This document shows, piece after piece, positions 1 to 64,000 of a DNA stretch of 64,000 nucleotides. The position numbers and the translations under genes were made by a program. Location: NCBI GenBank assembly GCA_020137815.1, contig CM035357.1, forward strand, positions 248,001-312,000, in the 5' to 3' direction. The DNA is from Hormiphora californensis. Lineage: Eukaryota; Animalia; Ctenophora. The notes below the pieces were generated by a model. It was not told the DNA's origin. It ran no database searches and saw only the letters and a list, made by a program, of their open reading frames with translations. Every line of letters begins with the position of its first letter. Positions within the stretch are counted from its first letter, which is position 1.

Positions 1-3000
1 CCCAGCCTGCCCGATCTGAATACTGGTTGCTCCTTCATAAAATACTAACGGTGGTCGTCCCTCCTGCTACCCCCCCAGCACTAGTTTCCTATAACAAGTA
101 CAGCTCAGTGCTCTTTTCAGTTATAGCATCCCTACAGACAGGCTCACCCCTCGACCCAGACAGCTTCCTGCAGATATGCCCACCTGTCTCAGAGGACTCG
201 TTCTATAAGAACGTCTGTTTGACTCCTGGATTAGCGGGCCTAGCTGCCTACACGATCCTAAAATATCCCATCCCCTCCATCCTCCCACACATCTCAGCTC
301 TGATTTCCATCTCCCATAACTCATCCCTGGCACTGTGTGGCACCCTTCTCTATCCCCTCACCATCATCGGCCGGAACAACCCCCACCTGGCTGAAACAGT
401 CCAGGACTATGTTGGTAAGATCCTCTCCATGCCTCATGGGGCAGATCGGGACGACTCCTCGGACAGTTATGCAGAGTGTTGCATCACGACAGAGAGCACT
501 TTCTACGGATTAAAACTGGGGCAGGTTCTAACTGATATTACCTTTGCAAAGGGTACCAGCGATGTAGAGGAACAGTTAGGGTACCTGAAGACACTGACAC
601 CTGTCACTGCCTCTCTAATGATTCACTGTCTGGTGCTGAAGAAAGACCGGCCATCTAGGAAACTTATCAGCTATCTCGGGCTAGCAGACGACAGTACCAA
701 TGTTGCTATCCTGACATTCATGCTGATGCACACTCGACTCATTATTGAAGGGAAGTGTCCCCAGACTAAGAAATTCATCTACGTGTACATCCTCTCTTTA
801 CCTGATCTGTTCCGCAGAGCTTCCATCGGTAATCTCCGTCGAGCTCTAAAGGTCATCTCCAGAAGTGAGGATGTGTTCCTAAACAACGTTTTCTACGAGG
901 TCTATTTTAACTCTCTCCTGCAACTCTGGATGGATCACGGAGGGGAGGTTGGGGAGAGGTTACTTCATCTCCTACACAACCACACCCCCCGTCAGGTACA
1001 GGTGGTCAGTGTCATTGTGAGGAGGATGTGTGCTAGTGATAGGGAGGTAGAGGAGTATGTGATTGCTAACATTGTAACCAAGAGTCTGTTAAACCATAGC
1101 AACAATGACGTTGTCATTGGCAACGGTATTGACGCCCTTACATTCCTGTGTAAAGTGTCAGGTAATTACCGGTCCTATGAGAGGGTGGTGGAGGTTTACA
1201 TGGATAAATCTGAGAGTGCCAGTATCGCACTACCACTATGTTTCTGGTACAGCGAATACATTGAATACCTGGCATCACTCATGGAGGGATCTGCTCTTGG
1301 TGATATAAGACAGTTTGGACAGACGAGCGAGGCAGCACACAAGGCCTTCTTTGCCAAGACATCAGGGTGTGTTGAGAAACTGTGGCATTTTACCAGGCAC
1401 ATTGACAGTGAAACAGCAGGGATGGCGTATAAGGGTTTGCTGAATTCAGGGCTCTTCTTTTTAACTGATACAGCAGAGGTGATGGATGAGGTGTTGTATT
1501 TGTTCAGTTGTTATGACTACCCTAAATACTCGGAGCAGTTCGTTGCAGGAGTTGATCACTATGGAGTTGAATAAAAACCCACCGACAATTGGAACCAGGT
1601 AGTGGGCCCAACTGGTCTAAGAAGCTGCTAGAGTCCGTCAAGGGTCAGGAGAATAACCCCTGCTCAACCTGTTGTCAACTCCTTGTTTTCCTTCCAAAAA
1701 GTTGTCTTCAACGCAAGTCGTAGATCAACATAAGAAGCAGCTTAACAAGAGTCTCAGCGCTGTTGTTCAAACTATTGGAACGTTCCTGCTGCTAAGTCAA
1801 TCATTATTTGACTCTGTGTATTCGATGGGATTCAGTTAGTTGAGGGATGGTGTCACTTTTATGACTCAGTACCTTGATGCGATCATTTCCACCCCGACCT
1901 ACCAGAACGCACCCTCGAACCGCAACTGTACAAACCTATGGAACAGAAGCTTACTGACGCCAAACGAAAAGGTGAAGGATGAGGTCCAACAGCATCTAGC
2001 AAAGCTTATCAGATCAAGCAGATTGATACCAGGAGAATGACCCTAAACGTTCTCACCATCACTGGTCTGGATTATGCGTACTTCAAACTCGGACAGGAAC
2101 ACAAACTCGATCTGAACTTTCGTGAAAATCTGGGTGGTGGGATAATGAGAAACATGCTGAGAGTGCAGTCTAATACCAGTAACACTGAGACGTATTGCGT
2201 TATCCTGTTGTGTATGTCACGGTTAGCCCAGGTACTGCAGCAGATTGATACCATTGGGCTGAGGTTGAATCTGGAGATGTGTGCAAAGAAGCTACAGGAG
2301 AGACCGAATGATGGGTTGTTGACCAACTGTGCTGCTGTGGCAATTGGAGTTAGCGTGCACTCCTTCTATAAGGTGAGAAATCAATAACTTATAGTGACTC
2401 TAGAGGGCGTTAATAAGATATTTTAACCCTATTTTGTTAATTTTATCATCTGCTTTTTTCCAAATTCCAAGTTAAATTAATACCCCCCCTCCGTACAGGT
2501 GAACCCTAAACACAATCTAAACAAGGACGCTCTTCAAATCCTCCTGAATGGACCCTACTATCTTGGTCTCTCATTCTGTGTTGATTCATTCTTTAACTCC
2601 AACCAGATCGGCAAAGTGGATAGGTTAGTAGTGGTCATAGTAGTCATCATAATCAGGAGTGTTAAATAAAATAAAACCCAATAAAGAGGATGTTTTGTTC
2701 TCCAATAAAGAGGATGCACAATTGGAGGATGTACAATTGTCTCTCTAGCGAGCTAGATCATCATTTTCCGTCATGTCATGATTTCATAATCACGTCATAC
2801 AATCTGTATTTTACTATTTTACTACTCACGGCGTGCCTGGTGAAATTTTAACACGACCTAGCATGCGACGGGAAACCACCACTTGTACGTGGTAGCTGAG
2901 GGTCTACAGAATGGCGCTACGGTGCGGGAAAAAACATTCCATTCCCTAAAATCTTTTTTTTTACTTTTTGTATTTGATTTGGGTCAAAATTGGCTATATT

Positions 3001-5821
3001 AAACGTGGTCCCGAAAAATCCATAATGACTTAGCACACGAAATATGTCACCCCCACCTATTTTTGCACGTAGAATCGATTGCCGTTAAAGTCGAATCTCT
3101 AAAATGACTGTAAAATGGTCAAAAGTTGATTTTTTACCATTTTTTGGAGGTTTTTGGCCCCTAAACCATTGAAAACGTTGAGATATGAATTTGAAACTAG
3201 TGCCAATCGTTAAAATGGTCATTTTTCTACCAAGAACCAAGTTTTCGTGTATATCCGATTTATGGTTAGATTTGGGCAAATTGTTGAAATCTGCCAACTA
3301 GGAGAACCGTAACTTGATTTTCTTGTTTTTTGGATTTTGGCATTTTTGACAAACTTCTGATTGAAATGGTCAATCGGGACCATGCTTAAGTTGTTTATGG
3401 GACAATTTTCGACTAAAATCCAAGATTTCATACCAATCCAATAACAGATCGTTGATTTATAGAAAATTTAAGTAGGCAAAACGGTCAAAATGACAACTTT
3501 TCTTGCTTATTTTGACCGTTTTGCCTACTTAAATTTTCTATAAATCAACGATTTGTTATTGGATTGGTATGAAATCTTGGATTTTAGTCGAAAATTGTCC
3601 CATAAACAACTTAAGCATGGTCCCGATTGACCATTTCAATCAGAAGTTTGTCAAAAATGCCAAAATCCAAAAAACAAGAAAATCAAGTTACGGTTCTCCT
3701 AGTTGGCAGATTTCAACAATTTGCCCAAATCTAACCATAAATCGGATATACACGAAAACTTGGTTCTTGGTAGAAAAATGACCATTTTAACGATTGGCAC
3801 TAGTTTCAAATTCATATCTCAACGTTTTCAATGGTTTAGGGGCCAAAAACCTCCAAAAAATGGTAAAAAAATCAACTTTTGACCATTTTACAGTCATTTT
3901 AGAGATTCGACTTCAACGGCAATCGATTCTACGTGCAAAAATAGGTGGGGGTGACATATTTCGTGTGCTAAGTCATTATGGATTTTTCGGGACCACGTTT
4001 AATATAGCCAATTTTGACCCAAATCAAATAAAAGTAAAAAAAAAGATTTTAGGGAATGGAATGTTTTTTCCCGCACCGTAGCGCCATTCTGTAGACCCTC
4101 AGCTACCACGTACAAGTGGTGGTTTCCCGTCGCATGCTAGGTCGTGTTAAAATTTCACCAGGCACGCCGTGTACTCATCAGGTTTTTTGGCCCCCCCCCC
4201 CCGCCCCAAGTTAACATGTCGCCAACACCTCCCCCCAATCAGGTTCATAGCGGAGTTTCAGCAAGATATAGTGACTGATGTAACTGGGGACATGACTGCA
4301 GATCACATCCTCTTTATCGGGTTGTTATTGGTGTTTTCTGTGTATGTGAACATGGATCATATCCAGGAAGTTGATGATTTCCTGGGTTATCTCAACAATG
4401 AAATAGTAAACTCAACTCGGTCTGAAGATCTAGAGATCCTGCTAATCACTCAAGGGTTCATCCTCCATTTCCTGTCCTCCTGGCAGGAATCCCAACAGGT
4501 TTGGCGTGATCTCTACTCTGATGTGGTCAGTCAGCTAGCCGGGAAATACAACGAGGAGAGCTGCGCTAAACCCGTTCTCTCCGCTCTAACGGGGTTCCCC
4601 TTTACACCCCTGGTTACCTGGTTTGACTGGGGTCCTAATTTGGAGTTCTCGACTGTGATGGATCGTTACCTGGTTTTGAGTGAGGGTGCTGGTTACCCAG
4701 AGGGAGCTCTAACCTCCCTAATGACTGCACGATATCTACAGAGTCATGCTCCCTGTATGAGGTTGAGGTTCAACCCCATCGCTAACCCACTATGGAGCAG
4801 AGTGTGTGATATGTTGGTTGTGGATAACACTGAGAAGAGAAAGACACGGTTCATATTGGATGTTCTATCACATGTTAAAAGGAGGCTACCTATTAACAAT
4901 CCCGTCCAGCTGCTGGTCAGTCTTTACACTCGGACAACACTGAAAGTGGATGTTCTCAAGTTCGCTGCGACCCATATTACCTACACTCATCCTGTATACA
5001 TGGAGTTTATATCACGGTTCCTCACCCTCTCCATCTTCCCTCTCCTCCCTGCTGAGGGACAGAATGAGCTAATGAAGCTGCTTCCAACCTACATCTATCA
5101 GATTAAGGAGGGCACAGGATGGACGTATAAGAGCTTCTTCAGTACATTCCTCAGCGAGGTGTTCTGGCAGGGAGGCAAGGAGTTGAGGTTAACTCTGTTA
5201 GAGGTAATGGAATCCTTCATCGACCCCAAACAACACCCCACATTCTGTGATGATGCCCTAGCTGGTTTATCCAGCAAGTTCTTTGTGACCTCCAAGTTCT
5301 CTGCAGTGTTGGCTAAACAGACCATTCAGAAGATGGGCCATCTAATGAGAGCTGCTGGGTTTATGGAGTTCTCCCAGCTACACGATCAGAGTCTGATAGT
5401 TGAGGAGTGTGTATCAGCAGGGTACCATGTCCCCAAACTCACTCAGACGTTCTTTAACAGTTATCTAGATCAGGAAAATGTGGCATCGCTACAAAGGACA
5501 ATGGTCAGAATTCTCTTGTCGTTATCTAAGGACGATGCGTATGGGTTATTGGTGGGGTTGATAGAAAGGGCCAAGGTTGAGTTCACAAAAAACCCAAAAG
5601 ACTTTATGAAACCTGGGGTGGCTTGCATGAATTCTGTGATGTTTGCCTTTCTAGTTGAGAGTAATGCAACAAAGTCTCTGGGTCATGGACTTGAACACTT
5701 TGCATATTTGGGTTATTTCCTGGAGCCGGAGATTAACTCTAAGTGTGTGTTAGAGGTGTTACAAAACCAGGAGCCGTGGAACAGATTGATACGTTTATAC
5801 AATGACTTTTTTGAGGCCTGA
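1..5821 (+). CDS. Focadhesin (FOCAD/RST1)-like helical-repeat protein, 5'-truncated. Exons <1-2372 (frame-disrupted at about 1550-2040), 2499-2623, 4243-5821
   Basis: Long ORFs 27-1574, 2037-2387 and 4169-5821 join through in-phase GT-AG introns (AAG|gtgaga 2373, tacag|GTG 2499, AG|gttagt 2624, atcag|G 4243). GIDALTFLCK...CVEKLWHFTRHIDSETAGMAYKGLLN resembles my recollection of focadhesin (GLHALCQ...VLSFLWTHTQNKDPIVANAAYRSLAN); not verified by search. Confidence 0.55.
2827..4171. mobile_element. Non-autonomous foldback DNA transposon, Chapaev/CMC-like, in an intron of the focadhesin-like gene
   Basis: Near-perfect palindrome with about 665-bp arms and a spacer at 3492-3508. Termini CACGG...CCGTG. 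4-bp target duplication TACT (2823-2826, 4172-4175). CAC termini with a 4-bp TSD fit Chapaev. Confidence 0.85.
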
Positions 5822-6493
5822 ACTTATTGGGTGTTTTTTAGAGATAAACGGGTTTGTCTTCGTGCAACGGGAAATTGCATGAATTATGAATGTGTGCGTA
5901 TGCGTTTTTTCTTATACCTCGTACTGAATAAAACAAATCACTCAGTGAAACCAGCTCCCGAGCACCGCTAGTAATACTATATTTCACTGTATATAGTGAG
6001 CACCGCTAGATACTATATTTCACTGTAATGCGATTGGCGCCTTTTGTATGCAAGTTTCTCTTAGTTTCATTTCTCTTGTAGTTTACTGGATTGCAACAAC
6101 ATATTATGCCGGGTAGCATATTAAGCTTCACTTAGATATATACTATTGTGTCAAGCAGGTGCCAGTCAGGCACCTGAAACCTATAATGATAAAACACATA
6201 CGCACACGAGTTACCAATACAGTTGTAGCAGTGCTACAGTAGCACAGAGCAGTTTTAGGGGGCATGATATATTTACATATTGTGATATTATATGTATTGA
6301 TTATAATATGTATCATGCGGTGTTTTCAATACTAATTTATATACAATTTGGGATTCCCACTTTCCGTGTTTTACTAACTATTTAATCTCTTATCCCTACC
6401 CCTTTCTTCTACCACCCTTTGAACACCTTGTTGTGTGAGAGCTATGTGCATAATTCACCCCCTTTTTGTTAGATTTCAGCGAATCGAGAGTCA

Positions 6494-6530
<37 letters not shown>

Positions 6531-6781
6531 TTGTTGTTTCGTTCAAGCACATAATATATTCATTTAACCAATCACCCTGTTTCACACAGCTCTACTCGCA
6601 TTGGCTATATTCAAAGCTAACATAAATGCAGTGTGGAACCTTCTTTTGTTAGCTTTACCCAATAGCAGTGCGATGATAGCAGTGCGCTATAAAAATATAT
6701 TCTTCAAGCGTACTCTTGAACAACATATGTGTTATGCTACCATTTTGCTTAGTGGACTCGCTACCCTTTTATTAATATGTG

Positions 6782-6867
6782 CAGTCGGAACCCGATTTAA
6801 CGGCATCCTCAGGGGAAAGGGTTTTGTCCGTTAAACCGGGGTCCCCGTTAAATCGGGGTTCGACTGT
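6782..6867. mobile_element. Short MITE with CAGT termini (Tc1/mariner-like)
   Basis: cagtcggaacccgatttaacgg ... ccgttaaatcggggttcgactg|ta. Related copies at about 21504-21596 and 27237-27339. Confidence 0.6.
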
Positions 6868-7440
6868 ATTATTTTGCGTAGAGTCAATTCTATTGCACTC
6901 ACATTATATATTACATCATGATGATAGTTATAAGTGCAGTTGAAAGTCTGTTGTTGCTGGTCAGGATAATGGTGTTCCTTGAGACCATGTTATGTAATGA
7001 ACACCATGTTCATTGTTATAGTCTCTTTGTTAGTTGGGCATTGTGTCATTTGACGAGCATTATATGTTCCCACATTTGACGACCATTATGTTCCTGCACT
7101 CTGTGCAGTTTCATTGTATCCCACTAACTCTGATCTTAATTAGACGAGATATACCTGCCCCCCCTTGCTCAACAGCTAGTTAGACACATAGATCTGGTCT
7201 GCCCTGCGTGTTGTAATAAGCCCTGTGTGCAGTACGCTGTGAATGTCGCCACTAGCTTTGTGCATTTATGTAAAAAAGACCACATGTGTAATAATCTACA
7301 TTTTACCTCGACTACTTGTTCTCTCGCACGTACGAGTGATGGCTTAAAGGTCGTGTTAAAAGGCACGCCGTGTTTTGTCTAGTAAGGCAGTATTTGGCTG
7401 CAAAAAAACAAACGTGTTCAAACTATCAACAAATTAATTT

Positions 7441-8464
7441 GTAGGCTAGTCGCTTTTTGTAATTTTGGGGCCATTTGGTGAACTGAGACATAACAAAGGT
7501 TTTCCACTTGCATTGTACTCCTATGGGGTCCCAGAAACACCAAAAAAAATCGTCCACTCCAACCGAAGTGAAGAAAGTGCCCAAAATGACCACGCCCTTT
7601 TGCCTGCATTTTCAGCCTTGGCCAAAAATAGCAACTTTGCTTTGGATTGGAGTAGAGACCAAATTCCAAAATGAGGGCACTAAAATGTGTAGAATGAGCA
7701 GCAGAATCGATTGGGACCAGGCAGAAGTCGCTATCTTGTCAACTTCGAGAGATAATTAAATAATTAAGTATGCGCATAACCGTTTTTGAGCCATACGGCT
7801 ATAGCCACTCAGGAGCGGTTTCGACAATTTTCCTTCACAGGAGCTTGTTCAGCATATAAAAATTAGCGGGGGTAACAAATATCAAGTTTCTATCGCTTCA
7901 GGTCAATGCGTTATTTAACTTCAAAGATCGAAAAATGAGGGTAAAAAGTCGAAATTTGGTCATTTTCTCTCATTTTCCCCTCATTTTTCGATCTATGAAT
8001 TTGAATAACGCATTGACCTTTAACGATAGAAACTTCAAATTTGTTACCCCCACTAATTTTTATATGCCGAACAAGCTCCTGTAAAGGAAAATTGTCGAAA
8101 CTGCTCCTGAGTGGCTATAGCCGTATGGCTCAAAAACGGTTATGCGCATACTTAATTATTTAATTATCTCTCGAAGTTGACAAGATAGCGACTTCTGCCT
8201 GGTCCCAATCGATTCTGCTGCTCATTCTACACATTTTAGTGCCCTCATTTTGGAATTTGGTCTCTACTCCAATCCAAAGCAAAGTTGCTATTTTTGGCCA
8301 AGGCTGAAAATACAGGCAAAAGGGCGTGGTCATTTTGGGCACTTTCTTCACCTCGGTTGGAGTGGACGATTTTTTGGTGTTTCTGGGACCCCATAGGAGT
8401 ACAATGCAAGTGGAAAACCTTTGTTATGTCTCAGTTCACCATTTTAGCAAAAATCGACTGGCCT
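7441..8464. mobile_element. Second foldback (long inverted-repeat) element, intergenic
   Basis: Arms at about 7476-7950 and 7970-8441 are reverse complements with scattered mismatches. A solo end resembling the first foldback (ggtcgtgttaaaa..ggcacgccgtg) lies at 7349-7372. No TSD resolved. Confidence 0.7.
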
Positions 8465-9880
8465 ATTGTTTAAAATAGTAAACAAAAGTGTGTTAAAACA
8501 CTTTTTCAAACCCAAATTAATTTGTTTAAAGTACATAGTAAACAAAAGTGTGTTAAAACACTTTTTCAAAACCAAATTAATTTGATTCTGATGAAGAAGT
8601 CATGTACATCTAATCGAAATTAATTGCGTTTTACTTCAACAAAACCTGTCGCTGCCTACTCTCTTTGTCCAGCCGGAAGGAGACCAATATAAACTTCCTC
8701 ACTTACTATAATATGGCGCTAATGAACTATCAACCGATTCTTGTTCTTTACCATCTATAAGCACTCCTTTATATTCCTACATCATCTGTCTTGCAGTAAC
8801 AGCAGTTAGGCAGCTTTTACATAAAAACATTGCATTCGTATGGCATGTAATACTCTCAGGGTCTCTGGAGTTACCTTACCCTGTTCTTTGTGTAACTCAC
8901 ACTTCATTTTACTTCTGTTTCTTACACGACACGTTGCTTTACATTTCGTAACTGATGATACAATTAGTACACTGGCCTGCTACTCAATATTATATTTAAA
9001 CGATATTCAAATGTTTGGAGAGCAGGCTGCGTCACAGTACATCGCGCTACCAGGACCTTTGTCTCCAGTGATGATATATGTGATATAATGTATTATATTA
9101 TGTAATATATGTCCATTAAAGTCTATGATATACGCTGATTTGGCTCTCTGATTTATATATAAAGCTTCCCACAGTTTTACTTTGCGTTGTTTAGCTCCCT
9201 AGCTGGGTCTATTTTGTTTAAAAGGGCAATTTCTTGATCTCAATATCAACAATATTATCGATACGATCTGTGTCACGTCCATGGCCTATAATATAATGCA
9301 GATCTGCGAGACATCGTGATCTACATATATTATGTCCATGACCTATCTGATCTGCGTGACATGTATGTCAGATAGTTTTAAATTGTGAAATATGTGATAC
9401 GGGAAGTTCTATTTAACCATTGCTGCACTGCTTGCATGATATGGTATGGTATGCACTGCTGCACTGCTGACACTGCCATGGCGTTGTGAACCACTTCCTG
9501 TTCCTCGCGTAGACATTCATATTTCTTTCTAAAAATGCATAAATTTATCAATTATATATATATAGGTTGCACATTGTTAGCATGCCAGGTTGAAAATGCA
9601 GCATTTTCAACATAACTCCCAATTCCCATGCACATTTCCCACGTTCCTTTTCCTCCCATCTTTCACAACCATCTAGACACTTAAACACACCCTCGGTCCT
9701 TCCATGCCCAGTCACCATGCATAAAAAACCCTATCCCTACTGCAGCTCCTGCTGTCGACCCCTCCCCATTACTACTGCCCTCCACCAATACCCCCCCCCC
9801 CCCATAATACTATCTAAACTACCTCCTCCCCCACCTCCCCCACCTCCCCAATACTATCTTAACACTATCTGAATCTCTAT

Positions 9881-10069
9881 CCTATTATAGCGGTATGAAC
9901 ATAACGGGTGGTATGTACACTGCAGCCAATACTACTGCCCTCCCCCTGCCACCCAACCTTCCATCCCCACCTCCCCCACCCAGCCTCCCATCCCACAATA
10001 CTATCTAAACAACCTCCTCTAACCCTATTATAGCGGTATGAACATAACGGGTGGTATGTACACTGCAGC
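9881..10069 (+). repeat. Duplicated acceptor plus start-codon segment of the opsin
   Basis: cctattatagcggtATGaacataacgggtggtatgtacactgcagc occurs at 9881-9926 and 10024-10069. Confidence 0.85.
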
Positions 10070-13000
10070 TGTCCCATCAAATAGCACAGAGATCGATGTT
10101 ATGGGTATCGAACTGAGAGTATCCTTATCTCTTATCATGGCCTGTGTGTGCACTGGCAGTGTCTTCGGTGAGTATACATTGTAATATTATTGATTATTGT
10201 ACATTAATTATATTGGTACATATTACGAATTAAGAGAGGTAAAAGAATTGAGGGAGTTCGGGCAGTGAAATAATATACACTATCACTAGTAATTAGTTGA
10301 CTGTCTGAAAAGAGAGAGAGTCTCTCACTAGTAATTAGTTGACTGTCTGAAAAGAGTCTCTCACACAGAGTTTCCTATAGTACACACACCTGCTGACCAT
10401 GACGTACTGTAGTGTACTATAGTGACAGATCAGTTCTATTATACCCATTACAGTTTCCCCGGAAACTCTCCCGGAAATAATAAAGGGAGGTCTCACAATG
10501 AAAACTTGAGTAAAGAGTACACTGTATACATAGTAGGACTGTCAAATGTTATGTGTTATACATGGTTGTATTATTTGTTGTAGTGTTACTATCGTCCACA
10601 CTCCACTATACTGCTACTATTATTATATTGTAGAGTGTAGGAATGTAGTGTTACTTTGTCATAGTCTTGTGAAACTCTGGACCTCTCTCTTTCCTCTATC
10701 ATTCCCTTCTTTTGTCTATCCTTCTCTCTCTCCCTTTCTCTCTCTATCTTTTAATAATGGCGAATTAATTCTCCGGCTCAAAAGTAGTGAAGATTGACCT
10801 TCCGTGTTTGGGTGTTTTTTCCAATGAAAGATTTCACCATTCCACTTGACAACATTTATTTGATCAAAAGTTTTGATTCAAAACTTATTAGATCATGATT
10901 AGCGCTGAAGTTATCGATATTTTAAAGAAATTTACTAAATCATACTCGGTTATTAGATTATTGTACCCAGTTCTACACAAACTAAATCCCTGTATAATTA
11001 TAGCTCTATAATTGGTCCCCATTTCTTGTTCCGTCTAATTTCATATGTCTTTTTTTAAATCTTTGTTCTGAGCTGTTAATCGGTTTCCTACTACACAATT
11101 AACTATTCGTAGGAACCGACCGAAACAAGTAAACAACCAATCAGAGCTCGTTATTTAGGTCACGTGACTGGTTATCAGCCAATCAGCGACCAGTATTTCC
11201 TGATTCGGTCGGTTCCTGACATTTAACTATTCGTATTGCGCCAGTCGAAACTGCAAATTACAAAAGAGAAGAAAATGGAGGCTAAAATATTGTCCGTGTG
11301 TGTTTGTGTGTTTAGTGAAGTTTCAGTCAATAATGTTAGTGGTTGAGTGGATATATATGCAATGTTAGTGGTTGAGTGGATATATATGCAATGTTAGTGG
11401 TATGCAATGCTAGTGGTGATAATAATGGGCATTATTTCACTTAATTCAGCGATGCTGATCAAACATAAAACCATTATATTGATTTGCTAGTTATCTGAAA
11501 ATCTGAGGCCTACTTAAAACTTTTAACCAGCCACCTCGATCAGATGCGAAGTACTATTTAACAATATTTTACAATTAAAAAGTATTTAAGATCGTAACTA
11601 GCAATAAGTTAAGTAGGCCTCAGATTCTTAGATTCTCAGATAACTAGTAAATCACTAACGGTTTTATGTACGAACATGATGAACTACACCAGCTTGTGTT
11701 ATCTGCTCCTACTCCTTGGTGTGATGGTGATGGGCCTGATCACTGTGATTATATGTGACCTGCTCTTGGGATTAATTAGTTTCTCACACAAGATTAGGTT
11801 TAATCTTGTGTGAAATCTTGTATTCACACATACTAGCCAAGAAGAACGGGGGCCCCAGAAGAACATACACGATTAACATCTCCCAACATACAAGATGTGT
11901 TGATGTGTACGAGATTAAATGCCGGCATAATTGAGGGGGGCATCCGGCATATAAATTGTTTTCTTGAGATTTTCATTTCTTCCAGCTACTTTCACTGAGT
12001 GTTGTGGTCGACAGTGAAATACCAACCATAAACACTTGTTAGAGCAGGGAAACCCCAAACAATTACAGCAATAATTATGTCTTGAAAACATGTAAAACAT
12101 CCAGACCACCAGCGGTAATTAACCACCCCCTGCCTTGTTCGACCCTCTCCAACAACATCACAACTACCCCCCTCCTTCCCAGGTAACATGTTGGTATTTA
12201 TACCTTCCCCCCTTCCCAGGTATTTATATGTTCGACCATCTCTCTCCAATACCCCTCTGTTTCAGGTAACATGCTGGTGTTTATATCACTAGTGAAGGAA
12301 CGACCACTGCCAAACCCTGCCGTCGAGATGATCTTCAGACACCTCTCCCTGGCTAACTTGGTGTTGGCAGGAATAGGAGAACCACTCGTGGTGGTATCTC
12401 TTGCAGCAGGTACTTGTCTGTTTGTTTGTTTGTCTGTTTGTGTGTCTGTTTGTTTGTTTGGTGGTGTCTCTAGCAGCAGGTATTATACTTGTCTGTGTGT
12501 GTTTGTTTGTTTGGTTGTATGTTTGTTTGTTTGTTTGTTTGTCTGTTTGTTTGTTTGTTTGTTTGTTTGTTTGTTTGTTTGTTTGTTTGTTTGTTTGTTT
12601 GTTTGTTCGTTTGTTTGTTTGTTTGTTTATTTGTTTGTGTGTGGTCTCTCTTGCAGCAGGTATACTTGTTTGTTTGTTTGTTTGTCTGTTTGTGTGTTTG
12701 TCTGTTCGTTTGTTTGTTTGTTTGTTTGTTTGTTTGTTTGGTGGTCTCTCTTGCAGCAGGTATTATACTTGTCTGTGTGTGTTTGTTTGTTTGGTTGTAT
12801 GTTTGTTTGTTTGTTTGTTTGTTTGTTTGTCTGTTTGTTTGTTTGTTTGTTTGTTTGTTTGTTTGTTTGTTTGTTTGTTTGTTTGTTTGTTTGTTTGTTT
12901 GTTTGTTTGTTTGTTTGTTCGTTTGTTTGTTTGTTTGTTTGTTTGTTTGTTTGTGTGTGGTCTCTCTTGCAGCAGGTATACTTGTTTGTTTGTTTGTTTG

Positions 13001-16000
13001 TCTGTTTGTGTGTTTGTCTGTTCGTTTGTTTGTTTGTTTGTTTGTTTGTTTGTTTGTGTGTTTGTTTGTTTGTTTGTTTGATTGATTGTTTGTTTGTTTG
13101 TTTGTTTGTTTGTTTGTTTGTTTGTTTGTTTGTTTGTTTGTTTGTTTGTTTGTTTGCCACCACTTCATAACTCCATGGATTATAATAGTTGCCTTGTTCG
13201 TCCCTCTCTCCAAATGTAGAGAAGGGTTCATAACAATAATTCTCTTATTTCTCCCACATCTTTCTCGGTATGAACTGGAGTACCACGTACTCAAGTCTCA
13301 ACACGTACCCAACATGTATTGTAATTTATTAGCATTGATTAGGTGGGCTAATAAATTATTTCGTGTTTATCAATAATAATTCATCACTGGGAATATAATG
13401 CTATGGGAACGAATTATATATCAGTGGTTAGTAGTGGTTGTAAGACCCTTGTTCGACCAGAGTTTCGACCCCTATTTCCCTACGACCCTACCGCCCGTTT
13501 TTGTGTGTTTTTGTTTGAATAAAACAACGCATGTTTTATACGAAGCTGGGACGCCGCTCGCTCAGGGGGGTAATTTCATTACCAAATCTCTTTTCGTTGT
13601 TTTTTTTTGTTTTGATTAAATCAGTATTATACAAATCCTAACCATTGGCCGACTTTTGTTTCTGCGGAATGTCATTACTCATCCATGAAACTAAATTTCT
13701 GGTTGGATAAAGGTATTAGGCTGTCTCGCACTGACCCCTTCTCTCACGCTTCCCTCCTAGCAGTGAGCAAGGAGAGCAGTCAGAGTGTCGCGTTATTACC
13801 CAAGACATAATTAACACTGTACTACAGCTGTGCAGTGGATGTGGCAGATCCTAATTCATAGAAACATACACACAGAGACACAGACTTGACTGACTGACTT
13901 AGGGCGGCTTCCGTGTCCGAGCAACTATATCAGTCCGCACTCCGCCACAGCTCCCGGTTTTGCATAAGCTCCTTTATCTCGTTGTCGGAGGCAAGACCAG
14001 TATCGTCCCTGATTTGCTTAAGGAAAGTCTTCTGGGGCCTCCCCCTGCTACGATTCCCTCTGTCCGGCTCCCAGAAAAGAAGCTGGTGAGCAGTAAGCTC
14101 GGGGTGGCGCTGTATATGACCAGCCAGCCTTAATCTGCGAGCACGAACAGTTTCAGATGCCCTGCCCCCTGGGAATATTCTGATAGACGTCCTCATTCCG
14201 CACCTTGTCCCACCAATTGATACCCAGTGCCATTCTCAGCATGTTACTATGACATCCATCCAGGCGTTTTTCCAGACTAGCTGTAAGTGTCCAGGTCTCT
14301 GCTCCATAGAGTAGTATGGCTTCCACTGTTGTTCTGAACAGATTAACCTTGCAACTCCTCCTCATGTCAGAGACACAGAGAGACAGAGAGACAGAGACAC
14401 ATACACACAGAGACACAGAGAGTGTGTTTTATTCAGTGTGAGAGTCACCAAATTTACACAGTTAATAACAGACATTATACCAACACCCAGTAATTAACAC
14501 TTGGTCACGTACTACACCACGTACTATGGCAGTACTGCCACACTACCACACAATACACACCATACACATCATGTGTATGTGGCCTGCACTGCTGTACTTC
14601 TAATAATATCTTCCAAGTTGCAATATCACACGAATTACATGAAGCAAGAGCTGTAGTTAATTAACAACAATACCACAGTTGTTCACACAGTTGTTCACAC
14701 AGTTGTTCACACAGATACAACTTGAGGGCAATTCATTATTAATGAATAGCTTTTGCCTTTCAGATATGATTAATGAATCATTAATCAATATCTGAAAGGC
14801 AAAAGCTATACTTTCTGACGTGTTTTTCATAAGAAAAGGCTGTTTCTTCACATACATCATACATGATCTGTACATTGTGTGATGTACATTGTGTGATGTA
14901 CAAATGTACAATTATTTTACATCACAGAGATTCTCTTCTATTACTGTTTCAATTTTGAATGTAATAATAATGTAGCAATAATGTGTGGTAATAAATATGA
15001 AAATGTAACTCTGTTTAGAGCTAAATCTCACACAGTTACTAGGTATACTCAGATTCATTTGTGACGTGTCATCAACTATATATTAACCTCCTTCTCTCTC
15101 TCTGTCTCAGGAAAGTGGGTTTGGGGAGAGTCAATGAGGTTCTTTGAGGCCTTCTGGGTAACCACCTTTGGACTGTTCTCGATGATGATTCTAGGTCTGA
15201 TAAGTTTTGAACAATATTCTAGATTTGTGAAGCAACAACAACTCAAGACGCATCAGGTAATATATGTCAAACCCCTCCCCCCTCCCCCGTCCACTGCCCA
15301 ACTAATGTATGTCTAACCCAACTAATACATGTCAAGCCCCCCCCCCCTCAACGCTTGTAAAGATCCCACATGAACACCCTGTATATGTCATGATTAATTG
15401 TGGTTAGTTATATCTTGTTAGTTATATCTTGTTAGTTATATCTTGTTATTAACAAGTTCATGTGTTGCCACGTTAGATATGAGTCTCATTATCAATAAGT
15501 TGATGTAATAAATAGGGACAAATTGAGACTCGTTGATTTTATTTCAGGAATAACTCGACGTTTCGCCGTTCGACGGCATCATCAGGATAATCTATAAATG
15601 AAATGGGTCACATATTAGTAAAAATAGACGAAATACACGAAATATGATCTATACAAAATATACACACACGCAAAAACTAGGAACTGAACATTGTACTGAC
15701 TAGATAATAAACTGTTCAATCGTATCACCTTCTTCTCTCTTGTTAATAGTAGGCATTAATAGTTTAATATGGATTGCCTCCATCACCTTCCTTCTCACTG
15801 GTTGGTCAAGCCCAGTTTCCAGTATATTGAATTCTAGATCAGGAGGTTCTCCGTCATGAATAGTTGAATAGTGTGTCGCGAGAGCTTCATTAGGATAGGT
15901 ATTGGGCGATATTGCTGCCAATCTATGTTCTTTGAATCTCTCACGACACGGTCGTGCTGTCTCTCCTACATAAATCTGTTTACATAATTTACACTCAATT

Positions 16001-19000
16001 TTATATACAACGCCTTTAACTGTACAATCTAGGGTAGGGTGGTTTATGAGGGGGCATATGAGGCAGTTAGTGAGGTGACAATGGGGCCTATCATATGGTC
16101 GTGATTTACAGAACAAGTTCCGTAACTTGGTTCCTGGGGTGAATACAGTGCGAATAGGGAGGTTGTGAGAGGTGATAAATGATGTGACGAATTGGGTGAA
16201 TGATTCACTGATGTATGGAAGTTTGAGTACTGTTGAGTGATCGCGTGATGTGTTTATCTTCATAAGGCGTTGTTCAGACAGTTCTCTAGGATTCGGGTAT
16301 CCGTTGTTCATCAACAGCTTGTCAACAATGTTTCTCGAGTGATCCTGGTGGATAGCATTCGATGAACATGTATCTGCTGTTCGGTAGAAACTCCTGATAG
16401 TCTGGAGTTTCACAGTTTCCGGGTGATGACTGTTAGCATGGAGTGTGATAGGTTTCTTCTGAGGTTTCCGGAAGTATCTATGTTCGATGATACTCTCATC
16501 AGAAACACGTATCTCAGCATCCAAAAACGGAACCCAATCTCCTTTCTCTGGATAATCCACTTCCCACTGTAGAAGTTGGTCGGGGTCCTCTGCTGCTATA
16601 CTCGCCACCATTGCTTCAGCTTCTACTTTGGATCTGGCAAACGCTCCGGTATCGTCAACGTATCTCCCGTAGAATGTGAGGTGGAGGTCGAGGTATATAC
16701 TAGATCTTTCATACATGTACACACGGATGATGGCTGCCAAGGGGGATGGTTTACAACCCATAAACAGTCCGACTAGTTGTTGGTATAGCCTACTATTGTA
16801 CACAAAGAACGAGTTCTCCATGACACCGGATGTTGGATTTTGTCATGGAGAACTCGTTCTTTGTGTACAATAGTAGGCTATACCAACAACTAGTCGGACT
16901 GTGTGTACATGTATGAAAGATCTAGTATATACCTCGACCTCCACCTCACATTCTACGGGAGATACGTTGACGATACCGGAGCGTTTGCCAGATCCAAAGT
17001 AGAAGCTGAAGCAATGGTGGCGAGTATAGCAGCAGAGGACCCCGACCAACTTCTACAGTGGGAAGTGGATTATCCAGAGAAAGGAGATTGGGTTCCGTTT
17101 TTGGATGCTGAGATACGTGTTTCTGATGAGAGTATCATCGAACATAGATACTTCCGGAAACCTCAGAAGAAACCTATCACACTCCATGCTAACAGTCATC
17201 ACCCGGAAACTGTGAAACTCCAGACTATCAGGAGTTTCTACCGAACAGCAGATACATGTTCATCGAATGCTATCCACCAGGATCACTCGAGAAACATTGT
17301 TGACAAGCTGTTGATGAACAACGGATACCCGAATCCTAGAGAACTGTCTGAACAACGCCTTATGAAGATAAACACATCACGCGATCACTCAACAGTACTC
17401 AAACTTCCATACATCAGTGAATCATTCACCCAATTCGTCACATCATTTATCACCTCTCACAACCTCCCTATTCGCACTGTATTCACCCCAGGAACCAAGT
17501 TACGGAACTTGTTCTGTAAATCACGACCATATGATAGGCCCCATTGTCACCTCACTAACTGCCTCATATGCCCCCTCATAAACCACCCTACCCTAGATTG
17601 TACAGTTAAAGGCGTTGTATATAAAATTGAGTGTAAATTATGTAAACAGATTTATGTAGGAGAGACAGCACGACCGTGTCGTGAGAGATTCAAAGAACAT
17701 AGATTGGCAGCAATATCGCCCAATACCTATCCTAATGAAGCTCTCGCGACACACTATTCAACTATTCATGACGGAGAACCTCCTGATCTAGAATTCAATA
17801 TACTGGAAACTGGGCTTGACCAACCAGTGAGAAGGAAGGTGATGGAGGCAATCCATATTAAACTATTAATGCCTACTATTAACAAGAGAGAAGAAGGTGA
17901 TACGATTGAACAGTTTATTATCTAGTCAGTACAATGTTCAGTTCCTAGTTTTTGCGTGTGTGTATATTTTGTATAGATCATATTTCGTGTATTTCGTCTA
18001 TTTTTACTAATATGTGACCCATTTCATTTATAGATTATCCTGATGATGCCGTCGAACGGCGAAACGTCGAGTTATTCCTGAAATAAAATCAACGAGTCTC
18101 AATTTGTCCCTATTTATTACATCAACTTATATCTTGTTAGATTCTCAGAATTCAATTAATATGATTCTCAGCAGATCAAGGGATGTCCCCCTACTACTAC
18201 TAGTAGTAAGCCCCCCCCCTGGGATGAGATTCAGCTGTTTAACTCTGACCAATATGAGAGAGTTTCTAAGAAACTACCTTACTATATTATTCAGCTCCTA
18301 TAAATCTCGAGAAATTAGTGCAAATAAGACGCCTTGTATGGCGATATTTTCCTTGGAGAGGTGAGGTGAGAGAGTGAGATAGAGAGAGATAGAGAGAGAA
18401 GAAGAAGAAGCTCATTTTAGGGAAATATAGGCCGGGCCGCTGATAATACTGACCGGATCCTAAACAGAGGGTTAATTCTCTACAGGTTTCCCAAGGCATT
18501 ATAGTTAGGGAGAGAGGGTCTTTAATTGCGGCTCAGTGCCACTATGCGAGAGAGGGTCTTTAATTGCAGCTCAGTGCCACTATGATTATACCCACTGCGG
18601 AAGCTCTTTCATTGGTCTGCAAGGTGAACCACCCCAGTGGGACTCAGTGAACTGCACCTTTCACAAAGCGCACCTTTCAGTGTGTTGCACAATACACTTG
18701 CACACCTTGTGTTGACCAAGAATATTTACAGAGGGGGGGGGTGCTACAGAGAAAGAATTGTCTATTAAATCGGGGGGGGGGGGGGTGCCATTAATATAAC
18801 TCACTTGGTGGATTGTCTTTACTAAATATATAATGGATAAAGGTGGCTATAGTCGTGTTCTAGGCAAAGTACCAAATAACTTGGTGCTATTAGAGCACTT
18901 ACACAGTGAGACACGGCACCACAGTAAGACGGAACTATAACAGTGAGTACTTACACACTGAGAGTTATAGTTATAGTGCACTTTTGAATTGGTTCCAACG

Positions 19001-22000
19001 TGTAAAATAATTTCTCTGTGAGGTCAAACTAATGCACCATCCCTGTATATATTACTCTAAACGGCCCTTGTCCGTCAATATACCACCTTTACGGTAAAAG
19101 GAAACTACTAGTATTCACACAGGTGGGCCCCTGAGTATGTGATACTACATGTCCTGGGGGTAGTATCCCATCTAATGGGTTTTATAATGGGACCATGGTT
19201 TTATTCAACCCTCCCGTATTATATTTGATAACAATCGAGGAGTGAGAATCTTAGAATCTAGAGTACGGTATGCTTCAATCAGATTAGACAATTTGAATTT
19301 TGTAGACCCACTACTCACTAGATCACTATAGCATTGACCAATACCATGTGATCTTTCTCTTTAACAATATTCAATAAATATTGTTCATGAATAATATCTA
19401 AAATATATCTAATAACTAATCAACATGAAGCAATGAATAGTTAAACATGATTCTAGTTCCTGAACTGGTTCTCTATCCAATCAACATTCTCATATAACTA
19501 CTGGGTTAGAACTGCTGGATTAGTTTGGTTTCTGAGAAACGATGTACTTTAAATTAATTTCTCAACTATGTGTGACAGATGCATGATGGGGGTATGATGG
19601 TGCTCAGAGTTTCTAGGAATTTGAGCACCAGATTCAAGGATATATGTTTGAGGCGGTTGACCGAAAGGAGACAAATATTCAGAGGTCCTGGGGCTTTTAA
19701 AGAACATTAAAATGGTAAATAAAGAGGCTTTCACGGGAGGGAGGGAGGGATGGGGGAAGCTGTCTTCCCCTGCTACATCCATCTGTACCTGTCCACACCT
19801 TTCAGACGTTCATATTCCCAAACCAAATGTTGAGTCACTTTCACCGCACCCCTACCTAATAGTATATTACACTTGGTATAGTCAGGTTTCAATATAACAG
19901 TGTGTTTCTTGCAGGATTCAATACAGTGTGTGTTTCTCATCACACAGGTATGTACTATTTACCAATGTGTATATTTATTGCAGGTAGCAGTGCTGTTGTC
20001 AGGTATCTACTTCCTGGCATTCTTTTTCGGGATCGCTCCACTGGTTGGCTGGTGTGAATACGGACCTGAGGGTAAGTGACACTATCTAATATTATGTGGG
20101 AACAGGGGTTCACCAATAGGAGATCAAATAGAAGATCCAATAGGAGATCATATGGCTTCTCTTTGGTCTCCTAGTGGATGGCTCCGAGCCATCACCACTC
20201 ATCTGATTAATTGAAAATATATGTGATATGTGTGATATGATAAACTTTGATTGAAAAGTTGAGTCGAGAAAATGGTAGGGTGGTTCCTTGCACAGCGAGA
20301 CGCTACTACTGTAATACTGCAATTTATTACAAATCTCAGTGGTGTTCTCTAAAAGTGTTCTCTATCAGCCTCTTTATGAATAAATCAATTTAACCCAGCC
20401 ATTATATTACAAAGATTTATAAAGAACTAGCGCACCCATTGGGTGCGCCTCAAGTAAGGGCTTTTTGATAACCCACCCGGCTTCGCCGGGTGGTTCTTTT
20501 CACCCCTTTTAACGTAAATAACACGGTTGCCATGGCAACTGAATTGGTAACTATGGGGACTGGCATGTTAAAAGTCATTCGAAAATATTGACAAACTTTC
20601 ACTGGAAGTTCCAAAAGTGTGAGTAACAGCTTTACAGCTTTGGTCACATAAAGTGTTTTATGAAGGAGCAGTCTGTCGCTTAGATACCGCTTAACGAACG
20701 ACTTCGACTTCGACGCGACATCTCCAAATTATAATATAGATAGTCTTGCCAGACAGATGGTATAAGGGTTGAACGATTTTTGCAAGAAGGGTATCTCTCT
20801 CACTCTCTCTTTCACTCTCTCACTCTATCTCTCTATCTCTCTCACTCTCTCTCTCTCTCTCTCTCTCTCACTCTAACTATCTTTCTCTCTCCCTCTAACT
20901 ATCTACCTCACTCCCTCTCTCTCTCCCTCTCTCCCTCTAACTATCTACCTCTATTGAAACAGCAGTAGTCATTATAATGTAGTCTCCTCGAGAGTATGAT
21001 GACGCACAGCTCTCTTCATCTAGTTTCCCCCTCGTCTGACTGAGCCCCCTGGTCACCTCTCTATCTTGGGGGGGGGGGGGGGAGAGATATCGCAACAGTG
21101 ATCCTCGTGCTTGAGCCTGAAAACCAATTAACGATTTGGCGGGAAGTCTTTGTTTAGGAGTACGAATTTAATTTAAAACACAGGGATATCCCTCTAGACC
21201 CCATTTTTCTCTAAATGAACTATTCTCTTTAGTGGTGGCAGCTTCCAAAATCCGTGTTTGTGTACGTCACATTAATTAGGTGAAATAATTCCAATTATTC
21301 TCCTTACCAACAACCTATGTCTCAGTCCAAGAGTGTTTGTACGTAACGCGCGATGTTTCAGAGCTAGTCTTTATCGCGCGCCTAGAATATTAGCCACATC
21401 CTACTCGACCTCCAAAGTTTGATGATTTCATTCAACTTCCCCTTCGGTGGCGGGTTCACTGAAATGTTCATGGGAAAGGCGATAAGTCGATTAGATCATA
21501 GCACAGTCGGACCCCGATTTACCGGGATGCTTATGTATTTTCCCGGTAAATCGGGGTGTCCAGTATACCGGGGGCCGTTAAATCGGGGTCAGACTACGTC
21601 ATATTATTATCCAACATTCCACTGCAGTACTGGCAAGCGTTAAGGTATAAGGTCATAGAAGGACCTCTTGTCTTTCAGCAGTTTCAGGCCATTCATCGTA
21701 TCAAAAAAGTTAAATTTCCCCTAATAAGTTAGTATGCTGCGAAGTTGCCCCTAAACACCAACCGAATCTATATTTCTAACCCCTGACCTCGTACAATAAT
21801 ACAAATACTCCATGGAGGCTATTTAACTCCCTATCTCCCCCAGGTTATGGTGTCAGTAACTCTCTCCCTCTCTCCCCCAGGTTATGGTGTTAGTAACTCC
21901 CTCCCTATCTCCCCCAGGTTATGGTGTCAGTAACTCTCTCATGTGGAACAATCTGAACGACAACAATGCTAGTTATATAATCTGTGCAATGATCGTGGGA

Positions 22001-23578
22001 TACTTCTTCCCTCTTATCATCATCATGTTTTGCTACAGAGCAATATATAGACTTGTACAGGTATGAGCAATCTATAGACTTGTACAGGTATGAGAGGGTA
22101 ATATATAGACTTGTACAGGTAAGAGAGGGACTATTAGGAATTATTAATGATCACATTTATAAATGAAAGTCCCACTACTTCAAAATTCCACCCTATTTTA
22201 TATGTGTCATTCTACCCTAACTGTCCCAATTTGAGATTTTGAGCTGTTCGATATGTTTCCTGACCTTTGTTTGTTTCAGGCGCAGCTAAACACATCGGTG
22301 GTTAAAATGACAGTTAGTGCGAATGTAACTAGTCTGTCTACAAACCGGAATCACATAATGCTGGTGAGTAATGACAAACTATCTTGTAATGCTGGTGAGT
22401 AATGCATGACATCTTTTTGTTATGCTGGTGAGTGTTGGTGGTGGTGGTGGTGGTGGGTTATAGCGTGTCAAACTCTGCAGCGCAGAACGACATAGCTACC
22501 TCGAGTTATAGCGTCTGTCATCGTTATTGTGGTATTAGATGGCATTATTTACTCAGTACTCAGCTGTTGTCAATGCTGTTGAGTATGCTGCAAAGGTGCT
22601 ATAGGTATCCCCCTCCTGCTGATGTATGGAACTGAAGGGCGGGGTTTCTTTCTAAATTAAAAAGTGGGAAAATAGTTTAAAAGATTAAACCTTATAAAGT
22701 GTGCCAGTCGGTCGTGGTAACAGAATCAAGCTGTGTGAAGATTATATAGATTCTATACAGAATCTAGTTCCACTATGTACTACCTACCCCTCCCCCCCCC
22801 CCCTCGGATCAAGGGGGATTACATCATGATCTTCGACCAAGAAGGTTTTATACTTGCTCCTATGCATTCCCCCAGGTCCAACCGTTATATAACTCCAAGA
22901 GATTCCTCTAGTACTGCACACCCCCTGTCGGAGCATTGGCCTGACAGACACCGCCTTTTCCATAATTATGGACATGCTATATACCAGCTGCTCAAAAGAA
23001 AAAGACCCCCCTTTTCTCTAACACCACTCCCCCCAATATAGGTGCAAGAGAGACAGTTAGCATCTACCATAACATTTGTCATCCTGTCCTTCTTCTTTGC
23101 ATGGACGCCCTACGTGTTCGTTAACATTATCAACATGTTTAGCACTCTCGTTCTGAAATACAGGATTCTAGCTACGGTAAGTGGACGCCCTACGTGTTTG
23201 TTAACATTATCAACATGTTCAGCACACTCGTTCTAAAATACAGAATACTGGCAACGGTAAGTTATATTGCTAATCAAACAATTACCGGGCGGATAATAAC
23301 TTCCGACTGTATAACATCAGGACATGATCAAACAGATCTTTAAAACGCCCTTTTCACAGAATCTAACAATAACTCTCAACCCCCCAGATTCCCCCTAACA
23401 GTGCCCAACAACTCCTAAACCACCCCCTCCCCTTTTCCAGATTCCAGCCCTCTTTGCCAAATCCTCGACCCTCTGGTGGATAATCGTGTATTGTTTGATG
23501 GATGTCAGGATTAAAAAGGCGTGCAGGAAGACTTGTCTTAGATTTAAACGGTCGTTCCGTGTTTGGTACTTCTCTTAG
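10038..23578 (+). CDS. Opsin, ctenophore opsin-1-like, 335 aa. Exons 10038-10167, 12266-12409, 15111-15256, 19984-20071, 21918-22060, 22280-22363, 23042-23176, 23441-23578
   Basis: All junctions are GT-AG and in phase (1008 nt). 7-TM motifs: N-glycosylation sites NIT/NST, TM1 GN, TM3 WGESMRFFEAF..FEQY, EL2 PLVGWCEYGPEG, TM5 YFFPLIIIMFCY, TM6 AWTPY, TM7 IPALFAKSS with the retinal-binding Lys (bovine K296). Confidence 0.93.
11111..11217. mobile_element. 107-bp terminal-inverted-repeat MITE (Pleurobrachia-type dispersed repeat)
   Basis: aggaaccgaccgaa...ttcggtcggttcct, with ttaactattcgt on both sides. It translates as EPTETSKQPIRARYLGHVTGYQPISDQYFLIRSVP, which I recall as a repeat-derived peptide common in P. 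bachei gene models. Confidence 0.7.
12410..13156 (+). repeat. (GTTT)n microsatellite containing four extra copies of the opsin exon-2 end plus donor
   Basis: gtggtNtctctNgcagcag|gtat recurs at about 12460, 12641, 12740 and 12957 inside the GTTT tract. Confidence 0.9.
13884..14365 (-). mobile_element. 5'-truncated RTE-clade non-LTR retrotransposon, 3' end
   Basis: LLYGAETWTLT...RMALGINWWDKVRNEDV and RRLRLAGHIQRH...RSRGRPQKT are typical RTE ORF C-terminal motifs. One frameshift near 14160. (GTCA)n tail. Inserted in a cagagacacaga tract. Confidence 0.85.
15495..18130. mobile_element. Penelope-like retroelement: two 5'-truncated copies joined head-to-head in opsin intron 3
   Basis: Mirror ORFs 15700-16821 (-) and 16903-17925 (+) encode an RT C-terminus (YGRYVDD, PFLD) and a GIY-YIG endonuclease (GVVYKIEC..YVGET..RFKEH). 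Inversion centre at about 16822-16842. The right arm has a deletion of about 40 bp near 16900. ttatatcttgttag occurs on both flanks. Confidence 0.92.
18032..18072 (+). ncRNA. Minimal hammerhead-ribozyme-like core in the Penelope 3' region (mirror copy on - at about 15553-15590)
   Basis: CTGATGA (18040-18046), stem gccgt-cga-acggc, then GAAAC and GTC. Penelope-like elements are known to carry minimal hammerheads. Stem I pairing is weak. Confidence 0.55.
20427..20740 (-). mobile_element. Non-autonomous Helitron
   Basis: On - it begins TCTATATTAT and ends with the hairpin gcgcaccca-a-tgggtgcgc overlapping CTAG. It sits between A and T with no TSD. Confidence 0.7.
21823..22435 (+). repeat. Triplicated splice sites of opsin exons 5 and 6
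   Basis: Acceptor ccccag|gttatggtgtYagtaactc x3 (21823-21940). Donor tatagacttgtacag|gta x3 (22040-22125). Donor atgctg|gtgagt x3 (22355-22435). Confidence 0.9.
23102..23261 (+). repeat. 80-bp tandem duplication of the opsin exon-7 3' end plus donor
   Basis: Copies at 23102-23181 and 23182-23261 both encode WTPYVFVNIINMFSTLVLKYRILAT followed by gtaag. Confidence 0.95.
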
Positions 23579-25178
23579 GGGGGACTCTCACAAACAATAG
23601 TTAATTGAATGTATTTAAATTGATGAGTTTAAAATATTAGGATTATTTAATCTTTAGACTGTAAAGTTTTTTAAAGGTTGACATTTATCAATATATTTTG
23701 TTAGTGAGAATTTTATTAGGATTGTTCATCTATTTATCTTATTTGTTCCTTGATAAAAGTTTTTAATCATTCCCCGGATAGCGACCCATAAAACAGTTCA
23801 AAGACCACGCCAGAGGACACCCATTCTCACGTGTGTCTACTGTATGGGGAGTGCGACTTTTCGTTATTATGTAAATTATTGCCTAGACTGTAAAGGAGGG
23901 TTAGAACAAATAATTTATTGCTGTATCACATAACAGCTGTAATGTGTGACTGTGTATGTGTGACGTGTGTTGGTGTTTTACATTATAAACTACTAGTGTG
24001 AAGCAGTAAATACATAATTTTGCCAATGAAAACTAAAAGTCCCAATTTAATCTTTGGTGACGCAGCCACCCCTACACTAGCTGTGCGCCTGTAAGATTGT
24101 TTTTGAAAGTGTAATTAAGAGTTTAACCCCACACAACTGAGAGTGTGAAAGAATAATCTACTCTAGTATTTTAATTTTGTGTAAGGGGTAATTAATAGGT
24201 TTGTTATACATATATAGGAGAGAGTGCCGTTACTGCAGTTCCACCTAACAGGTTGTTATAACATATTACAATAGTGAGACTGGGCATATGGGTATAAAAT
24301 AGCACGGTATAGAATAAGGGAATTATTGATTTGTTCAATACCATGTGTTCCAATTGTATACTGATCTGTTTTTACTTCAATTAATTTACCAAAAAAAAGG
24401 TTGTTTAATTTGAAACTCGGTGTATCTGTCTGGCGTCGGTAACATAGACTGACACAACTGGCGCGGGGGTCACCAATGTCTGGCGGCTGGGTGGGAGTCC
24501 CTTACTCAACTGTTGAGTCAACAGACTAGACAACAGGTATCACCCACTAGGCACTTGTAACATGGCTGTAGCGTAGCCTATCTCACCAGCCGTACAATCC
24601 GTCACTTTGAAAGCGGATGCTGTGGTGTCATTATTTCTACGGTCCTAATTGAGCCCCATTATTTCCCACGGTACGCGCGCGGTGACTACCGGGGGAAGGG
24701 CTTGTCATTGATGGGAGGTGCCGCGCCCTACAGACATGTCGATCTGCGGATAATTGAATAATTGAACATTCGAAATTGTGGGAACCTGTCATTGTATTGA
24801 TCTACCGAACCCTCACAGATCAGCGGTCTGAGCCACACAAATCTAGGCCACTGATCTCTCCAGTCTCCACACCTCTGGGCTCTGTCAGGCCAATGCTCTG
24901 ACAGCTGCACCTCCGACTGCTTACCAAGTTCATTATAGGAATTCATAATCACATCTTGAATTTAAAATGTTGAAACTAATTATCGTTTACAAAATCACTG
25001 TCAGAGCATTGGCCTGACCCATTCTCGCTTCTCCGCGAGAACTGTGGTCAGAGCATTGGCCTGACAGCAAAATCATGGATCTGACTCTCTCAGTACGTAA
25101 TATGCTGCCAGCAGAATATTTTCACCAAACACAAACAGGAGTCCAAAATGTGATGTCCTATAAAAGCATGTGTCTCTA

Positions 25179-28100
25179 TTAATCTGAATTTGCCACATAT
25201 GGTTTATCCTCTGAACCGTATATCTCTGATCCTTCTTCTTCCTCCTCAGCGACCGATTGGTCGGGGGTCGGGGTCGCTGAAAGGGTGAGGTTTGGTGAAA
25301 TTGCACACTTAGAGGATGTACCGTACAGAATAGAAGTGTGTGCAGTGTGTACTAGTGCGGTGTTGGGTCCCCCTATATTAGAATTCTACATCTAGAGATC
25401 AGTATACTCTCTATAGATACCTCTCTTACCTCTCTTTCCCTCGGATACCCTGAGTTCTCTCTTACCTCTCTTCCCCTCGGATACCCTGAGTTCCCTGACC
25501 AATCTGATCCTCTCCTCTTCCTGTCTGCGTCTCTCCTCCTCGATCCGTGCCTTCTCTGCTCTCCTTGCTATCTTCCTCCTGACTGAGAACGGGTCCTCAG
25601 GGTCCTCTATACTGGATACCTCTGTTCCTGTACTGTCAGTGTACACGCTAGCCTGGTGATGGGAGTTGTTGAGTAAGGGGTGGAGTAGTATACAAGTAAA
25701 CTTAGAGTTGGCCAGCTAGCTACGTTAGGGCTTCAGACCCCCTAACACCAGGAATTGAACTTCAGTTCAGTTTTTGGCCCCAAGTAACAATTAACAATCG
25801 GTTATTCAAGTGGTGATACAATTAACAATTAACAATTATAGTTACCTCTGACTCCGAGGGGGTGAGAGCAGTATCGATATCAGAATAGATATCTGATTCC
25901 CCACCAAAGCTGATATTGTCCGCCAGGTTCTGGGCCAGAGCTTGACGGGGTGTTTGCACCAGGTTGGTCACTTGGAGTGCATCCTGGGTGTGGTTAATTA
26001 ATTAATTTATTCACTATAGATAGCGTGATCATATATCAGTGAGTACTTAATTAGTAATCACTTAGTAATTAATCACTTAGTTAATAAGCAATCAAATAAT
26101 AATCACTAAGCAATTAATAATTAATTAATTAATCACTAACCACTACTTCCTCCTCTTCCTCTTCCTTGTAGTAATCATAACAGTGAGGCTTGAAAGGGAA
26201 ATTCTTGATGCAGTTCACACAGCCAACCTGGAGAGAGAGTAATATTATATGTTACTGCCTAGTAGATATAAAGGAGTGAAATTTGTTGAATAACTATCAT
26301 ATAACATTTATTAACTACACAACGAAAAACAGTTTTCCGTTTTCATCAGTTTTATTATCAAACAAACATAATATTTACCAATGTAAAGGTGAAGAGGAAT
26401 GGTGCTAGATACAAAATGTAGATGGCTTACCAATGTAAAGGTGAAGAGGAATGGTGCTAGATACAAAATGTAGATGGCAGAGGAGATATAGATCATCGGT
26501 TTAGGCCACACTTGTTGCTTGAAATACAGCTCTAACACCGCTGAAATAATTAACAGCTAATTAATTAATTAATTAACAAGTACCTTTGAAATAGTTAGTG
26601 AATATAATAGTTAGGAGAGTCTTAACAACTGTGTTCCACTTACAACTGTGTTCCACTTACAACATACAACCCTCCTTTAGGGAAAACTCAGCTCTAACTG
26701 AATGGCATCCCATTAATGGGATCCCATCAACAGTAAAACTCTAACTGCAGATAATGGACCACAGTGATGGTTCTTTCTCTGTATTCTCCCAGGTGGTGAG
26801 CTGCAACTTACAACTGTTTGCTGCGGTGATACCATCCTCTTCAAGAGAGTCCCCCGCCCCTCTTATCCCTATTGACCACCCTCACCCCCTATATGACTCA
26901 TCTCACCCTCGGCTCACTCCCCTCGCCCCATGTTCTAACCCTCCTTTACATGTGCACGTGGCAACTTACAACTATTTGCTGCGGTGATCCCATCCTCTTC
27001 AAGAGACTCTGCGGTCGCTGATCCCAGATACGTCATCTCAACTCTGAGGAGACTACCGAACTCTAGTACAGCTCGGAAAATAGCCATCCCTACCATACCT
27101 GATGAGTAATGGTTGGATGCTTTGGTTACGAAGTTACCCCTTGCCAGCGCGCGCGAAGTGTGAGGTGTCTTAATAAAAATATGTCGGGGAAAAAAATGTC
27201 GGGGAAATAAAAATAATTGGATAAACACCTTAATTACAGTCGGACCCCGATTTACCAGGAGGATAAAATTCCCCCGATATAGGAAATTAACAGAATTTGA
27301 CCCCGATATATCGGGCATCGCGGTCCGACTATCCGACTGTAGTACTAATTAGTAACTAAGAGTAATTAACAGTAATTAACAGTAATTAGTAATTACCTGC
27401 TGGCACGATGAAAGGCCACACGAACATCCAGTAGTAATGAAGATGATGCATGCTGTACATGAACATTGCGTTGTTCAGTCTGTACATACTGTATACCCAG
27501 GTACCCGCTATCACCTGTTAGGAGACGTCATGTGATCATATATATGGAGGTGTGAACATTATCATGTCCATATATGGGGGTGTGAACATTATCATGTCCA
27601 TATATGGGGGTGTGAACATTGAATGACTATATATGGAGGTTTGAACATCATCATGTCCATATATGGAGGTGTGCTGGTGTGAACACTATCATGTCCATAT
27701 ATGGAGATTTCTCACCATGATGGCTGATAGGATGGGGACAGGCCAACCGTATGCGAACTTTTCGAATATCTGATACATAAAGAATCCGAATCCCGTATTG
27801 AGAGCGTACACCTGGGAGAAAAGAAACTGAAATTAGTAAATTAGTAAATTAGTAAATTAGTAAATTAGTATATTAGTAACAATTTTAAATAATGATTGGA
27901 GAAATAGATTGGGTCAATAAAATACATGACAATTGACATCAGTTGTACCTGTGCGAGTTACTTCGAACTCTATACTACTTTCGCGGGCAGGTCATCCTCC
28001 AGACGCAGCAATTGCACAAACAAACAAACAAACAAACAAACAAACAAACCTGTGCAAGTGCAGCACAGAGAGCAGCCACCAACAGACATGAGGGGATTCG

Positions 28101-31100
28101 GGAGAAATTTAGGAAACCTGCTCCATAGACAGAAGTAGCCATAGTCTCAATAATTGCCTGGAGAGATCGTTACTTTAACTAGGGAGAGATTAGAAGAAAT
28201 GAGAAAGTAGAAGAAATGAGAATAGGGTTAGCTGACAATTTACACCATGTACTAATAGTACAACAATAGTAAATATACCTGGATACATAATGAACTAATT
28301 ACCTAATTAACACTAATTAGCACTAATTACTAATTAGCAACATGTTCTATTATATACCTGGATAGATCCGATACTATTCATCACAATACACATCAGCATG
28401 AGAGGGAGTATCGCCAGGGAGTGCTTGTGAAATGACAGAGAGTCTGCTATTGTAGCCATGAAGAGATAGGAACCACCAGCATCCCTGCAATAAAACATTA
28501 ATTGCTTGGAATTAATCAATCAATCTAGTAAATCAATCAATTATGAATTAACAAGTTGCAATTATATACAGCTGTAATTAGATCTGTACAAGAATTGAAC
28601 GAGGAAAAAGACCAGAAAAGACTAAATACTTTCTGAGGTACATTGTATACAGTGCTACCAGACCTAATTTCATTATTTAATTGAAACCAAGTTTCAATAT
28701 TCAATTGAAACCATTTTTTCGCTATAACACTGGAACCTATATTTTCAATATATATACGAACCTGTTCATGACATCTTTTATTCTAAACTCAACTCGGTCG
28801 GTCAGAGTTGACACGAACCTGTTCATGACATCCTTTATTCTAAACTCAACTCGGTCGGTCCGACGAACCTGTTCATGACATCCTTTATTCTAAACTCAAC
28901 TCGGTCGGTCCGACGAACCTGTTCATGACATCCTTTATTCTAAACTCAACTCGGTCGGTCAGACGAACCTGTTCATGACATCCTTTATTCTAAACTCAAC
29001 TCGGTCAGTCAGACGAACCTGTTCATGACATCCTTTATTCTAAACTCAACTCGGTCGGTCAGACGAACCTGTTCATGACATCCTTTATCCTAAACTCAAC
29101 TCGGTCGGTCCGACGAACCTGTTCATGACATCCTTTATTCTAAACTCAACTCGGTCTGTCAGACGAACCTGTTCATGACATCCTTTATTCTAAACTCAAC
29201 TCGGTCCGTCAGACGAACCTGTTCATGACATCCTTTATTCTAAACTCAACTCGGTCTGTCAGACGAACCTGTTCATGACATCCTTTATTCTAAACTCAAC
29301 TCGGTCCGTCAGACGAACCTGTTCATGACATCCTTTATTCTAAACTCAACTCGGTCGGTCAGACGAACCTGTTCATGACATCCTTTATTCTAAACTCAAC
29401 TCGGTCGGTCAGACGAACCTGTTCATGACATCCTTTATTATAAACTCAACTCGGTCGGTCCGACGAACCTGTTCATGACATCCTTTATTCTAAACTCAAC
29501 TCGGTCTGTCCGACGAACCTGTTCATGACATCCTTTATTCTAAACTCAACTCGGTCGGTCCGACGAACCTGTTCATGACATCCTTTATTCTAAACTCAAC
29601 TCGGTCGGTCCGACGAACCTGTTCATGACATCCTTTATTCTAAACTCAACTCGGTCGGTCCGACGAACCTGTTCATGACATCCTTTATTCTAAACTCAAC
29701 TCGGTCGGTCCGACGAACCTGTTCATGACATCCTTTATTCTAAACTCAACTCGGTCCGTCAGACGAACCTGTTCATGACATCCTTTATTCTAAACTCAAC
29801 TCGGTCGGTCAGACGAACCTGTTCATGACATCCTTTATTCTAAACTCAACTCGGTCGGTCCGACGAACCTGTTCATGACATCCTTTATTCTAAACTCAAC
29901 TCGGTCGGTCCGACGAACCTGTTCATGACATCTTTTATTCTAAACTCAACTCGGTCGGTCCGACGAACCTGTTCATGACATCCTTTATTCTAAACTCAAC
30001 TCGGTCGGTCCGACGAACCTGTTCATGACATCCTTTATCCTAAACTCAACTCGGTCGGTCAGACGAACCTGTTCATGACATCTTTTATCCTAAACTCAAC
30101 TCGGTCGGTCCGACGAACCTGTTCATGACATCCTTTATTCTAAACTCAACTCGGTCGGTCAGACGAACCTGTTCATGACATCCTTTATCCTAAACTCAAC
30201 TCGGTCGGTCCGACGAACCTGTTCATGACATCCTTTATTCTAAACTCAACTCGGTCGGTCCGACGAACCTGTTCATGACATCTTTTATCCTAAACTCAAC
30301 TCGGTCGGTCAGACGAACCTGTTCATGACATCCTTTATCCTAAACTCAACTCGGTCGGTCCGACGAACCTGTTCATGACATCCTTTATTCTAAACTCAAC
30401 TCGGTCGGTCCGACGAACCTGTTCATGACATCTTTTATCCTAAACTCAACTCGGTCGGTCAGACGAACCTGTTCATGACATCCTTTATCCTAAACTCAAC
30501 TCGGTCGGTCCGACAAACCTGTTCATGACATCCTTTATTCTAAACTCAACTCGGTCGGTCAGACGAACCTGTTCATGACATCCTTTATTCTAAACTCAAC
30601 ACGAACCTGTTCATGACATCCTTTATTCTAAACTCAACTCGGTCGGTCCGACGAACCTGTTCATGACATCCTTTATTCTAAACTCAACTCGGTCGGTCAG
30701 ACGAACCTGTTCATGACATCCTTTATTCTAAACTCAACACGAACCTGTTCATGACATCCTTTATTCTAAACTCAACTCGGTCGGTCAGACGAACCTGTTC
30801 ATGACATCCTTTATCCTAAACTCAACTCGGTCGGTCAGACGAACCTGTTCATGACATCCTTTATTCTAAACTCAACTCGGTCGGTCCGACGAACCTGTTC
30901 ATGACATCCTTTATCCTAAACTCAACTCGGTCTGTCCGACGAACCTGTTCATGACATCCTTTATTCTAAACTCAACTCGGTCGGTCCGACGAACCTGTTC
31001 ATGACATCCTTTATTCTAAACTCAACTCGGTCGGTCAGACGAACCTGTTCATGACATCCTTTATCCTAAACTCAACTCGGTCGGTCAGACGAACCTGTTC

Positions 31101-34100
31101 ATGACATCTTTTATTCTAAACTCAACTGGGTCGGTCAGACGAACCTGTTCATGACATCCTTTATTCTAAACTCAACTCGGTCGGTCAGACGAACCTGTTC
31201 ATGACATCCTTTATTCTAAACTCAACTCGGTCCGTCAGACGAACCTGTTCATGACATCCTTTATTCTAAACTCAACTCGGTCAGACGAACCTGTTCATGA
31301 TATCCTTTATCCTAAACTCAACTCGGTCGGTCAGACGAACCTGTTCATGACATCCTTTATTCTAAACTCAACTCGGTCCGTCAGACGAACCTGTTCATGA
31401 CATCCTTTATTCTAAACTCAACTCGGTCGGTCCGACGAACCTGTTCATGACATCCTTTATCCTAAACTCAACTCGGTCGGTCAGACGAACCTGTTCATGA
31501 CATCCTTTATCCTAAACTCAACTCGGTCGGTCCGACGAACCTGTTCATGACATCCTTTATCCTAAACACAACTCGGTCGGTCAGACGAACCTGTTCATGA
31601 CATCCATTATTCTAAACTCAACTCGGTCGGTCCGACGAACCTGTTCATGACATCCTTTATTCTAAACTCAACTCGGTCGGTCCGACGAACCTGTTCATGA
31701 CATCCTTTATTCTAAACTCAACTCGGTCGGTCAGACGAACCTGTTCATGACATCCTTTATCCTAAACTCAACTCGGTCGGTCAGACGAACCTGTTCATGA
31801 CATCCTTTATTCTAAACTCAACTCGGTCGGTCCGACGAACCTGTTCATGACATCCTTTATTCTAAACTCAACTCGGTCGGTCCGACGAACCTGTTCATGA
31901 CATCCTTTATTCTAAACTCAACTCGGTCGGTCCGACGAACCTGTTCATGACATCCTTTATTCTAAACTCAACTCGGTCGGTCCGACGAACCTGTTCATGA
32001 CATCCTTTATTCTAAACTCAACTCGGTCGGTCCGACGAACCTGTTCATGACATCCTTTATTCTAAACTCAACTCGGTCGGTCCGACGAACCTGTTCATGA
32101 CATCCTTTATCCTAAACTCAACACGAACCTGTTCATGACATCCTTTATTCTAAACTCAACTCGGTCGGTTAGACCGTAGAACTTCTTCCTCTCGGGATTG
32201 TGCATGATGTTGTTCATATAGTTGACATTAAGGAATACAAACAACATGAACACTAAATTCCCAACCCAGGCGTAACATGTAATTACCATTCCTGAAGAGA
32301 AATGTGTTATACTTTTATATTGCATTGAATCACTCTGATCACATTCAAGACATCTGGACATCATGTGTGAAATTGTGTGATCTGTTGGATGTATCTCATG
32401 CATCTCACGTACCCTGCAAGCCTCTCTCTCACGTACCCTGCTAGCCTCTCTCTCCCTCTCCCACGTACCCTCTCTCTCTCCCTCTCTCACTCAAGTTGAC
32501 CCAGTTATCACGTACCCTGTAAGTTGACCCAGTTATCACGTACCCTGCAAGTTGACCCAGTTATCACGTGGATTGTAAGATGAGAATGCAATGTTAACTC
32601 CTGTTCCAATGGCATGGAATGTCATAGTCACAATTCCTGGAAACAGTTCATTAAATCATTCATCATTCTATCAATGTAATATAGCTGGTAAGAGTCATTA
32701 TATCTTGATGTATTGTGCCATTTTGTATGTGATTTTTAATGGAAAGCACACGATAGTATATTCACGGTACCTGCTACGATAGAATGTATCTGGTTACCAT
32801 GGTTACATGTACCTGCTTCAGCCCAGTTGTTGGGTTTGCTAAAGTACCGTCCAACGGAATGTATGAAGGTCTCATCGTCAGTATCCCTCTCAAGCTCAAA
32901 TAACATTTTAACTAGCTCAGCATTAATACCACCACGAAGTGCTGGAGTTTAAATGAGGGGAGGGGGGTTTCATGAGAGATGTGTTTTATGGGGCTCTTTG
33001 ATATAAACAGCTGATATATATACACAGTCGGACACCTTGAGTTACATGGGTGCAGTATTTAAAGTCCGTTTCAAGCGACTTGACCCGTAATTCTTGGAAT
33101 TTGGCGCATTGCGCGTGTATTTACAAAGGGGAAATCCTGAATTTCCAGGAATCTCAGGTCAAGTCGTTTGAAACGCACTCTAGTAGGTAGAGTAGAGAAA
33201 TCTCTAGCTCTGGGTGCAGTAATAGCATGTATGGTTTATGATCAAGATATCAATTTGATAATATCGTAATATAATTATCCGTTTGTAAAAGAAAGACATA
33301 AGTCCGACTGTGTATCAGAGCTGTCTCTCAAAGTGCCCTCTCTGTTACCTGCCTCTACCCATTTCTCTGCGTCACTAAAATTCTCCTGCAACTGCACCCA
33401 CGGACCATCCCGCAGCCCAAACAACATTCCAAAAAGTTCCTCATTCCACCCACCACGCACCGCTAATTAATTAATTGACTTTTAATTAGTGTATTAATTT
33501 TCACTCCACAGTTCTTTTCGTTGAGTAATTGGATGAATAATTGATTAAATAATTAATTGTTTAATCTAGTAATTAACTGATTAATTAATTCATTCATAAT
33601 GCTTGATATACTTACAGATGTAGATGCACCCCAGAATTATCCCAAAGAGAGGTATAATGTACTGAATACCAAACAAAATATGCCGGAGAGACGGTTTGAT
33701 GGCCGTGATCAGCGCTATAAAGTTAACCAGGATTAATTAGTTAATTAGTTAATTAGTTAATTAGTTAATTAGTTAACGAGGATTATGAGTACATTTCAAA
33801 GGGTACTATTTTACTAATCTTAGTAAAATATTAAAGGGTATTATACATACTGACATTTCGAAGGGCACGGTTATTATATTTTACTAATCTTAGTAAAATA
33901 TCGAAGGGTATACATTTTAACTCACCAATAAACAGGAACGTGAACATGCACATGTATCTGTTCTCCTTGTCAGCGTGAGTAATAAACAGACTTGTGAAAT
34001 CATTGAAATACGTTGTCACATTTGTTGTTCCCTCGGTGTTGTTTCTAGCGATGAATGTCTGATAAAACTCAGTGTTCTCCAGCTTCTCTGAAATGATGAC

Positions 34101-37100
34101 GTTATCTGATTATTGTGCAATCATTGTGCAATCATTGTGCAATTATTGTGCAATTATTGTGCAATCATTGTGCAATCATTGTGCAATCATTGTGCAATCA
34201 TTGTGCAATTATTGTGCAATTATTGTGCAATCATTGTGCAATCATTGTGCAATCATTGTGCAATCATTGTGCAATCATTGTGCAATCATTGTGCAATCAT
34301 TGTGCAATCATTGTGCAATTATTGTGCAATCATTGTGCAATTATTGTGCAATCATTGTGCAATCATTGTGCAATTATTGTGCAATCATTGTGCAATCATT
34401 GTGCAATCATTGTGCAATTATTGTGCAATCATTGTGCAATCATTGTGCAATCATTGTGCAATTATTGTGCAATCATTGTGCAATCATTGTGCAATCATTG
34501 TGCAATCATTGTGCAATCATTGTGCAATCATTGTGCAATCATTGTGCAATCATTGTGCAATCATTGTGCAATCATTGTGCAATCATTGTGCAATCATTGT
34601 GCAATCATTGTGCAATCATTGTGCAATCATTGTGCAATTATTGTGCAATCATTGTGCAATCATTGTGCAATCATTGTGCAATTATTGTGCAATCATTGTG
34701 CAATTATTGTGCAATCATTGTGCAATCATTGTGCAATCATTGTGCAATTATTGTGCAATCATTGTGCAATCATTGTGCAATCATTGTGCAATTATTGTGC
34801 AATCATTGTGCAATCATTGTGCAATCATTGTGCAATCATTGTGCAATCATTGTGCAATCATTGTGCAATTATTGTGCAATCATTGTGCAATTATTGTGCA
34901 ATCATTGTGCAATCATTGTGCAATCATTGTGCAATCATTGTGCAATTATTGTGCAATCATTGTGCAATTATTGTGCAATCATTGTGCAATTATTGTGCAA
35001 TCATTGTGCAATCATTGTGCAATCATTGTGCAATTATTGTGCAATCATTGTGCAATTATTGTGCAATCATTGTGCAATCATTGTGCAATCATTGTGCAAT
35101 CATTGTGCAATTATTGTGCAATCATTGTGCAATTATTGTGCAATCATTGTGCAATTATTGTGCAATCATTGTGCAATCATTGTGCAATCATTGTGCAATA
35201 GACTTATCAATGGAAACCTATGTGGACTCCATCGCACTGTGTACACTCAGATTAGGAATTTGAAATTAAAATCGAGGTCCGTGGCACCACAGGAAACAGT
35301 AAAGAAATGTGAGAGTGATTATATAAACATACACACACATATACATATATACATATAATAGATATATCTACCTGTGAACTCTAGCTTGTAAGTTTGGAAC
35401 TGGAAGAGGGTGGGGGAATACTTGCAAAACACGTTTATCTGTTCATCCCATATTTCTTGTAGATCTTCGTAGCGGCTATAAATTAGTGTATTATTATAAT
35501 AGTGGGACTATAAAGTAACTTGTAGCGGCTATAATGTAGTGTAGTGTTATCACAGTTAAACTATAAAGTAACTTGTAGCGGCTATAATGTAGTGTAGTGT
35601 TATCACAGTTAGACTATAAAGTAACTTGTAGCGGCTGTAATGTAGTGTAGTGTTATCACAGTTAGACTATAAACTATAAAGTAACTTGTAGCGGCTATAA
35701 TGTAGTGTAGTGTTATCACAGTTAGACTATAAAGTAACTTGTAGCGGCTGTAATGTAGTGTAGTGTTATCACAGTTAGACTATAAACTATAAAGTGACTT
35801 GTAGCGGCTATAAATTAGTGTATGATTATAGTGTATTGTTATTGTGAGACTCACAAAATATTGTAACTGAGATACGTGTTTTCACAGAATATTTTGTGAA
35901 GACTATAGGTACGTAAGTATATTTATAATAATATGTATACAGGGTATCTCCTTCCGGCTTGGTCAACAGGGACAAAATGAAAATACGGTGGTTTATTAAT
36001 CAGAACAGTTTCGATGTAACAACATCTTCATCAGCCTCAAATTAATTTGTTGAAAAGTATAATACTGAAGTTGCAATTACTCTGTAGGGAGTGTGTCGGC
36101 AGATGTCACTACGGGATCTGTACCAGTACAATATTTGGCCTTCATTTCATCCGTGGTATTACTTGATCCACACCACTGGTAAAAGCAGTTGTTCCAAGGG
36201 AACCTGGAATGGGAATTATAGGGTGAGATACATAATGTATATGAGGTATAAACTCTTGCCAGTGGCGCGTTATTTCAGATACCTTTCTCCCAGCGCGCCG
36301 CTGGGAGAAGGTAGCTGTAGTTTATCCGCCACTGGCGGATAAACTGGTTTAAATCACGACGACGATCCCGAGGCGTAGCCGAGGGAGAGGCGGAGGGGTT
36401 TAAACCTATAACGCGTCTGTGGCAAGAGTTTATAGGTTATATACCCTGCTTTAGTTGTTTGTTACAAGTATTACACACTAACAAGAGAGAGAACACTAAT
36501 CAAAACACATAAAGAGAACTGAGAAACAGTCAAAAATTGAGTGTACATTGTTTGGTAACAGTTACTAAGGAGAGAGAGAAAGATATAACAAGATATGGGG
36601 CATGCCAGACATAACACAGAGGAATTGAGATAGTGAAACAAAAGGGAAGATAAAGAGAGAGTAATTGACGGAATGTGTTGTTTCTTTCTCTCCAATTTAG
36701 TGTGTAACTCTTCCAAACAGTGTTCCCTCTGTATTTCAGTAAGAACTGATCATTTACACACACTTTGAATGTAACATAGGAGTTAAAAATAAATAACCTG
36801 CCAGTGGGAAATAATCTGCCGCTGGACTGGCTGGTTATCGAGAGCGCGCTAGTGGGACTTCTCGCAACTGGCGCATTATTTAAGTTAGCAGGGTATATAT
36901 ATGATAAACCGCTTTTGAAAGCAGTGAGGTAGCCGTAAAGTCTTTCTTAAGTGGTATCTTACAAATATGCTACAAAGCAGGATAATTAATGTTGTTGATG
37001 GTGATGATATGACTGTACTTTAATTTAGTACAAAAACAACGACAATATAATTGGTAACCATGGTTACTAACAGATGAAGCGCCTCCCCAGGAAGGAACGA

Positions 37101-40100
37101 GTATTTATCATCAACTCCCTTGTCAATACTCTGAGCCATCGTCCACTCTGAAACATGGGACAATTAATTAACAATAATTAACACTAATTGATTTGATATA
37201 TCAATAACCCTAGTAGATCAGTCATGTTGTGTAATATAATCGCATATCTGACTCACTCATAACTTTGTTTTGACCAATCATTATCTGAAAGTATTGCATG
37301 AGGTACCCAATAACTTGAATTGTGGGGTAACCATGGTAACAACAGGGGAGGGTTACCATGGTTACCATGACTCACTCATAACTTTGTTTTGACCAATCAT
37401 TATCTGAAAGTATTGCATGAGATAACCAATAACTTGAATTGTGGGGTAACCATGGTAACACCAGGGGAGGGTTACCATGGTTACCATGACTCACTCATAA
37501 CTTTGTTTTGGCCAATCATTATCTGAAAGTATTGCATGAGGTAACCAATAACTTGAATTGTGGGGTAACCATGGTAACAACAGGGGAGGGTTACCATGGT
37601 TACCATGACTCACTCATAACTTTGTTTTGACCAATCATTATCTGAAAGTATTGCATGAGATACCCAATAACTTGAATTGTGGGGTACATGTAGTTGACAG
37701 CTTGGAATAAGTTGATGAACAGACAACCTGAGAAACGATAAAATCAATATGATACTAATTAAAATCAATATGATACTAATTAAAATCAATATGATACTAA
37801 TTAAAATCAATATGATACTAATTAAAATCAAAACGATACTAATTAAAATCAATATGATACTAATTAGTTAATGGTTGATATCATATTGGATTACAGATAT
37901 CCGGTTTTTAAATATATTAGATTATAATGTATAATGCCTATTATACTTACACCATCCTATCCCAGAGAAACAAGGGTGAACTTTCTTCCACACCGATATT
38001 GGACCTGATCTGTAGGGTGGAGGGTTAACAGACGTGTTACCATGGTTACCATCCCCCCTGTTGTTATCATGGTTACCATGGTTACAACCCCCTCCCCTGT
38101 TGTTACCATGGTTACAACCCCCTCCCCTGCTGTTACCATGGTTACAACCCCCTCCCCTGTTGTTACCATGCAGGTTACCACTCCCATATTTACCTGAACA
38201 CCTGACCAAGGTCAATCTCAAGGATGAAGGCAGGGAGGGAAATAAGGGAATGCACTATAAAGCACTGGATCACAAAAATATCTGAAATGTTTTCAAGAAA
38301 TCAGACTCGGTTAATTCAGAAATTTTATCGATCCCAACTCCTAGCTTCAACATTATAATGTGTTAACAGCACGGCGTGTTACCATGGTAACAGCATTTAT
38401 AATGTGTTAACAGCACGGCGTGTTACCATGGTAACTGATGGTATTTCAACTCACATTTCCCAAAAGCGTAGTACTTGTACGCGAATCGTGTGATGATACC
38501 GACCCCAATGGCGGCCCCTGCCTGGGCGATCACATACGCCTGTGGAATGGCCCACTCTCCTCGGTTATCTGTTGGGTATATGATACCAAGTGGGTACTTC
38601 CTTCTGTGTTTGTATATCCTCCACTTCTCTCTTGTTTGTGCGTTGTATGTGAGGGATGTCCACACTGGCCACAAGGCACAAAATATCAGCAGCGCCCACT
38701 GCATGAAGAGCATGAACCCAGGCCACTGGGTCCTGGAACGGAAATCCTGGAGGAGGTGAGTGTAGGAAACATGGTTGTTCAAGCAGAGTGACAAGGTGTT
38801 TGGACAAAACAAGGTAACGGCACTATAAGGATTGAGCTTCCATGATATATGGCAGAATGATTCAATGTGGAATGTGTGATATAATTGAACATGTGATGTT
38901 ATAATGGGTGTCGGGTGATATAATTGATTCCACTTACAACGGAATCATAACAATCCACTAGTTTAGGATATCCATAATCAACAGCAACATCTGTCTCGTT
39001 AGTCCGTGCCAAGATACTCCTGGGAGGGGGGAGGGGGGTTATAGTGATACTCATGGATAGTGGTGTTGCTACTATCGTGTCAATACACACTATAGCTGGC
39101 AAGGGGACTCCTGAGAGGGGGAGGGAGAAGGGGATATGTTACAGAGAAGGAGATACTCCTGAGAGGGGGAGGGAGATATGTTACAGAGAAAGAGGGTAGG
39201 GTAAATATGTGAGGTCGATCTCAGTCAATCTGTTTCAATCTCGCACATGTAACCAACCCCTGAAACAGGAAGGTAGATATGTACATGTTAATTGTTAATT
39301 ACCTATTGAATTGAAGGTATAGTTCGCTAACAAATGTTGCAAAGAGTCCCGGCGAGAGGATCCAAGAGAAGTACTGCTGCCACAGAACTGGAATCTGGTA
39401 CCCACATTTCATCCACACATCATCGTTAAATCTGGGGACGGGAGGATCACGTGATAAGGTGCGTTAGTTGTAACGCGTGTGTGGGGGAGGATGTATGACG
39501 CGATGGTGTTGTTGAGTTGTAACGCGTGATTATGTGTGAGGGAGGATGTATCACGCGATGGTGCGTGAGTTGTAACGCGTGTGTGGGGGAGGATGTTTCA
39601 CGCGATTTTAATACCTGTATATACTGTAAATCCATGCTATTGCAAACACTTCTCCGCACGCAATAAACATCGAGGGAATGGGGTATATGATCTGATCCAG
39701 CATCTCAAACAGATAGGCACCATTCTGGAGTCCAAATAGTAGCCCCACTATACAAGATAGCACTGAGTACGCAACTGAAGGGTGACACGTAGTTAATAAA
39801 GTAGAACCCAGTTATTATGTATTGTACTAATCACTTCCTGGGTAATTATAAACTCACTGGTGATTACCATGGTAACCATTCTAAACTCACTGGTGATTAC
39901 CATGGTCACCATTCTAAACTCACTGGTGATTACCATGGTAACCATTCTAAACTCACTGGTGATTACCATGGTCACCATTCTAAACTCACTGGTGATTACC
40001 ATGGTAACCATTCTAAACTCACTGGTGATTACCATGGTAACCATTCTAAACTCACTGGTGATTACCATGGTAACCATTCTAAACCCACTGGTGATTACTA

Positions 40101-43100
40101 TGGTAACCATTCTAAACTCACTGGTGATTACCATGGTAACCATTCTAAACTCACTTGACAGAGTGTATCGTTTGTAAGGAATCTCAAACGGTATGACATC
40201 ATTAGGGAATTCAATGTCCATCAGGGTTGTCAAGACAACCTCGCCAATAGCAAGGGCCGTTACCATGGTGAGGGTTAACAGAGTCATGAAGTAGATGGCA
40301 ACCTCAATCTAAATTGGGGGAAGGTTTGAATCAGATTTAAACACTCTTTTATTCTAACGAACAACAATACTCTCTTTCCCTCTGTCTTCCTCTGTCTCTA
40401 AGTAGTAACTCTCTATCCCTCTGTCTTTCTCTGTCCCTCTAAGTATACTAACGGCAGCGAATGTGTCCCCTGATTCCTCCTGTTCAAGATTCTGCAGCAC
40501 CGTCGGAATGATGACAAACACCAGACTGAAATCCGTAGGAAGCTGAAAAAGGTTAACACAAGTCAAAATGGAAATCCTGGAAAAACATTGGCATACGCTA
40601 CAGGCCCCTATCATACGGGGCCGGGGTGAACGCATGAGTTGCAGTGTATTCGAATGAAAAGTATTTCCCTATTTTAAATTTTTTGAGGTGATTTCTTGTT
40701 TTTATTCTTGTTGGTGATTTTGTTTTCCCCTTACCTCATCCAGGTTGCTGAGATCTGACACAGTGTAGTAACTGGCCACGGGAATTAGTAGAAGGGTCGT
40801 AACCAGAGGGGCCAACATACCTGCAGGATAAACCATCGATAATTGTGCATTTAAACATTGTGTAACTATGTTGTGTGAAAATATGAAGCTCTAGCTGCTA
40901 CTTTAGGGATATCAGCTGAATGCATGTAACCATGGCCTGGTAGCCATGGTAAACATGTTGAATTTAACTAACCCCACACGGAGATGAGGATCCCATCTGC
41001 TACAAGGTTGTATTGTGGGTTAGCGTATCCACTGTATGTTGAGAACACCCCCAACCCACACAGTGAGACCCGGAACGCCTGGGTTGCTGCATTCATCCAG
41101 GTTGAGGGTTTAACTAACGCATCCCACTATAATATGGAAGTAGTAGGTGTTATAAGGCGGGGTGGGGGCTGGGTTCAATTCGATATTATCCTGTATCTGG
41201 GGCGGTCAACTATTTAAATTCTCATATCACGCACTATAATATTTCTTGAATTGCTCATGAATTGTCCGGAGCACGGACATAGTGTCAAGCGACTCAAAAT
41301 ATTTCTTACATCAAGGGAGAAGATATCAAGTAGAGAAGCTACTGGTTCATCCACGTTCTTCACATTCAGCTTCCAAGTAGCCAGGGCCTTGGCAAAGATT
41401 GCCAGGAACACTACCAGAGGGATGACCAGGGAAACATAGGGGAACTGATGAGTGGGGGATGGGAGGTTAGAGGGAGACATAGGGGAACTAGGGGGATGGG
41501 AAGTAAGTCGAATGATGGGACACGGTGCACCAGAAGGATCGTCAACCCAAAGTTGAGCCCGCAAAACAAACTTTTGTTGGGGGTGACCCAGGAGGCCTTC
41601 CTGAACATCCCCACGGTGAGAAAAGTATATGTTATCGGGGAAAATTTTTGTCAAAATCGAAAAAACTGGTTTTTGGTCCAAATTTGTGCATAACTTACTT
41701 GACTGCCGTTTGATGAAATATCTGATTGACATAAAATAAGTATACAAGACCTATTTTTGCACGAGGAATCGATTGCCGGTGGAGAGAAATCTCTAAAATG
41801 ACCGGAAAATTGTCAAATATGGGAATTTTGTCATTTTTTTGAGGTTTTTGGCCCTTTAACCATTGAAAATGTTGAGATAGGAAGTTGGCAATAGCGCCAA
41901 TCGTTAAAATGGTCATTTTTCTACGGGATCCCAAAATTTCATGTATATCCGATTCATGGTTAGATTTTGGCAAACTATTGAGATGTGCTTACTGAAAAAA
42001 GGATAACTTGATTTTCTCGTTTTTTGCGATTTTTTAACTTTTGAAAGAATTCTGATTGAAATGGCCAATCAGGGCCATGCTAAAGTTGTTTATGGGACAA
42101 TTTTCGACCAAAATCCAAGATTTCATGCAAATCCAATGACAGATCATTGATTTGTAGAAAGTTGAAATAGGCAAAAAAGGCCAATTTTTACCATGAAAAC
42201 AAAAATACACATTTTTTTCTTGTCAATTTCCATCAACAACTGGTACCCTACCTATTTTTGCACGTAGAATCGATTGCCGGTGGAGTGGATCCTCTTAAAT
42301 GATTGGAAAAGCGGTCAAAATGCCATTTTATGGAGGTCCAAAAACTTCCAAAAAATGACATTTCGACCCCTTTCCAATCATTTAAGAGGATCCACTACAC
42401 CGGCAATCGATTCTACGTGCAAAAAATAGGTAGGGTACCAGTTGTTGATGGAAATTGACAAGAAAAAAATGTGTATTTTTGTTTTCATGGTAAAAATTGG
42501 CCTTTTTTGCCTATTTCAACTTTCTACAAATCAATGATCTGTCATTGGATTTGCATGAAATCTTGGATTTTGGTCGAAAATTGTCCCATAAACAACTTTA
42601 GCATGGCCCTGATTGGCCATTTCAATCAGAATTCTTTCAAAAGTTAAAAAATCGCAAAAAACGAGAAAATCAAGTTATCCTTTTTTCAGTAAGCACATCT
42701 CAATAGTTTGCCAAAATCTAACCATGAATCGGATATACATGAAATTTTAGGGATCCCGTAGAAAAATGACCATTTTAACGATTGGCGCTATTGCCAACTT
42801 CCTATCTCAACATTTTCAATGGTTAAAGGGCCAAAAACCTCAAAAAAATGACAAAATTCCCATATTTGACAATTTTCCGGTCATTTTAGAGATTTCTCTC
42901 CACCGGCAATCGATTCCTCGTGCAAAAATAGGTCTTGTATACTTATTTTATGTCAATCAGATATTTCATCAAACGGCAGTCAAGTAAGTTATGCACAAAT
43001 TTGGACCAAAAACCAGTTTTTTCGATTTTGACAAAAATTTTCCCCGATAACATATACTTTTCTCACCGTGGGGATGTTCAGGAAGGCCTCCTGGGTCACC

Positions 43101-46100
43101 CCCAACAAAAGTTTGTTTTGTGGGCTCAACTTTGGGTTGACGATCCTTCTGGTGCACCGTGGGGAAGTAGTTACGATCGAATGGTCATGTAAAATGGCCA
43201 TGTGCTGACCATTTTCTCTGTTTAAAGAGTAACCTTACTCAGACTTGATTAGAACTAAAGACCATATTATTGCAAACAGTACATACCTTTCCTTTGACCC
43301 ACAATCCACTGCACATGAAGGCACAAATCAGCACCCAGGCCAACACAATCACGATGAACGGAAAGAACTTCTCAAAATCAGTGTACCAAGCAAGATCTCC
43401 GATACTCAGGGGAGAGTCAGAGAGGTGAAGAAACTCGTAGTACCAGTGAAACAGAGCACCTGAGGTCTGAAACAGGAAACACGTGTTTAGGGGGTTTGGT
43501 TCCAGTACAGGAAACAGGGGGAGGGAGTTTAGAATTGTGTGGATCATACCGTTAGAGTGCTCTGTGATGGTAGATCAAGTTTAGGGGGGTTTGTTCTACG
43601 GGACTAGATTTGATTTTCACATGGTAAAGAAGATCAAAATTACTGTAGTTTGTTAACTGGTTCTACATCAGATCGCTGCACCGGATCAGAGTAGGTTGAT
43701 TAACATTAGACCTACCTCACAACACACAAGATTTTTCCCAGTCCAACCCTTGGATGCGCAGGTTCCAGCTCCAGGGTAGGATCCATTGGGTGCTATAGCT
43801 GTCCAGATACCCTTAATACTGTAGTACAGGGTCCACGCAGTAGTTGTGTTAAAGTAGATGTTGTAGATGATCGTCACAAACAGGATAGCTGTAAGAGGGT
43901 GGGTGTGTGAGTCAGTGGAGATAGAGATATGGGTGGATGTGTGAGTCAGTGGAGATAGAGATATGGGTGGATGTGTGAGTCAGATAGAGATAGAGATAGG
44001 GTAGCTGAGGTATAATCGAGTATCGGAGTTTTGTTAAAATTATAAACCGTGGGATAAAGATATATGGAAAATATGGATCAGAATCCCGAACTTGATTTTA
44101 AAACCATGTTCATATAATAAAGCTCACTAAAGTTTCAATCTGAGCTAATACACATGATAAAGCTCACTAAAGTTTCAATCTGAGCTAATACACTAAGTAC
44201 TGATGTTGAGCTAATACACTCACATTTCCCTTTTCTCCTTACTGTATAACGGTAATACGACTACAAGCAGCACTGTAATACACTCACATTTGCCGAGACC
44301 CGAGAAGAATTTGTGAATTCTCTCCATGGTAACGATGACGCCCCTCCTGAATACTTGACCAATCAACATCTCCATAATTAGCGTGGGAAGGGAGAACATC
44401 ATGTAGAAAATAAAGTAGGGAATCAGAAATACACCTGAAAATAAAGTAGGGAATCAGAAATACACCTGAAAATAAAGTAGGGAATCAGAAATACACCTGA
44501 AAATAAAGTAGGGAATCAGAAATACACCTGAAAATAAAGTAGGGAATCAGAAACACACCTGAAAATAAAGTAGGGAATCAGAAATACACCTGAAAATAAA
44601 GTAGGGAATCAGAAATACACCTGAAAATAAAGTAGGGAATCAGAAACACACCTGAAAATAAAGTAGGGAATCAGAAATACACCTGAAAATAAAGTAGGGA
44701 ATCAGAAATACACCTGAAAATAAAGTAGGGAATCAGAAACACACCTGAAAATAAAGTAGGGAATCAGAAATACACCTGAAAATAAAGTAGGGAATCAGAA
44801 ATACACCTGAAAATAAAGTAGGGAATCAGAAACACACCTGAAAATAAAGTAGGGAATCAGAAATACACCTGAAAATAAAGTAGGGAATCAGAAATACACC
44901 TGAAAATAAAGTAGGGAATCAGAAACACACCTGAAAATAAAGTAGGGAATCAGAAACACACCTGAAAATAAAGTAGGGAATCAGAAATACACCTGAAAAT
45001 AAAGTAGGGAATCAGAAATACACCTGAAAATAAAGTAGGGAATCAGAAACACACCTGAAAATAAAGTAGGGAATCAGAAATACACCTGAAAATAAAGTAG
45101 GGAATCAGAAACACACCTGAAAATAAAGTAGGGAATCAGAAACACACCTGAAAATAAAGTAGGGAATCAGAAATACACCTGAAAATAAAGTAGGGAATCA
45201 GAAATACACCTGAAAATAAAGTAGGGAATCAGAAATACACCTGAAAATAAAGTAGGGAATCAGAAATACACCTGAAAATAAAGTAGGGAATCAGAAACAC
45301 ACCTGAAAATAAAGTAGGGAATCAGAAATACACCTGAAAATAAAGTAGGGAATCAGAAATACACCTGAAAATAAAGTAGGGAATCAGAAACACACCTGAA
45401 AATAAAGTAGGGAATCAGAAACACACCTGAAAATAAAGTAGGGAATCAGAAACACACCTGAAAATAAAGTAGGGAATCAGAAATACACCTGAAAATAAAG
45501 TAGGGAATCAGAAACACACCTGAAAATAAAGTAGGGAATCAGAAATACACCTGAAAATAAAGTAGGGAATCAGAAATACACCTGAAAATAAAGTAGGGAA
45601 TCAGAAACACACCTGAAAATAAAGTAGGGAATCAGAAACACACCTGAAAATAAAGTAGGGAATCAGAAATACACCTGAAAATAAAGTAGGGAATCAGAAA
45701 CACACCTGAAAATAAAGTAGGGAATCAGAAACACACCTGAAAATAAAGTAGGGAATCAGAAACACACCTGAAAATAAAGTAGGGAATCAGAAACACACCT
45801 GAAAATAAAGTAGGGAATCAGAAATACACCTGAAAATAAAGTAGGGAATCAGAAATACACCTGAAAATAAAGTAGGGAATCAGAAACACACCTGAAAATA
45901 AAGTAGGGAATCAGAAACACACCTGAAAATAAAGTAGGGAATCAGAAATACACCTGAAAATAAAGTAGGGAATCAGAAACACACCTGAAAATAAAGTAGG
46001 GAATCAGAAATACACCTGAAAATAAAGTAGGGAATCAGAAACACACCTGAAAATAAAGTAGGGAATCAGAAATACACCTGAAAATAAAGTAGGGAATCAG

Positions 46101-49100
46101 AAATACACCTGAAAATAAAGTAGGGAATCAGAAATACACCTGAAAATAAAGTAGGGAATCAGAAACACACCTGAAAATAAAGTAGGGAATCAGAAATACA
46201 CCTGAAAATAAAGTAGGGAATCAGAAATACACCTGAAAATAAAGTAGGGAATCAGAAATACACCTGAAAATAAAGTAGGGAATCAGAAATACACCTGAAA
46301 ATAAAGTAGGGAATCAGAAACACACCTGAAAATAAAGTAGGGAATCAGAAACACACCTGAAAATAAAGTAGGGAATCAGAAATACACCTGAAAATAAAGT
46401 AGGGAATCAGAAACACACCTGAAAATAAAGTAGGGAATCAGAAATACACCTGAAAATAAAGTAGGGAATCAGAAATACACCTGAAAATAAAGTAGGGAAT
46501 CAGAAACACACCTGAAAATAAAGTAGGGAATCAGAAATACACCTGAAAATAAAGTAGGGAATCAGAAATACACCTGAAAATAAAGTAGGGAATCAGAAAT
46601 ACACCTGAAAATAAAGTAGGGAATCAGAAATACACCTGAAAATAAAGTAGGGAATCAGAAACTACACCTGAAAATAAAGTAGGGAATCAGAAATACACCT
46701 GAAAATAAAGTAGGGAATCAGAAATACACCTGAAAATAAAGTAGGGAATCAGAAATACACCTGAAAATAAAGTAGGGAATCAGAAACACACCTGAAAATA
46801 AAGTAGGGAATCAGAAATACACCTGAAAATAAAGTAGGGAATCAGAAATACACCTGAAAATAAAGTAGGGAATCAGAAATACACCTGAAAATAAAGTAGG
46901 GAATCAGAAATACACCTGAAAATAAAGTAGGGAATCAGAAATACACCTGAAAATAAAGTAGGGAATCAGAAATACACCTGAAAATAAAGTAGGGAATCAG
47001 AAATACACCTGAAAATAAAGTAGGGAATCAGAAATACACCTGAAAATAAAGTAGGGAATCAGAAATACACCTGAAAATAAAGTAGGGAATCAGAAATACA
47101 CCTGAAAATAAAGTAGGGAATCAGAAATACACCTGAAAATAAAGTAGGGAATCAGAAATACACCTGAAAATAAAGTAGGGAATCAGAAATACACCTGAAA
47201 ATAAAGTAGGGAATCAGAAATACACCTGAAAATAAAGTAGGGAATCAGAAATACACCTGAAAATAAAGTAGGGAATCAGAAATACACCTGAAAATAAAGT
47301 AGGGAATCAGAAATACACCTGAAAATAAAGTAGGGAATCAGAAATACACCTGAAAATAAAGTAGGGAATCAGAAACACACCTGAAAATAAAGTAGGGAAT
47401 CAGAAATACACCTGAAAATAAAGTAGGGAATCAGAAACACACCTGAAAATAAAGTAGGGAATCAGAAACACACCTGAAAATAAAGTAGGGAATCAGAAAT
47501 ACACCTGAAAATAAAGTAGGGAATCAGAAACACACCTGAAAATAAAGTAGGGAATCAGAAATACACCTGAAAATAAAGTAGGGAATCAGAAACACACCTG
47601 AAAATAAAGTAGGGAATCAGAAATACACCTGAAAATAAAGTAGGGAATCAGAAATACACCTGAAAATAAGTAGGGAATCAGAAATACACCTGAAAATAAA
47701 GTAGGGAATCAGAAACACACCTGAAAATAAAGTAGGGAATCAGAAACACACCTGAAAATAAAGTAGGGAATCAGAAATACAAACCTGAAAATAAAGTAGG
47801 GAATCAGAAACTACACCTGAAAATAAAGTAGGGAATCAGAAATACACCTGAAAATAAAGTAGGGAATCAGAAACACACCTGAAAATAAAGTAGGGAATCA
47901 GAAATACACCTGAAAATAAAGTAGGGAATCAGAAATACACCTGAAAATAAAGTAGGGAATCAGAAATACACCTGAAAATAAAGTAGGGAATCAGAAACAC
48001 ACCTGAAAATAAAGTAGGGAATCAGAAACACACCTGAAAATAAAGTAGGGAATCAGAAATACACCTGAAAATAAAGTAGGGAATCAGAAACACACCTGAA
48101 AATAAAGTAGGGAATCAGAAATACACCTGAAAATAAAGTAGGGAATCAGAAACACACCTGAAAATAAAGTAGGGAATCAGAAACACACCTGAAAATAAAG
48201 TAGGGAATCAGAAATACACCTGAAAATAAAGTAGGGAATCAGAAACACACCTGAAAATAAAGTAGGGAATCAGAAATACACCTGAAAATAAAGTAGGGAA
48301 TCAGAAACACACCTGAAAATAAAGTAGGGAATCAGAAATACACCTGAAAATAAAGTAGGGAATCAGAAATACACCTGAAAATAAAGTAGGGAATCAGAAA
48401 TACACCTGAAAATAAAGTAGGGAATCAGAAACACACCTGAAAATAAAGTAGGGAATCAGAAACACACCTGAAAATAAAGTAGGGAATCAGAAATACACCT
48501 GAAAATAAAGTAGGGAATCAGAAATACACCTGAAAATAAAGTAGGGAATCAGAAATACACCTGAAAATAAAGTAGGGAATCAGAAACACACCTGAAAATA
48601 AAGTAGGGAATCAGAAACACACCTGAAAATAAAGTAGGGAATCAGAAATACACCTGAAAATAAAGTAGGGAATCAGAAATACACCTGAAAATAAAGTAGG
48701 GAATCAGAAACACACCTGAAAATAAAGTAGGGAATCAGAAACACACCTGAGAATAAAGTAGGGAATCAGAAATACACCTGAAAATAAAGTAGGGAATCAG
48801 AAATACACCTGAAAATAAAATAGGGAATCATAAATACACCTGAAAATAAAGTAGGGAATCAGAAATACGCCTGAAAATATAAAGTAGGGAATCAGAAATA
48901 CACCTGAAAATAAAGTAGGGAATCAGAAATACACCTGAAAATAAAGTAGGGAATCAGAAATACACCTGAAAATAAAGTAGGGAATCAGAAATACACCTGA
49001 AAATAAAGTAGGGAATCAGAAATACACCTGAAAATAAAGTAGGGAATCAGAAACACACCTGAAAATAAAGTAGGGAATCAGAAACACACCTGAAAATAAA

Positions 49101-51019
49101 GTAGGGAATCAGAAATACACCTGAAAATAAAGTAGGGAATCAGAAACACACGTGAAAATAAAGTAGGGAATCAGAAATACACCTGAAAATAAAGTAGGGA
49201 ATCAGAAACACACCTGAAAATAACGGAATCAGAAATACACCTGAAAATAAAGTAGGGAATCAGAAACACACCTGAAAATAAAGTAGGGAATCAGAAACAC
49301 ACCTGAAAATAAAGTAGGGAATCAGAAATACACCTGAAAATAACGTAGGGAATCAGAAATACACCTGAAAATAAAGTAGGGAATCAGAAACACACCTGAA
49401 AATAAAGTAGGGAATCAGAAATACACCTGAAAATAAAGTAGGGAATCAGAAACACACCTGAAAATAAAGTAGGGAATCAGAAATACACCTGAAAACAAAG
49501 TAGGGAATCAGAAATACACCTGAAAATAAAGTAGGGAATCAGAAATACACCTGAAAATAAAGTAGGGAATCAGAAACACACCTGAAAATAAAGTAGGGAA
49601 TCAGAAACACACCTGAAAATAAAGTAGGGAATCAGAAATACACCTGAAAATAAAATAGGGAATCAGAAACACACCTGAAAATAAAGTAGGGAATCAGAAA
49701 TACACCTGAAAATAAAGTAGGGAATCAGAAACACACGTGAAAATAAAGTAGGGAATCAGAAACACACCTGAAAATAAAGTAGGGAATCAGAAACACACCT
49801 GAAAATAAAGTAGGGAATCAGAAATACACCTGAAAATAACGGAATCGGTAAATTATCTTATCGTTATCTAAGTTCATGACGAATTAAGGAACCTAAAATT
49901 AATCACTACTGCAACCATTTAGTAGCTCCTGAAGGGAATCATTCCCTGGGAATGCCGTTAAATCCTTACCTCCGCCATAATTCTTCATTGCTGCCACAAA
50001 ACTGCCCATGTTTCCTATACCCCAGATAGCCGCCATGGACGCCAGGATGAACTCAATTCGGTTCGTCCACATGGGCCTCTCCTGTGTAGGAATTGTATTG
50101 GTTACCATGGTTACCACGAAGGATTTGAAGTTGCAGAATTGGGAACTTTCGGTTGCTATGGGGACTGGGGAGGTCTATCTGTGTAGCTACATTTATGCTA
50201 ACTACATTTCTAGTAACCCTGATAACGTACATCATTGAGAGCATTCTCTTTCTCATCATCAACGAGGTCATTACGGCGAAATGGTTTCTGGGCGAGCATG
50301 TCATAGTCAAATCCAGCAATTCCCTCCGCGTTAGCGGCTGTACCCGTCACCGGCAAACCTGGGAGGAAAATATTATGTTTGAATTCAGTTCAGTGAGGCA
50401 CTGTCAGACCTGACAAAATGGCAAATATTATGTTTGAATTCAGTTCAGTGAGTTGTCTAGATCAAACTGTTGCTATGGTAACTATATCTGACTACGTACC
50501 TGCTGCACTGAGCGGCACCTCAACCTCTACGTTACCAATGGTAACTATGGTAACCAATGGTTGCTATGGTAACTAACTACGTACCTGCTGCACTGAATGG
50601 CACTTCAACCTCTACGTTGCCAATGGTAACTATGGTAACCAATGGTTGCTATGGTAACTATATCTGACTACGTGTACCTGCTGCACTGAGTGGCACTTCA
50701 ACCTCTACGTTGCCAATGGTAACTATGGTAACCAATGGTTGCTATGGTAACTAACTACGTACCTGCTGCACTGAATGGCACTTCAACCTCTACGTTGCCA
50801 ATGGTAACTATGGTAACCAATGGTTGCTATGGTAACTATATCTGACAACGTACCTGCTGCACTTAGTGGCACTTCAACCTCTACGTTGCCAATGGTTACC
50901 CACGGACTCGGTTTGGGTTTGGCTGCTTTCTTTGCTTCTGACGCCTCGAACTTGGCGTACATGGAGCCTTGGGTGGCATTACTAACCGCCTTATCAACGG
51001 ACGTGCCCCAAATCCACAT
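25179..51019 (-). CDS. Tandem double-domain SLC6/NSS transporter-like protein, about 1,542 aa, 37-38 coding exons
   Basis: Exons in transcript order: 51019-50854, 50358-50231, 50081-49970, 44434-44288, 43888-43716, 43466-43287, 41444-41310, 41126-40973, 40820-40735, 40542-40453, 40308-40155, 39774-39615, 39431-39303, 39019-38938, 38746-38455, 38281-38194, 38009-37951, 37727-37614, 37147-37072, 36203-36081, 35902-35855 (tentative), 35475-35372, 34087-33926, 33714-33616, 33462-33349 and/or 32941-32813, 32636-32544, 32291-32129, 28484-28358, 28157-28050, 27811-27716, 27514-27397, 27098-26970, 26540-26431, 26227-26141, 25983-25846, 25652-25466, 25276-25179. All are GT-AG and phase-consistent. SLC6 motifs occur twice: GIGNM..YGGGVFLIPY..EMLIGQ vs GVGIITRF..LEIDLGQ; WMNAATQ vs WVEAG..FSSYN; AWIYSIYRF vs TWVYSMYRL. 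Confidence 0.85.
28756..32170 (-). repeat. 60-bp tandem array (about 57 units) of an SLC6 exon 3' end plus donor
   Basis: The unit on - reads ACC GAC CGA GTT GAG TTT AGA ATA AAG GAT GTC ATG AAC AG|gttcgt (TDRVEFRIKDVMNR), matching the end of exon 32291-32129. Confidence 0.95.
34110..35198. repeat. 11-bp satellite (YATTGTGCAAT)n, about 99 units, intronic
   Basis: Near-palindromic unit. It produces the spurious LCNHCAIIVQS ORFs. Confidence 0.95.
35468..35815 (-). repeat. About 60-bp tandem repeat carrying copies of an SLC6 acceptor plus exon start
   Basis: ttaYag|ccgctac recurs about 7 times, up to the functional acceptor of exon 35475-35372. Confidence 0.8.
35940..36045 (-). mobile_element. 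Solo Penelope-like 3' tail with a hammerhead-like core
   Basis: On -: CTGATGA a gatgt-tgtt-acatc GAAAC. The agggacaaa..tttatt..gtttcg..catcag layout matches the PLE tail at 15510-15585. Confidence 0.45.
37251..37687 (-). repeat. 119-bp tandem repeat (4 units) of an SLC6 exon end plus donor, with X-box-like spacers
   Basis: Units start at 37251, 37370, 37489 and 37608. Each encodes YPTIQVIGYLMQYFQIMIGQNKVM followed by gtgagt. Confidence 0.92.
37740..37865. repeat. 21-bp tandem repeat (aaaatcaatatgatactaatt) x6
   Basis: Read directly. It lies next to an acceptor. Confidence 0.9.
39851..40154 (-). repeat. 33-bp tandem repeat of the donor ca|gtgagttt plus an X-box-like gttaccatggtaat
   Basis: About 9-10 units, starting at the donor of exon 40308-40155. 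Confidence 0.9.
41521..43161. mobile_element. Third foldback transposon, Chapaev/CMC-like, in an SLC6 intron
   Basis: Palindrome with CACGG...CCGTG termini and 4-bp TSD GGGA (41517-41520, 43162-43165). Internal sequence is homologous to the element at 2827-4171. Confidence 0.88.
44406..49846 (-). repeat. 31-bp tandem array (about 175 units) of an SLC6 acceptor plus exon start
   Basis: Unit on -: GTGTRTTTCTGATTCCCTACTTTATTTTCAG, i.e. exon start (G)VFLIPYFIF plus AG. The 31-bp period was checked at 44435 and 44466. Confidence 0.96.
50469..50898 (-). repeat. Five copies (about 85-93 bp period) of the SLC6 first-coding-exon end plus donor
   Basis: Each encodes VTIGNVEVEVP(L/F)SAA followed by gtac. 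Spacers contain gttgctatggtaac. Confidence 0.9.
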
Positions 51020-51234
51020 GATCACACGGGGACCTCACACTCAGAGAGATATTATCACTCAGAGAGATATTATCACACTCAGAGATATCACTCAGAGAGT
51101 AGTGGGAATTCGGGTGGTGGATACTAGTTGACCTAAAATAATTAGACAACTTGTAGGGGGTAACTTTAATAACTGCAGACGGGATTTTGGCAACAAAACA
51201 ATTCATTGTCACCAAGACAACCAATCAAAAGGAG

Positions 51235-51670
51235 GACAATAACTGGTGTAACCATGGTAACAAGGACAATAACCGGTGTAACCATGGTAACAATCACAAT
51301 AACCGGTGTAACCATGGTAACAAGGACAATAACCGGTGTAACCATGGTAACCAAGGACAGTAACCGGTGTAACCATGGTAACAAGGACAGTAACCGGTGT
51401 AACCACGGTAACAAGGACAGTAACCGGTGTAACCATGGTAACCAAGCTGACAGTAACCGGTGTAACCATGGTTACAAGGACAATAACCGGTGTAACCATG
51501 GTAACCAAGGACAGTAACCGGTGTAACCACGGTAACAAGGACAGTAACCGGTGTAACCATGGTAACAAGGACAATAACCGGTGTAACCATGGTAACTAGG
51601 ACAGTAACCGGTGTAACCATGGTAACAAGGACAATAACCGGTGTAACCATGGTAACAAGGACAGTAACTG
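51235..51670. promoter_or_regulatory. About 30-bp tandem array of RFX X-box-like motifs between divergent genes
   Basis: About 14 units containing GTAACCAYGGTAAC, matching the X-box consensus GTNRCC(N0-3)RGYAAC. They lie 220-650 bp upstream of the SLC6 ATG. The repeat is certain; the function is inferred. Confidence 0.45.
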
Positions 51671-52807
51671 GTACAAGGCATATATTACAGGCAACAACAG
51701 ACTCTCTGTGCTGCAGACAACCCACACAGACAGAGAGACAGAGAGAGACAGAGGTTGCAGGGTGTGTAGGATGTAAGCGTATCTGCACAAGTAAGTTTGT
51801 GTGAGGAGAGAGATCAGGAAGAGAGAGAGGGGAGAGAGAGGGGAGAGAGATGATGGAGAGAGGTGATGGAGAGAGAGGTGAGAGAGATGATGGAGAGAGG
51901 TGATGGAGTGCTTGAAGCTTGCCGCAAGATATAGTAGCAACATATAGTGCAAACAGTTCCACCGCTTTGGAAATACACCCAAACATTAACGGAGAGGCCG
52001 GTTCCCGGTTCATGATAAGATATTAAGAACTCACCAGTGCAGCTACTATACAGTGAAACCCAAGCAACAAAGGTGCGTGGGACACCATGTCGTATCTCCT
52101 GTTCCTATTGAGTAAATGAGTCAAAGACTGGATCTTGAATACGTTGAAGATGGAACATAACAAAAAGATCTGAGGACCTTTTCGGTTTGGATCCTTATAG
52201 GATACCCTAGAATATCATGTCTTCTAACTGCTCGGTGGGTAGATCCTTTGTCCTCCAGTCTTCACTTCACGACGACTGTTTCTTCGCAGCCTCACTTCGG
52301 TCCTGTGCGGTACTCTTTTGTGAGACAATATTAACTGTAATTGTAACTACTATTGTCTATTCTGTACTATTCTAGATGACAGTTGTTGTACTTGTAAAGT
52401 GTGTATCTGATTGAGCACCAGATATAGTGCACTGTTTGATCACCACAATCACCTGACTTGTTACCGTGGTTAATGAGTGATTCTCAGAGAGAGAAGTATC
52501 TTACAGAGAAGTATCTTTTTCTAAACTTCCTATTTATACATTTCTTCTCTCTCTCTCTCTCTCTCTCTCACTCTCACTCTCTCTCTCTCACAATGTGTAT
52601 CACGTGATGTTTGTGTTTGTCTAAGGCTGCTGTTGCTGCACAGCATCTCACTTCCTGCCTGCACCCACACCCTGCCTATCCACTGTGTATTGTGTGACAC
52701 CCTGCTTGGCCTATTGCTGTCCTTTTCTTTAAATCTGACCCCTACGATCTAGATTTTTGTACAAAGACATATCATTTGCATTAAATAGTACTTTGTTCTA
52801 GAACGTC

Positions 52808-53008
52808 ATGTCGGTTTTGGAGACGATAGTCAATAGTGGAAAGAAGGTTCTTCCTCCCCCAGCCATACTCCTCTTCTGTCATATAGTCTTCTGCGTCTTT
52901 GGAACCATCGTATTATGTCTGAACCTTATGAGCAGTCCTAACACAGACTGGGCGAGCTACGTGACACTGTGAGTGTGTGTGAGTCTAGTAGGTGGAGAGA
53001 GAGGGAGG

Positions 53009-53092
<84 letters not shown>

Positions 53093-56000
53093 GCGCTATG
53101 ATAGACTCGAGCGAGTACTCGCGCCTCTCGCGGTCACGAGATCTTAGACTCCGAGCGCTATAGAGCTCGCGACTAGGTATATAGTAGTTCGATAGGGACT
53201 AGGGAGAGAAGGCGAAAGACATTGAACGGAAAACGCCAGGAAATTCTAGTTGGAATTCCCAGGGGCCTGTAGCGTATGCAAATGGTTCTAAGTGAAATTT
53301 CCCTATTCCCCTAAAACTACCTGCTCCCTACCTCCAAATGCAGGTTTGTTGGTGGGTTTCCTCTGTGTGTTGGTATTGCCTTCATCAAGTACAAACAGAC
53401 AGACAGCATTATTGCCGGAGTTCTCAGTGGGATCGTCTTCTTCTGCACCATAGTCGCTATTCAGGTAACTACTGCTACTAGACTGCTAGAGAAGCTATTC
53501 AGGTAACTAGATAGAAGCAGCTGCTGAAGTGATTAAATGAGGTGCATTATCAGCACATATCGCCGGTATAACTTCCTATTAGACAATTTTGACCGGTGAT
53601 CTAAGTTTTCACAGTGCACCGCTTCCGCTGGTTACAGTGCACTGTGAAAACTTAGACCACTGCAAAACACTAGTAATTATAAAGTAAAATACCGTTGCAG
53701 TGGTATGTGAAAAATTAGACACTTTCTAGTCACACACACAGTATAAACATTACGCCACTACTGCACACGCCCTAACCCTTATCTTTTCTTCCCCTCTGCA
53801 ACTATAGGTCACGTGATCGTCACGTGATGGCACCACCCCAATGAGCGTCCTGCATCTGCTTTCCCTCTCTGCCTTCGATTCTCTCTTTCCCTATCTCTCT
53901 CTCTCTCTCTCTCTCTCACACTCATTCTTTTTCTCTTTCTCTCTCTCTCACTCAATCTTTATCTCGTTCACTCAGTTTGTTTCCAAAATCATCTAATAAA
54001 ATTAGATGACTGCTTTTACATGCTCTATTACACAACAATAATGTTAAAGATTCTTTCACTTTTAGGCCTCGCAGGCTCGGCCCAAAAGTACAACTACAGA
54101 GCTCGCAGGCTCGCTCAGTAGTTACACTTAGCGTGCCTCGCAGGCTCGGCAGCTAAGTAAAAGGATCTACCTCGACCTCTCGGTCTCGGTTCATTATTGT
54201 TGTATTTAGAACACTCGGCCTTCGGCCTCGTGCACTAAATAGTAATAGACCATTTTAACCAGTCATCTAATCATATAATATGCTGCTATTCTGAATTATT
54301 GATACTTTTTGTTAAATAAAATTGTTCGTAACATTCTAGTGTGTCTGTGAAGCAGTTAACCGAAAACAGCCCTTAGAAGCTTTTATCTTTTTGGGAAAAA
54401 TCAGCGTATCATCGATTCGTAAAACCTTTTTGGGGAAAAATATATGCACAAGCCCAGTCAGCTCCCACTGTTAGTCCGATGCTCTGACACGTCCTCCAGT
54501 AGTTGTACCACGTCTCCAACAACATCCCCCCTCACTCCGCAGTACTGGCCATGGAGTGCCTGGTTGAACGACTCTAAAACCGGTCGATTATCCGCCTCTA
54601 AAGGACTCATCTTTAACTTTATCCGGCTAATTCTCCTCACCCCCATCGTGGTGGTGTACGGGTTGTGGTGCCGGAAAACCATTGAGAAGTTTTGGTCGCA
54701 GTGGGCAGCTGTTGAGAGCAAGACGGGGCTTGAGGACCAGGAGGGTGGGTCTACTACAGGATCATTCGATGACGTGGATGAGGCAGACTTTGTTAACAAG
54801 TGAGAGAAGAGCACAACTGCTGAAATATAGCACTGTTCGGCCTTTAAAACATGTATGAGAGAAACAGAGCACTGTTTGGGACTTGTGTGTGTACATGAAG
54901 CAGCTTTGTCAAAGAGGGTAGATAATTGTTTATGGAGCATATTTTAATGGGGTGTAAAATGATGTCTTTTTTGAAGCATTATTTCTGTTCATTCCAAATT
55001 AAAAGATTTCGTTTGAATGAATTTTGCTGTTATAAGTTGCCATATTGCTATAATAGACCCTAATTTTGGTATCATGTGATATCTGTGGGGATCTCTAGTA
55101 GAACACGAACAGAGCTACAGAATGTTACTAGTCTGCTGAGACTTCATCAGAGAGAATGCTCGACCACGGCCATGATGTATGTACAATGTACATGTCACAC
55201 CGTTCTATTAGAGTTCTACTAGAGTTTTCCCTAGCGTCCCTGTGTTCATGTTATAAATTGCTCTGCTGATACGTATAATTCTAGATCATGTATGCCAATT
55301 GCTAATATCCACATGTTCTCTCTGTTTCAGTGGTACCCCTGGTCAGCCATGTACATGCTAATGTATAAAATATATTGTATAATGAGCTAATATCTCTCTG
55401 TTTTCTGTTTCAGTGGTACCCCTGGTCAGCCTGGATTATAGGAAACTCAACCAACGCAACCATCTTCACAACCTTCAGGCTCATCTTCCAGATCCCCCTC
55501 GTCACATTCTACTCCATCCTACTACGGAGGAAAATAAGAAAGTTTTGTGTTGTGGTTGGGTCAGGGTTGGAGCGGGTACCTGCTAATGAGAATAATAAGA
55601 GACAAGGTAGTCCTGATAAGAGGAAGGAGGAACAGGAAGATGATGATGAGGAGTTCGTGGATGAATTTCAGAATGAGGAGAATCTCTATGAAAACTATGA
55701 TCGGAGAGTTCCAAACTAAATATGTTGCAGCGAATGAATGCGATGATGAATGAAGTGGAGAGAGAATGAATTTTGGGAGTTTTTGCTCTAAAAACCAATC
55801 GACTCTATGTTTGCGAAATTTAATTTTCAAATAATATTCATTTTTTATGTAATGTGACTTTATGGTGAATTGAATACTCAATAATTGTCAAAGCCATGTG
55901 TGTTCGTTCGTCGATACTTTACAGCATTATATGATTACAGTTTACTAATAGTAACCATAGTAACCGATTCCTTTCAGTACTGGCCCTGGGCAGCCTGGCT

Positions 56001-56253
56001 GACAACCCCTGCTCGCTCTATCGCATTCAACTTTATCCGACTCCTCCTCCTCTTCCCCTGTCTTATGGTATACGGTCTATGGTGCAAGAAACAAATTGAG
56101 AGATTCATCTACCGACCCATGGCGTACCCTTCAACCCTGGCAGTGGATGCTGAGGATGATGTTACAGCCAGTGAGACTAGGGGCAACCAGGCTCATCATA
56201 TTGAATACAGGGATGATGTGAGTTACCCTACTCCCCCCGAGAGTAGGATTTGA
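52808..56253 (+). CDS. Small 4-TM membrane protein of unknown family. Exons 52808-52968 and 53344-53464, then alternative last exons 54543-54803, 55414-55719 or 55978-56253
   Basis: Phase-consistent GT-AG joins: MSVLETIVNSGKKVLPPPAILLFCHIVFCVFG...IVFFCTIVAIQ. Each last exon starts cag|YWPW or cag|WYPW and shares an F.RL..P...Y hydrophobic segment and an acidic tail. Confidence 0.72.
54001..54271. mobile_element. Small inverted-repeat element with internal GC hairpins
   Basis: attagatgactg ... cagtcatctaat, with internal ctcgcaggctcg repeats. Confidence 0.45.
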
Positions 56254-57021
56254 GAAGTGGGATCTCGAGGGTAGGATTTGAGATGTGGGATTATAATGAG
56301 ATTCCGAGAGAAGGATTTGAGAAGTACAGCTGAATTTAATGAAGAATCTAAACTTTCCAATGTTTTAGATTGTCCTGAGTGACCATGGCGACCAATAGAA
56401 ACCTGCCCTAGTGACCAGTAGAATTTGAACGATCTGTGCGGATATTTGGGTTGTGGGTAAACTAAAAGACGATTAAAATCACTAACGAGCTAAATTTTAC
56501 TGTTTTATCCGTTTGTTAATTGTTACTGAGCTAAAGAATTTAATCCATTTTGTTTAGTTGTAAATATTCATCTTAAATCTTAATATCCAATATCCAGCTC
56601 TGATCTTGTTAAACCAAACATCCGACCACAATTGAGGACAAGTCTAGTCCAGCATACCTCACTATTACTACATACATCCAGTGTCTGTCCTATTGCTCAC
56701 ACATCACAGTACTTTGAAGCACATCACAGTACTGACCATCCTATATATCGCTCACACACTGTATCTCACTCAAGGACAGTCACACACAAAAAGCTATGTT
56801 TACTTTCCGCTAGCTTACACATCGCGGGGGTGGGGAGGATATTAAGAGTGTTGAGAGATCAGACTCAACATTCTTCTCATTTCTCATTGCTGCTGCTGTT
56901 GATCAGTAACAACACGTTAGTAACAACATTGATCTGCTAACTCTGTGATAACACGTCACATTATAGTAACACCAGCTGTCTTTGTGCTAACAACTGACAT
57001 TGATCTGCTGTCTTTGTGATC

Positions 57022-57450
57022 ATGTCCTATCAGAACAACTACCAGACAACACCGCCACAAGGTTACCAGTATCCTGCTACTAGTCCACAACAGGCCTACC
57101 CAACTAACCAACAAGCCTACCAACAACCGACCTATGTGACTCCGACAGCTCCTTCAGCACCCGCTAAACCAGCAGCAGCAGGACCACAGCCCGTTTATCA
57201 CGTGAACACCCCTCCCCCAGCCTACGCAGCAGCACAGCCCATACCCCCTAATTACCCCCGGCAACAGCAACAGCCCTACAGAGCGTACCCTGTTGCACCG
57301 GGTCCTGTTCCGCCCACCCGGTACCAGCCAGCACCAGTGAGACAGCCATACCCATATGGACCCCCTCCGATGCCTCCCCCTGGTCCACCTCCTCCAAGGG
57401 GTGGTCCACCAATGCTCCCATTTCCCTGCTGTCTGTGTACCATCATATAG
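57022..57450 (+). CDS. Pro/Gln/Tyr-rich protein ending CCLCTII (CaaX), 142 aa
   Basis: Single ORF MSYQNNYQTTPPQGYQYP...PMLPFPCCLCTII*. Confidence 0.8.
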   Translation: MSYQNNYQTTPPQGYQYPATSPQQAYPTNQQAYQQPTYVTPTAPSAPAKPAAAGPQPVYHVNTPPPAYAAAQPIPPNYPRQQQQPYRAYPVAPGPVPPTRYQPAPVRQPYPYGPPPMPPPGPPPPRGGPPMLPFPCCLCTII

Positions 57451-57820
57451 CAAGGTAGCAAGCTTGTTGAGTAACACATCGTGTAGCAAGTAATAACAAT
57501 AGCAAGCTGGGACCTTAGAACATAAACAAGTGGTTTTAAGCTGGGATTTAGGACACAACCACTTAAGTGGGGATTTAGAAAATATGTAATGGTTTACAGC
57601 CGGACTGTAGCATGATTTGATGATAGCATGGGTGTATATTTTTTAATTTCTTTTGAAACTTTTACTTCCACTCCTCACGACCACACTTTCTTTCTTACTC
57701 CTTCATTAACTTATTTTCTGATTTATAAAACGATTTTGTTTCAATACATACCCGAACAAAACCCCAAACTCTATGAAACCCCTCAGCTCCATAATATATA
57801 TTTTAGCTAGACAAGTTACC

Positions 57821-57904
57821 ATGCCTCCTCCCCCCGGACCCCCACCTCCTCCTCCACCTCCACCTCCAGGTGGACCCCCTTGTCCATGCTGCATCATCCT
57901 ATAA
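57821..57904 (+). CDS. 27-aa polyproline CaaX microprotein MPPPPGPPPPPPPPPPGGPPCPCCIIL
   Basis: Hand-translated; below the ORF-track cutoff. Acceptor ttttag lies 14 nt upstream. The C-terminus matches its neighbours. Confidence 0.72.
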   Translation: MPPPPGPPPPPPPPPPGGPPCPCCIIL

Positions 57905-58237
57905 TTACCCCTACATAAGAATAATTGCATTATGTATTCATAATGCGGTGTTTCCCTGCCCCAGATGGGTGTAAAATTGATGACTAAGCTTCAAAACTGG
58001 ATTTTCCGATGAATTTTGCATTCTAAGAGCAATTTTTGGCTGATATGATGTTAGTTGCTATGGTTTCTTTTGAAACTTTTACTTCCACTCCTCACGACCA
58101 CACTTTCTTTCTTACTCCTTCATTAACTTATTTTCTGATTTATAAAACGATTTTGTTTCAATACATACCCGAACAAAACCCCAAACTCTATGAAACCCCT
58201 CAGCTCCATAATATATATTTTAGCTAGACAAGTTACC

Positions 58238-58321
58238 ATGCCTCCTCCCCCCGGACCCCCACCTCCTCCTCCACCTCCACCTCCAGGTGGACCCCCTTGT
58301 CCATGCTGCATCATCCTATAA
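58238..58321 (+). CDS. Identical second copy of the 27-aa CaaX microprotein
   Basis: Part of a direct duplication of about 270 bp (57647-57915 and 58064-58332, offset 417). Confidence 0.7.
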   Translation: MPPPPGPPPPPPPPPPGGPPCPCCIIL

Positions 58322-58723
58322 TTACCCCTACATGGATATGAAATCTCAATGATATGGACTCAACATGGACTTGATATGGACTCAATGATATGGACTCAAT
58401 GATATGATCGGAGATCGCCAGAAACTACGTGGCTGAACCCTTAACCCTGATTGTTATAAGGAAGACTCAAAGCATGACCAAAGCCCAAAATATTCTTTTT
58501 ACTCTTTCTTATCTTTTTAACCACAACTCTTACAATTAATCTTATCTTCCTTTCTTATCTAATTATTTTTAGTGTAATTTTGATTCAAATAAAAAAGTTT
58601 TAATAAATCAACTGTTTTACTCAACTATTTTACTCCATTCCGTCACCTGTTATTACAATATTAACCCCTAATGCCTTTTAAACCTTACCCACAGCTAACC
58701 AGTAACCAGAGTTTTTAGCGATC

Positions 58724-58948
58724 ATGGAACATCATCATCCTGAAGGTGGACCTGGTGGCCCCTACGGACCTAGACCTGGTGGTCCTTATGGTCCTGATCC
58801 CTATGGTGCCCCTCCGCCTGGCCCGTATCATGCTCCTCCTCCTCCCCCTCATCATTATAGTCCTTTTGGCCCTCCACCCCCACCACCTCCCCCACCACCC
58901 CACCACCATGGACCTCCTGGACCGTGCTGCTGTTGCCTTATCCTATAA
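58724..58948 (+). CDS. 74-aa Pro/Gly/His-rich protein ending CCCCLIL (CaaX)
   Basis: ORF track. Acceptor ttttag lies 5 nt before the ATG. Confidence 0.8.
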   Translation: MEHHHPEGGPGGPYGPRPGGPYGPDPYGAPPPGPYHAPPPPPHHYSPFGPPPPPPPPPPHHHGPPGPCCCCLIL

Positions 58949-59559
58949 TATGGAGGATGTAGAGCCATTGACAGACGCTCCTGTGCAAGTTGAAAGAGTG
59001 TCAGACTACTGCTCAACAGCAGGGAGGCAGGTCTTTATCGATTCATCGATTTATCTGGTTGGTGAATGGGACCATCAACTGTTTTATAATCCGAGCCAAG
59101 ACCCATGCCAAGATGCTTGGCTCATCAAACCCCTATTGAAAACAAACAAACAGTCTCTGTAAATATGTGTATAATGTGTATGTAATTTATGTGTATGTAA
59201 TTTATTTCTTCTTATTAATTTTCATATAATTATTCAGTAATCATTTCAAATTATATAACTTAGAAAAGCATTTTTCCGATTTTGTTTTGGTCAAAATAAA
59301 TTTTCAAACAAGCTACATTTTCACACAATGCATATTTTCATTGCACATTTTTACAACCAACCGAAATAACTCCAACAAACAAGAACAAAACGACCACGAC
59401 ATTATGTTATAGTGGGTATCCGGTATTACTACATAGATGCTATACCAGTTCAATATTGAATCGATTTGCTGCCACTTGAAACCCTAATGCCATCCACACA
59501 CTTTCAGTACCCAACCCCAGACGTATTCAAGAATCAATTGCTATTTAGCCCACTAAAAC

Positions 59560-60846
59560 CCCACCCCACCCATCCACTCAACTACCCTCTCAATAGCTAT
59601 ATAAAATGCCTCCACCCCACACCATCCCACTACCCCACCCCACCTACACCAACCCCTCCACCCCACCCCAAACCACCCCACCCACTCAACTATCCACCCT
59701 CTCAATAGCTATATAAAAGATGCCTCCCACCCCACCCCACCTCCACCCTACCCGACCACCACTGACCCCGCCCCACCCCCACTCAACAACACACCCTCTC
59801 AATACCTATATAAAATGCCTCCCACCCCACCCACTCAACAACCCACCTCCACCCACCCCTCCACCCAAAGCCCGCCCCTCCACCCCACCCCACCCCTCCA
59901 CCCCCTCCACCCCACCCCATCACACTCAACTATATCCACCCTCTCAATAGCTATATAAAATGCCTCCACCCCACCCCACCCCACCCACCCACTCAACTAC
60001 CCACCCTCTCAATAGCTATATAAAATGCCTCCACCCCACCCCACCCCACCACCCCAAACCCACCCCACCAACCCAACCCCACCACCCCACCCCACCCCAC
60101 CCCACCCCACCCCACCCCACCCCACCCCACCCACCCCACCCTCACTCAACTACCCTCTCAATAGGTATATAAGATGCCTCCACCCCCACCCCACCCCCAC
60201 CCTCACTCAACTATATCCACCCTCTCAATAGCTATATAAGATGCCTCCACCCCACCCCACCCCAAACCACCCCACCCACTCAACTATCCACCCTCTCAAT
60301 AGCTATATAAAAGATGCCTCCCACCCCACCCCACCTCCACCCTACCCACCCACCACTGACCCCGCCCCACCCCCACTCAACAACACACCCTCTCAATAGC
60401 TATATAAAATGCCTCCCACCCCACCCACTCAACAACCCACCTCCACCCACCCCTCCACCCAAAGCCCGCCCCTCCACCCCACCCCACCCCTCCACCCCAC
60501 CCACCCCACCCCATCACACTCAACTATATCCACCCTCTCAATAGCTATATAAAATGCCTCCACCCCACCCCACCCCACCCACCCACTCAACTACCCACCC
60601 TCTCAATAGCTATATAAAATGCCTCCACCCCACCCCCACCCCACCCCACCCTCACTCAACTATATCCACCCTCTCAATAGCTATATAAGATGCCTCCACC
60701 CCACCCACTCCACCCCACCCCACCCTCACTCAACTATATCCACCCTCTCAATAGCTATATAAGATGCCTCCACCCCACCCACTCCACCCCACCCCACCCT
60801 CAATCAACTATATACACCTTCTCAATAGCTATATAAAATGCCTCCC
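59560..60846 (+). repeat. C-rich tandem array repeating the acceptor plus ATG of the next microprotein gene
   Basis: ctctcaatag|ctatataaaATGcctcc recurs about 14-15 times between (CCCCA)n spacers. Only the last copy continues into the CaaX ORF. Confidence 0.88.
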
Positions 60847-61390
60847 GGTGGTGGACATGGTGGTGGTCACGGTCACGGACACGGACACGGCGGACCTGGT
60901 GGACCCCGAGAGGGACCTTGTAAGTGTAATCAGCAATTCTAAGCTCAGAATAGAAAAATTAGAGTTAGATGATCGTAATTATGATAGTTGATAGTAGCCT
61001 TGTTACATGAAAGAAGCTGTCAGATACTATTTATTGCTAGGAAGAAGCACTGTTTGGACGAGCTCCGAAAGTTCTATCGAGCCCTGCCTTTGATTGCCAT
61101 AGCAACTGCATTGGTTACCATAGAAACTGCATTGGTTACCATGCCGACCTTGTCCCGTAGTTGGTGGTTACCACTGCACTCCTGAGACCTGTCCGTGTGC
61201 AATCTGTAAGTAGCTCTCATTTGAAGCTCATCTCTCATATAATAATTACACGATATATTCGATGAAATTTGGATCGGTGAACGGTCTATTCCATAATCCT
61301 GGAACGGTCATTGCTCTTTCAAACCCCTTGCTCTGTTTATTTCTCTTTCAGCGGTCAATCTTTTCAGGTTGCTGTTGTGTGATACTATAA
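60838..61390 (+). CDS. 34-aa Gly/His-rich CaaX microprotein MPPGGGHGGGHGHGHGHGGPGGPREGPCCCCVIL. Exons 60838-60919 and 61368-61390; alternative last exon 61633-61658 gives CGCCCIIL
   Basis: Phase-1 intron T|gtaagt ... ttttcag|GT restores the family C-terminus. Confidence 0.72.
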
Positions 61391-62165
61391 ACACACTGGA
61401 ATTCCGTTATATTCCATACACATGACCAGTAACTTAAAGTAAGCATCAATTAGTTTCAATTCGGTCCAATGGGGTTTCAAACTGAATCGCACTGTTTTCC
61501 TGGAATCAGCACATTTCATTTAATTGCTGAATTTGCTATAAATAATCGCTATATAGTGGTGTAAACTCTAGGTACACGTCTTTACACCTCTTCACTCATA
61601 CAAAGTACTATGACAATCTCCATCCTTCCCAGGTGGATGTTGCTGTATTATCTTGTAAAGACCTGAACACGTCATCTTATACCTGACGATCATTGTATAT
61701 ACATGATTCACTCGTGCAGTGGAGGATTTAACAGAGAACAAAAGACAATGAATGTTGTTGTTTATTAACTCATTTTTAGATCGTTTGGAGCCCTTTGATA
61801 AACTTTTGTTTTACTGTTCGATTTAGATATGACCCCACAACTTCCCTAATTGCCCTAGCGAATTTCCTTATCAACAAACCGCTATCTTCCCAACCGGTCT
61901 CTAAAACCCGGCCCCTTCTGATAATGTAATGAACTGTCCCTACATTTCAATCCACCCTAATGAGCTACCATTTCTAACACAAAACCTTCTGTTCAATTAT
62001 ACTAACACCTCTAACACCACCACCACACACTGTTATTTAGTCTCTAACATCTCTAACACCACCTCTTCTGCCATATAGCATCCTATCTATCCAACCCTAC
62101 TAACACAACTCTAACACATAATATCTAACACCACCTCTTCTGTCTAGCATCCTATCTATCTAAAC

Positions 62166-62679
62166 ATGCCACCAGCTGGACGAGGAGGAGAGGGTGGAGG
62201 CCGAGGAGGAGGCGGCGGTGGAGGTGAGTTAGCTGACAAAACCGATCTTTTATCAGAACCCACCAAAGATTCAGAGTTGCCTTCTACCAAACCACCACCA
62301 GCATCATCACCCATGCCACTTATGTCAGGGGAAAATGATCCTCGACCCCAGCACCCCTCATGTCACCCTCCTGACCAGTCTCACAAGCTTTTTACAAGAC
62401 ATAATGCAGGTAGCTGTTTATTATAGACAGCTACCCCCTGTTTGCACCCGACCCTGTTCCACACTCAGTCACCCCTGCCTATAGTTTGTACCCGATTCCC
62501 TTGTGGGTTCAAACTAGACAACACTGTTACCCCTGCACTCCTCTAAGACACTCATCATTAGAAGTTCGTTGTCATAAAACCACGCGATCTCACTTTTGTA
62601 GTAAACCCTTCCGCTAAATCATGAATTTCTTTCAGGTCACGGCCACGAAGAGGAGAAGGGATGCTGTATCATCTTGTAG
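62166..62679 (+). CDS. 33-aa Gly-rich CaaX microprotein MPPAGRGGEGGGRGGGGGGGHGHEEEKGCCIIL. Exons 62166-62223 and 62636-62679
   Basis: Phase-1 intron G|gtgagt ... tttcag|GT. Confidence 0.75.
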
Positions 62680-63199
62680 ATCCAATCAAGTGATTCAATC
62701 GAATCCTCTGGTGATCATTCAATCGGATCGAGAATCTGTGTGGCTTACACCGCTCTGTGAGGATTCGGAACACGTCCGATGTGAACACAAAGATTGAATT
62801 CGGAGTGAAACAAGGCAATTTTAGAAGTACTGTAGAGTGACATGGACACTTCATTGCTCTGGTGTGATGTTTTGATGTTTTGATATTTTTGTTTTTCGTA
62901 AGATTATATTTTGTTTCAATCATCCTTTGAAATTCCCCGAAACTCCCCAATAAACCATCTGAATGTCCACTGAGTGTTGAGCCTTCTTTCTCTCGTCCAG
63001 ATCCAGCTCCCAATTTTCACTGCCAAGCCTTCTGTCCCCACCTCAATCCTGAGCTATTCAGAAGCTTGTTATAACCCAATCAATCCCAAAGCAATGTATA
63101 ACTCAACTTCTCTTTTCCAAGTCTTCCAGCTCCCATAACCGACCCAATCTTAAGCTATTGTATAGCTAATTTAACCATCACTCTCTCATGTTTAGCATA

Positions 63200-63490
63200 A
63201 TGCCAGGCGCCAGTAAAGAAGGGAGTAAGGCGGGTGATAAGGGTGGGGAACCCAAACCTGCTGGCGGATCACCCAAACCTGAACCAGGTAACATGATTCG
63301 ATTTTGTTAATTTCCCTCAGCCAGAAGCTGGGTAAGAAAGCATGTTTTTGGTAGTAATTACATTGAATTTAATCAATGCTTTCATTTCCTCTTTGAATTA
63401 GAATTGTTAGATGCTAGCCCTCTTTTCGTTGCAGGTGCCCCGGGAGGACAAGAGGAACCCGCTGAACAAGGATGTTGTATCCTCCTCTAG
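63200..63490 (+). CDS. 47-aa CaaX microprotein MPGASKEGSKAGDKGGEPKPAGGSPKPEPGAPGGQEEPAEQGCCILL. Exons 63200-63287 and 63435-63490
   Basis: Phase-1 intron G|gtaaca ... ttgcag|GT. Acceptor tttag lies 4 nt before the ATG. Confidence 0.75.
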
Positions 63491-63923
63491 ATATCTTCTA
63501 GATTGTTCTATAATCTTCTAGATCCGTCTAGAATCATCTAGATCTCCTCTAGATCCTTCCGTCTTTTATATTTCCCATCCTGAGTCCTGTTTTCTTGGAA
63601 CTGGGGTGGGTGGTACAGCCCCGGTACAGCCACCGTGGTTGTACATCACATGTAGAAAATATCTTCCTCTGATCCCAAAAGAGATAAAACACAACTATCC
63701 ATTGAGATTACTACTCGCATGAAACAGCTGGACTGATGTCAGAACTGTAGATATTTTGTTTCTTTGTTTGTTGTCAGTGTTTTCAGAGTACAGCAGAGTT
63801 TATTATGATGAAGCATGAATATATTAGGGCTTAGGCTCTGTTTTCAATTTTTTGACCACAGCAGAATTCGAGTTATTTTTTTTACGAAAAACATCCTTTC
63901 TTTCTTTGAAACACATTTTCAAA

Positions 63924-64000
63924 ATGCCTTTCACAGGTCCAGCGAAAGCACCGTCTCCGAAGGCCGAGGAAGCCCCTCCTCCTCCACCTCCCCCTCCTGA
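63924..64000 (+). CDS. Probable further cluster member, truncated by the window edge (MPFTGPAKAPSPKAEEAPPPPPPPP...)
   Basis: aaaATGCCT start context and Pro-rich composition like its neighbours. C-terminus not visible. Confidence 0.5.
   Translation, partial: MPFTGPAKAPSPKAEEAPPPPPPPP

Follow-up and report, generated by a model that had tools for sequence, protein, structure and literature searches.

Concerted evolution and gene conversion are exchanges of sequence between neighbouring tandem duplicates, and in the Rogers model introns are reportedly gained by tandem duplication of a segment that contains AG/GT. The closest described systems to the repeats considered here are the splice-junction minisatellites, known from the 37-bp VNTR of human F7 intron 7 and also from 6-16, CBS, lamin B2 and PDGF, in which the exon end and its donor are repeated into the intron, the copy number is polymorphic and the most upstream donor is used (PMC1557585). 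These are described as single-gene oddities with identical pseudo-sites, and the word "synonymous" is absent from that paper (PMC1557585). In the hypervariable fungus Schizophyllum commune crossovers concentrate in exons, and the likeness to our case is that recombination between very divergent homologues is possible in conserved exons; the abstract on it reports no exon-edge duplications (PMC4209137). Ctenophore crossovers may behave likewise. The genome of the ctenophore Hormiphora californensis has about 3.2% heterozygosity and 13% tandem repeats, with high exon SNP heterozygosity and many noncoding indels, and the available passages of its description make no mention of repeats anchored on splice sites (PMC8527503).

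The window is the 64,000-nucleotide stretch of Hormiphora californensis DNA that we analysed. Two of its genes were modelled in full or nearly so:

10038..23578, plus strand: opsin gene, 8 coding exons, open to the stop, GT-AG introns
10038-10167, 12266-12409, 15111-15256 and 19984-20071, plus strand: opsin exons 1-4
21918-22060, 22280-22363, 23042-23176 and 23441-23578, plus strand: opsin exons 5-8
25182..51019, minus strand: double-domain SLC6 transporter gene, 38 exons, the model ending just before the stop codon

Spliced at its first donors and last acceptors, the opsin model is identical to opsin-1 of Pleurobrachia bachei at 312 of 314 aligned residues, which marks the DNA as that of a pleurobrachiid ctenophore, and a 7tm_1 match was found in two of the five opsin exons scanned, below the curated cut-off. 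The SLC6 model is open over 1564 codons and has about 1048 identities to Bolinopsis and Mnemiopsis proteins. Both models fit their homologues without any extra intron. The P. bachei protein contains each exon end once, which fits the use of the first donor and last acceptor.

An ungapped, codon-blind search found copies of exon ends at 19 boundaries, the opsin 5' acceptor included. At a score of at least 13 copies are present at 18 of the 88 internal coding exon boundaries (17 of 88 at a score of at least 16), compared to 0 of 528 control pairings of a boundary with a different intron. Enrichment tested by position was weak (17/88 boundaries against 97/768 intron anchors), because an 11-nt satellite and two microsatellites account for more than half of the intron matches; low-complexity repeats, the 11-nt satellite among them, were removed for the event-based test. 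Local direct repeats are common in the window and concentrated on splice sites. The earlier note had counted about 20 boundaries in four or more genes, and its observation is confirmed; further boundary copies lie in a third, unmodelled gene and in an array carrying an acceptor and an ATG. The copies are as follows:

9881..9926, plus strand: identical copy of the acceptor before the opsin ATG and 36 nt
12180..12202, plus strand: copy of the opsin exon 2 acceptor and 20 coding nt, with 2 silent changes and a different pyrimidine tract
12459..12978, plus strand: four copies of the opsin exon 2 end and donor inside a TTTG microsatellite, GTA>GTC/GTG and CTT>CTA
21827..21903, plus strand: two 37-nt copies of the opsin exon 5 acceptor and start, GTC>GTT and TCT>TCC
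22065..22125, plus strand: two copies of the opsin exon 5 end and donor, ATA>ATC
22387..22404, plus strand: copy of the opsin exon 6 end and donor
23182..23261, plus strand: 80-nt tandem copy of the opsin exon 7 end and donor, 8 of 8 changes silent
25422..25457, minus strand: 36-nt copy of the SLC6 exon 37 end and donor, GGG>GGA
26375..26426, minus strand: identical 52-nt copy of the SLC6 exon 34 end and donor
26803..26848, minus strand: copy of the SLC6 exon 33 end and donor, GGG>GGT and AAT>AAC
28756..32128, minus strand: array of 68 copies of the SLC6 exon 28 end and donor, 50-nt unit
32405..32541, minus strand: copies of the SLC6 exon 27 end and donor, TTG>TTA
35476..35830, minus strand: six 53-nt units with the SLC6 exon 22 acceptor and 7 coding nt
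37249..37613, minus strand: three 119-nt copies of the SLC6 exon 18 end (73 nt), donor and 46 intron nt
39151..39169, minus strand: copy of the SLC6 exon 14 acceptor and 8 coding nt
41471..41489, minus strand: copy of the SLC6 exon 7 acceptor and 17 coding nt, GTT>GTC
44437..49839, minus strand: array of about 172-175 copies of the SLC6 exon 4 acceptor and start, 31-nt unit
50469..50853, minus strand: four copies of the SLC6 exon 1 end (43 nt) and donor, 4 silent variable sites and one L>F
53495..53509, plus strand: copy of an exon end and donor in the third gene
55320..55348, plus strand: copy of an acceptor and exon start (55413) in the third gene
59587..60846, plus strand: about 14 units, each likely an acceptor, a short leader and ATG CCT CC

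The last array precedes a small Gly/His-rich gene; it and the third-gene copies hold too little coding sequence and were left unscored, as were the repeats at 56238-56330, since a GTGAGT donor at about 56219 probably makes these wholly intronic.

The repeat units span the exon-intron boundary and thus reiterate the splice site inside the intron. Some form head-to-tail arrays with units of 31, 50, 53, 85-93 or 119 nt, while many other events are a single extra copy, in some cases set apart by unrelated sequence. Each copy holds one splice site and part of an exon, unlike mutually exclusive duplicated exons, in which an entire exon is copied in frame together with its acceptor and donor. As in intron gain by tandem duplication, a short intragenic duplication doubles a splice signal; here, in contrast, the duplicate lands in an existing intron and no new one is made, whereas the model asks that excision of exactly one unit restore the frame and yield a new intron. 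Unlike the F7 type, the copies affect about one fifth of the boundaries in two genes, lie on donor and acceptor sides alike and include up to 75 coding nt per unit, and at the one exon where this could be seen their variants match exon alleles.

The differences between exon and copy are overwhelmingly silent. Among 29 changed codons in 15 small events 28 are synonymous and one is a replacement (95% CI of the synonymous share 0.82-1.0); the earlier hand count was about 30 against about 3. The sole replacement, CTA/CTC>TTC (L>F), is present in two copies. All the opsin codon changes reported at the exon 2 acceptor and donor, exon 5 and exon 7 (8/8) were recovered, as were those of SLC6 at 25473, 26974/26989 and 32548, at three exon 18 sites and at 41433 (GTT>GTC). 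Two of the reported SLC6 cases held in part: near 41475 CTG>CTC falls past the aligned end, and four of the five silent changes claimed for the copy at 50500 lie inside the alignment, the fifth only at its edge. With softer alignment scoring the count becomes 31 synonymous and 7 replacement, the six added replacements lying at or past the outer edge of the unit; the softest setting (mismatch -0.5) was discarded because its alignments entered unrelated sequence. Among random changes the synonymous share is 0.23-0.28, and a quarter had been proposed as the neutral expectation. Since the exon too changes silently, the expectation is nearer 0.36-0.47, the share given by a toy simulation without exchange at piS 0.19-0.27, but neutrality is still rejected (P about 1e-10 against a fairer null of 0.40).

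Two further patterns can help to tell how the silent differences came about. First, the variable sites within units comprise 27 of 110 synonymous, 1 of 372 replacement and 5 of 132 intronic sites (two large arrays, the exon 22 acceptor array with its 7 coding nt and a borderline exon 29 donor match excluded); in the exon 18 copies, for example, they are three silent and one intronic. Variation at silent sites is thus six times that in the intronic part (P=2e-6), which argues that the silent differences exceed what the units could accumulate in place, although the intronic figure is biased low because alignments end where introns diverge and the splice consensus is constrained. Second, recurrent variants in the two large arrays are 7 synonymous and 1 replacement, as opposed to 2 synonymous and 9 replacement among singletons (Fisher P=0.005). 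The 50-nt array has the recurrent silent variants AAG>AAA, AGA>AGG, ACC>ACA/ACG and CTA>CTG; one of its Thr positions is written with four silent codons and several more silent pairs occur, and in the 31-nt array GTA and GTG units are interspersed (65 GTG). The recurrent replacement, CTG>CGG in 33 of 68 units of the 50-nt array, lies 4 nt from the unit junction, where the toy model also puts replacements. The singletons look neutral, and could be assembly errors.

One reading of these patterns is that the copies are old and that replacements are purged indirectly, since a copy would frequently become exon when an array contracts and would then be eliminated by selection. The recurrent array variants and the lower variability of replacement sites than of intronic unit parts (1/372 against 5/132, P=0.006) fit this. 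However, purging alone leaves the sixfold silent-over-intronic variability of the units unexplained, and it overlaps with the explanation we prefer below as its reciprocal product, so we consider it quite unlikely as a separate account.

The copies could also serve as alternative splice sites or as parts of exons and so be under direct coding selection; the earlier note had suggested, as one of two options, that they stay under such selection. Some human junction minisatellites do use the second or third donor (PMC1557585), and the SLC6 exon 37 copy, the only event whose second site keeps the frame open, would add 12 codons. Against this, in 17 of the 18 coding events splicing at the nearest alternative site would shift the frame or introduce a stop, each exon end occurs once in the P. 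bachei opsin protein, and in its loose end a contig of the distant run X7 (about 80-86% alike, and RNA by guess) goes from the exon 7 end to exon 8-like sequence with no repeat. Because the array singletons look neutral and nearly all alternative sites are disruptive, coding selection on the copies is not needed, and direct function is in our judgment very improbable.

Evidence on the alleles comes from one exon, opsin exon 7, picked as the most divergent, in assembled, unphased contigs. Over the 8.9 kb first compared 730 differences were counted, 40 of them listed, and exon 7 was the one exon scored. In sample S1 five contigs over this exon resolve into two haplotypes. The second has a single exon 7 end, followed at first by the intron that in the window follows the copy, and carries copy-type letters at 3 of the 8 diagnostic sites of the exon end and third alleles at 2. 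The 80-nt junction of the window recurs in a contig from S2, a second sample from another study; the copy in this contig differs from the window copy at six positions, all silent, and the contig's exon carries the copy-type G at 23170 (assigned by contig depth). Since S2 has four or more haplotypes in run X5, chimeric contigs are possible. Other haplotypes have other exon 7 duplications, with joints 23092>23040, 23074>23012 and 23179>23109, and the copy number is polymorphic (one or two exon ends among haplotypes) as in the F7-type minisatellites (PMC1557585). The within-species differences listed for exon 7 and its copy are synonymous in 23 of 23 cases; between exon 7 alleles roughly 0.3 of the silent sites vary, and none of the listed differences is a replacement. 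The copy differs from the exon at 8/75 nt, compared to 5/78 and about 6/75 between alleles. For two contigs the second, upstream piece is listed with 0 differences from the window's exon, which would make an intronic copy the same as the working exon of a different haplotype; this candidate was set aside as a possible counting effect, since contigs of one assembly should not share 31-letter words.

As the copies resemble alleles and the species is very heterozygous, they might be two haplotypes that the assembler stitched in tandem, a danger pointed out in the earlier note. X1 contigs, though, match the window without difference at one-haplotype depth over 21923-22418, which spans the copies of the opsin exon 5 end and donor, and over 23110-23593, and the second S1 haplotype is a separate contig unlike both the exon and the copy of the window. 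Given the exon 7 tandem in read-derived contigs and its junction in the second sample, stitching is hardly credible. This applies to the opsin exon 5-7 copies, and the copy numbers of the 3.4-kb and 5.4-kb arrays are as assembled.

The silent-only alleles of exon 7, the haplotype-specific duplications and the shared silent variants make the copies look like captured exon alleles. It is likely that they are haplotype-specific short local duplications of exon ends, probably spliced out and probably holding exon alleles of other haplotypes, and the explanation does not require them to have a function. The suggestion that they archive diverged alleles therefore gains support at exon 7, the only exon testable, from the copy-type letters in a single-copy haplotype and the allele-like divergence. 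Not every letter is shared in this way: the copy letters 23226 A and 23253 A occur in 0 of 6 other records, and 23199 T recurs nowhere but in the copy of S2 and in the distant run X7. An A at 23158 and 23238, common to exon and copy, is absent from 6 of 6 other records, which points to some copying within the haplotype too.

Captured alleles could have been acquired in two ways. A copy could be born from the other homologue's allele in repair and quickly lost, with no later exchange. In the toy simulation very young copies from another allele reach a synonymous share of 0.96 without recombination, the match of several copies ends just past the splice site or differs in the pyrimidine tract, and several independent exon 7 duplications imply fast turnover. 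On the other hand, one 80-nt junction carries two copies six silent changes apart, and the four Thr codons and other silent pairs of the 50-nt array need repeated import. We regard capture in a single step as unlikely to be the whole account. Recombination at 10-30 times the mutation rate gives a simulated share of 0.86-0.97, and a share of at least 0.95 is reached only with young copies or high recombination. Crossovers beside an 80-nt insertion may be suppressed, which counts against exchange.

In the explanation by captured alleles with exchange, duplications may originate where breaks are repaired or templates switched at short matches, and splicing from the first donor and to the last acceptor would make them tolerable. 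A donor-side copy would abut the downstream intron, matching the position of the single-copy homologue's working exon end, so that ordinary meiotic pairing could align the homologue's exon with the copy. Crossover or conversion could then move a selection-filtered allele into the copy or promote the copy to exon. For some copies the other homologue may be the source from the start. The exon-centred crossovers of S. commune are in keeping with such exchange (PMC4209137). Slippage or unequal exchange would amplify some units into arrays, within which new mutations would be neutral and imported alleles silent. Unlike in concerted evolution, the partner appears to be the allelic exon on the haplotype without the duplication, and exchange would thus add silent diversity to the copy and not erase it.

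In their density, haplotype-specific recurrence and allele sharing these copies appear to be new relative to the known junction minisatellites, and the literature searched, which consisted of listings and abstract starts with subscription papers mostly outside, did not describe allele-carrying copies of exon ends as a feature of genomes. A tentative extension, which we offer as a possibility and not as the expected outcome, is that in hyperpolymorphic animals recombination between divergent homologues both creates duplications at exon edges, the limits of homology, and passes working alleles through these in cycles. A genome-wide, constantly refreshed store of exon-end alleles able to return to function would then reside in introns, and the replacement-to-silent ratio of the copies could read fine-scale recombination against mutation from one genome.

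In work on ctenophore genomes, exon-end copies of this kind will lead read mapping, SNP calling and gene prediction astray. If the pattern is general, non-coding copies show a near-zero replacement-to-silent ratio without function, which would undercut a standard test for coding sequence. The copies would also record, directly and in countable form, the places and ways in which very divergent homologues recombine, a question that hypervariable species still pose, and would be abundant raw material for splice-site shifts. It would further mean that the ctenophore spliceosome reliably picks the first donor or last acceptor among as many as 170 identical sites.

Short copies of an exon end with its donor, or of an acceptor with the start of its exon, recur in the neighbouring introns of two genes of the window, and where they differ from the exon the change is almost always silent.

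Genes carrying the copies
10038-23578, + strand: opsin gene, 8-exon model, 312 of 314 residues the same as in Pleurobrachia bachei opsin-1
25182-51019, - strand: double SLC6 transporter, 38 exons, GT-AG introns, 1564 codons open

The window belongs to a pleurobrachiid ctenophore. A single opsin exon matches Pleurobrachia bachei opsin-1 at 98%, and the SLC6 model aligns over its length with proteins of Bolinopsis and Mnemiopsis, sharing about 1048 identical residues. Its chain of 1560 residues joins two transporter domains, an arrangement conserved in both. SLC6 exon 25 (33349-33462, -) is missing from both homologues and similar to exon 26 (32813-32941, -; 38% identity, E 5e-6); judged by this similarity the two are likely a duplicated exon pair and possibly a mutually exclusive one. 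The gene also has a possible 12-nt micro-exon at 35855-35866 (-). Elsewhere, a small membrane-protein gene (53345-56340, +) has three alike alternative last exons at 54544, 55413 and 55978, and small Pro/Gly-rich genes cluster at 57022-63490 (+), one of them in two copies (57660 and 58077) identical for at least 257 nt; their Cys-rich tails (e.g. CCIIL, CLIL, CTII) we take to be CaaX-like.

Each flanking intron was searched, with scoring blind to codons, for ungapped alignments to the exon edge that were anchored at its splice site. The earlier note had counted about 20 copied boundaries, and the search bears this out, with copies at 18 of 88 internal boundaries (17 of 88 at a stricter score) and at the acceptor ahead of the opsin start, against 0 of 528 scored when boundaries were paired with another intron. 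That the differences are overwhelmingly silent also holds: 28 of the 29 changed codons in 15 small events are synonymous, and the sole replacement, L>F in SLC6 exon 1, falls where both homologues have M. The expectation of about one quarter synonymous was right for a random change (23-28%), but a fairer null that allows for the exon's own silent change is about 40%, against which the bias in the small events still has P ~1e-10. Softer alignment scoring gave 31 silent and 7 replacement changes, the extra replacements sitting at or beyond the unit edges. Inside the copied units 27 of 110 silent sites vary, 1 of 372 replacement sites and 5 of 132 copied intron bases, the intron figure being biased low. 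Silent sites thus vary more than copied intron bases, so the silent differences exceed what the units would accumulate in place. The evidence for silent-biased copies of exon edges is good.

The two large arrays hold, as assembled, 172 copies of a 31-nt acceptor unit (SLC6 exon 4) and 68 copies of a 50-nt donor unit (SLC6 exon 28). Eight variants recur between units, 7 of them silent; the one replacement, CTG>CGG, occurs in 33 of the 68 donor units, lies 4 nt away from the unit junction and had been lost from the first array alignment by trimming. Among variants confined to one unit, 2 are silent and 9 are replacements (Fisher P=0.005 against the recurrent variants), so new changes in the array copies look neutral, assembly errors being the alternative, and the shared variants are silent. 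Minisatellites spanning exon-intron junctions are a known kind; a literature search, with subscription journals mostly outside it, found no paper that treats such copies as a densely occurring feature of a genome or as vehicles for exon alleles.

Among the refuters named in the earlier note are alternative haplotypes stitched in tandem by the assembler. Seven sequencing runs were available, and four of these belong to a single sample, possibly the source of the window itself. Contigs of run X1 equal the window without difference over 21923-22418 and 23110-23593 at one-haplotype depth, and the identical 80-nt junction of opsin exon 7 is crossed by a contig of another sample, which comes from a different study. 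These two results speak against stitching at the small opsin tandems, which are therefore genuine DNA.

Once low-complexity repeats are dropped, the direct repeats found locally within the two genes fall into 46 clusters, none wholly exonic, and 19 span a splice site where random placement outside exons predicts 5.1. With long intron interiors removed (37 clusters) the expectation is 8.5 (P ~1e-4); a position-based enrichment test was weak because the intron hits are dominated by a single satellite. Copies may arise more often at exon edges, or stay recognisable there for longer, and either would give this excess. Another eleven local repeats come within 30 nt of a splice site but stop short of it (15258-50452), and 30 of the 46 clusters sit at or close to a boundary (10-17 expected).

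Other repeats were also seen. GGTAAC/GTTACC occurs 96 times versus about 24 in shuffles (37050-40270, 50100-51680), mainly as a GTTACCATGGTAAC-like near-palindrome in introns adjoining exons and within several arrays; we take it to be similar to the RFX X-box, and it could be linked to the start points of duplications. Opsin intron 3 holds a perfect inverted duplication of 1230 nt (15495-18130) with an identical truncated frame in both arms, which reads as a putative Penelope-type reverse transcriptase end with a GIY-YIG nuclease. Large hairpin-like elements at 2827-4171, 7476-8441 and 41521-43161 have arms that run to several hundred bases and are 92-100% complementary.

In 17 of the 18 coding events, splicing at the nearest alternative site would shift the frame or introduce a stop codon, and the homologous Pleurobrachia bachei opsin protein has every exon end once. 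In human F7 a duplicated exon end has been shown to do no harm as long as splicing keeps to the first donor or the last acceptor (PMC1557585).

Sharing of alleles was followed at one exon, opsin exon 7, chosen for its divergence, in assembled contigs. All 29 letter differences listed there are synonymous in the exon frame, 23 from runs X1, X5 and X6 and 6 from X7 only, a distant run (~80-86% alike). Five X1 contigs resolve into two haplotypes. Over the first 78 exon bases, which include about 18 silent sites, these two differ at 5 positions. In the second haplotype there is one exon end, followed initially by the intron found after the window's copy, and also an acceptor-side duplication of its own (joint 23092>23040). 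At the 8 sites separating exon and copy it carries the copy letter at 3, the exon letter at 2 and a third letter at 2, the eighth being unreadable, too close to the contig end. Sample S2, which holds several haplotypes, has two more duplications, one on the acceptor side (23074>23012) and one on the donor side (23179>23109); by letters assigned from contig depth, the copy in its 80-nt tandem is 6 silent changes from the window's and its exon has the copy-type G at 23170. With the S2 copy excluded, other records of the species show 5 of the 8 copy letters again, but only 4 of them at a probable working-exon position. On this one-exon evidence, the copies appear to share exon alleles.

An exon-end duplication would be tolerated provided the first donor or last acceptor is the one used. 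During segregation the copy would occupy the place of the single-copy homologue's working exon end, and with pairing in that register ordinary crossover or conversion could put a selection-filtered allele into the copy, or turn the copy into exon. We infer that this pairing and exchange step loads alleles into the copies. In a toy forward simulation (60 sites, 150 diploids, piS 0.19-0.27, duplication starting at 20%, 24-36 replicates per setting) the silent share was 0.36-0.47 without exchange and 0.86-0.97 with recombination at 10-30 times mutation, replacements clustering near the junction; very young copies born from another allele gave 0.96, and a smaller run was noisier (0.65-0.95 with recombination). 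The simulation supports the plausibility of such exchange only. Two reports fit this setting: crossing-over is focused on exons in a hypervariable fungus (PMC4209137), and Hormiphora has high exonic heterozygosity and introns rich in indels (PMC8527503).

Follow-up and report, generated by a model that had tools for sequence, protein, structure and literature searches.

A doubled opsin exon end in a ctenophore whose two copies differ only at silent sites

The window, a stretch of 64,000 nucleotides from the ctenophore Hormiphora californensis, contains an opsin gene that raises a question: how does a piece of DNA that is probably untranslated come to differ from the exon beside it by silent changes alone? 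At the donor of exon 7 of this gene, opsin-1, lies a head-to-tail pair of 80-nt units (period 80, 2.0 copies), each comprising the last 25 codons of the exon followed by GTAAG and encoding the same 25 residues. The copies differ in eight codons (copy 1/copy 2: TTC/TTT, TTT/TTC, ACT/ACA, CTG/CTA, AGG/AGA, ATT/ATA, CTA/CTG and GCT/GCA), in every case at the third position and silently, corresponding to 8 changes at 17.0 synonymous sites and none at 58 other sites. The initial annotation had reported this pair, and we find its coordinates and codon list to be exact. If eight changes fell at random, all would be silent with a probability of 7e-6 to 7e-5, for a transition bias of 1–8. Under plain duplication on one chromosome, with the exon constrained and the intron copy free, the probability is 3e-4 to 2e-3. 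The pair was chosen as an extreme, and 13 other junction copies in the window, described below, give the same pattern without it. The match at period 80 is 81 nt long, leaving an overlap of 1 nt at the join. The positions of the features discussed are collected in Table 1.

Table 1. Location of the opsin-1 pair, its host gene and the neighbouring features, in positions of the window
Feature	Position	Strand	Remarks
Opsin-1 gene	10038..23578	+	8 coding exons; intronic copies at 5 of 14 junctions
Opsin-1 junctions with intronic copies	12266 acceptor, 12409 donor, 21918 acceptor, 22060 donor, 23176 donor	+	Junction scan
Opsin-1 exon 7	23042..23176	+	135 nt, helix 6 region; last 75 nt are the coding part of copy 1; tblastn of P0001
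Copy 1	23102..23181	+	25 codons and first 5 nt of upstream donor, GT at 23177; probably the donor used
Copy 2	23182..23261	+	Probably intronic; residues as in copy 1, with 8 silent differences; GT of second donor at 23257
TAA stop	23234..23236	+	Reached if second donor used: 19 new codons past the last exon codon, then stop
Partial copy of exon 8 acceptor	23368..23421	+	Same intron as copy 2; skipped by X1, X2 and X5 contigs (23367 joined to 23422)
Opsin-1 exon 8	23441..23578	+	Holds helix 7, whose retinal lysine aligns with that of spider rhodopsin
Double SLC6 (SNF) transporter gene	25466..51019	-	35 exons modelled by hand, 1505 codons, 0 stops; copies at 9 of 69 junctions
50-nt minisatellite	28756..32169	-	End of SLC6 exon 26 and donor; 68 copies scored; recurrent variants all silent
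31-nt minisatellite	44406..49839	-	Acceptor and start of SLC6 exon 4; every recurrent variant silent among 169 copies scored

By its predicted product the host gene is an animal opsin, with the rhodopsin-family fold (7tm_1, PF00001, E 3e-23) and a helix 7 lysine that aligns with that of spider rhodopsin 6i9k. The eight-exon model differs at two of 314 residues from opsin-1 of the ctenophore Pleurobrachia bachei (P0001), which in a weak search was the single protein match to one exon query, at 100% identity. P0001 carries a normal junction between exons 7 and 8, and the haplotype behind it may differ from that of the window. Nothing suggests that the opsin protein itself has changed. Where spider rhodopsin has the two cysteines of its helix 3/loop 2 disulfide, the product has Arg and Asn (15111–15256 and 21918–22060), as does P0001. 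An in-frame ATG lies 21 codons upstream of the P0001 start in an open frame (10038–10100), and a duplicate of the start region occurs 143 nt further upstream (9881–9926). Intron 3 holds a perfect palindrome (15495–18130) with 1230-nt arms and inner 62-nt arms; each arm has an open frame (380 and 343 amino acids), which we take to resemble the end of a Penelope-type reverse transcriptase and a GIY-YIG nuclease. Very high-copy short elements lie in intron 4 at 20426–20745 and 21503–21560 (depth 1e4 to 8e5), and the first is absent from another haplotype, where a contig skips 20426–20739.

The donor signal ACG/GTAAGT is present at the end of both copies and is therefore repeated in the intron. 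The initial annotation held that the 80-nt unit cannot be used in frame, and this is borne out: splicing from the second donor would add 80 nt and run into a TAA stop before helix 7. It also held that copy 2 has no acceptor with a pyrimidine tract. The AAG that precedes copy 2 has 8 pyrimidines in the 15 upstream positions compared with 9–15 for the seven true opsin-1 acceptors, making it the weakest of the eight, though only just below that of exon 4. Splicing to it would lose the first 20 codons (60 nt) of exon 7. We infer that copy 2 is intronic and that the upstream donor is the one used. A tandem duplicated or mutually exclusive exon was considered and rejected: the first 60 nt of exon 7 are missing from copy 2, its acceptor has the weakest tract and read-through meets the stop. 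Intron gain was rejected too. In the Rogers model, as cited in passages of PMC3087553, a unit with AG/GT is duplicated and one unit is removed as a new intron. There is no AGGT in either copy, and re-splicing at the copy end would have no AG because the donor is preceded by ACG.

We sought copies at all 83 splice junctions of opsin-1 and the adjacent SLC6 gene, counting as a copy a splice dinucleotide with at least 10 exonic bases and scoring it blind to codon position. The census covers these two genes only and leaves out copies with fewer than 10 exonic bases, such as those of the opsin exon 6 donor and exon 8 acceptor. Intronic copies were found at 14 junctions. The nearest copies at these carry 24 silent changes at 111.9 silent sites, with a single residue change at 383.1 other sites, a Leu to Phe in two of the four copies at SLC6 exon 1. 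With the focal pair removed, 16 silent changes and one non-silent remain at 13 junctions (P 6e-10 against random change and 1e-6 against the plain duplication model). At three of the 14 junctions the nearest copy has no silent difference, and identical copies exist, for example at SLC6 exon 32 and at opsin 21844. The initial annotation had singled out the exon 7 pair as the clearest single case; it is that, but as one of 14 such junctions and in a described class. Its 8 differences at 17 silent sites compare with 0.17 per silent site in the others, giving P 0.004 if sites are independent and 0.09 if they share one genealogy, before allowing for its being the extreme of 14. The focal pair is the top of a window-wide distribution and no different in kind.

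Copies are also more frequent at junctions than elsewhere in a masked control, at 13 of 82 real junctions versus 57 of 1479 pseudo-sites, a comparison biased towards enrichment as arrays were masked. Eleven of 42 tandem arrays contain a junction, where about 3 would be expected; the expectation is rough and biased low, since it used the smallest period of merged arrays.

Two long arrays lie in the SLC6 gene. Its product joins two transporter domains in a single chain of some 1500 residues, an arrangement shared by the ctenophore relatives P0002 and P0003, and along its length it is 69% identical to proteins of Bolinopsis and Mnemiopsis. Two similar consecutive exons, at 33349–33462 (114 nt, translated by hand) and 32813–32941 (129 nt) on the minus strand, are in the same phase, and the Bolinopsis and Mnemiopsis proteins have one such segment; they are candidate mutually exclusive exons. 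Two of the junctions in this gene have grown into minisatellites. Taking both arrays together, all seven variants present in at least two copies are silent, while of the variants seen once two are silent and eight are not, where the random silent share is 23%. The singletons are as new mutations or sequence errors would be. One threonine codon, a fourfold site, shows all four third bases within the arrays. A mutation bias blind to the reading frame is excluded as the cause of the pattern, because the silent-only changes in the window include first-position changes in leucine codons and transversions; moreover the array singletons show the random ratio. Further along the window, at 57000–63500, short reading frames rich in proline or glycine are clustered, which end in Cys-Cys-x-x-Leu-stop, presumably a prenylation-like end, and one of these frames sits in a perfect 270-nt direct repeat (57647 and 58064).

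We compared contigs from four of seven public runs with the window; none of the seven is on record as RNA covering the stretch. Runs X1 and X2 come from one sample (S1), possibly the source of the assembly. Each has one contig over 23110–23593 with no difference from the window, at depths of 32.1 and 44.1, near that of a single haplotype and below the roughly 48 and 70 of shared sequence. Beside it lies a second haplotype that differs. The summed depth over 23128–23274 is 54.2 in X1 and 74.1 in X2, given an assumed choice of second-haplotype contig in this one sample. Expected sums are 53.7 and 73.6 for one second-haplotype copy aligned to copy 2, 50.1 and 68.8 for one aligned to copy 1, 65.8 and 90.2 for two copies, and 37.1 and 50.9 for none. 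A second haplotype with one copy of the 80-nt unit fits these sums. Assuming a word length of 31, the contig ends at 23119 and 23110 place the haplotypes as identical over 23090–23139 and parting at 23140. That this position is one of the eight sites is a weak pointer, since eight of the 17 silent sites belong to that set. From the unbroken contig the second haplotype would share no 31-mer with copy 2, and thus copy 2 is not simply the exon of the second haplotype.

The source animal is very polymorphic. All five exonic differences from the window are silent, among the 40 listed of 351 differences, and within exon 5, which has 26.7 silent sites, at least 3 differences of this kind separate the S1 haplotypes (a rate of 0.11 or higher, among the differences listed). 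Introns diverge far more, with 18 letters and 18 gaps over 22675–22909. Junction copies themselves come and go. The partial copy of the exon 8 acceptor is polymorphic, because contigs of X1, X2 and X5 skip it, and X5 has a contig that returns from 23074 to 23027, crossing the exon 7 acceptor, which suggests a different duplication there (23027–23074) in sample S2. A further run, X7, taken by guess to be RNA and included by its species label, joins the end of exon 7 straight to exon 8. Its opsin departs from the window in amino acids as well as in letters (14 of 99 and 21 of 109), and both GCT and GCA occur at the same codon. It looks like a related species, and is silent on splicing of the window haplotype. 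A metagenome scan with P0001 gave 87 pattern matches and no confirmed locus.

The reading that we favour, with a probability of roughly 0.6, is that a tandem duplication straddling the exon 7 donor gave the pair, that copy 2 is likely spliced out, and that the two copies are likely different alleles of one exon end brought together by recombination with the homologue. First, ordinary slippage or break-repair duplication would have doubled the 80 nt with its 1-nt overlap. Use of the upstream donor would then leave the protein unchanged, so that copy 2 would be tolerated, as the precedent of human F7 and the stop that is otherwise met suggest. The doubled 81 nt would allow the single exon end of the homologue to pair with either copy, and a crossover or conversion in the shifted register could write the exon end of another allele into copy 2, or replace copy 1. 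Exchange of this kind, if much faster than mutation, would seldom leave intron copies the time to gain amino-acid changes. The copies would differ mostly at silent sites because the alleles of the source animal do so, and the scarcity of amino-acid changes would follow because exchange outruns mutation. Copy 2 needs no function and probably has none.

How fast exchange might be can be estimated from the 13 chromosomes in about 97 Mb given in passages of PMC8527503. One crossover per chromosome corresponds to about 7e-8 crossovers per base per gamete, which is 7–70 times a mutation rate of 1e-8 to 1e-9, both rates being assumptions. Turnover of the junction copies between haplotypes, at 23368–23421 and in the backward step of the X5 contig, speaks for the favoured reading, as do the depth sums and the probable parting of the haplotypes at 23140. 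Points against it are the lack of any 31-mer shared by copy 2 and the second haplotype, the high focal value, the single Leu to Phe change and the three nearest copies with no silent difference. On reasoning alone we rejected conversion confined to the two copies on a single chromosome, since this would remove silent and non-silent differences equally. The initial annotation had taken both copies to have a history as coding sequence, for example as two deeply diverged alleles joined by unequal exchange. A coding history, most likely as alleles, is supported because the silent-only pattern goes beyond frame-blind mutation bias and the animal is very polymorphic. Deep divergence is needless, given a focal value that is the top of the common distribution, and homologous exchange is unlikely as the origin of the duplication because 1 nt of overlap is too little for it.

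A rather improbable alternative, though the best placed of those considered, is an origin in one step: repair of a break near the donor would have taken an 80-nt stretch of the other allele as its template and finished by end-joining, so that the copies would have been distinct alleles since their origin and would simply be young. This would yield the silent-only differences and the 1-nt join together. The youth that it needs is suggested by junction copies present in one haplotype and absent from another, and the excess of junction-containing arrays would fit a preference for them set by homology that stops at exon edges, although that excess rests on the lowered expectation noted above. By itself a one-step origin leaves unexplained the four silent states and several recurrent silent variants within one long array, and the identical copies at SLC6 exon 32 and opsin 21844 are what duplication on the same chromosome gives. 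For this single pair, a one-step birth from the homologue would look alike.

An origin of copy 2 in a sister species or in a second opsin-1 gene would account for its 0.47 differences per silent site, but we consider it unlikely. That value lies above those of the other junction copies and of the exon 5 alleles, and X7 shows that a clearly diverged opsin, with GCT and GCA at the same codon, occurs under the same species label. Against this, the X7 protein differs within the copied stretch and that of copy 2 does not, and the genealogy-based P of 0.09 covers eight or more differences. No paralogue of opsin-1 shows in S1 because only two contigs cover exon 5 at 80% likeness, and none is found among the protein matches (one match, in a weak search).

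It is more doubtful still that copy 2 is coding sequence of an alternative transcript, maintained by selection on the protein. Coding constraint does usually show as divergence at silent sites alone, and copy 2 is preceded by AG and followed by a GTAAGT donor. Each route into it is poor, however. The second donor gives a frameshift and a stop before the retinal lysine; the AAG acceptor, reached from the exon 6 donor, would drop 20 helix 6 codons at the weakest of the eight tracts; and a GC-AG intron over copy 1 would need the poor donor TTT/GCATGG. The same pattern is moreover seen in the 31- and 50-nt units, which singly cannot be included in frame. Finally, a join of two haplotypes of one animal with an overlap in the assembly is very unlikely as the source of the pair, since separately built contigs of two runs, with a different second haplotype beside them, cross the join and both copies without a difference, even if those best-matching runs may be the assembly's own sample and the species is very heterozygous, with many unmerged haplotypes in an older assembly (passages of PMC8527503).

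The arrangement at exon 7, a head-to-tail unit lying over a real exon–intron boundary with its splice signal repeated in the intron, is that of a class of junction-spanning tandem repeats termed mirages. Those of amphioxus Adh3 are reportedly the subject of work by Canestro et al. in 2002. As passages of Ebner et al. 2010 (PMC3087553) describe them, mirages in Adh3 and in the globins BflGb6 and BflGb9 are copies at either exon end that keep their AG/GT signals, vary in number between haplotypes and have no reported effect on splicing; units are 81–100% identical and evolve in concert, and these passages do not mention codon position. BflGb9 has a single duplicate of an exon 3′ boundary, as in the opsin-1 pair, and its host is likewise a highly polymorphic marine invertebrate. 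The window differs in coming from a ctenophore, in having copies at 14 of 83 junctions in two genes, and in differences that are almost only silent.

In humans, donor-repeating minisatellites include the 37-bp VNTR of F7 intron 7 and arrays in LMNB2, PDGF, CBS intron 13 and 6-16 (Borensztajn et al. 2006, PMC1557585). There too the first unit spans the exon–intron boundary and repeats the donor, and splicing of F7, LMNB2 and PDGF takes the most upstream donor exclusively, the choice that opsin-1 needs. The F7 unit has 4 exonic bases, compared with 75 in the opsin-1 pair, and in CBS and 6-16 nearby pseudo-donors are also used (PMC1557585); mammalian splicing data may not hold for ctenophores. 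The 844ins68 allele of human CBS is a polymorphic two-copy duplication of an intron–exon junction, 68 bp long and spliced out, from which gene conversion has been proposed to move sequence into exon alleles (passages of Vyletal et al. 2007, PMC2630376). It lies on the acceptor side, unlike the opsin-1 pair, and has one non-silent variant in its silent copy, not many silent ones (PMC2630376). Human alleles are too alike to leave a silent-only signature. In the literature searched, which covered few subscription papers, we found neither a silent-only signature of junction copies nor a case of them in a ctenophore. The structure is already known from mirages and the human junction repeats; the silent-only feature, measured on 14 junctions, was not found in that literature.

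This is DNA that is probably untranslated and yet has the textbook signature of selection on a protein. The ratio of non-silent to silent rates in the junction copies is about 0.01, without coding use on our reading of them. In polymorphic marine animals such copies can mislead both exon finding and dN/dS tests. The pair also makes donor choice in a ctenophore testable, as there are two identical GTAAGT donors 80 nt apart of which only one gives an opsin. The proposed exchange with the homologue offers a testable answer to the turnover of junction-spanning repeats, the origin of mirages being called unclear in passages of PMC3087553. A wider, and tentative, possibility is that in very polymorphic animals the exon alleles of homologues repeatedly feed the intronic copies of exon ends, maintaining across a sixth of junctions a protein-clean archive of past and present alleles that could return versions to the exon. 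If that were true, long arrays would record many captures, and the balance of recombination and mutation could be read out from one genome.

Follow-up and report, generated by a model that had tools for sequence, protein, structure and literature searches.

SLC6 transporters are, in textbook terms, single units of 12 membrane helices, and the field has yet to settle whether, and in what way, neighbouring SLC6 protomers affect one another. A locus of the comb jelly Hormiphora californensis touches on both matters: does one gene here encode two such units in a single chain and, if so, what could one half do for the other? The window (the whole stretch of DNA analysed, 64,000 nucleotides of contig CM035357.1) had been interpreted in an earlier sequence-only reading as holding a gene for one polypeptide with two fused SLC6 domains.

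One reading frame through two domains

The gene was modelled as 36 exons placed by hand, with GT-AG ends and phase consistency checked for every one. From the start ATG at 51019 to the stop codon at 25181-25179 (minus strand) the model translates into 1531 amino acids without an internal stop, and it is collinear along its whole length with both ctenophore orthologues (P0001, P0002). Its parts, in window positions, are these.

25179 to 51019, minus strand: whole gene, 36 coding exons, 1531 aa, two tandem SLC6 domains; all introns GT-AG, phases in agreement, stop-free
50231 to 51019, minus strand: N-terminal segment, 98 aa, predicted cytoplasmic; exons 1-2 (51019-50854, 50358-50231)
38660 to 50081, minus strand: SLC6 domain 1, about aa 99-661; exons 3-8 (50081-49970, 44434-44288, 43888-43716, 43466-43287, 41444-41310, 41126-40973), exons 9-14 (40820-40735, 40542-40453, 40308-40155, 39774-39615, 39431-39303, 39019-38938) and the start of exon 15
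38455 to 38746, minus strand: junction exon 15, with TM12 of domain 1 (about 38722-38660), the linker and TM1 of domain 2 (about 38545-38471)
38555 to 38659, minus strand: linker, 35 aa (aa 662-696), basic (8 Lys/Arg, 3 Asp/Glu), predicted cytoplasmic
26141 to 38560, minus strand: SLC6 domain 2, about aa 694-1368; the end of exon 15, exons 16-21 (38281-38194, 38009-37951, 37727-37614, 37147-37072, 36203-36081, 35475-35372), exons 22-27 (34087-33926, 33714-33616, 32941-32813, 32636-32544, 32291-32129, 28484-28358) and exons 28-33 (28157-28050, 27811-27716, 27514-27397, 27098-26970, 26540-26431, 26227-26141)
25179 to 26227, minus strand: charged C-terminal tail, aa 1369-1531, with 40 Asp/Glu and 21 Lys/Arg among its 163 aa; exons 33-36 (26227-26141, 25983-25846, 25652-25466, 25276-25179)

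The domains meet inside exon 15, which does run open, as had been claimed, from TM12 of domain 1 into TM1 of domain 2: 292 nt and 97 codons with no intron, preceded by AG and followed by GT. Of 26 candidates, this exon matched only two, both annotated ctenophore proteins, at 86% and 84% identity over its whole length. The orthologue search that had been proposed found the two-domain layout in Bolinopsis (an annotated protein of 1538 aa) and in Mnemiopsis (1542 aa, likewise annotated). Only these two orthologues came back from 7155 candidate proteins of 845-2692 aa, a search of limited reach that failed to return the mollusc tandems described below, and both are absent from the 150 representatives listed in another search. 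Identity to the orthologues is 74.5% (both) in the N-terminal segment, 79-80% in domain 1, 84-88% in the linker, 65% in domain 2 and 58% in the tail, which makes the linker the best-conserved stretch of the protein (29 of its 35 positions are invariant in the three species). The two-domain fusion is thus confirmed at the level of the gene, and the intron-less junction, the equal layout in two species' annotations and a linker conserved above the domains it joins support a single polypeptide well; conservation also suggests that the gene is expressed. It is extremely improbable that two adjacent SLC6 genes were wrongly merged, by the earlier reader and by both annotation pipelines alike. Such errors probably do exist in databases, where the two-domain entries of Gigantopelta, Strigamia and Mesorhabditis look like merged neighbours (in each, the halves group as sisters at 46-72% identity, and the linkers have nothing in common) and were set aside, but the join considered here lies within one stop-free exon, where the protein is better conserved across three species than anywhere else.

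Could a long chain be made and its units nevertheless work separately, either because the linker is cleaved or because major isoforms yield domain 1 or domain 2 alone, with transcripts that end in the intron behind exon 15 or that begin from a hidden first exon joined to a weak AG before 38568? The linker is basic, read-through past the exon 15 donor reaches a stop within ten codons, and the AG just 5' of domain 2 TM1, with a score of 3.7, falls at the low end of the true acceptors (5 of 35 score lower), all of which would suit such an arrangement. The best donor between TM12 and TM1 scores 0.9, so that none is strong (true donors of the model score 0.8-10.6). Against separate units, no shorter full-domain form occurs among 505 candidates below 845 aa, where the four matches are all fragments, and no methionine is placed to start an intact domain 2: there is none in aa 647-792 of the Hormiphora model, nor in the orthologues from aa 545 to TM2 or TM3 of domain 2, so domain 2 could not start alone without a new first exon. 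We therefore hold separate units to be very unlikely. Spliced-leader trans-splicing is used in ctenophores, and as a source of intact domain 2 from within exon 15 it was rejected because the next methionine sits in TM3. A same-species run of uncertain type gave no contigs at 37900-39800, which is evidence neither way.

Family, fold and other tandems

Both orthologues score far above the cut-off of 27 bits for the Pfam SNF family (PF00209), at 300 and 290 bits, and two single exons of the window pass it as well; residues 62-95 of the junction exon alone match the start of SNF with an E value of 0.04, below the curated cut-off. Where two SNF matches had been predicted, each orthologue gives three stretches and not two clean ones, because domain 1 is matched as a single block and domain 2 is split into a pair. 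Our custom profile placed domain 1 at aa 91-665 (272 bits) and domain 2 at aa 690-809 and 1039-1332 (77 + 71 bits), and so makes domain 1, not domain 2, the more SLC6-like half. The expectation that the downstream exons rebuild an SLC6 domain held up in prediction, with a full 12-helix fold for domain 2. The model of this domain from the Mnemiopsis orthologue has a pLDDT of 79 and a pTM of 0.85, and superposes on human SERT with a Z of 41.7 and an rmsd of 2.6 over 517 aligned residues; its input was an alignment of 70 ordinary SLC6 proteins, a source of bias in favour of the SLC6 fold, to which ten short window exon rows had been added, about half of them misaligned (minor noise). A 60-row alignment was left out of folding as its long relatives were out of register. 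The LeuT-type fold of each domain is accordingly a prediction with that bias. Of the pseudo-heterodimer of about 24 helices, the helix count stands by alignment to 12-helix SLC6 proteins (simple hydropathy gave 19 segments), but contact as a dimer does not follow: the two-domain model, which matches B0AT1, NET and dDAT structures, has a pTM of 0.46 and a pLDDT below 50 in TM12 and the linker, and does not fix the relative orientation of the halves. The two domains are only 18-19% identical to each other, share two intron positions and phases, and sit on very long branches in our trees, all of which are quick trees.

Each half shares with the eukaryotic SLC6/NSS proteins (PF00209) its sequence family and a predicted 12-helix LeuT fold, the best sequence matches among solved structures being human B0AT1 (SLC6A19) and SIT1 (SLC6A20). 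Family members have one transporter domain per chain, whereas two stand here in one frame, with Na1 and chloride ligands missing and gates split or rearranged. No tandem SLC6 protein was found in the literature searched. SLC6 proteins had been described as normally single-domain, and the architecture does depart from that norm, but in the databases it is not confined to ctenophores. Mollusc gene models (Ylistrum XP_060064335.1, Physella XP_059161224.1, Mytilus VDH94759.1), all uncharacterised predictions, likewise place two SLC6 domains in one predicted chain; both the linker (37-56% identical when the three are compared) and the tail are conserved, and the first domain is degenerate. Their linker, however, is about twice as long and unrelated in sequence, their second domain is near-canonical in the two bivalves, unlike ctenophore domain 2, and their domains sit in another part of the tree. 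No similarity of linker or tail was found between the ctenophore and mollusc tandems; an AU test rejects the grouping of their second domains (p 0.03), and does not reject that of their first domains (p 0.117). Separate evolution of the tandem in molluscs and comb jellies is likely, and a probable second origin would make it a recurring design, not a one-off.

Gates, ion sites and pockets

Residues were compared in LeuT numbering, transferred through a SERT orthologue, with site definitions from PMC4006702, PMC6829555 and PMC6590891. The TM1 motifs are as first described: in domain 1 the sodium-binding Asn is present and Ser replaces the gate Arg, and in domain 2 the Arg is present and Ile replaces the Asn. 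The division of labour that they implied, with domain 1 binding sodium and domain 2 doing the gating, does not survive the comparison, as domain 1 lacks two of the three Na1 side chains and the Na2 residues, and the only plausible sodium site is Na2 of domain 2. At Na1 (LeuT N27, T254, N286) domain 1 has Asn/Val/Gly, and domain 2 has Ile/Phe and an ambiguous third residue, the register of TM7 giving Asn, Ala or Tyr at the N286 position across three alignments. At Na2 (G20, V23, T354, S355) domain 1 has Ala/Trp/Val/Thr and domain 2 Gly/Ile/Gly/Ser, a Gly at 354 being found in 15 of 74 single-domain relatives. The chloride site (SERT Y121, S336, N368, S372 and the TM6 Gln) keeps only Tyr and Gln in domain 1, and has lost Tyr, Gln and S336 in domain 2; some B0-type SLC6 members are reported to be chloride-independent (PMC6590891). 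By alignment, then, canonical Na1 and chloride coordination is gone from both domains.

Neither domain has a complete set of outer (R30-D404, Y108, F253) and inner (R5, W8, Y268, D369) gates. Domain 1 retains the whole inner gate together with E361, D404, N27, Y47, Q250 and the TM1 glycines; in its outer gate R30 is Ser, Y108 Phe and F253 Arg, and a Pro occupies the E290 position. Domain 2 retains R30, E404, Y108 and the TM1 glycines (R719, E1228 and S1173 are its gate and Na2 residues in this protein), has Thr at F253 and Gly at D369, and has also lost N27, T254 and Q250. The substrate-carboxyl position holds Gly, as in amino-acid-type SLC6 members. The Arg of domain 1 is encoded here:

41070 to 41072, minus strand: codon of Arg366 (domain 1, TM6), which aligns with LeuT F253

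All three ctenophores have Arg at this position, 70 of 74 single-domain relatives have Phe or Tyr, and Arg366 is a candidate replacement for the lost TM1 gate Arg. Over the three full sequences on which these counts rest, the pocket helices of both domains appear almost invariant: in domain 1 TM6 (27 of 27 positions), TM7 (25 of 27) and TM8 (25 of 27), and in domain 2 TM1 (24 of 25), TM6 (25 of 26) and TM10 (29 of 31), with 64-72% invariant in domain 2 TM4, 5, 7, 8 and 12. The swapped Arg and the loss of Na1 and chloride sites, near-invariant across comb jellies, point to use of a LeuT pocket without the usual ion coupling.

A proposed tethered, unequal pair

We tentatively favour, at somewhat less than even chances, a chain of about 24 helices that acts as a tethered, unequal pair, in which domain 2 would be the carrier and domain 1 its regulator or gate by way of the short conserved linker. 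The single frame over both domains is seen in the DNA and kept in two other species' annotations; both halves are predicted to be SLC6-folded in the same orientation, which fits the basic linker and the glycosylation sequons in outer loops of both, and both, by alignment, have lost the canonical coordination of Na1 and chloride. With its R30-E404 outer gate, Y108, TM1 glycines and Gly/Ser Na2 site, domain 2 would be the better carrier candidate, probably for an amino acid or similar small solute, driven by at most one sodium ion and no chloride. Domain 1, in which bulky residues surround the Na2 and substrate sites, the inner gate is whole and TM6 has taken over an Arg from TM1, seems to retain a selected pocket, probably without sodium drive. 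At its C-terminal end the linker reaches the inner-gate Arg and TM1a of domain 2, a helix reported to move upon inward opening (PMC6829555), so that domain 1 could restrain that step. The mollusc tandem, where likewise the first domain is degenerate and the second closer to canonical, favours an unequal pair; against the mechanism, domain 2 may not cycle, having lost N27, T254, Q250, F253 and D369, and domain 1 has the higher profile score (272 against 77 + 71 bits) and keeps the whole inner gate.

Rather unlikely, in our estimate, is that both halves are working carriers of different substrate or coupling (such as a sodium-coupled importer and a sodium-independent exchanger), tethered like NarK1-NarK2. 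The TM6 Arg of domain 1 would then rebuild the outer salt bridge with D535 or replace the Na1 ion, and the loss of R30 with the gain of Arg at F253 does look compensatory; the residues that domain 1 retains and the 93-100% invariance of its TM6-TM8 argue in the same direction, and the changes at G20, V23, T354 and Y108 and the Pro at E290 in the other. Fused carriers have a precedent, which counts for the unequal pair as well, in NarK1-NarK2 of Paracoccus (PMC5217062): a single chain there joins two secondary carriers of 12 helices each, whose activities differ and depend on each other and which are both shown to transport. That protein differs in fold (major facilitator superfamily) and kingdom, and its linker is there described as a variable, dispensable tether, in contrast with the strongly conserved ctenophore linker. 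A more improbable reading still is that neither half transports, the conserved pockets binding a solute in a transceptor-like sensor or scaffold that signals through the N-terminal segment and charged tail. The missing Na1 and chloride sites, a gate incomplete in each half, and identities to the lobate orthologues of 74.5% in the N-terminal segment and 58% in the tail agree with this, but domain 2 retains an outer gate pair, Y108 and a Na2-like site, and Pfam detects no signalling domain. Of the non-transport role first suggested, a scaffold in decay is unlikely, given pocket helices that hardly vary in either domain, and a ligand-binding sensor or scaffold stands as a rival to the unequal pair.

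The unequal pair can be pressed further, into a proposal that we regard as quite doubtful: animals would at least twice, in comb jellies and molluscs, have fused two SLC6 domains into an obligate asymmetric machine, and in comb jellies a sodium-independent domain with a rebuilt Arg gate would sense one solute and switch its partner's transport by way of the tether, short and invariant, that leads to the inner-gate helix. If true, the protein would be a ligand-gated carrier of LeuT fold made from one chain, and cross-talk among SLC6 protomers would have a natural model in it. A structural likeness is found in the lipid-mediated, non-covalent human NET dimer (PDB 9ke3, 9kda), in which two SLC6 folds lie abreast in the same orientation, as proposed here; that is a homodimer of identical, separately encoded chains, whereas the tandem would be a natural fixed heterodimer, each half mutable separately in a defined 1:1 pair. 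GABA-specific transporters are reported missing in comb jellies (bioRxiv 2026.09.08.749565), and monoamine transporters almost exclusive to bilaterians (PMC10244343); the comb jellies' own SLC6 inventions would therefore bear on how this early nervous system handles small signals and nutrients.

When JGI metagenome contigs were searched with the junction exon, 52 pattern matches came down to one locus, an 11-residue chance match on a phage-like contig with no DNA similarity, which was dropped. Two introns carry tandem arrays:

44406 to 49839, no strand: intron 3 array, about 175 copies of a 31-bp unit
28756 to 32169, no strand: intron 26 array, about 69 copies of a 50-bp unit

The intron 26 unit copies the last part of exon 26 together with the donor site. 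The intron 3 unit copies the acceptor site along with the first part of exon 4 (170 AG-GT units were counted), and splicing at the first acceptor copy would run into a stop.

The junction exon and its single reading frame

Thirty-six coding exons were set by hand from the minus strand between 53000 and 24500, and a script check of this model returned an open reading frame of 1531 aa, from an ATG at 51019 to a stop at 25181-25179, with introns that are all GT-AG and match in phase. As the sequence-only reading had claimed, one exon carries both the end of domain 1 (the N-terminal SLC6 half) and TM1 of domain 2 (the C-terminal half):

38746-38455, minus strand: exon 15, the junction exon; 97 open codons that encode TM12 of domain 1, then a linker of 35 residues, then domain 2 TM1

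BLASTP detects similarity between the two halves (E 2e-14), whose identity is 19%, and Pfam SNF is matched by five of 20 single exons scanned, including the junction exon, which covers profile positions 1-34. A search with this exon gave two matching proteins among 26 candidates (86% and 84% identity, full exon length), so that the proposed search in other ctenophores did yield orthologues, both of them two-domain:

Bolinopsis microptera XP_063685448.1: 1538 aa, annotated 'uncharacterized'
Mnemiopsis leidyi KAL5267398.1: 1542 aa, annotated 'hypothetical'

The window model is collinear with both from residue 1 through the tail, with identity highest in the linker (84-88%), then falling through domain 1 (79-80%), the N-terminal segment (74.5%) and domain 2 (65%) to the tail (58%); the orthologues are mutually closer than either is to the window protein. 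Two SNF matches had been expected: two domains were indeed recovered by our own SLC6 profile, made from 74 single-domain relatives, but Pfam yields three SNF stretches on each orthologue. With our profile a single match covers domain 1 (aa 91-665, 272 bits), and domain 2 is matched twice, at aa 690-809 (77 bits) and 1039-1332 (71 bits), the two pieces being separated by an extended divergent region in which the second outer loop lies.

Could the halves nonetheless be separate working units, produced by cleavage or as isoforms? Between TM12 of domain 1 and TM1 of domain 2 we found no strong splice donor, and the single weak acceptor directly before domain 2 TM1 scores 3.7, a value undercut by 5 of the 35 true acceptors. 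No methionine able to start an intact domain 2 was found in any of the three ctenophore species, and no stand-alone single-domain form among 505 candidates below 845 aa, where only four fragments matched. Separate units are very unlikely, and a mis-joining of two genes, set beside collinear predictions from three species, is highly improbable. The tandem observation is confirmed, and its architecture conserved, at the level of three predicted proteins, whose full sequences make a two-domain single chain very probable. Intron positions are conserved as well, since several fragments from other assemblies begin and end at window-gene exon borders. Two introns are common to both halves in position and phase, and the intron preceding domain 1 TM1 has no equivalent before domain 2 TM1, a pattern consistent with a gene that already had introns being duplicated and its copies then being joined within an exon.

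Ion sites, pockets and a candidate division of labour

Sites carry LeuT numbering, transferred via P0048 (an orthologue of SERT) and its alignment to the human protein, and residues were read in two alignments, using site definitions from PMC4006702, PMC6829555 and PMC6590891. The 33 positions are the same in the three ctenophores, bar conservative changes at one position in domain 1 and, in one alignment only, a conservative change at one in domain 2. Domain 1 retains R5, W8, Y268, E361, D369, N27, Y47, Q250 and D404 (we take the LeuT-to-SERT equivalences of W8, Y47, Q250, E361 and D369 partly as given); its R30 is Ser, a position held by Arg in 72 of 74 relatives, and it further shows Y108 to Phe, F253 to Arg366 (window-protein numbering), T254 to Val, N286 to Gly, E290 to Pro, G20 to Ala, V23 to Trp and T354 to Val. 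Domain 2 retains R30, Y108, E404, R5, W8, S267, Y268 and E361, with a Na2 set of Gly/Ile/Gly/Ser, and has changed N27 to Ile, T254 to Phe, Q250 to Val, Y47 to Cys, F253 to Thr and D369 to Gly; its TM7 is ambiguous in alignment register. The TM1 motifs first described, with N27 kept and R30 lost in domain 1 and the reverse in domain 2, thus hold, and because of the substitutions in both domains neither half has a canonical Na1 or chloride site. Despite this, conservation peaks in the pocket helices: across three species, invariant positions number 27/27 in TM6, 25/27 in TM7 and 25/27 in TM8 of domain 1, 24/25 in TM1, 25/26 in TM6 and 29/31 in TM10 of domain 2, and 29/35 in the linker, while TM4 stands at 68-72% in both halves. 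Such conservation suggests that the unusual pockets are being maintained, not decaying. The protein is derived from SLC6 but lacks a number of the traits that define a canonical member.

The ESM Atlas grouped domain 2 with SNF clusters at 0.96. An AlphaFold model of Mnemiopsis domain 2 reached pLDDT 79 and pTM 0.85 from an 81-row alignment that biases the result, and this alignment-biased model superposed on human SERT with Z 41.7 and rmsd 2.6 over 517 residues at 18% identity. The Bolinopsis two-domain model (1200 residues, 10 rows; pLDDT 59, pTM 0.46) leaves the packing of the halves unfixed, with helical cores mostly at pLDDT 70-85 and TM12 and linker below 50; it matches B0AT1, NET and dDAT, each time with one domain only. 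The basic linker and the glycosylation sequons in predicted outer loops of both halves are consistent with a common orientation.

Our tentative preference is for an unequal tethered pair. In it, domain 2, which has the outer gate, Y108 and the Na2 set, would carry an amino acid or a comparable solute without need of chloride and with one sodium ion at most. The role proposed for domain 1 is regulatory and independent of sodium, and its TM6 Arg may stand in for the lost gate Arg. The linker runs up to the inner-gate Arg and TM1a of domain 2 and could thereby be the physical route of coupling, as TM1a shifts during inward opening (PMC6829555). Against this pairing, domain 1 scores as the more SLC6-like half, and domain 2 is without D369 and F253. 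That both halves are active carriers, for which PMC5217062 offers NarK1-NarK2 as a fused precedent, is somewhat doubtful; a sensor without transport, set beside the gate and Na2 residues of domain 2, is unlikely.

Tandem SLC6 proteins in other animals

A HMMER search of 1.84 billion representatives brought up 3659 matches; in the listed set of 150, 17 proteins are longer than 850 aa, six of them with two SLC6 domains. Mollusc tandem models among the matches listed were:

Ylistrum XP_060064335.1
Physella XP_059161224.1 (three isoforms)
Mytilus VDH94759.1

Two-domain entries from Gigantopelta, Strigamia and Mesorhabditis were not counted as true tandems: their halves are sister sequences, 46-72% identical, sharing no linker, and look like merged neighbours. 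The mollusc tandems have a common linker (37-56% identity among themselves) and tail and a degenerate first domain, whereas ctenophore and mollusc linkers and tails are unrelated. Trees were built from 48 and 28 of 92 aligned rows. In the 48-row quick tree several starred branches separate mollusc from ctenophore domains, and ctenophore domains 1 and 2 join weakly (79, with a long-branch warning); in the 28-row tree they join at 95. An AU test rejected grouping the ctenophore and mollusc second domains (p 0.03) and did not reject grouping the first (p 0.117). Independent origins are favoured, not proven. The tandem family of bivalves and a gastropod (P0010, P0017, P0153, P0154, P0029, P0156), which has a conserved linker and tail of its own, is a separate and apparently undescribed one.

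No two-domain SLC6 protein was described in the full-text literature searched, a scope that leaves aside subscription journals, TCDB and supplementary gene trees, nor was one mentioned in the available portions of PMC10244343, bioRxiv 2026.09.08.749565 and bioRxiv 120998, although such phylogenomic studies may have the tandem protein in their supplementary gene trees. The tandem SLC6 of ctenophores, as three predicted proteins present it, is unexpected for a transporter specialist and open to direct test.

Intron repeats and neighbouring sequence

Many introns of the window gene are filled with tandem copies, up to about 175, of their own exon edge and splice site:

44406-49839, minus-strand gene: tandem exon-edge array
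28756-32169, likewise
37249-37686, likewise
39845-40155, likewise
50469-50896, likewise
26375-26478, likewise

Because every unit has AG immediately before GT, correct splicing has either to pass over as many as 170 decoy acceptors or to employ them in recursive steps. Long foldback-like inverted-repeat insertions duplicating their flanks lie at 41600-43240 and 3088-4100, and that of intron 6 is a reverse copy of sequence adjoining exon 7. At 15703-17922 stand two inverted partial copies of one element with a reverse-transcriptase-like start and a GIY-YIG match (E ~4e-4) slightly under cut-off, which we take to be Penelope-like. Long plus-strand frames at 3-1571, 1983-2384 and 4151-5818 lack a Pfam match, the last finding only weak helical-solenoid look-alikes of mixed families in the Atlas (top 0.90). 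Dispersed hydrophobic exon-like frames (6568-6831, 12187-12330 and 15065-15313, plus strand) resemble, by eye only, helices of a seven-helix receptor. A plus-strand membrane-protein gene at 53345-56250, also without a Pfam match, apparently ends in one of three alternative exons (near 54540, 55415 and 55980) that resemble one another and each start with a Trp-Pro-Trp motif. Four short proline-rich frames cluster at 57004-58945 (plus strand), two of them near-identical copies, with Cys-rich, CaaX-like tails.

Follow-up and report, generated by a model that had tools for sequence, protein, structure and literature searches.

A large intron/exon-boundary repeat array (mirage) in intron 3 of an SLC6-family gene of the ctenophore Hormiphora californensis

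Mirages are intron/exon-boundary minisatellites, a class already known, and an array in intron 3 of a 36-exon SLC6-family gene of the ctenophore Hormiphora californensis is a large example of it. The array is a head-to-tail tandem repeat whose unit lies across a boundary between host exon and intron and whose splice signals have been kept (AG in 172 of 174 units). We analysed it in a window of 64,000 nucleotides (assembly GCA_020137815.1, contig CM035357.1, positions 248,001 to 312,000), to which all coordinates refer. Our account, probable as a whole, is that a duplication of the intron 3/exon 4 border grew to 174 copies, that the last acceptor is the one spliced, and that the array is a tolerated by-product without function. 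Four parts of it can be read directly in the DNA: the two-part unit, the 8-nt microhomology with its copies 31 nt apart, the stops behind every decoy acceptor tested, and an intact frame of 1,537 codons.

The array and its host gene

The features of the locus are as follows (a slash marks a splice junction).
25179..51019, minus strand: host gene of the SLC6/SNF family, 36 exons, 1,537 codons
49970..50081, minus strand: exon 3, 112 nt, donor GAG/GTAAGG
49830..49969, minus strand: unique pre-duplication intron 3, 140 nt, ending in the original acceptor
44435..49829, minus strand: mirage array, 174 units of 31 nt, upstream of exon 4
49214..49240, minus strand: 27-nt variant unit, exon nt 1-16 joined to the original intron tail at GATTCC
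44288..44434, minus strand: authentic exon 4, 147 nt, GVFLIPYFIFYMMF...GLGK; Pfam PF00209 positions 38-84

Exon borders of the host gene were set by hand from tblastn matches and the GT-AG rule. The resulting reading frame is complete, with a single terminal stop and no frameshift, and its protein is 71% identical to the Mnemiopsis and Bolinopsis proteins KAL5267398.1 and XP_063685448.1. PF00209 is present in the orthologues and was matched by 3 of the 11 pieces scanned (exon 4, E=5e-8; exon 8, E=7.8e-7; exon 3, E=0.03); the gene carries an internal repeat and appears to consist of two SNF-like halves. Its introns are short (median 223 nt). In public contigs covering exons 4-6, all 33 of the 33 exonic differences listed are synonymous versus 22% expected; they show past selection on the gene and are no proof that the long allele works. 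A contig from the possible RNA run X8, less than 90% alike on exon 6, with loose ends resembling exons 5 and 7 and stopping short of exon 4, looks like a spliced diverged relative or paralogue. The 12 relatives yielded by a metagenome scan are distant (34-45% identity), with no close locus among them, and all were set aside; among 214 candidate short proteins spanning the exon 3/4 junction, the best three all look like genomic exon fragments; and a search of the SLC6 literature brought up nothing evident on this host gene.

On the minus strand, TRF reports the array at 44406-49839 with period 31, 175.3 copies and 97% matches, which we split into 174 full units followed by the true exon start. 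The unit consists of exon 4 nt 1-29 plus AG or, equivalently, of the last 10 intron nt plus exon nt 1-21, and carries a CTRAY-like branch motif at -20, a pyrimidine tract and the terminal AG. A preliminary description had counted about 175 units, each beginning GT and ending AG; the number stands, and 'each' is very slightly overstated, as 173 of the 174 begin with GT and 172 end in AG. Counting the original acceptor, the unit junctions and the last acceptor together, AG is found at 173 of 175 positions and is directly followed by GT at 172. We found 173 matches in the window to a 24-mer taken from the unit, every one of them within the array, and none in 100 shuffles.

The same description named the GTA or GTG alternative as the main polymorphism and as silent, which holds in the exon's reading frame: 97 units are GTA-type (A-type), 63 GTG-type (G-type) and 14 rare variants, with G at position +5 in 65 of 174. 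The array opens with an A-type unit and continues with a G-type one; the two types follow one another in 87 runs against 81.9 +/- 6.1 for random order, that is, a random number of runs, and the longest A-type stretch, 18 units, was reached in 2 of 200 shuffles. The first fifth of the array holds nine of the 14 rare variants (P=3e-4, with a cut-off set once the data had been seen). Variant units also recur as blocks inside the array. The 27-nt unit, and the unit starting at 49364, where the intron-tail G is present too, are likely recombinants with the array's 5' boundary.

Origin and expansion of the array

Unique intron 3 shares two microhomologies with exon 4, TTATTTTC (8 nt, its copies 31 nt apart) and GATTCC (6 nt). 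The end of the unique intron at about 49830 had been proposed as a duplication seed on account of its similarity to the exon; the 8-nt microhomology and the two-part unit support this, with the refinement that the seed is the original acceptor of a 140-nt intron. A single slippage or unequal crossover at TTATTTTC may have produced the first copy, after which unequal exchange would have both lengthened the array and evened out its units, with rare variants surviving mainly at the intron-side end. The anatomy of the unit, the boundary-recombinant units and the crowding of rare variants in the first fifth all speak for the border-duplication account; against it can be set the small size, only 3-6 units, of the globin mirages described from amphioxus.

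The preliminary description had also likened the array to intron gain by AGGT tandem duplication. The likeness holds insofar as a duplicated AGGT flanks a GT...AG segment, as in the Rogers model of intron gain by tandem genomic duplication (PMC3443670). That model, as presented there, duplicates an exonic segment and splits an exon, whereas the duplication here spans an existing acceptor and has therefore lengthened an intron without gaining an intron position. We thus reject intron gain: no coding exon is split, and no product that retains a unit is in frame.

An artefact of assembly or sequencing seems a very improbable source of the array or of the bulk of its length. Summed contig depth, which is not a copy number, reaches 1.0-1.5e5 at the array end in run X1 against 94-105 on long unique-sequence contigs, an excess of about 1,000-fold; in a second sample from another study (X5/X6) it is 4.7-7.8e3 and 3.3e3 against 120-1,040 on unique contigs, or 10-20-fold. 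This excess bears out the array as real, and the internal variant units are non-randomly placed; in favour of an artefact, the exact copy number is beyond the reach of short-read contigs and X1 is possibly the source sample.

Choice of the last acceptor

The donor of intron 3 adjoins exon base 49970, and the productive AG lies at 44436-44435, so placing the acceptor where the preliminary description had put it, at 44435; from there, with exon 4 starting at 44434, and from there only, the full reading frame follows. Each of the 171 decoys tested (AG-intact, 14-mer scan) leads to a stop somewhere from codon 150 to codon 208. Use of the nearest, one unit upstream, shifts the frame and ends translation at codon 208; for those two to six units upstream, the third copy supplies a TGA at codon 160. 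The earlier claims that only the last acceptor is productive, and that upstream ones shift the frame or meet a TGA in the third unit, are thus confirmed. A product that keeps at least one unit before re-splicing is always out of frame. We also reject a coding role for the units, whose length of 31 nt is not divisible by 3 and the third of which contains a TGA in frame.

Exon definition, suggested earlier as what picks the last site, is supported as a candidate mechanism. It would favour the last acceptor, with a few of the nearest decoys competing; splicing to the last copy is likely because it is the only one that pairs with the donor 147 bases downstream. Nonsense-mediated decay (NMD) would clear the products of wrong choices. 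The array itself would then serve no function, having arisen incidentally in a genome that is rich in repeats and has short introns, and is most likely tolerated clutter. Against exon definition stand the short introns and the original acceptor itself. This acceptor equals the last one in score (9.7 each), is separated from the donor by only 140 nt and appears in the transcript 5.4 kb sooner; under intron definition or first-come splicing, a wrong site would therefore be favoured.

The same equality of scores underlies a reading that we consider improbable, namely that the long allele is weak or null, the original acceptor or a random decoy capturing most splicing and NMD destroying the products, in a young and possibly heterozygous expansion. 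At 97% uniformity the array is indeed young; the far smaller depth excess in the second sample is a weak hint of shorter alleles; and expansion of the ABCA7 VNTR is reported to alter splicing (PMC5954066). Yet the window's haplotype carries no stop or frameshift over 1,537 codons, the variant units, the recurrence of variant blocks and the presence of a silent polymorphism at 37% imply that turnover has gone on for a long time, and a 69-copy donor mirage is tolerated on the same haplotype. That array and two further mirages of the gene are as follows.
28756..32169, minus strand: second large mirage, at the exon 26 donor, 50-nt unit x69; 68 decoy donors, all leading to a stop
35469..35822, minus strand: acceptor mirage in intron 20, with 6 decoy AG/CC sites, all non-productive, no GT after them
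50469..50896, minus strand: donor mirage at exon 1, units of 85-93 nt, about 4.8 copies

Of the 70 splice sites in the gene, 11 have copies in their own intron, where non-own introns give an expectation of 0.2. Of 25 arrays, 8 lie at junctions, compared with an expectation of 5.1; the excess is not significant (P=0.10) in a test that merged overlapping TRF rows, left out units below 10 nt and TRF rows 27823-27879 and 28016-28049, and used collapsed intron lengths that are approximate; targeted amplification of splice sites is accordingly not supported. The complete reading frame, the synonymous exonic differences, the own-intron copies and the lack of significant enrichment all favour the border-duplication account, as do introns 20 and 26. 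To judge from their sequence, neither of these could be rescued by recursion, since none of the six decoy acceptors of intron 20 is followed by GT and the decoy-donor unit of intron 26 scores below all 34 other real acceptors; both would need correct site choice.

Recursive rescue of intron 3, by which exon 3 would often join an upstream unit and the regenerated donor (GAG/GTGTGT or GAG/GTGTAT) would re-splice, once or stepwise, to the last acceptor, fits the sequence, and we regard it as unlikely. G-type units would act as ratchet points, with the weak A-type true exon ending the chain. On a 35-site weight matrix built from the gene's own donors, a donor regenerated by a G-type unit reaches 9.4, which matches or exceeds 33 of 35 real donors. 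An A-type one, as in the true exon, reaches 6.1 and matches or exceeds 10 of 35. The 172 AG/GT junctions, the 65 units with G at +5, the short original intron, which favours early splicing, and the reported splicing of human tandem AGGT dual-specificity arrays such as UBC (PMC10809524) argue for it. Conversely, not one real donor among the 35 has GTGT at its start, the matrix is small and treats positions as independent of one another, and 9 of 35 exons begin with GT anyway. With an A-type unit first and a G-type second, donor competition as described in PMC8605326 would tend to retain a frameshifting 31-nt piece, and unit retention is never productive; overshoot would skip exon 4 in frame; and introns 20 and 26 lie outside its reach. 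Protein P0003, moreover, begins at the matching Val as 'M', which may point to a G-type true exon in a related animal. If recursion carried the load, repeat expansion would be shown to create recursive sites.

Distinctly improbable too is that the array is a self-rescuing ratchet, in which the 140-nt intron would first be spliced to an upstream decoy and G-type units would regenerate a strong donor, re-splicing proceeding along up to about 170 sites to the weak-donor true exon. Were it true, repeat expansion would have built the densest natural recursive-splicing ladder, and a silent codon polymorphism would set the surviving mRNA.

Related systems and significance

The closest likeness we describe, one that the preliminary description had not recognised, is to the mirages of amphioxus, found in Adh3, the globins BflGb6 and BflGb9, troponin C and PGBD5, which reportedly leave splicing intact (PMC3087553, PMC3902484), a point in favour of our account. 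As described, these share head-to-tail boundary copies with AG and GT signals at both donors and acceptors, distinct boundary units, a unit length into whose quoted range (10-72 bp for Adh3) ours falls, and a proposed link to intron gain. The present array differs in its comb jelly host, its 174 copies (3-6 in BflGb6) and its AG/GT exactly at the unit boundary.

In human CBS 844ins68 a 3' splice site and exon start are likewise duplicated, and splicing goes to the distal acceptor and removes the insertion (PMC7490669, PMC1802585), which also speaks for our account; that allele, however, has one extra 68-bp copy, and its distal choice is reported to be promoted by G runs, which our unit lacks. 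The human ABCA7 intron 18 VNTR resembles the array in its short unit (25 bp) with a splice site at its start, its up to about 427 units and a decoy one unit off that yields a frameshift and premature stop, and differs in being donor-side and purely intronic, with measured effects of expansion on splicing and disease risk (PMC5954066). Tandem AG/GT junctions usable as either splice site link the array to the dual-specificity AGGT arrays of UBC and VCX3A and to ratchet points (PMC10809524, PMC8605326). UBC units, however, are described as coding and in frame (PMC10809524), whereas ours are out of frame and young, with putative donor use; and the ratchet points reported in Drosophila are conserved sites in long introns, generally with strong donors (PMC8605326), whereas this array is young and its pre-duplication intron 140 nt.

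A literature search brought up no paper on ctenophore minisatellites at intron splice sites, and the array would place mirages in comb jellies, among the earliest-branching animal groups. To a known class it adds extent and a test case: with about 170 near-identical acceptors at 31-nt spacing, a built-in polymorphism of strong and weak donors, and apparently different array lengths between samples, it is a clean natural experiment for telling exon definition from first-come or recursive splicing where the genome has short introns.

Structure and origin of the array

The array is a minisatellite of 31-nt units that closes intron 3 of an SLC6/SNF-family transporter gene:
44406-49839, minus strand: period 31, 175.3 copies, 97% matches (TRF), just before exon 4

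On the minus strand, 174 full units run up to the start of the true exon, in agreement with the roughly 175 units of the preliminary description; the GT...AG form ascribed there to each unit applies to 173 of 174 beginnings (GT) and 172 of 174 ends (AG), and so not literally to every unit. AG/GT is read at 172 of the 175 junction positions, and the units fall into 97 GTA-type (A-type), 63 GTG-type (G-type) and 14 rare variants (n=174). All 173 occurrences of a unit 24-mer fall inside the array, and 100 shuffles produced none. Each unit contains an AG, a pyrimidine tract and what we take to be a CTRAY-like motif at -20, and the array acceptor has a score of 9.7, as does the original acceptor, a value not exceeded by 23 of the 34 remaining acceptors of the gene.

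The repeat itself is real, as seen in contigs from public short-read DNA runs: summed depth at the array end reaches 1.0-1.5 x 10^5 in X1 (possibly the source sample of the assembly) versus 94-105 for long unique contigs, and 3.3-7.8 x 10^3 in X5 and X6, from a second study, versus ~120-1,040, these sums not being copy numbers. An artefact is very improbable. The depths of X5/X6 against X1 hint weakly that other alleles are shorter than the array in the window.

The likeness between intron end and exon, earlier proposed as the duplication seed, is borne out: TTATTTTC is common to the tail of intron 3, whose unique part is 140 nt (49969-49830), and to exon 4, with a spacing of 31 nt, so that one duplication yields exactly the 31-nt unit (10 intron nucleotides plus exon nucleotides 1-21). 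A second microhomology between intron tail and exon 4, GATTCC, accounts for the 27-nt unit at 49240, and at 49364 a unit shows the G of the intron where the exon has T; by their sequence, both look like recombinants with the array's 5' boundary. Nine of the 14 rare variants fall in the array's first fifth (P=3e-4, for a cut-off picked after inspection), and certain of them reappear hundreds of bases apart, as expected under unequal exchange. The suggested likeness to intron gain by AGGT tandem duplication goes no further than resemblance: the Rogers model (PMC3443670) requires an exonic duplication, which is not what the array shows.

The host gene

Exon borders were placed by hand from tblastn matches and GT-AG ends. 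The 36 exons traced from 51019 to 25179 (59-292 nt; introns with a median of 223 nt and a minimum of 144) give 1,537 codons with a single terminal stop, and exon 4 matches PF00209 (E=5e-8). The protein is 71% identical to both of its named homologues, in Mnemiopsis leidyi (1,542 residues; 1073/1508 aligned) and Bolinopsis microptera (1,538; 1070/1499). Its second half cross-hits the first in tblastn, which suggests two SNF-like domains; the chain of 1,537 residues appears to join two SLC6-like halves, the second of them putative, in a layout conserved in Mnemiopsis and Bolinopsis. In exons 4-6, all 33 exonic differences listed in public contigs are synonymous, versus 22% expected, and 7 other listed differences are intronic, with 6 further rows lying beyond those displayed; close paralogues are possibly among these contigs. 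Further features of the gene are:
33349-33462, minus strand: a diverged copy, 114 nt long and bounded by AG and GT, of the exon at 32813-32941 (129 nt, a difference of 15 nt); a candidate mutually exclusive exon
41521-43161: 1.64-kb near-perfect palindrome (98.4%) taking up the greater part of intron 6 and perhaps a foldback element
44232-44317: short intron 4 segment with summed depth up to 2.9 x 10^5 in DNA runs, a high-copy dispersed repeat adjoining the exon 4 donor

Probable choice of the last acceptor

The reading frame is kept by one acceptor only, that before 44434. As the preliminary description held, regular upstream acceptors bring early stops, at codon 208 from one unit upstream and at codon 160 from 2-6 units upstream, and all 171 AG-intact decoys found (copies other than the authentic site) end between codons 150 and 208. 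That the long array is a weak or null allele is unlikely.

The last acceptor is probably chosen by exon definition, with NMD. No other acceptor of the array would be paired with a donor at the usual exon size, and other introns of the same gene require a choice of this kind. What speaks against this is that the original acceptor has the same strength, is 140 nt away from the donor and is transcribed 5.4 kb before the last one.

Recursive rescue is compatible with the sequence and would be favoured by the regenerated G-type donor, which scores at least as high as 33 of the 35 real donors (A-type, 10 of 35) on a matrix that is small. However, none of those 35 begins GTGT, the first unit is A-type and has a G-type competitor next to it, and any overshoot would lead to the skipping of exon 4 (in frame). 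Splicing to the first acceptor gives no productive mRNA if one or more units are kept before the last acceptor is joined, so that zero-length recursion is the sole workable form. We consider such rescue unlikely, and an array acting as a self-rescuing recursive ladder more unlikely still.

Mirages in the gene, possible further cases and related systems

The array is a mirage, an intron/exon-boundary minisatellite of a class already known from amphioxus, and an unusually large example. Within the host gene, the 14-mer at 11 of 70 splice sites, 8 of them donors and 3 acceptors, recurs in the intron to which the site belongs, versus 0.2 expected from other introns. These include:
28756-32169, minus strand: donor mirage of intron 26, 50-nt unit in 69 copies; 68 decoy donors, all leading to stops
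Intron 20: acceptor mirage with 6 decoy acceptors, each followed by CC

Of the decoys tested at these sites, one, a donor copy in intron 35, is in frame; every other one runs into a stop. Because of the CC after the intron 20 decoys and an acceptor score of -2.4 for the intron 26 unit (lower than all 34 others), neither could be rescued by recursion. Arrays spanned a junction in 8 of 25 cases versus 5.1 expected, an enrichment that is not significant (P=0.10). Elsewhere in the window, all on the plus strand, lie:
21827-21940: 37-nt x3 acceptor-like duplication, apparently in a neighbouring plus-strand gene
23102-23262: 80-nt x2 donor-like duplication, apparently likewise placed
54423-54803, 55369-55719, 55885-56253: three similar open frames with a WPWSAW-like motif in common, which may be terminal exons used alternatively or paralogues in tandem; a Pfam scan of two gave no match
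57004-58948 and 63311-63490: a number of short ORFs rich in Pro and Gly, ending in a cysteine-rich hydrophobic tail and similar to CYSTM-type or lipid-anchored peptides
59585-60850: pyrimidine-rich tract, AG and ATG segment x14 ahead of a short ORF that is rich in Gly, His and Pro and begins at 60838; this may be a mirage including the start codon

Among related systems, the acceptor is duplicated and the distal copy used in CBS 844ins68 (PMC7490669, PMC1802585), the ABCA7 VNTR begins at a donor, reaches ~427 units and alters splicing (PMC5954066), UBC carries AGGT arrays with splicing at either site (PMC10809524), and donor competition, together probably with the EJC, is what ratchet points rely on (PMC8605326). 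A literature search returned no paper joining ctenophore, minisatellite, intron and splice site, and the array probably places mirages in a new phylum.
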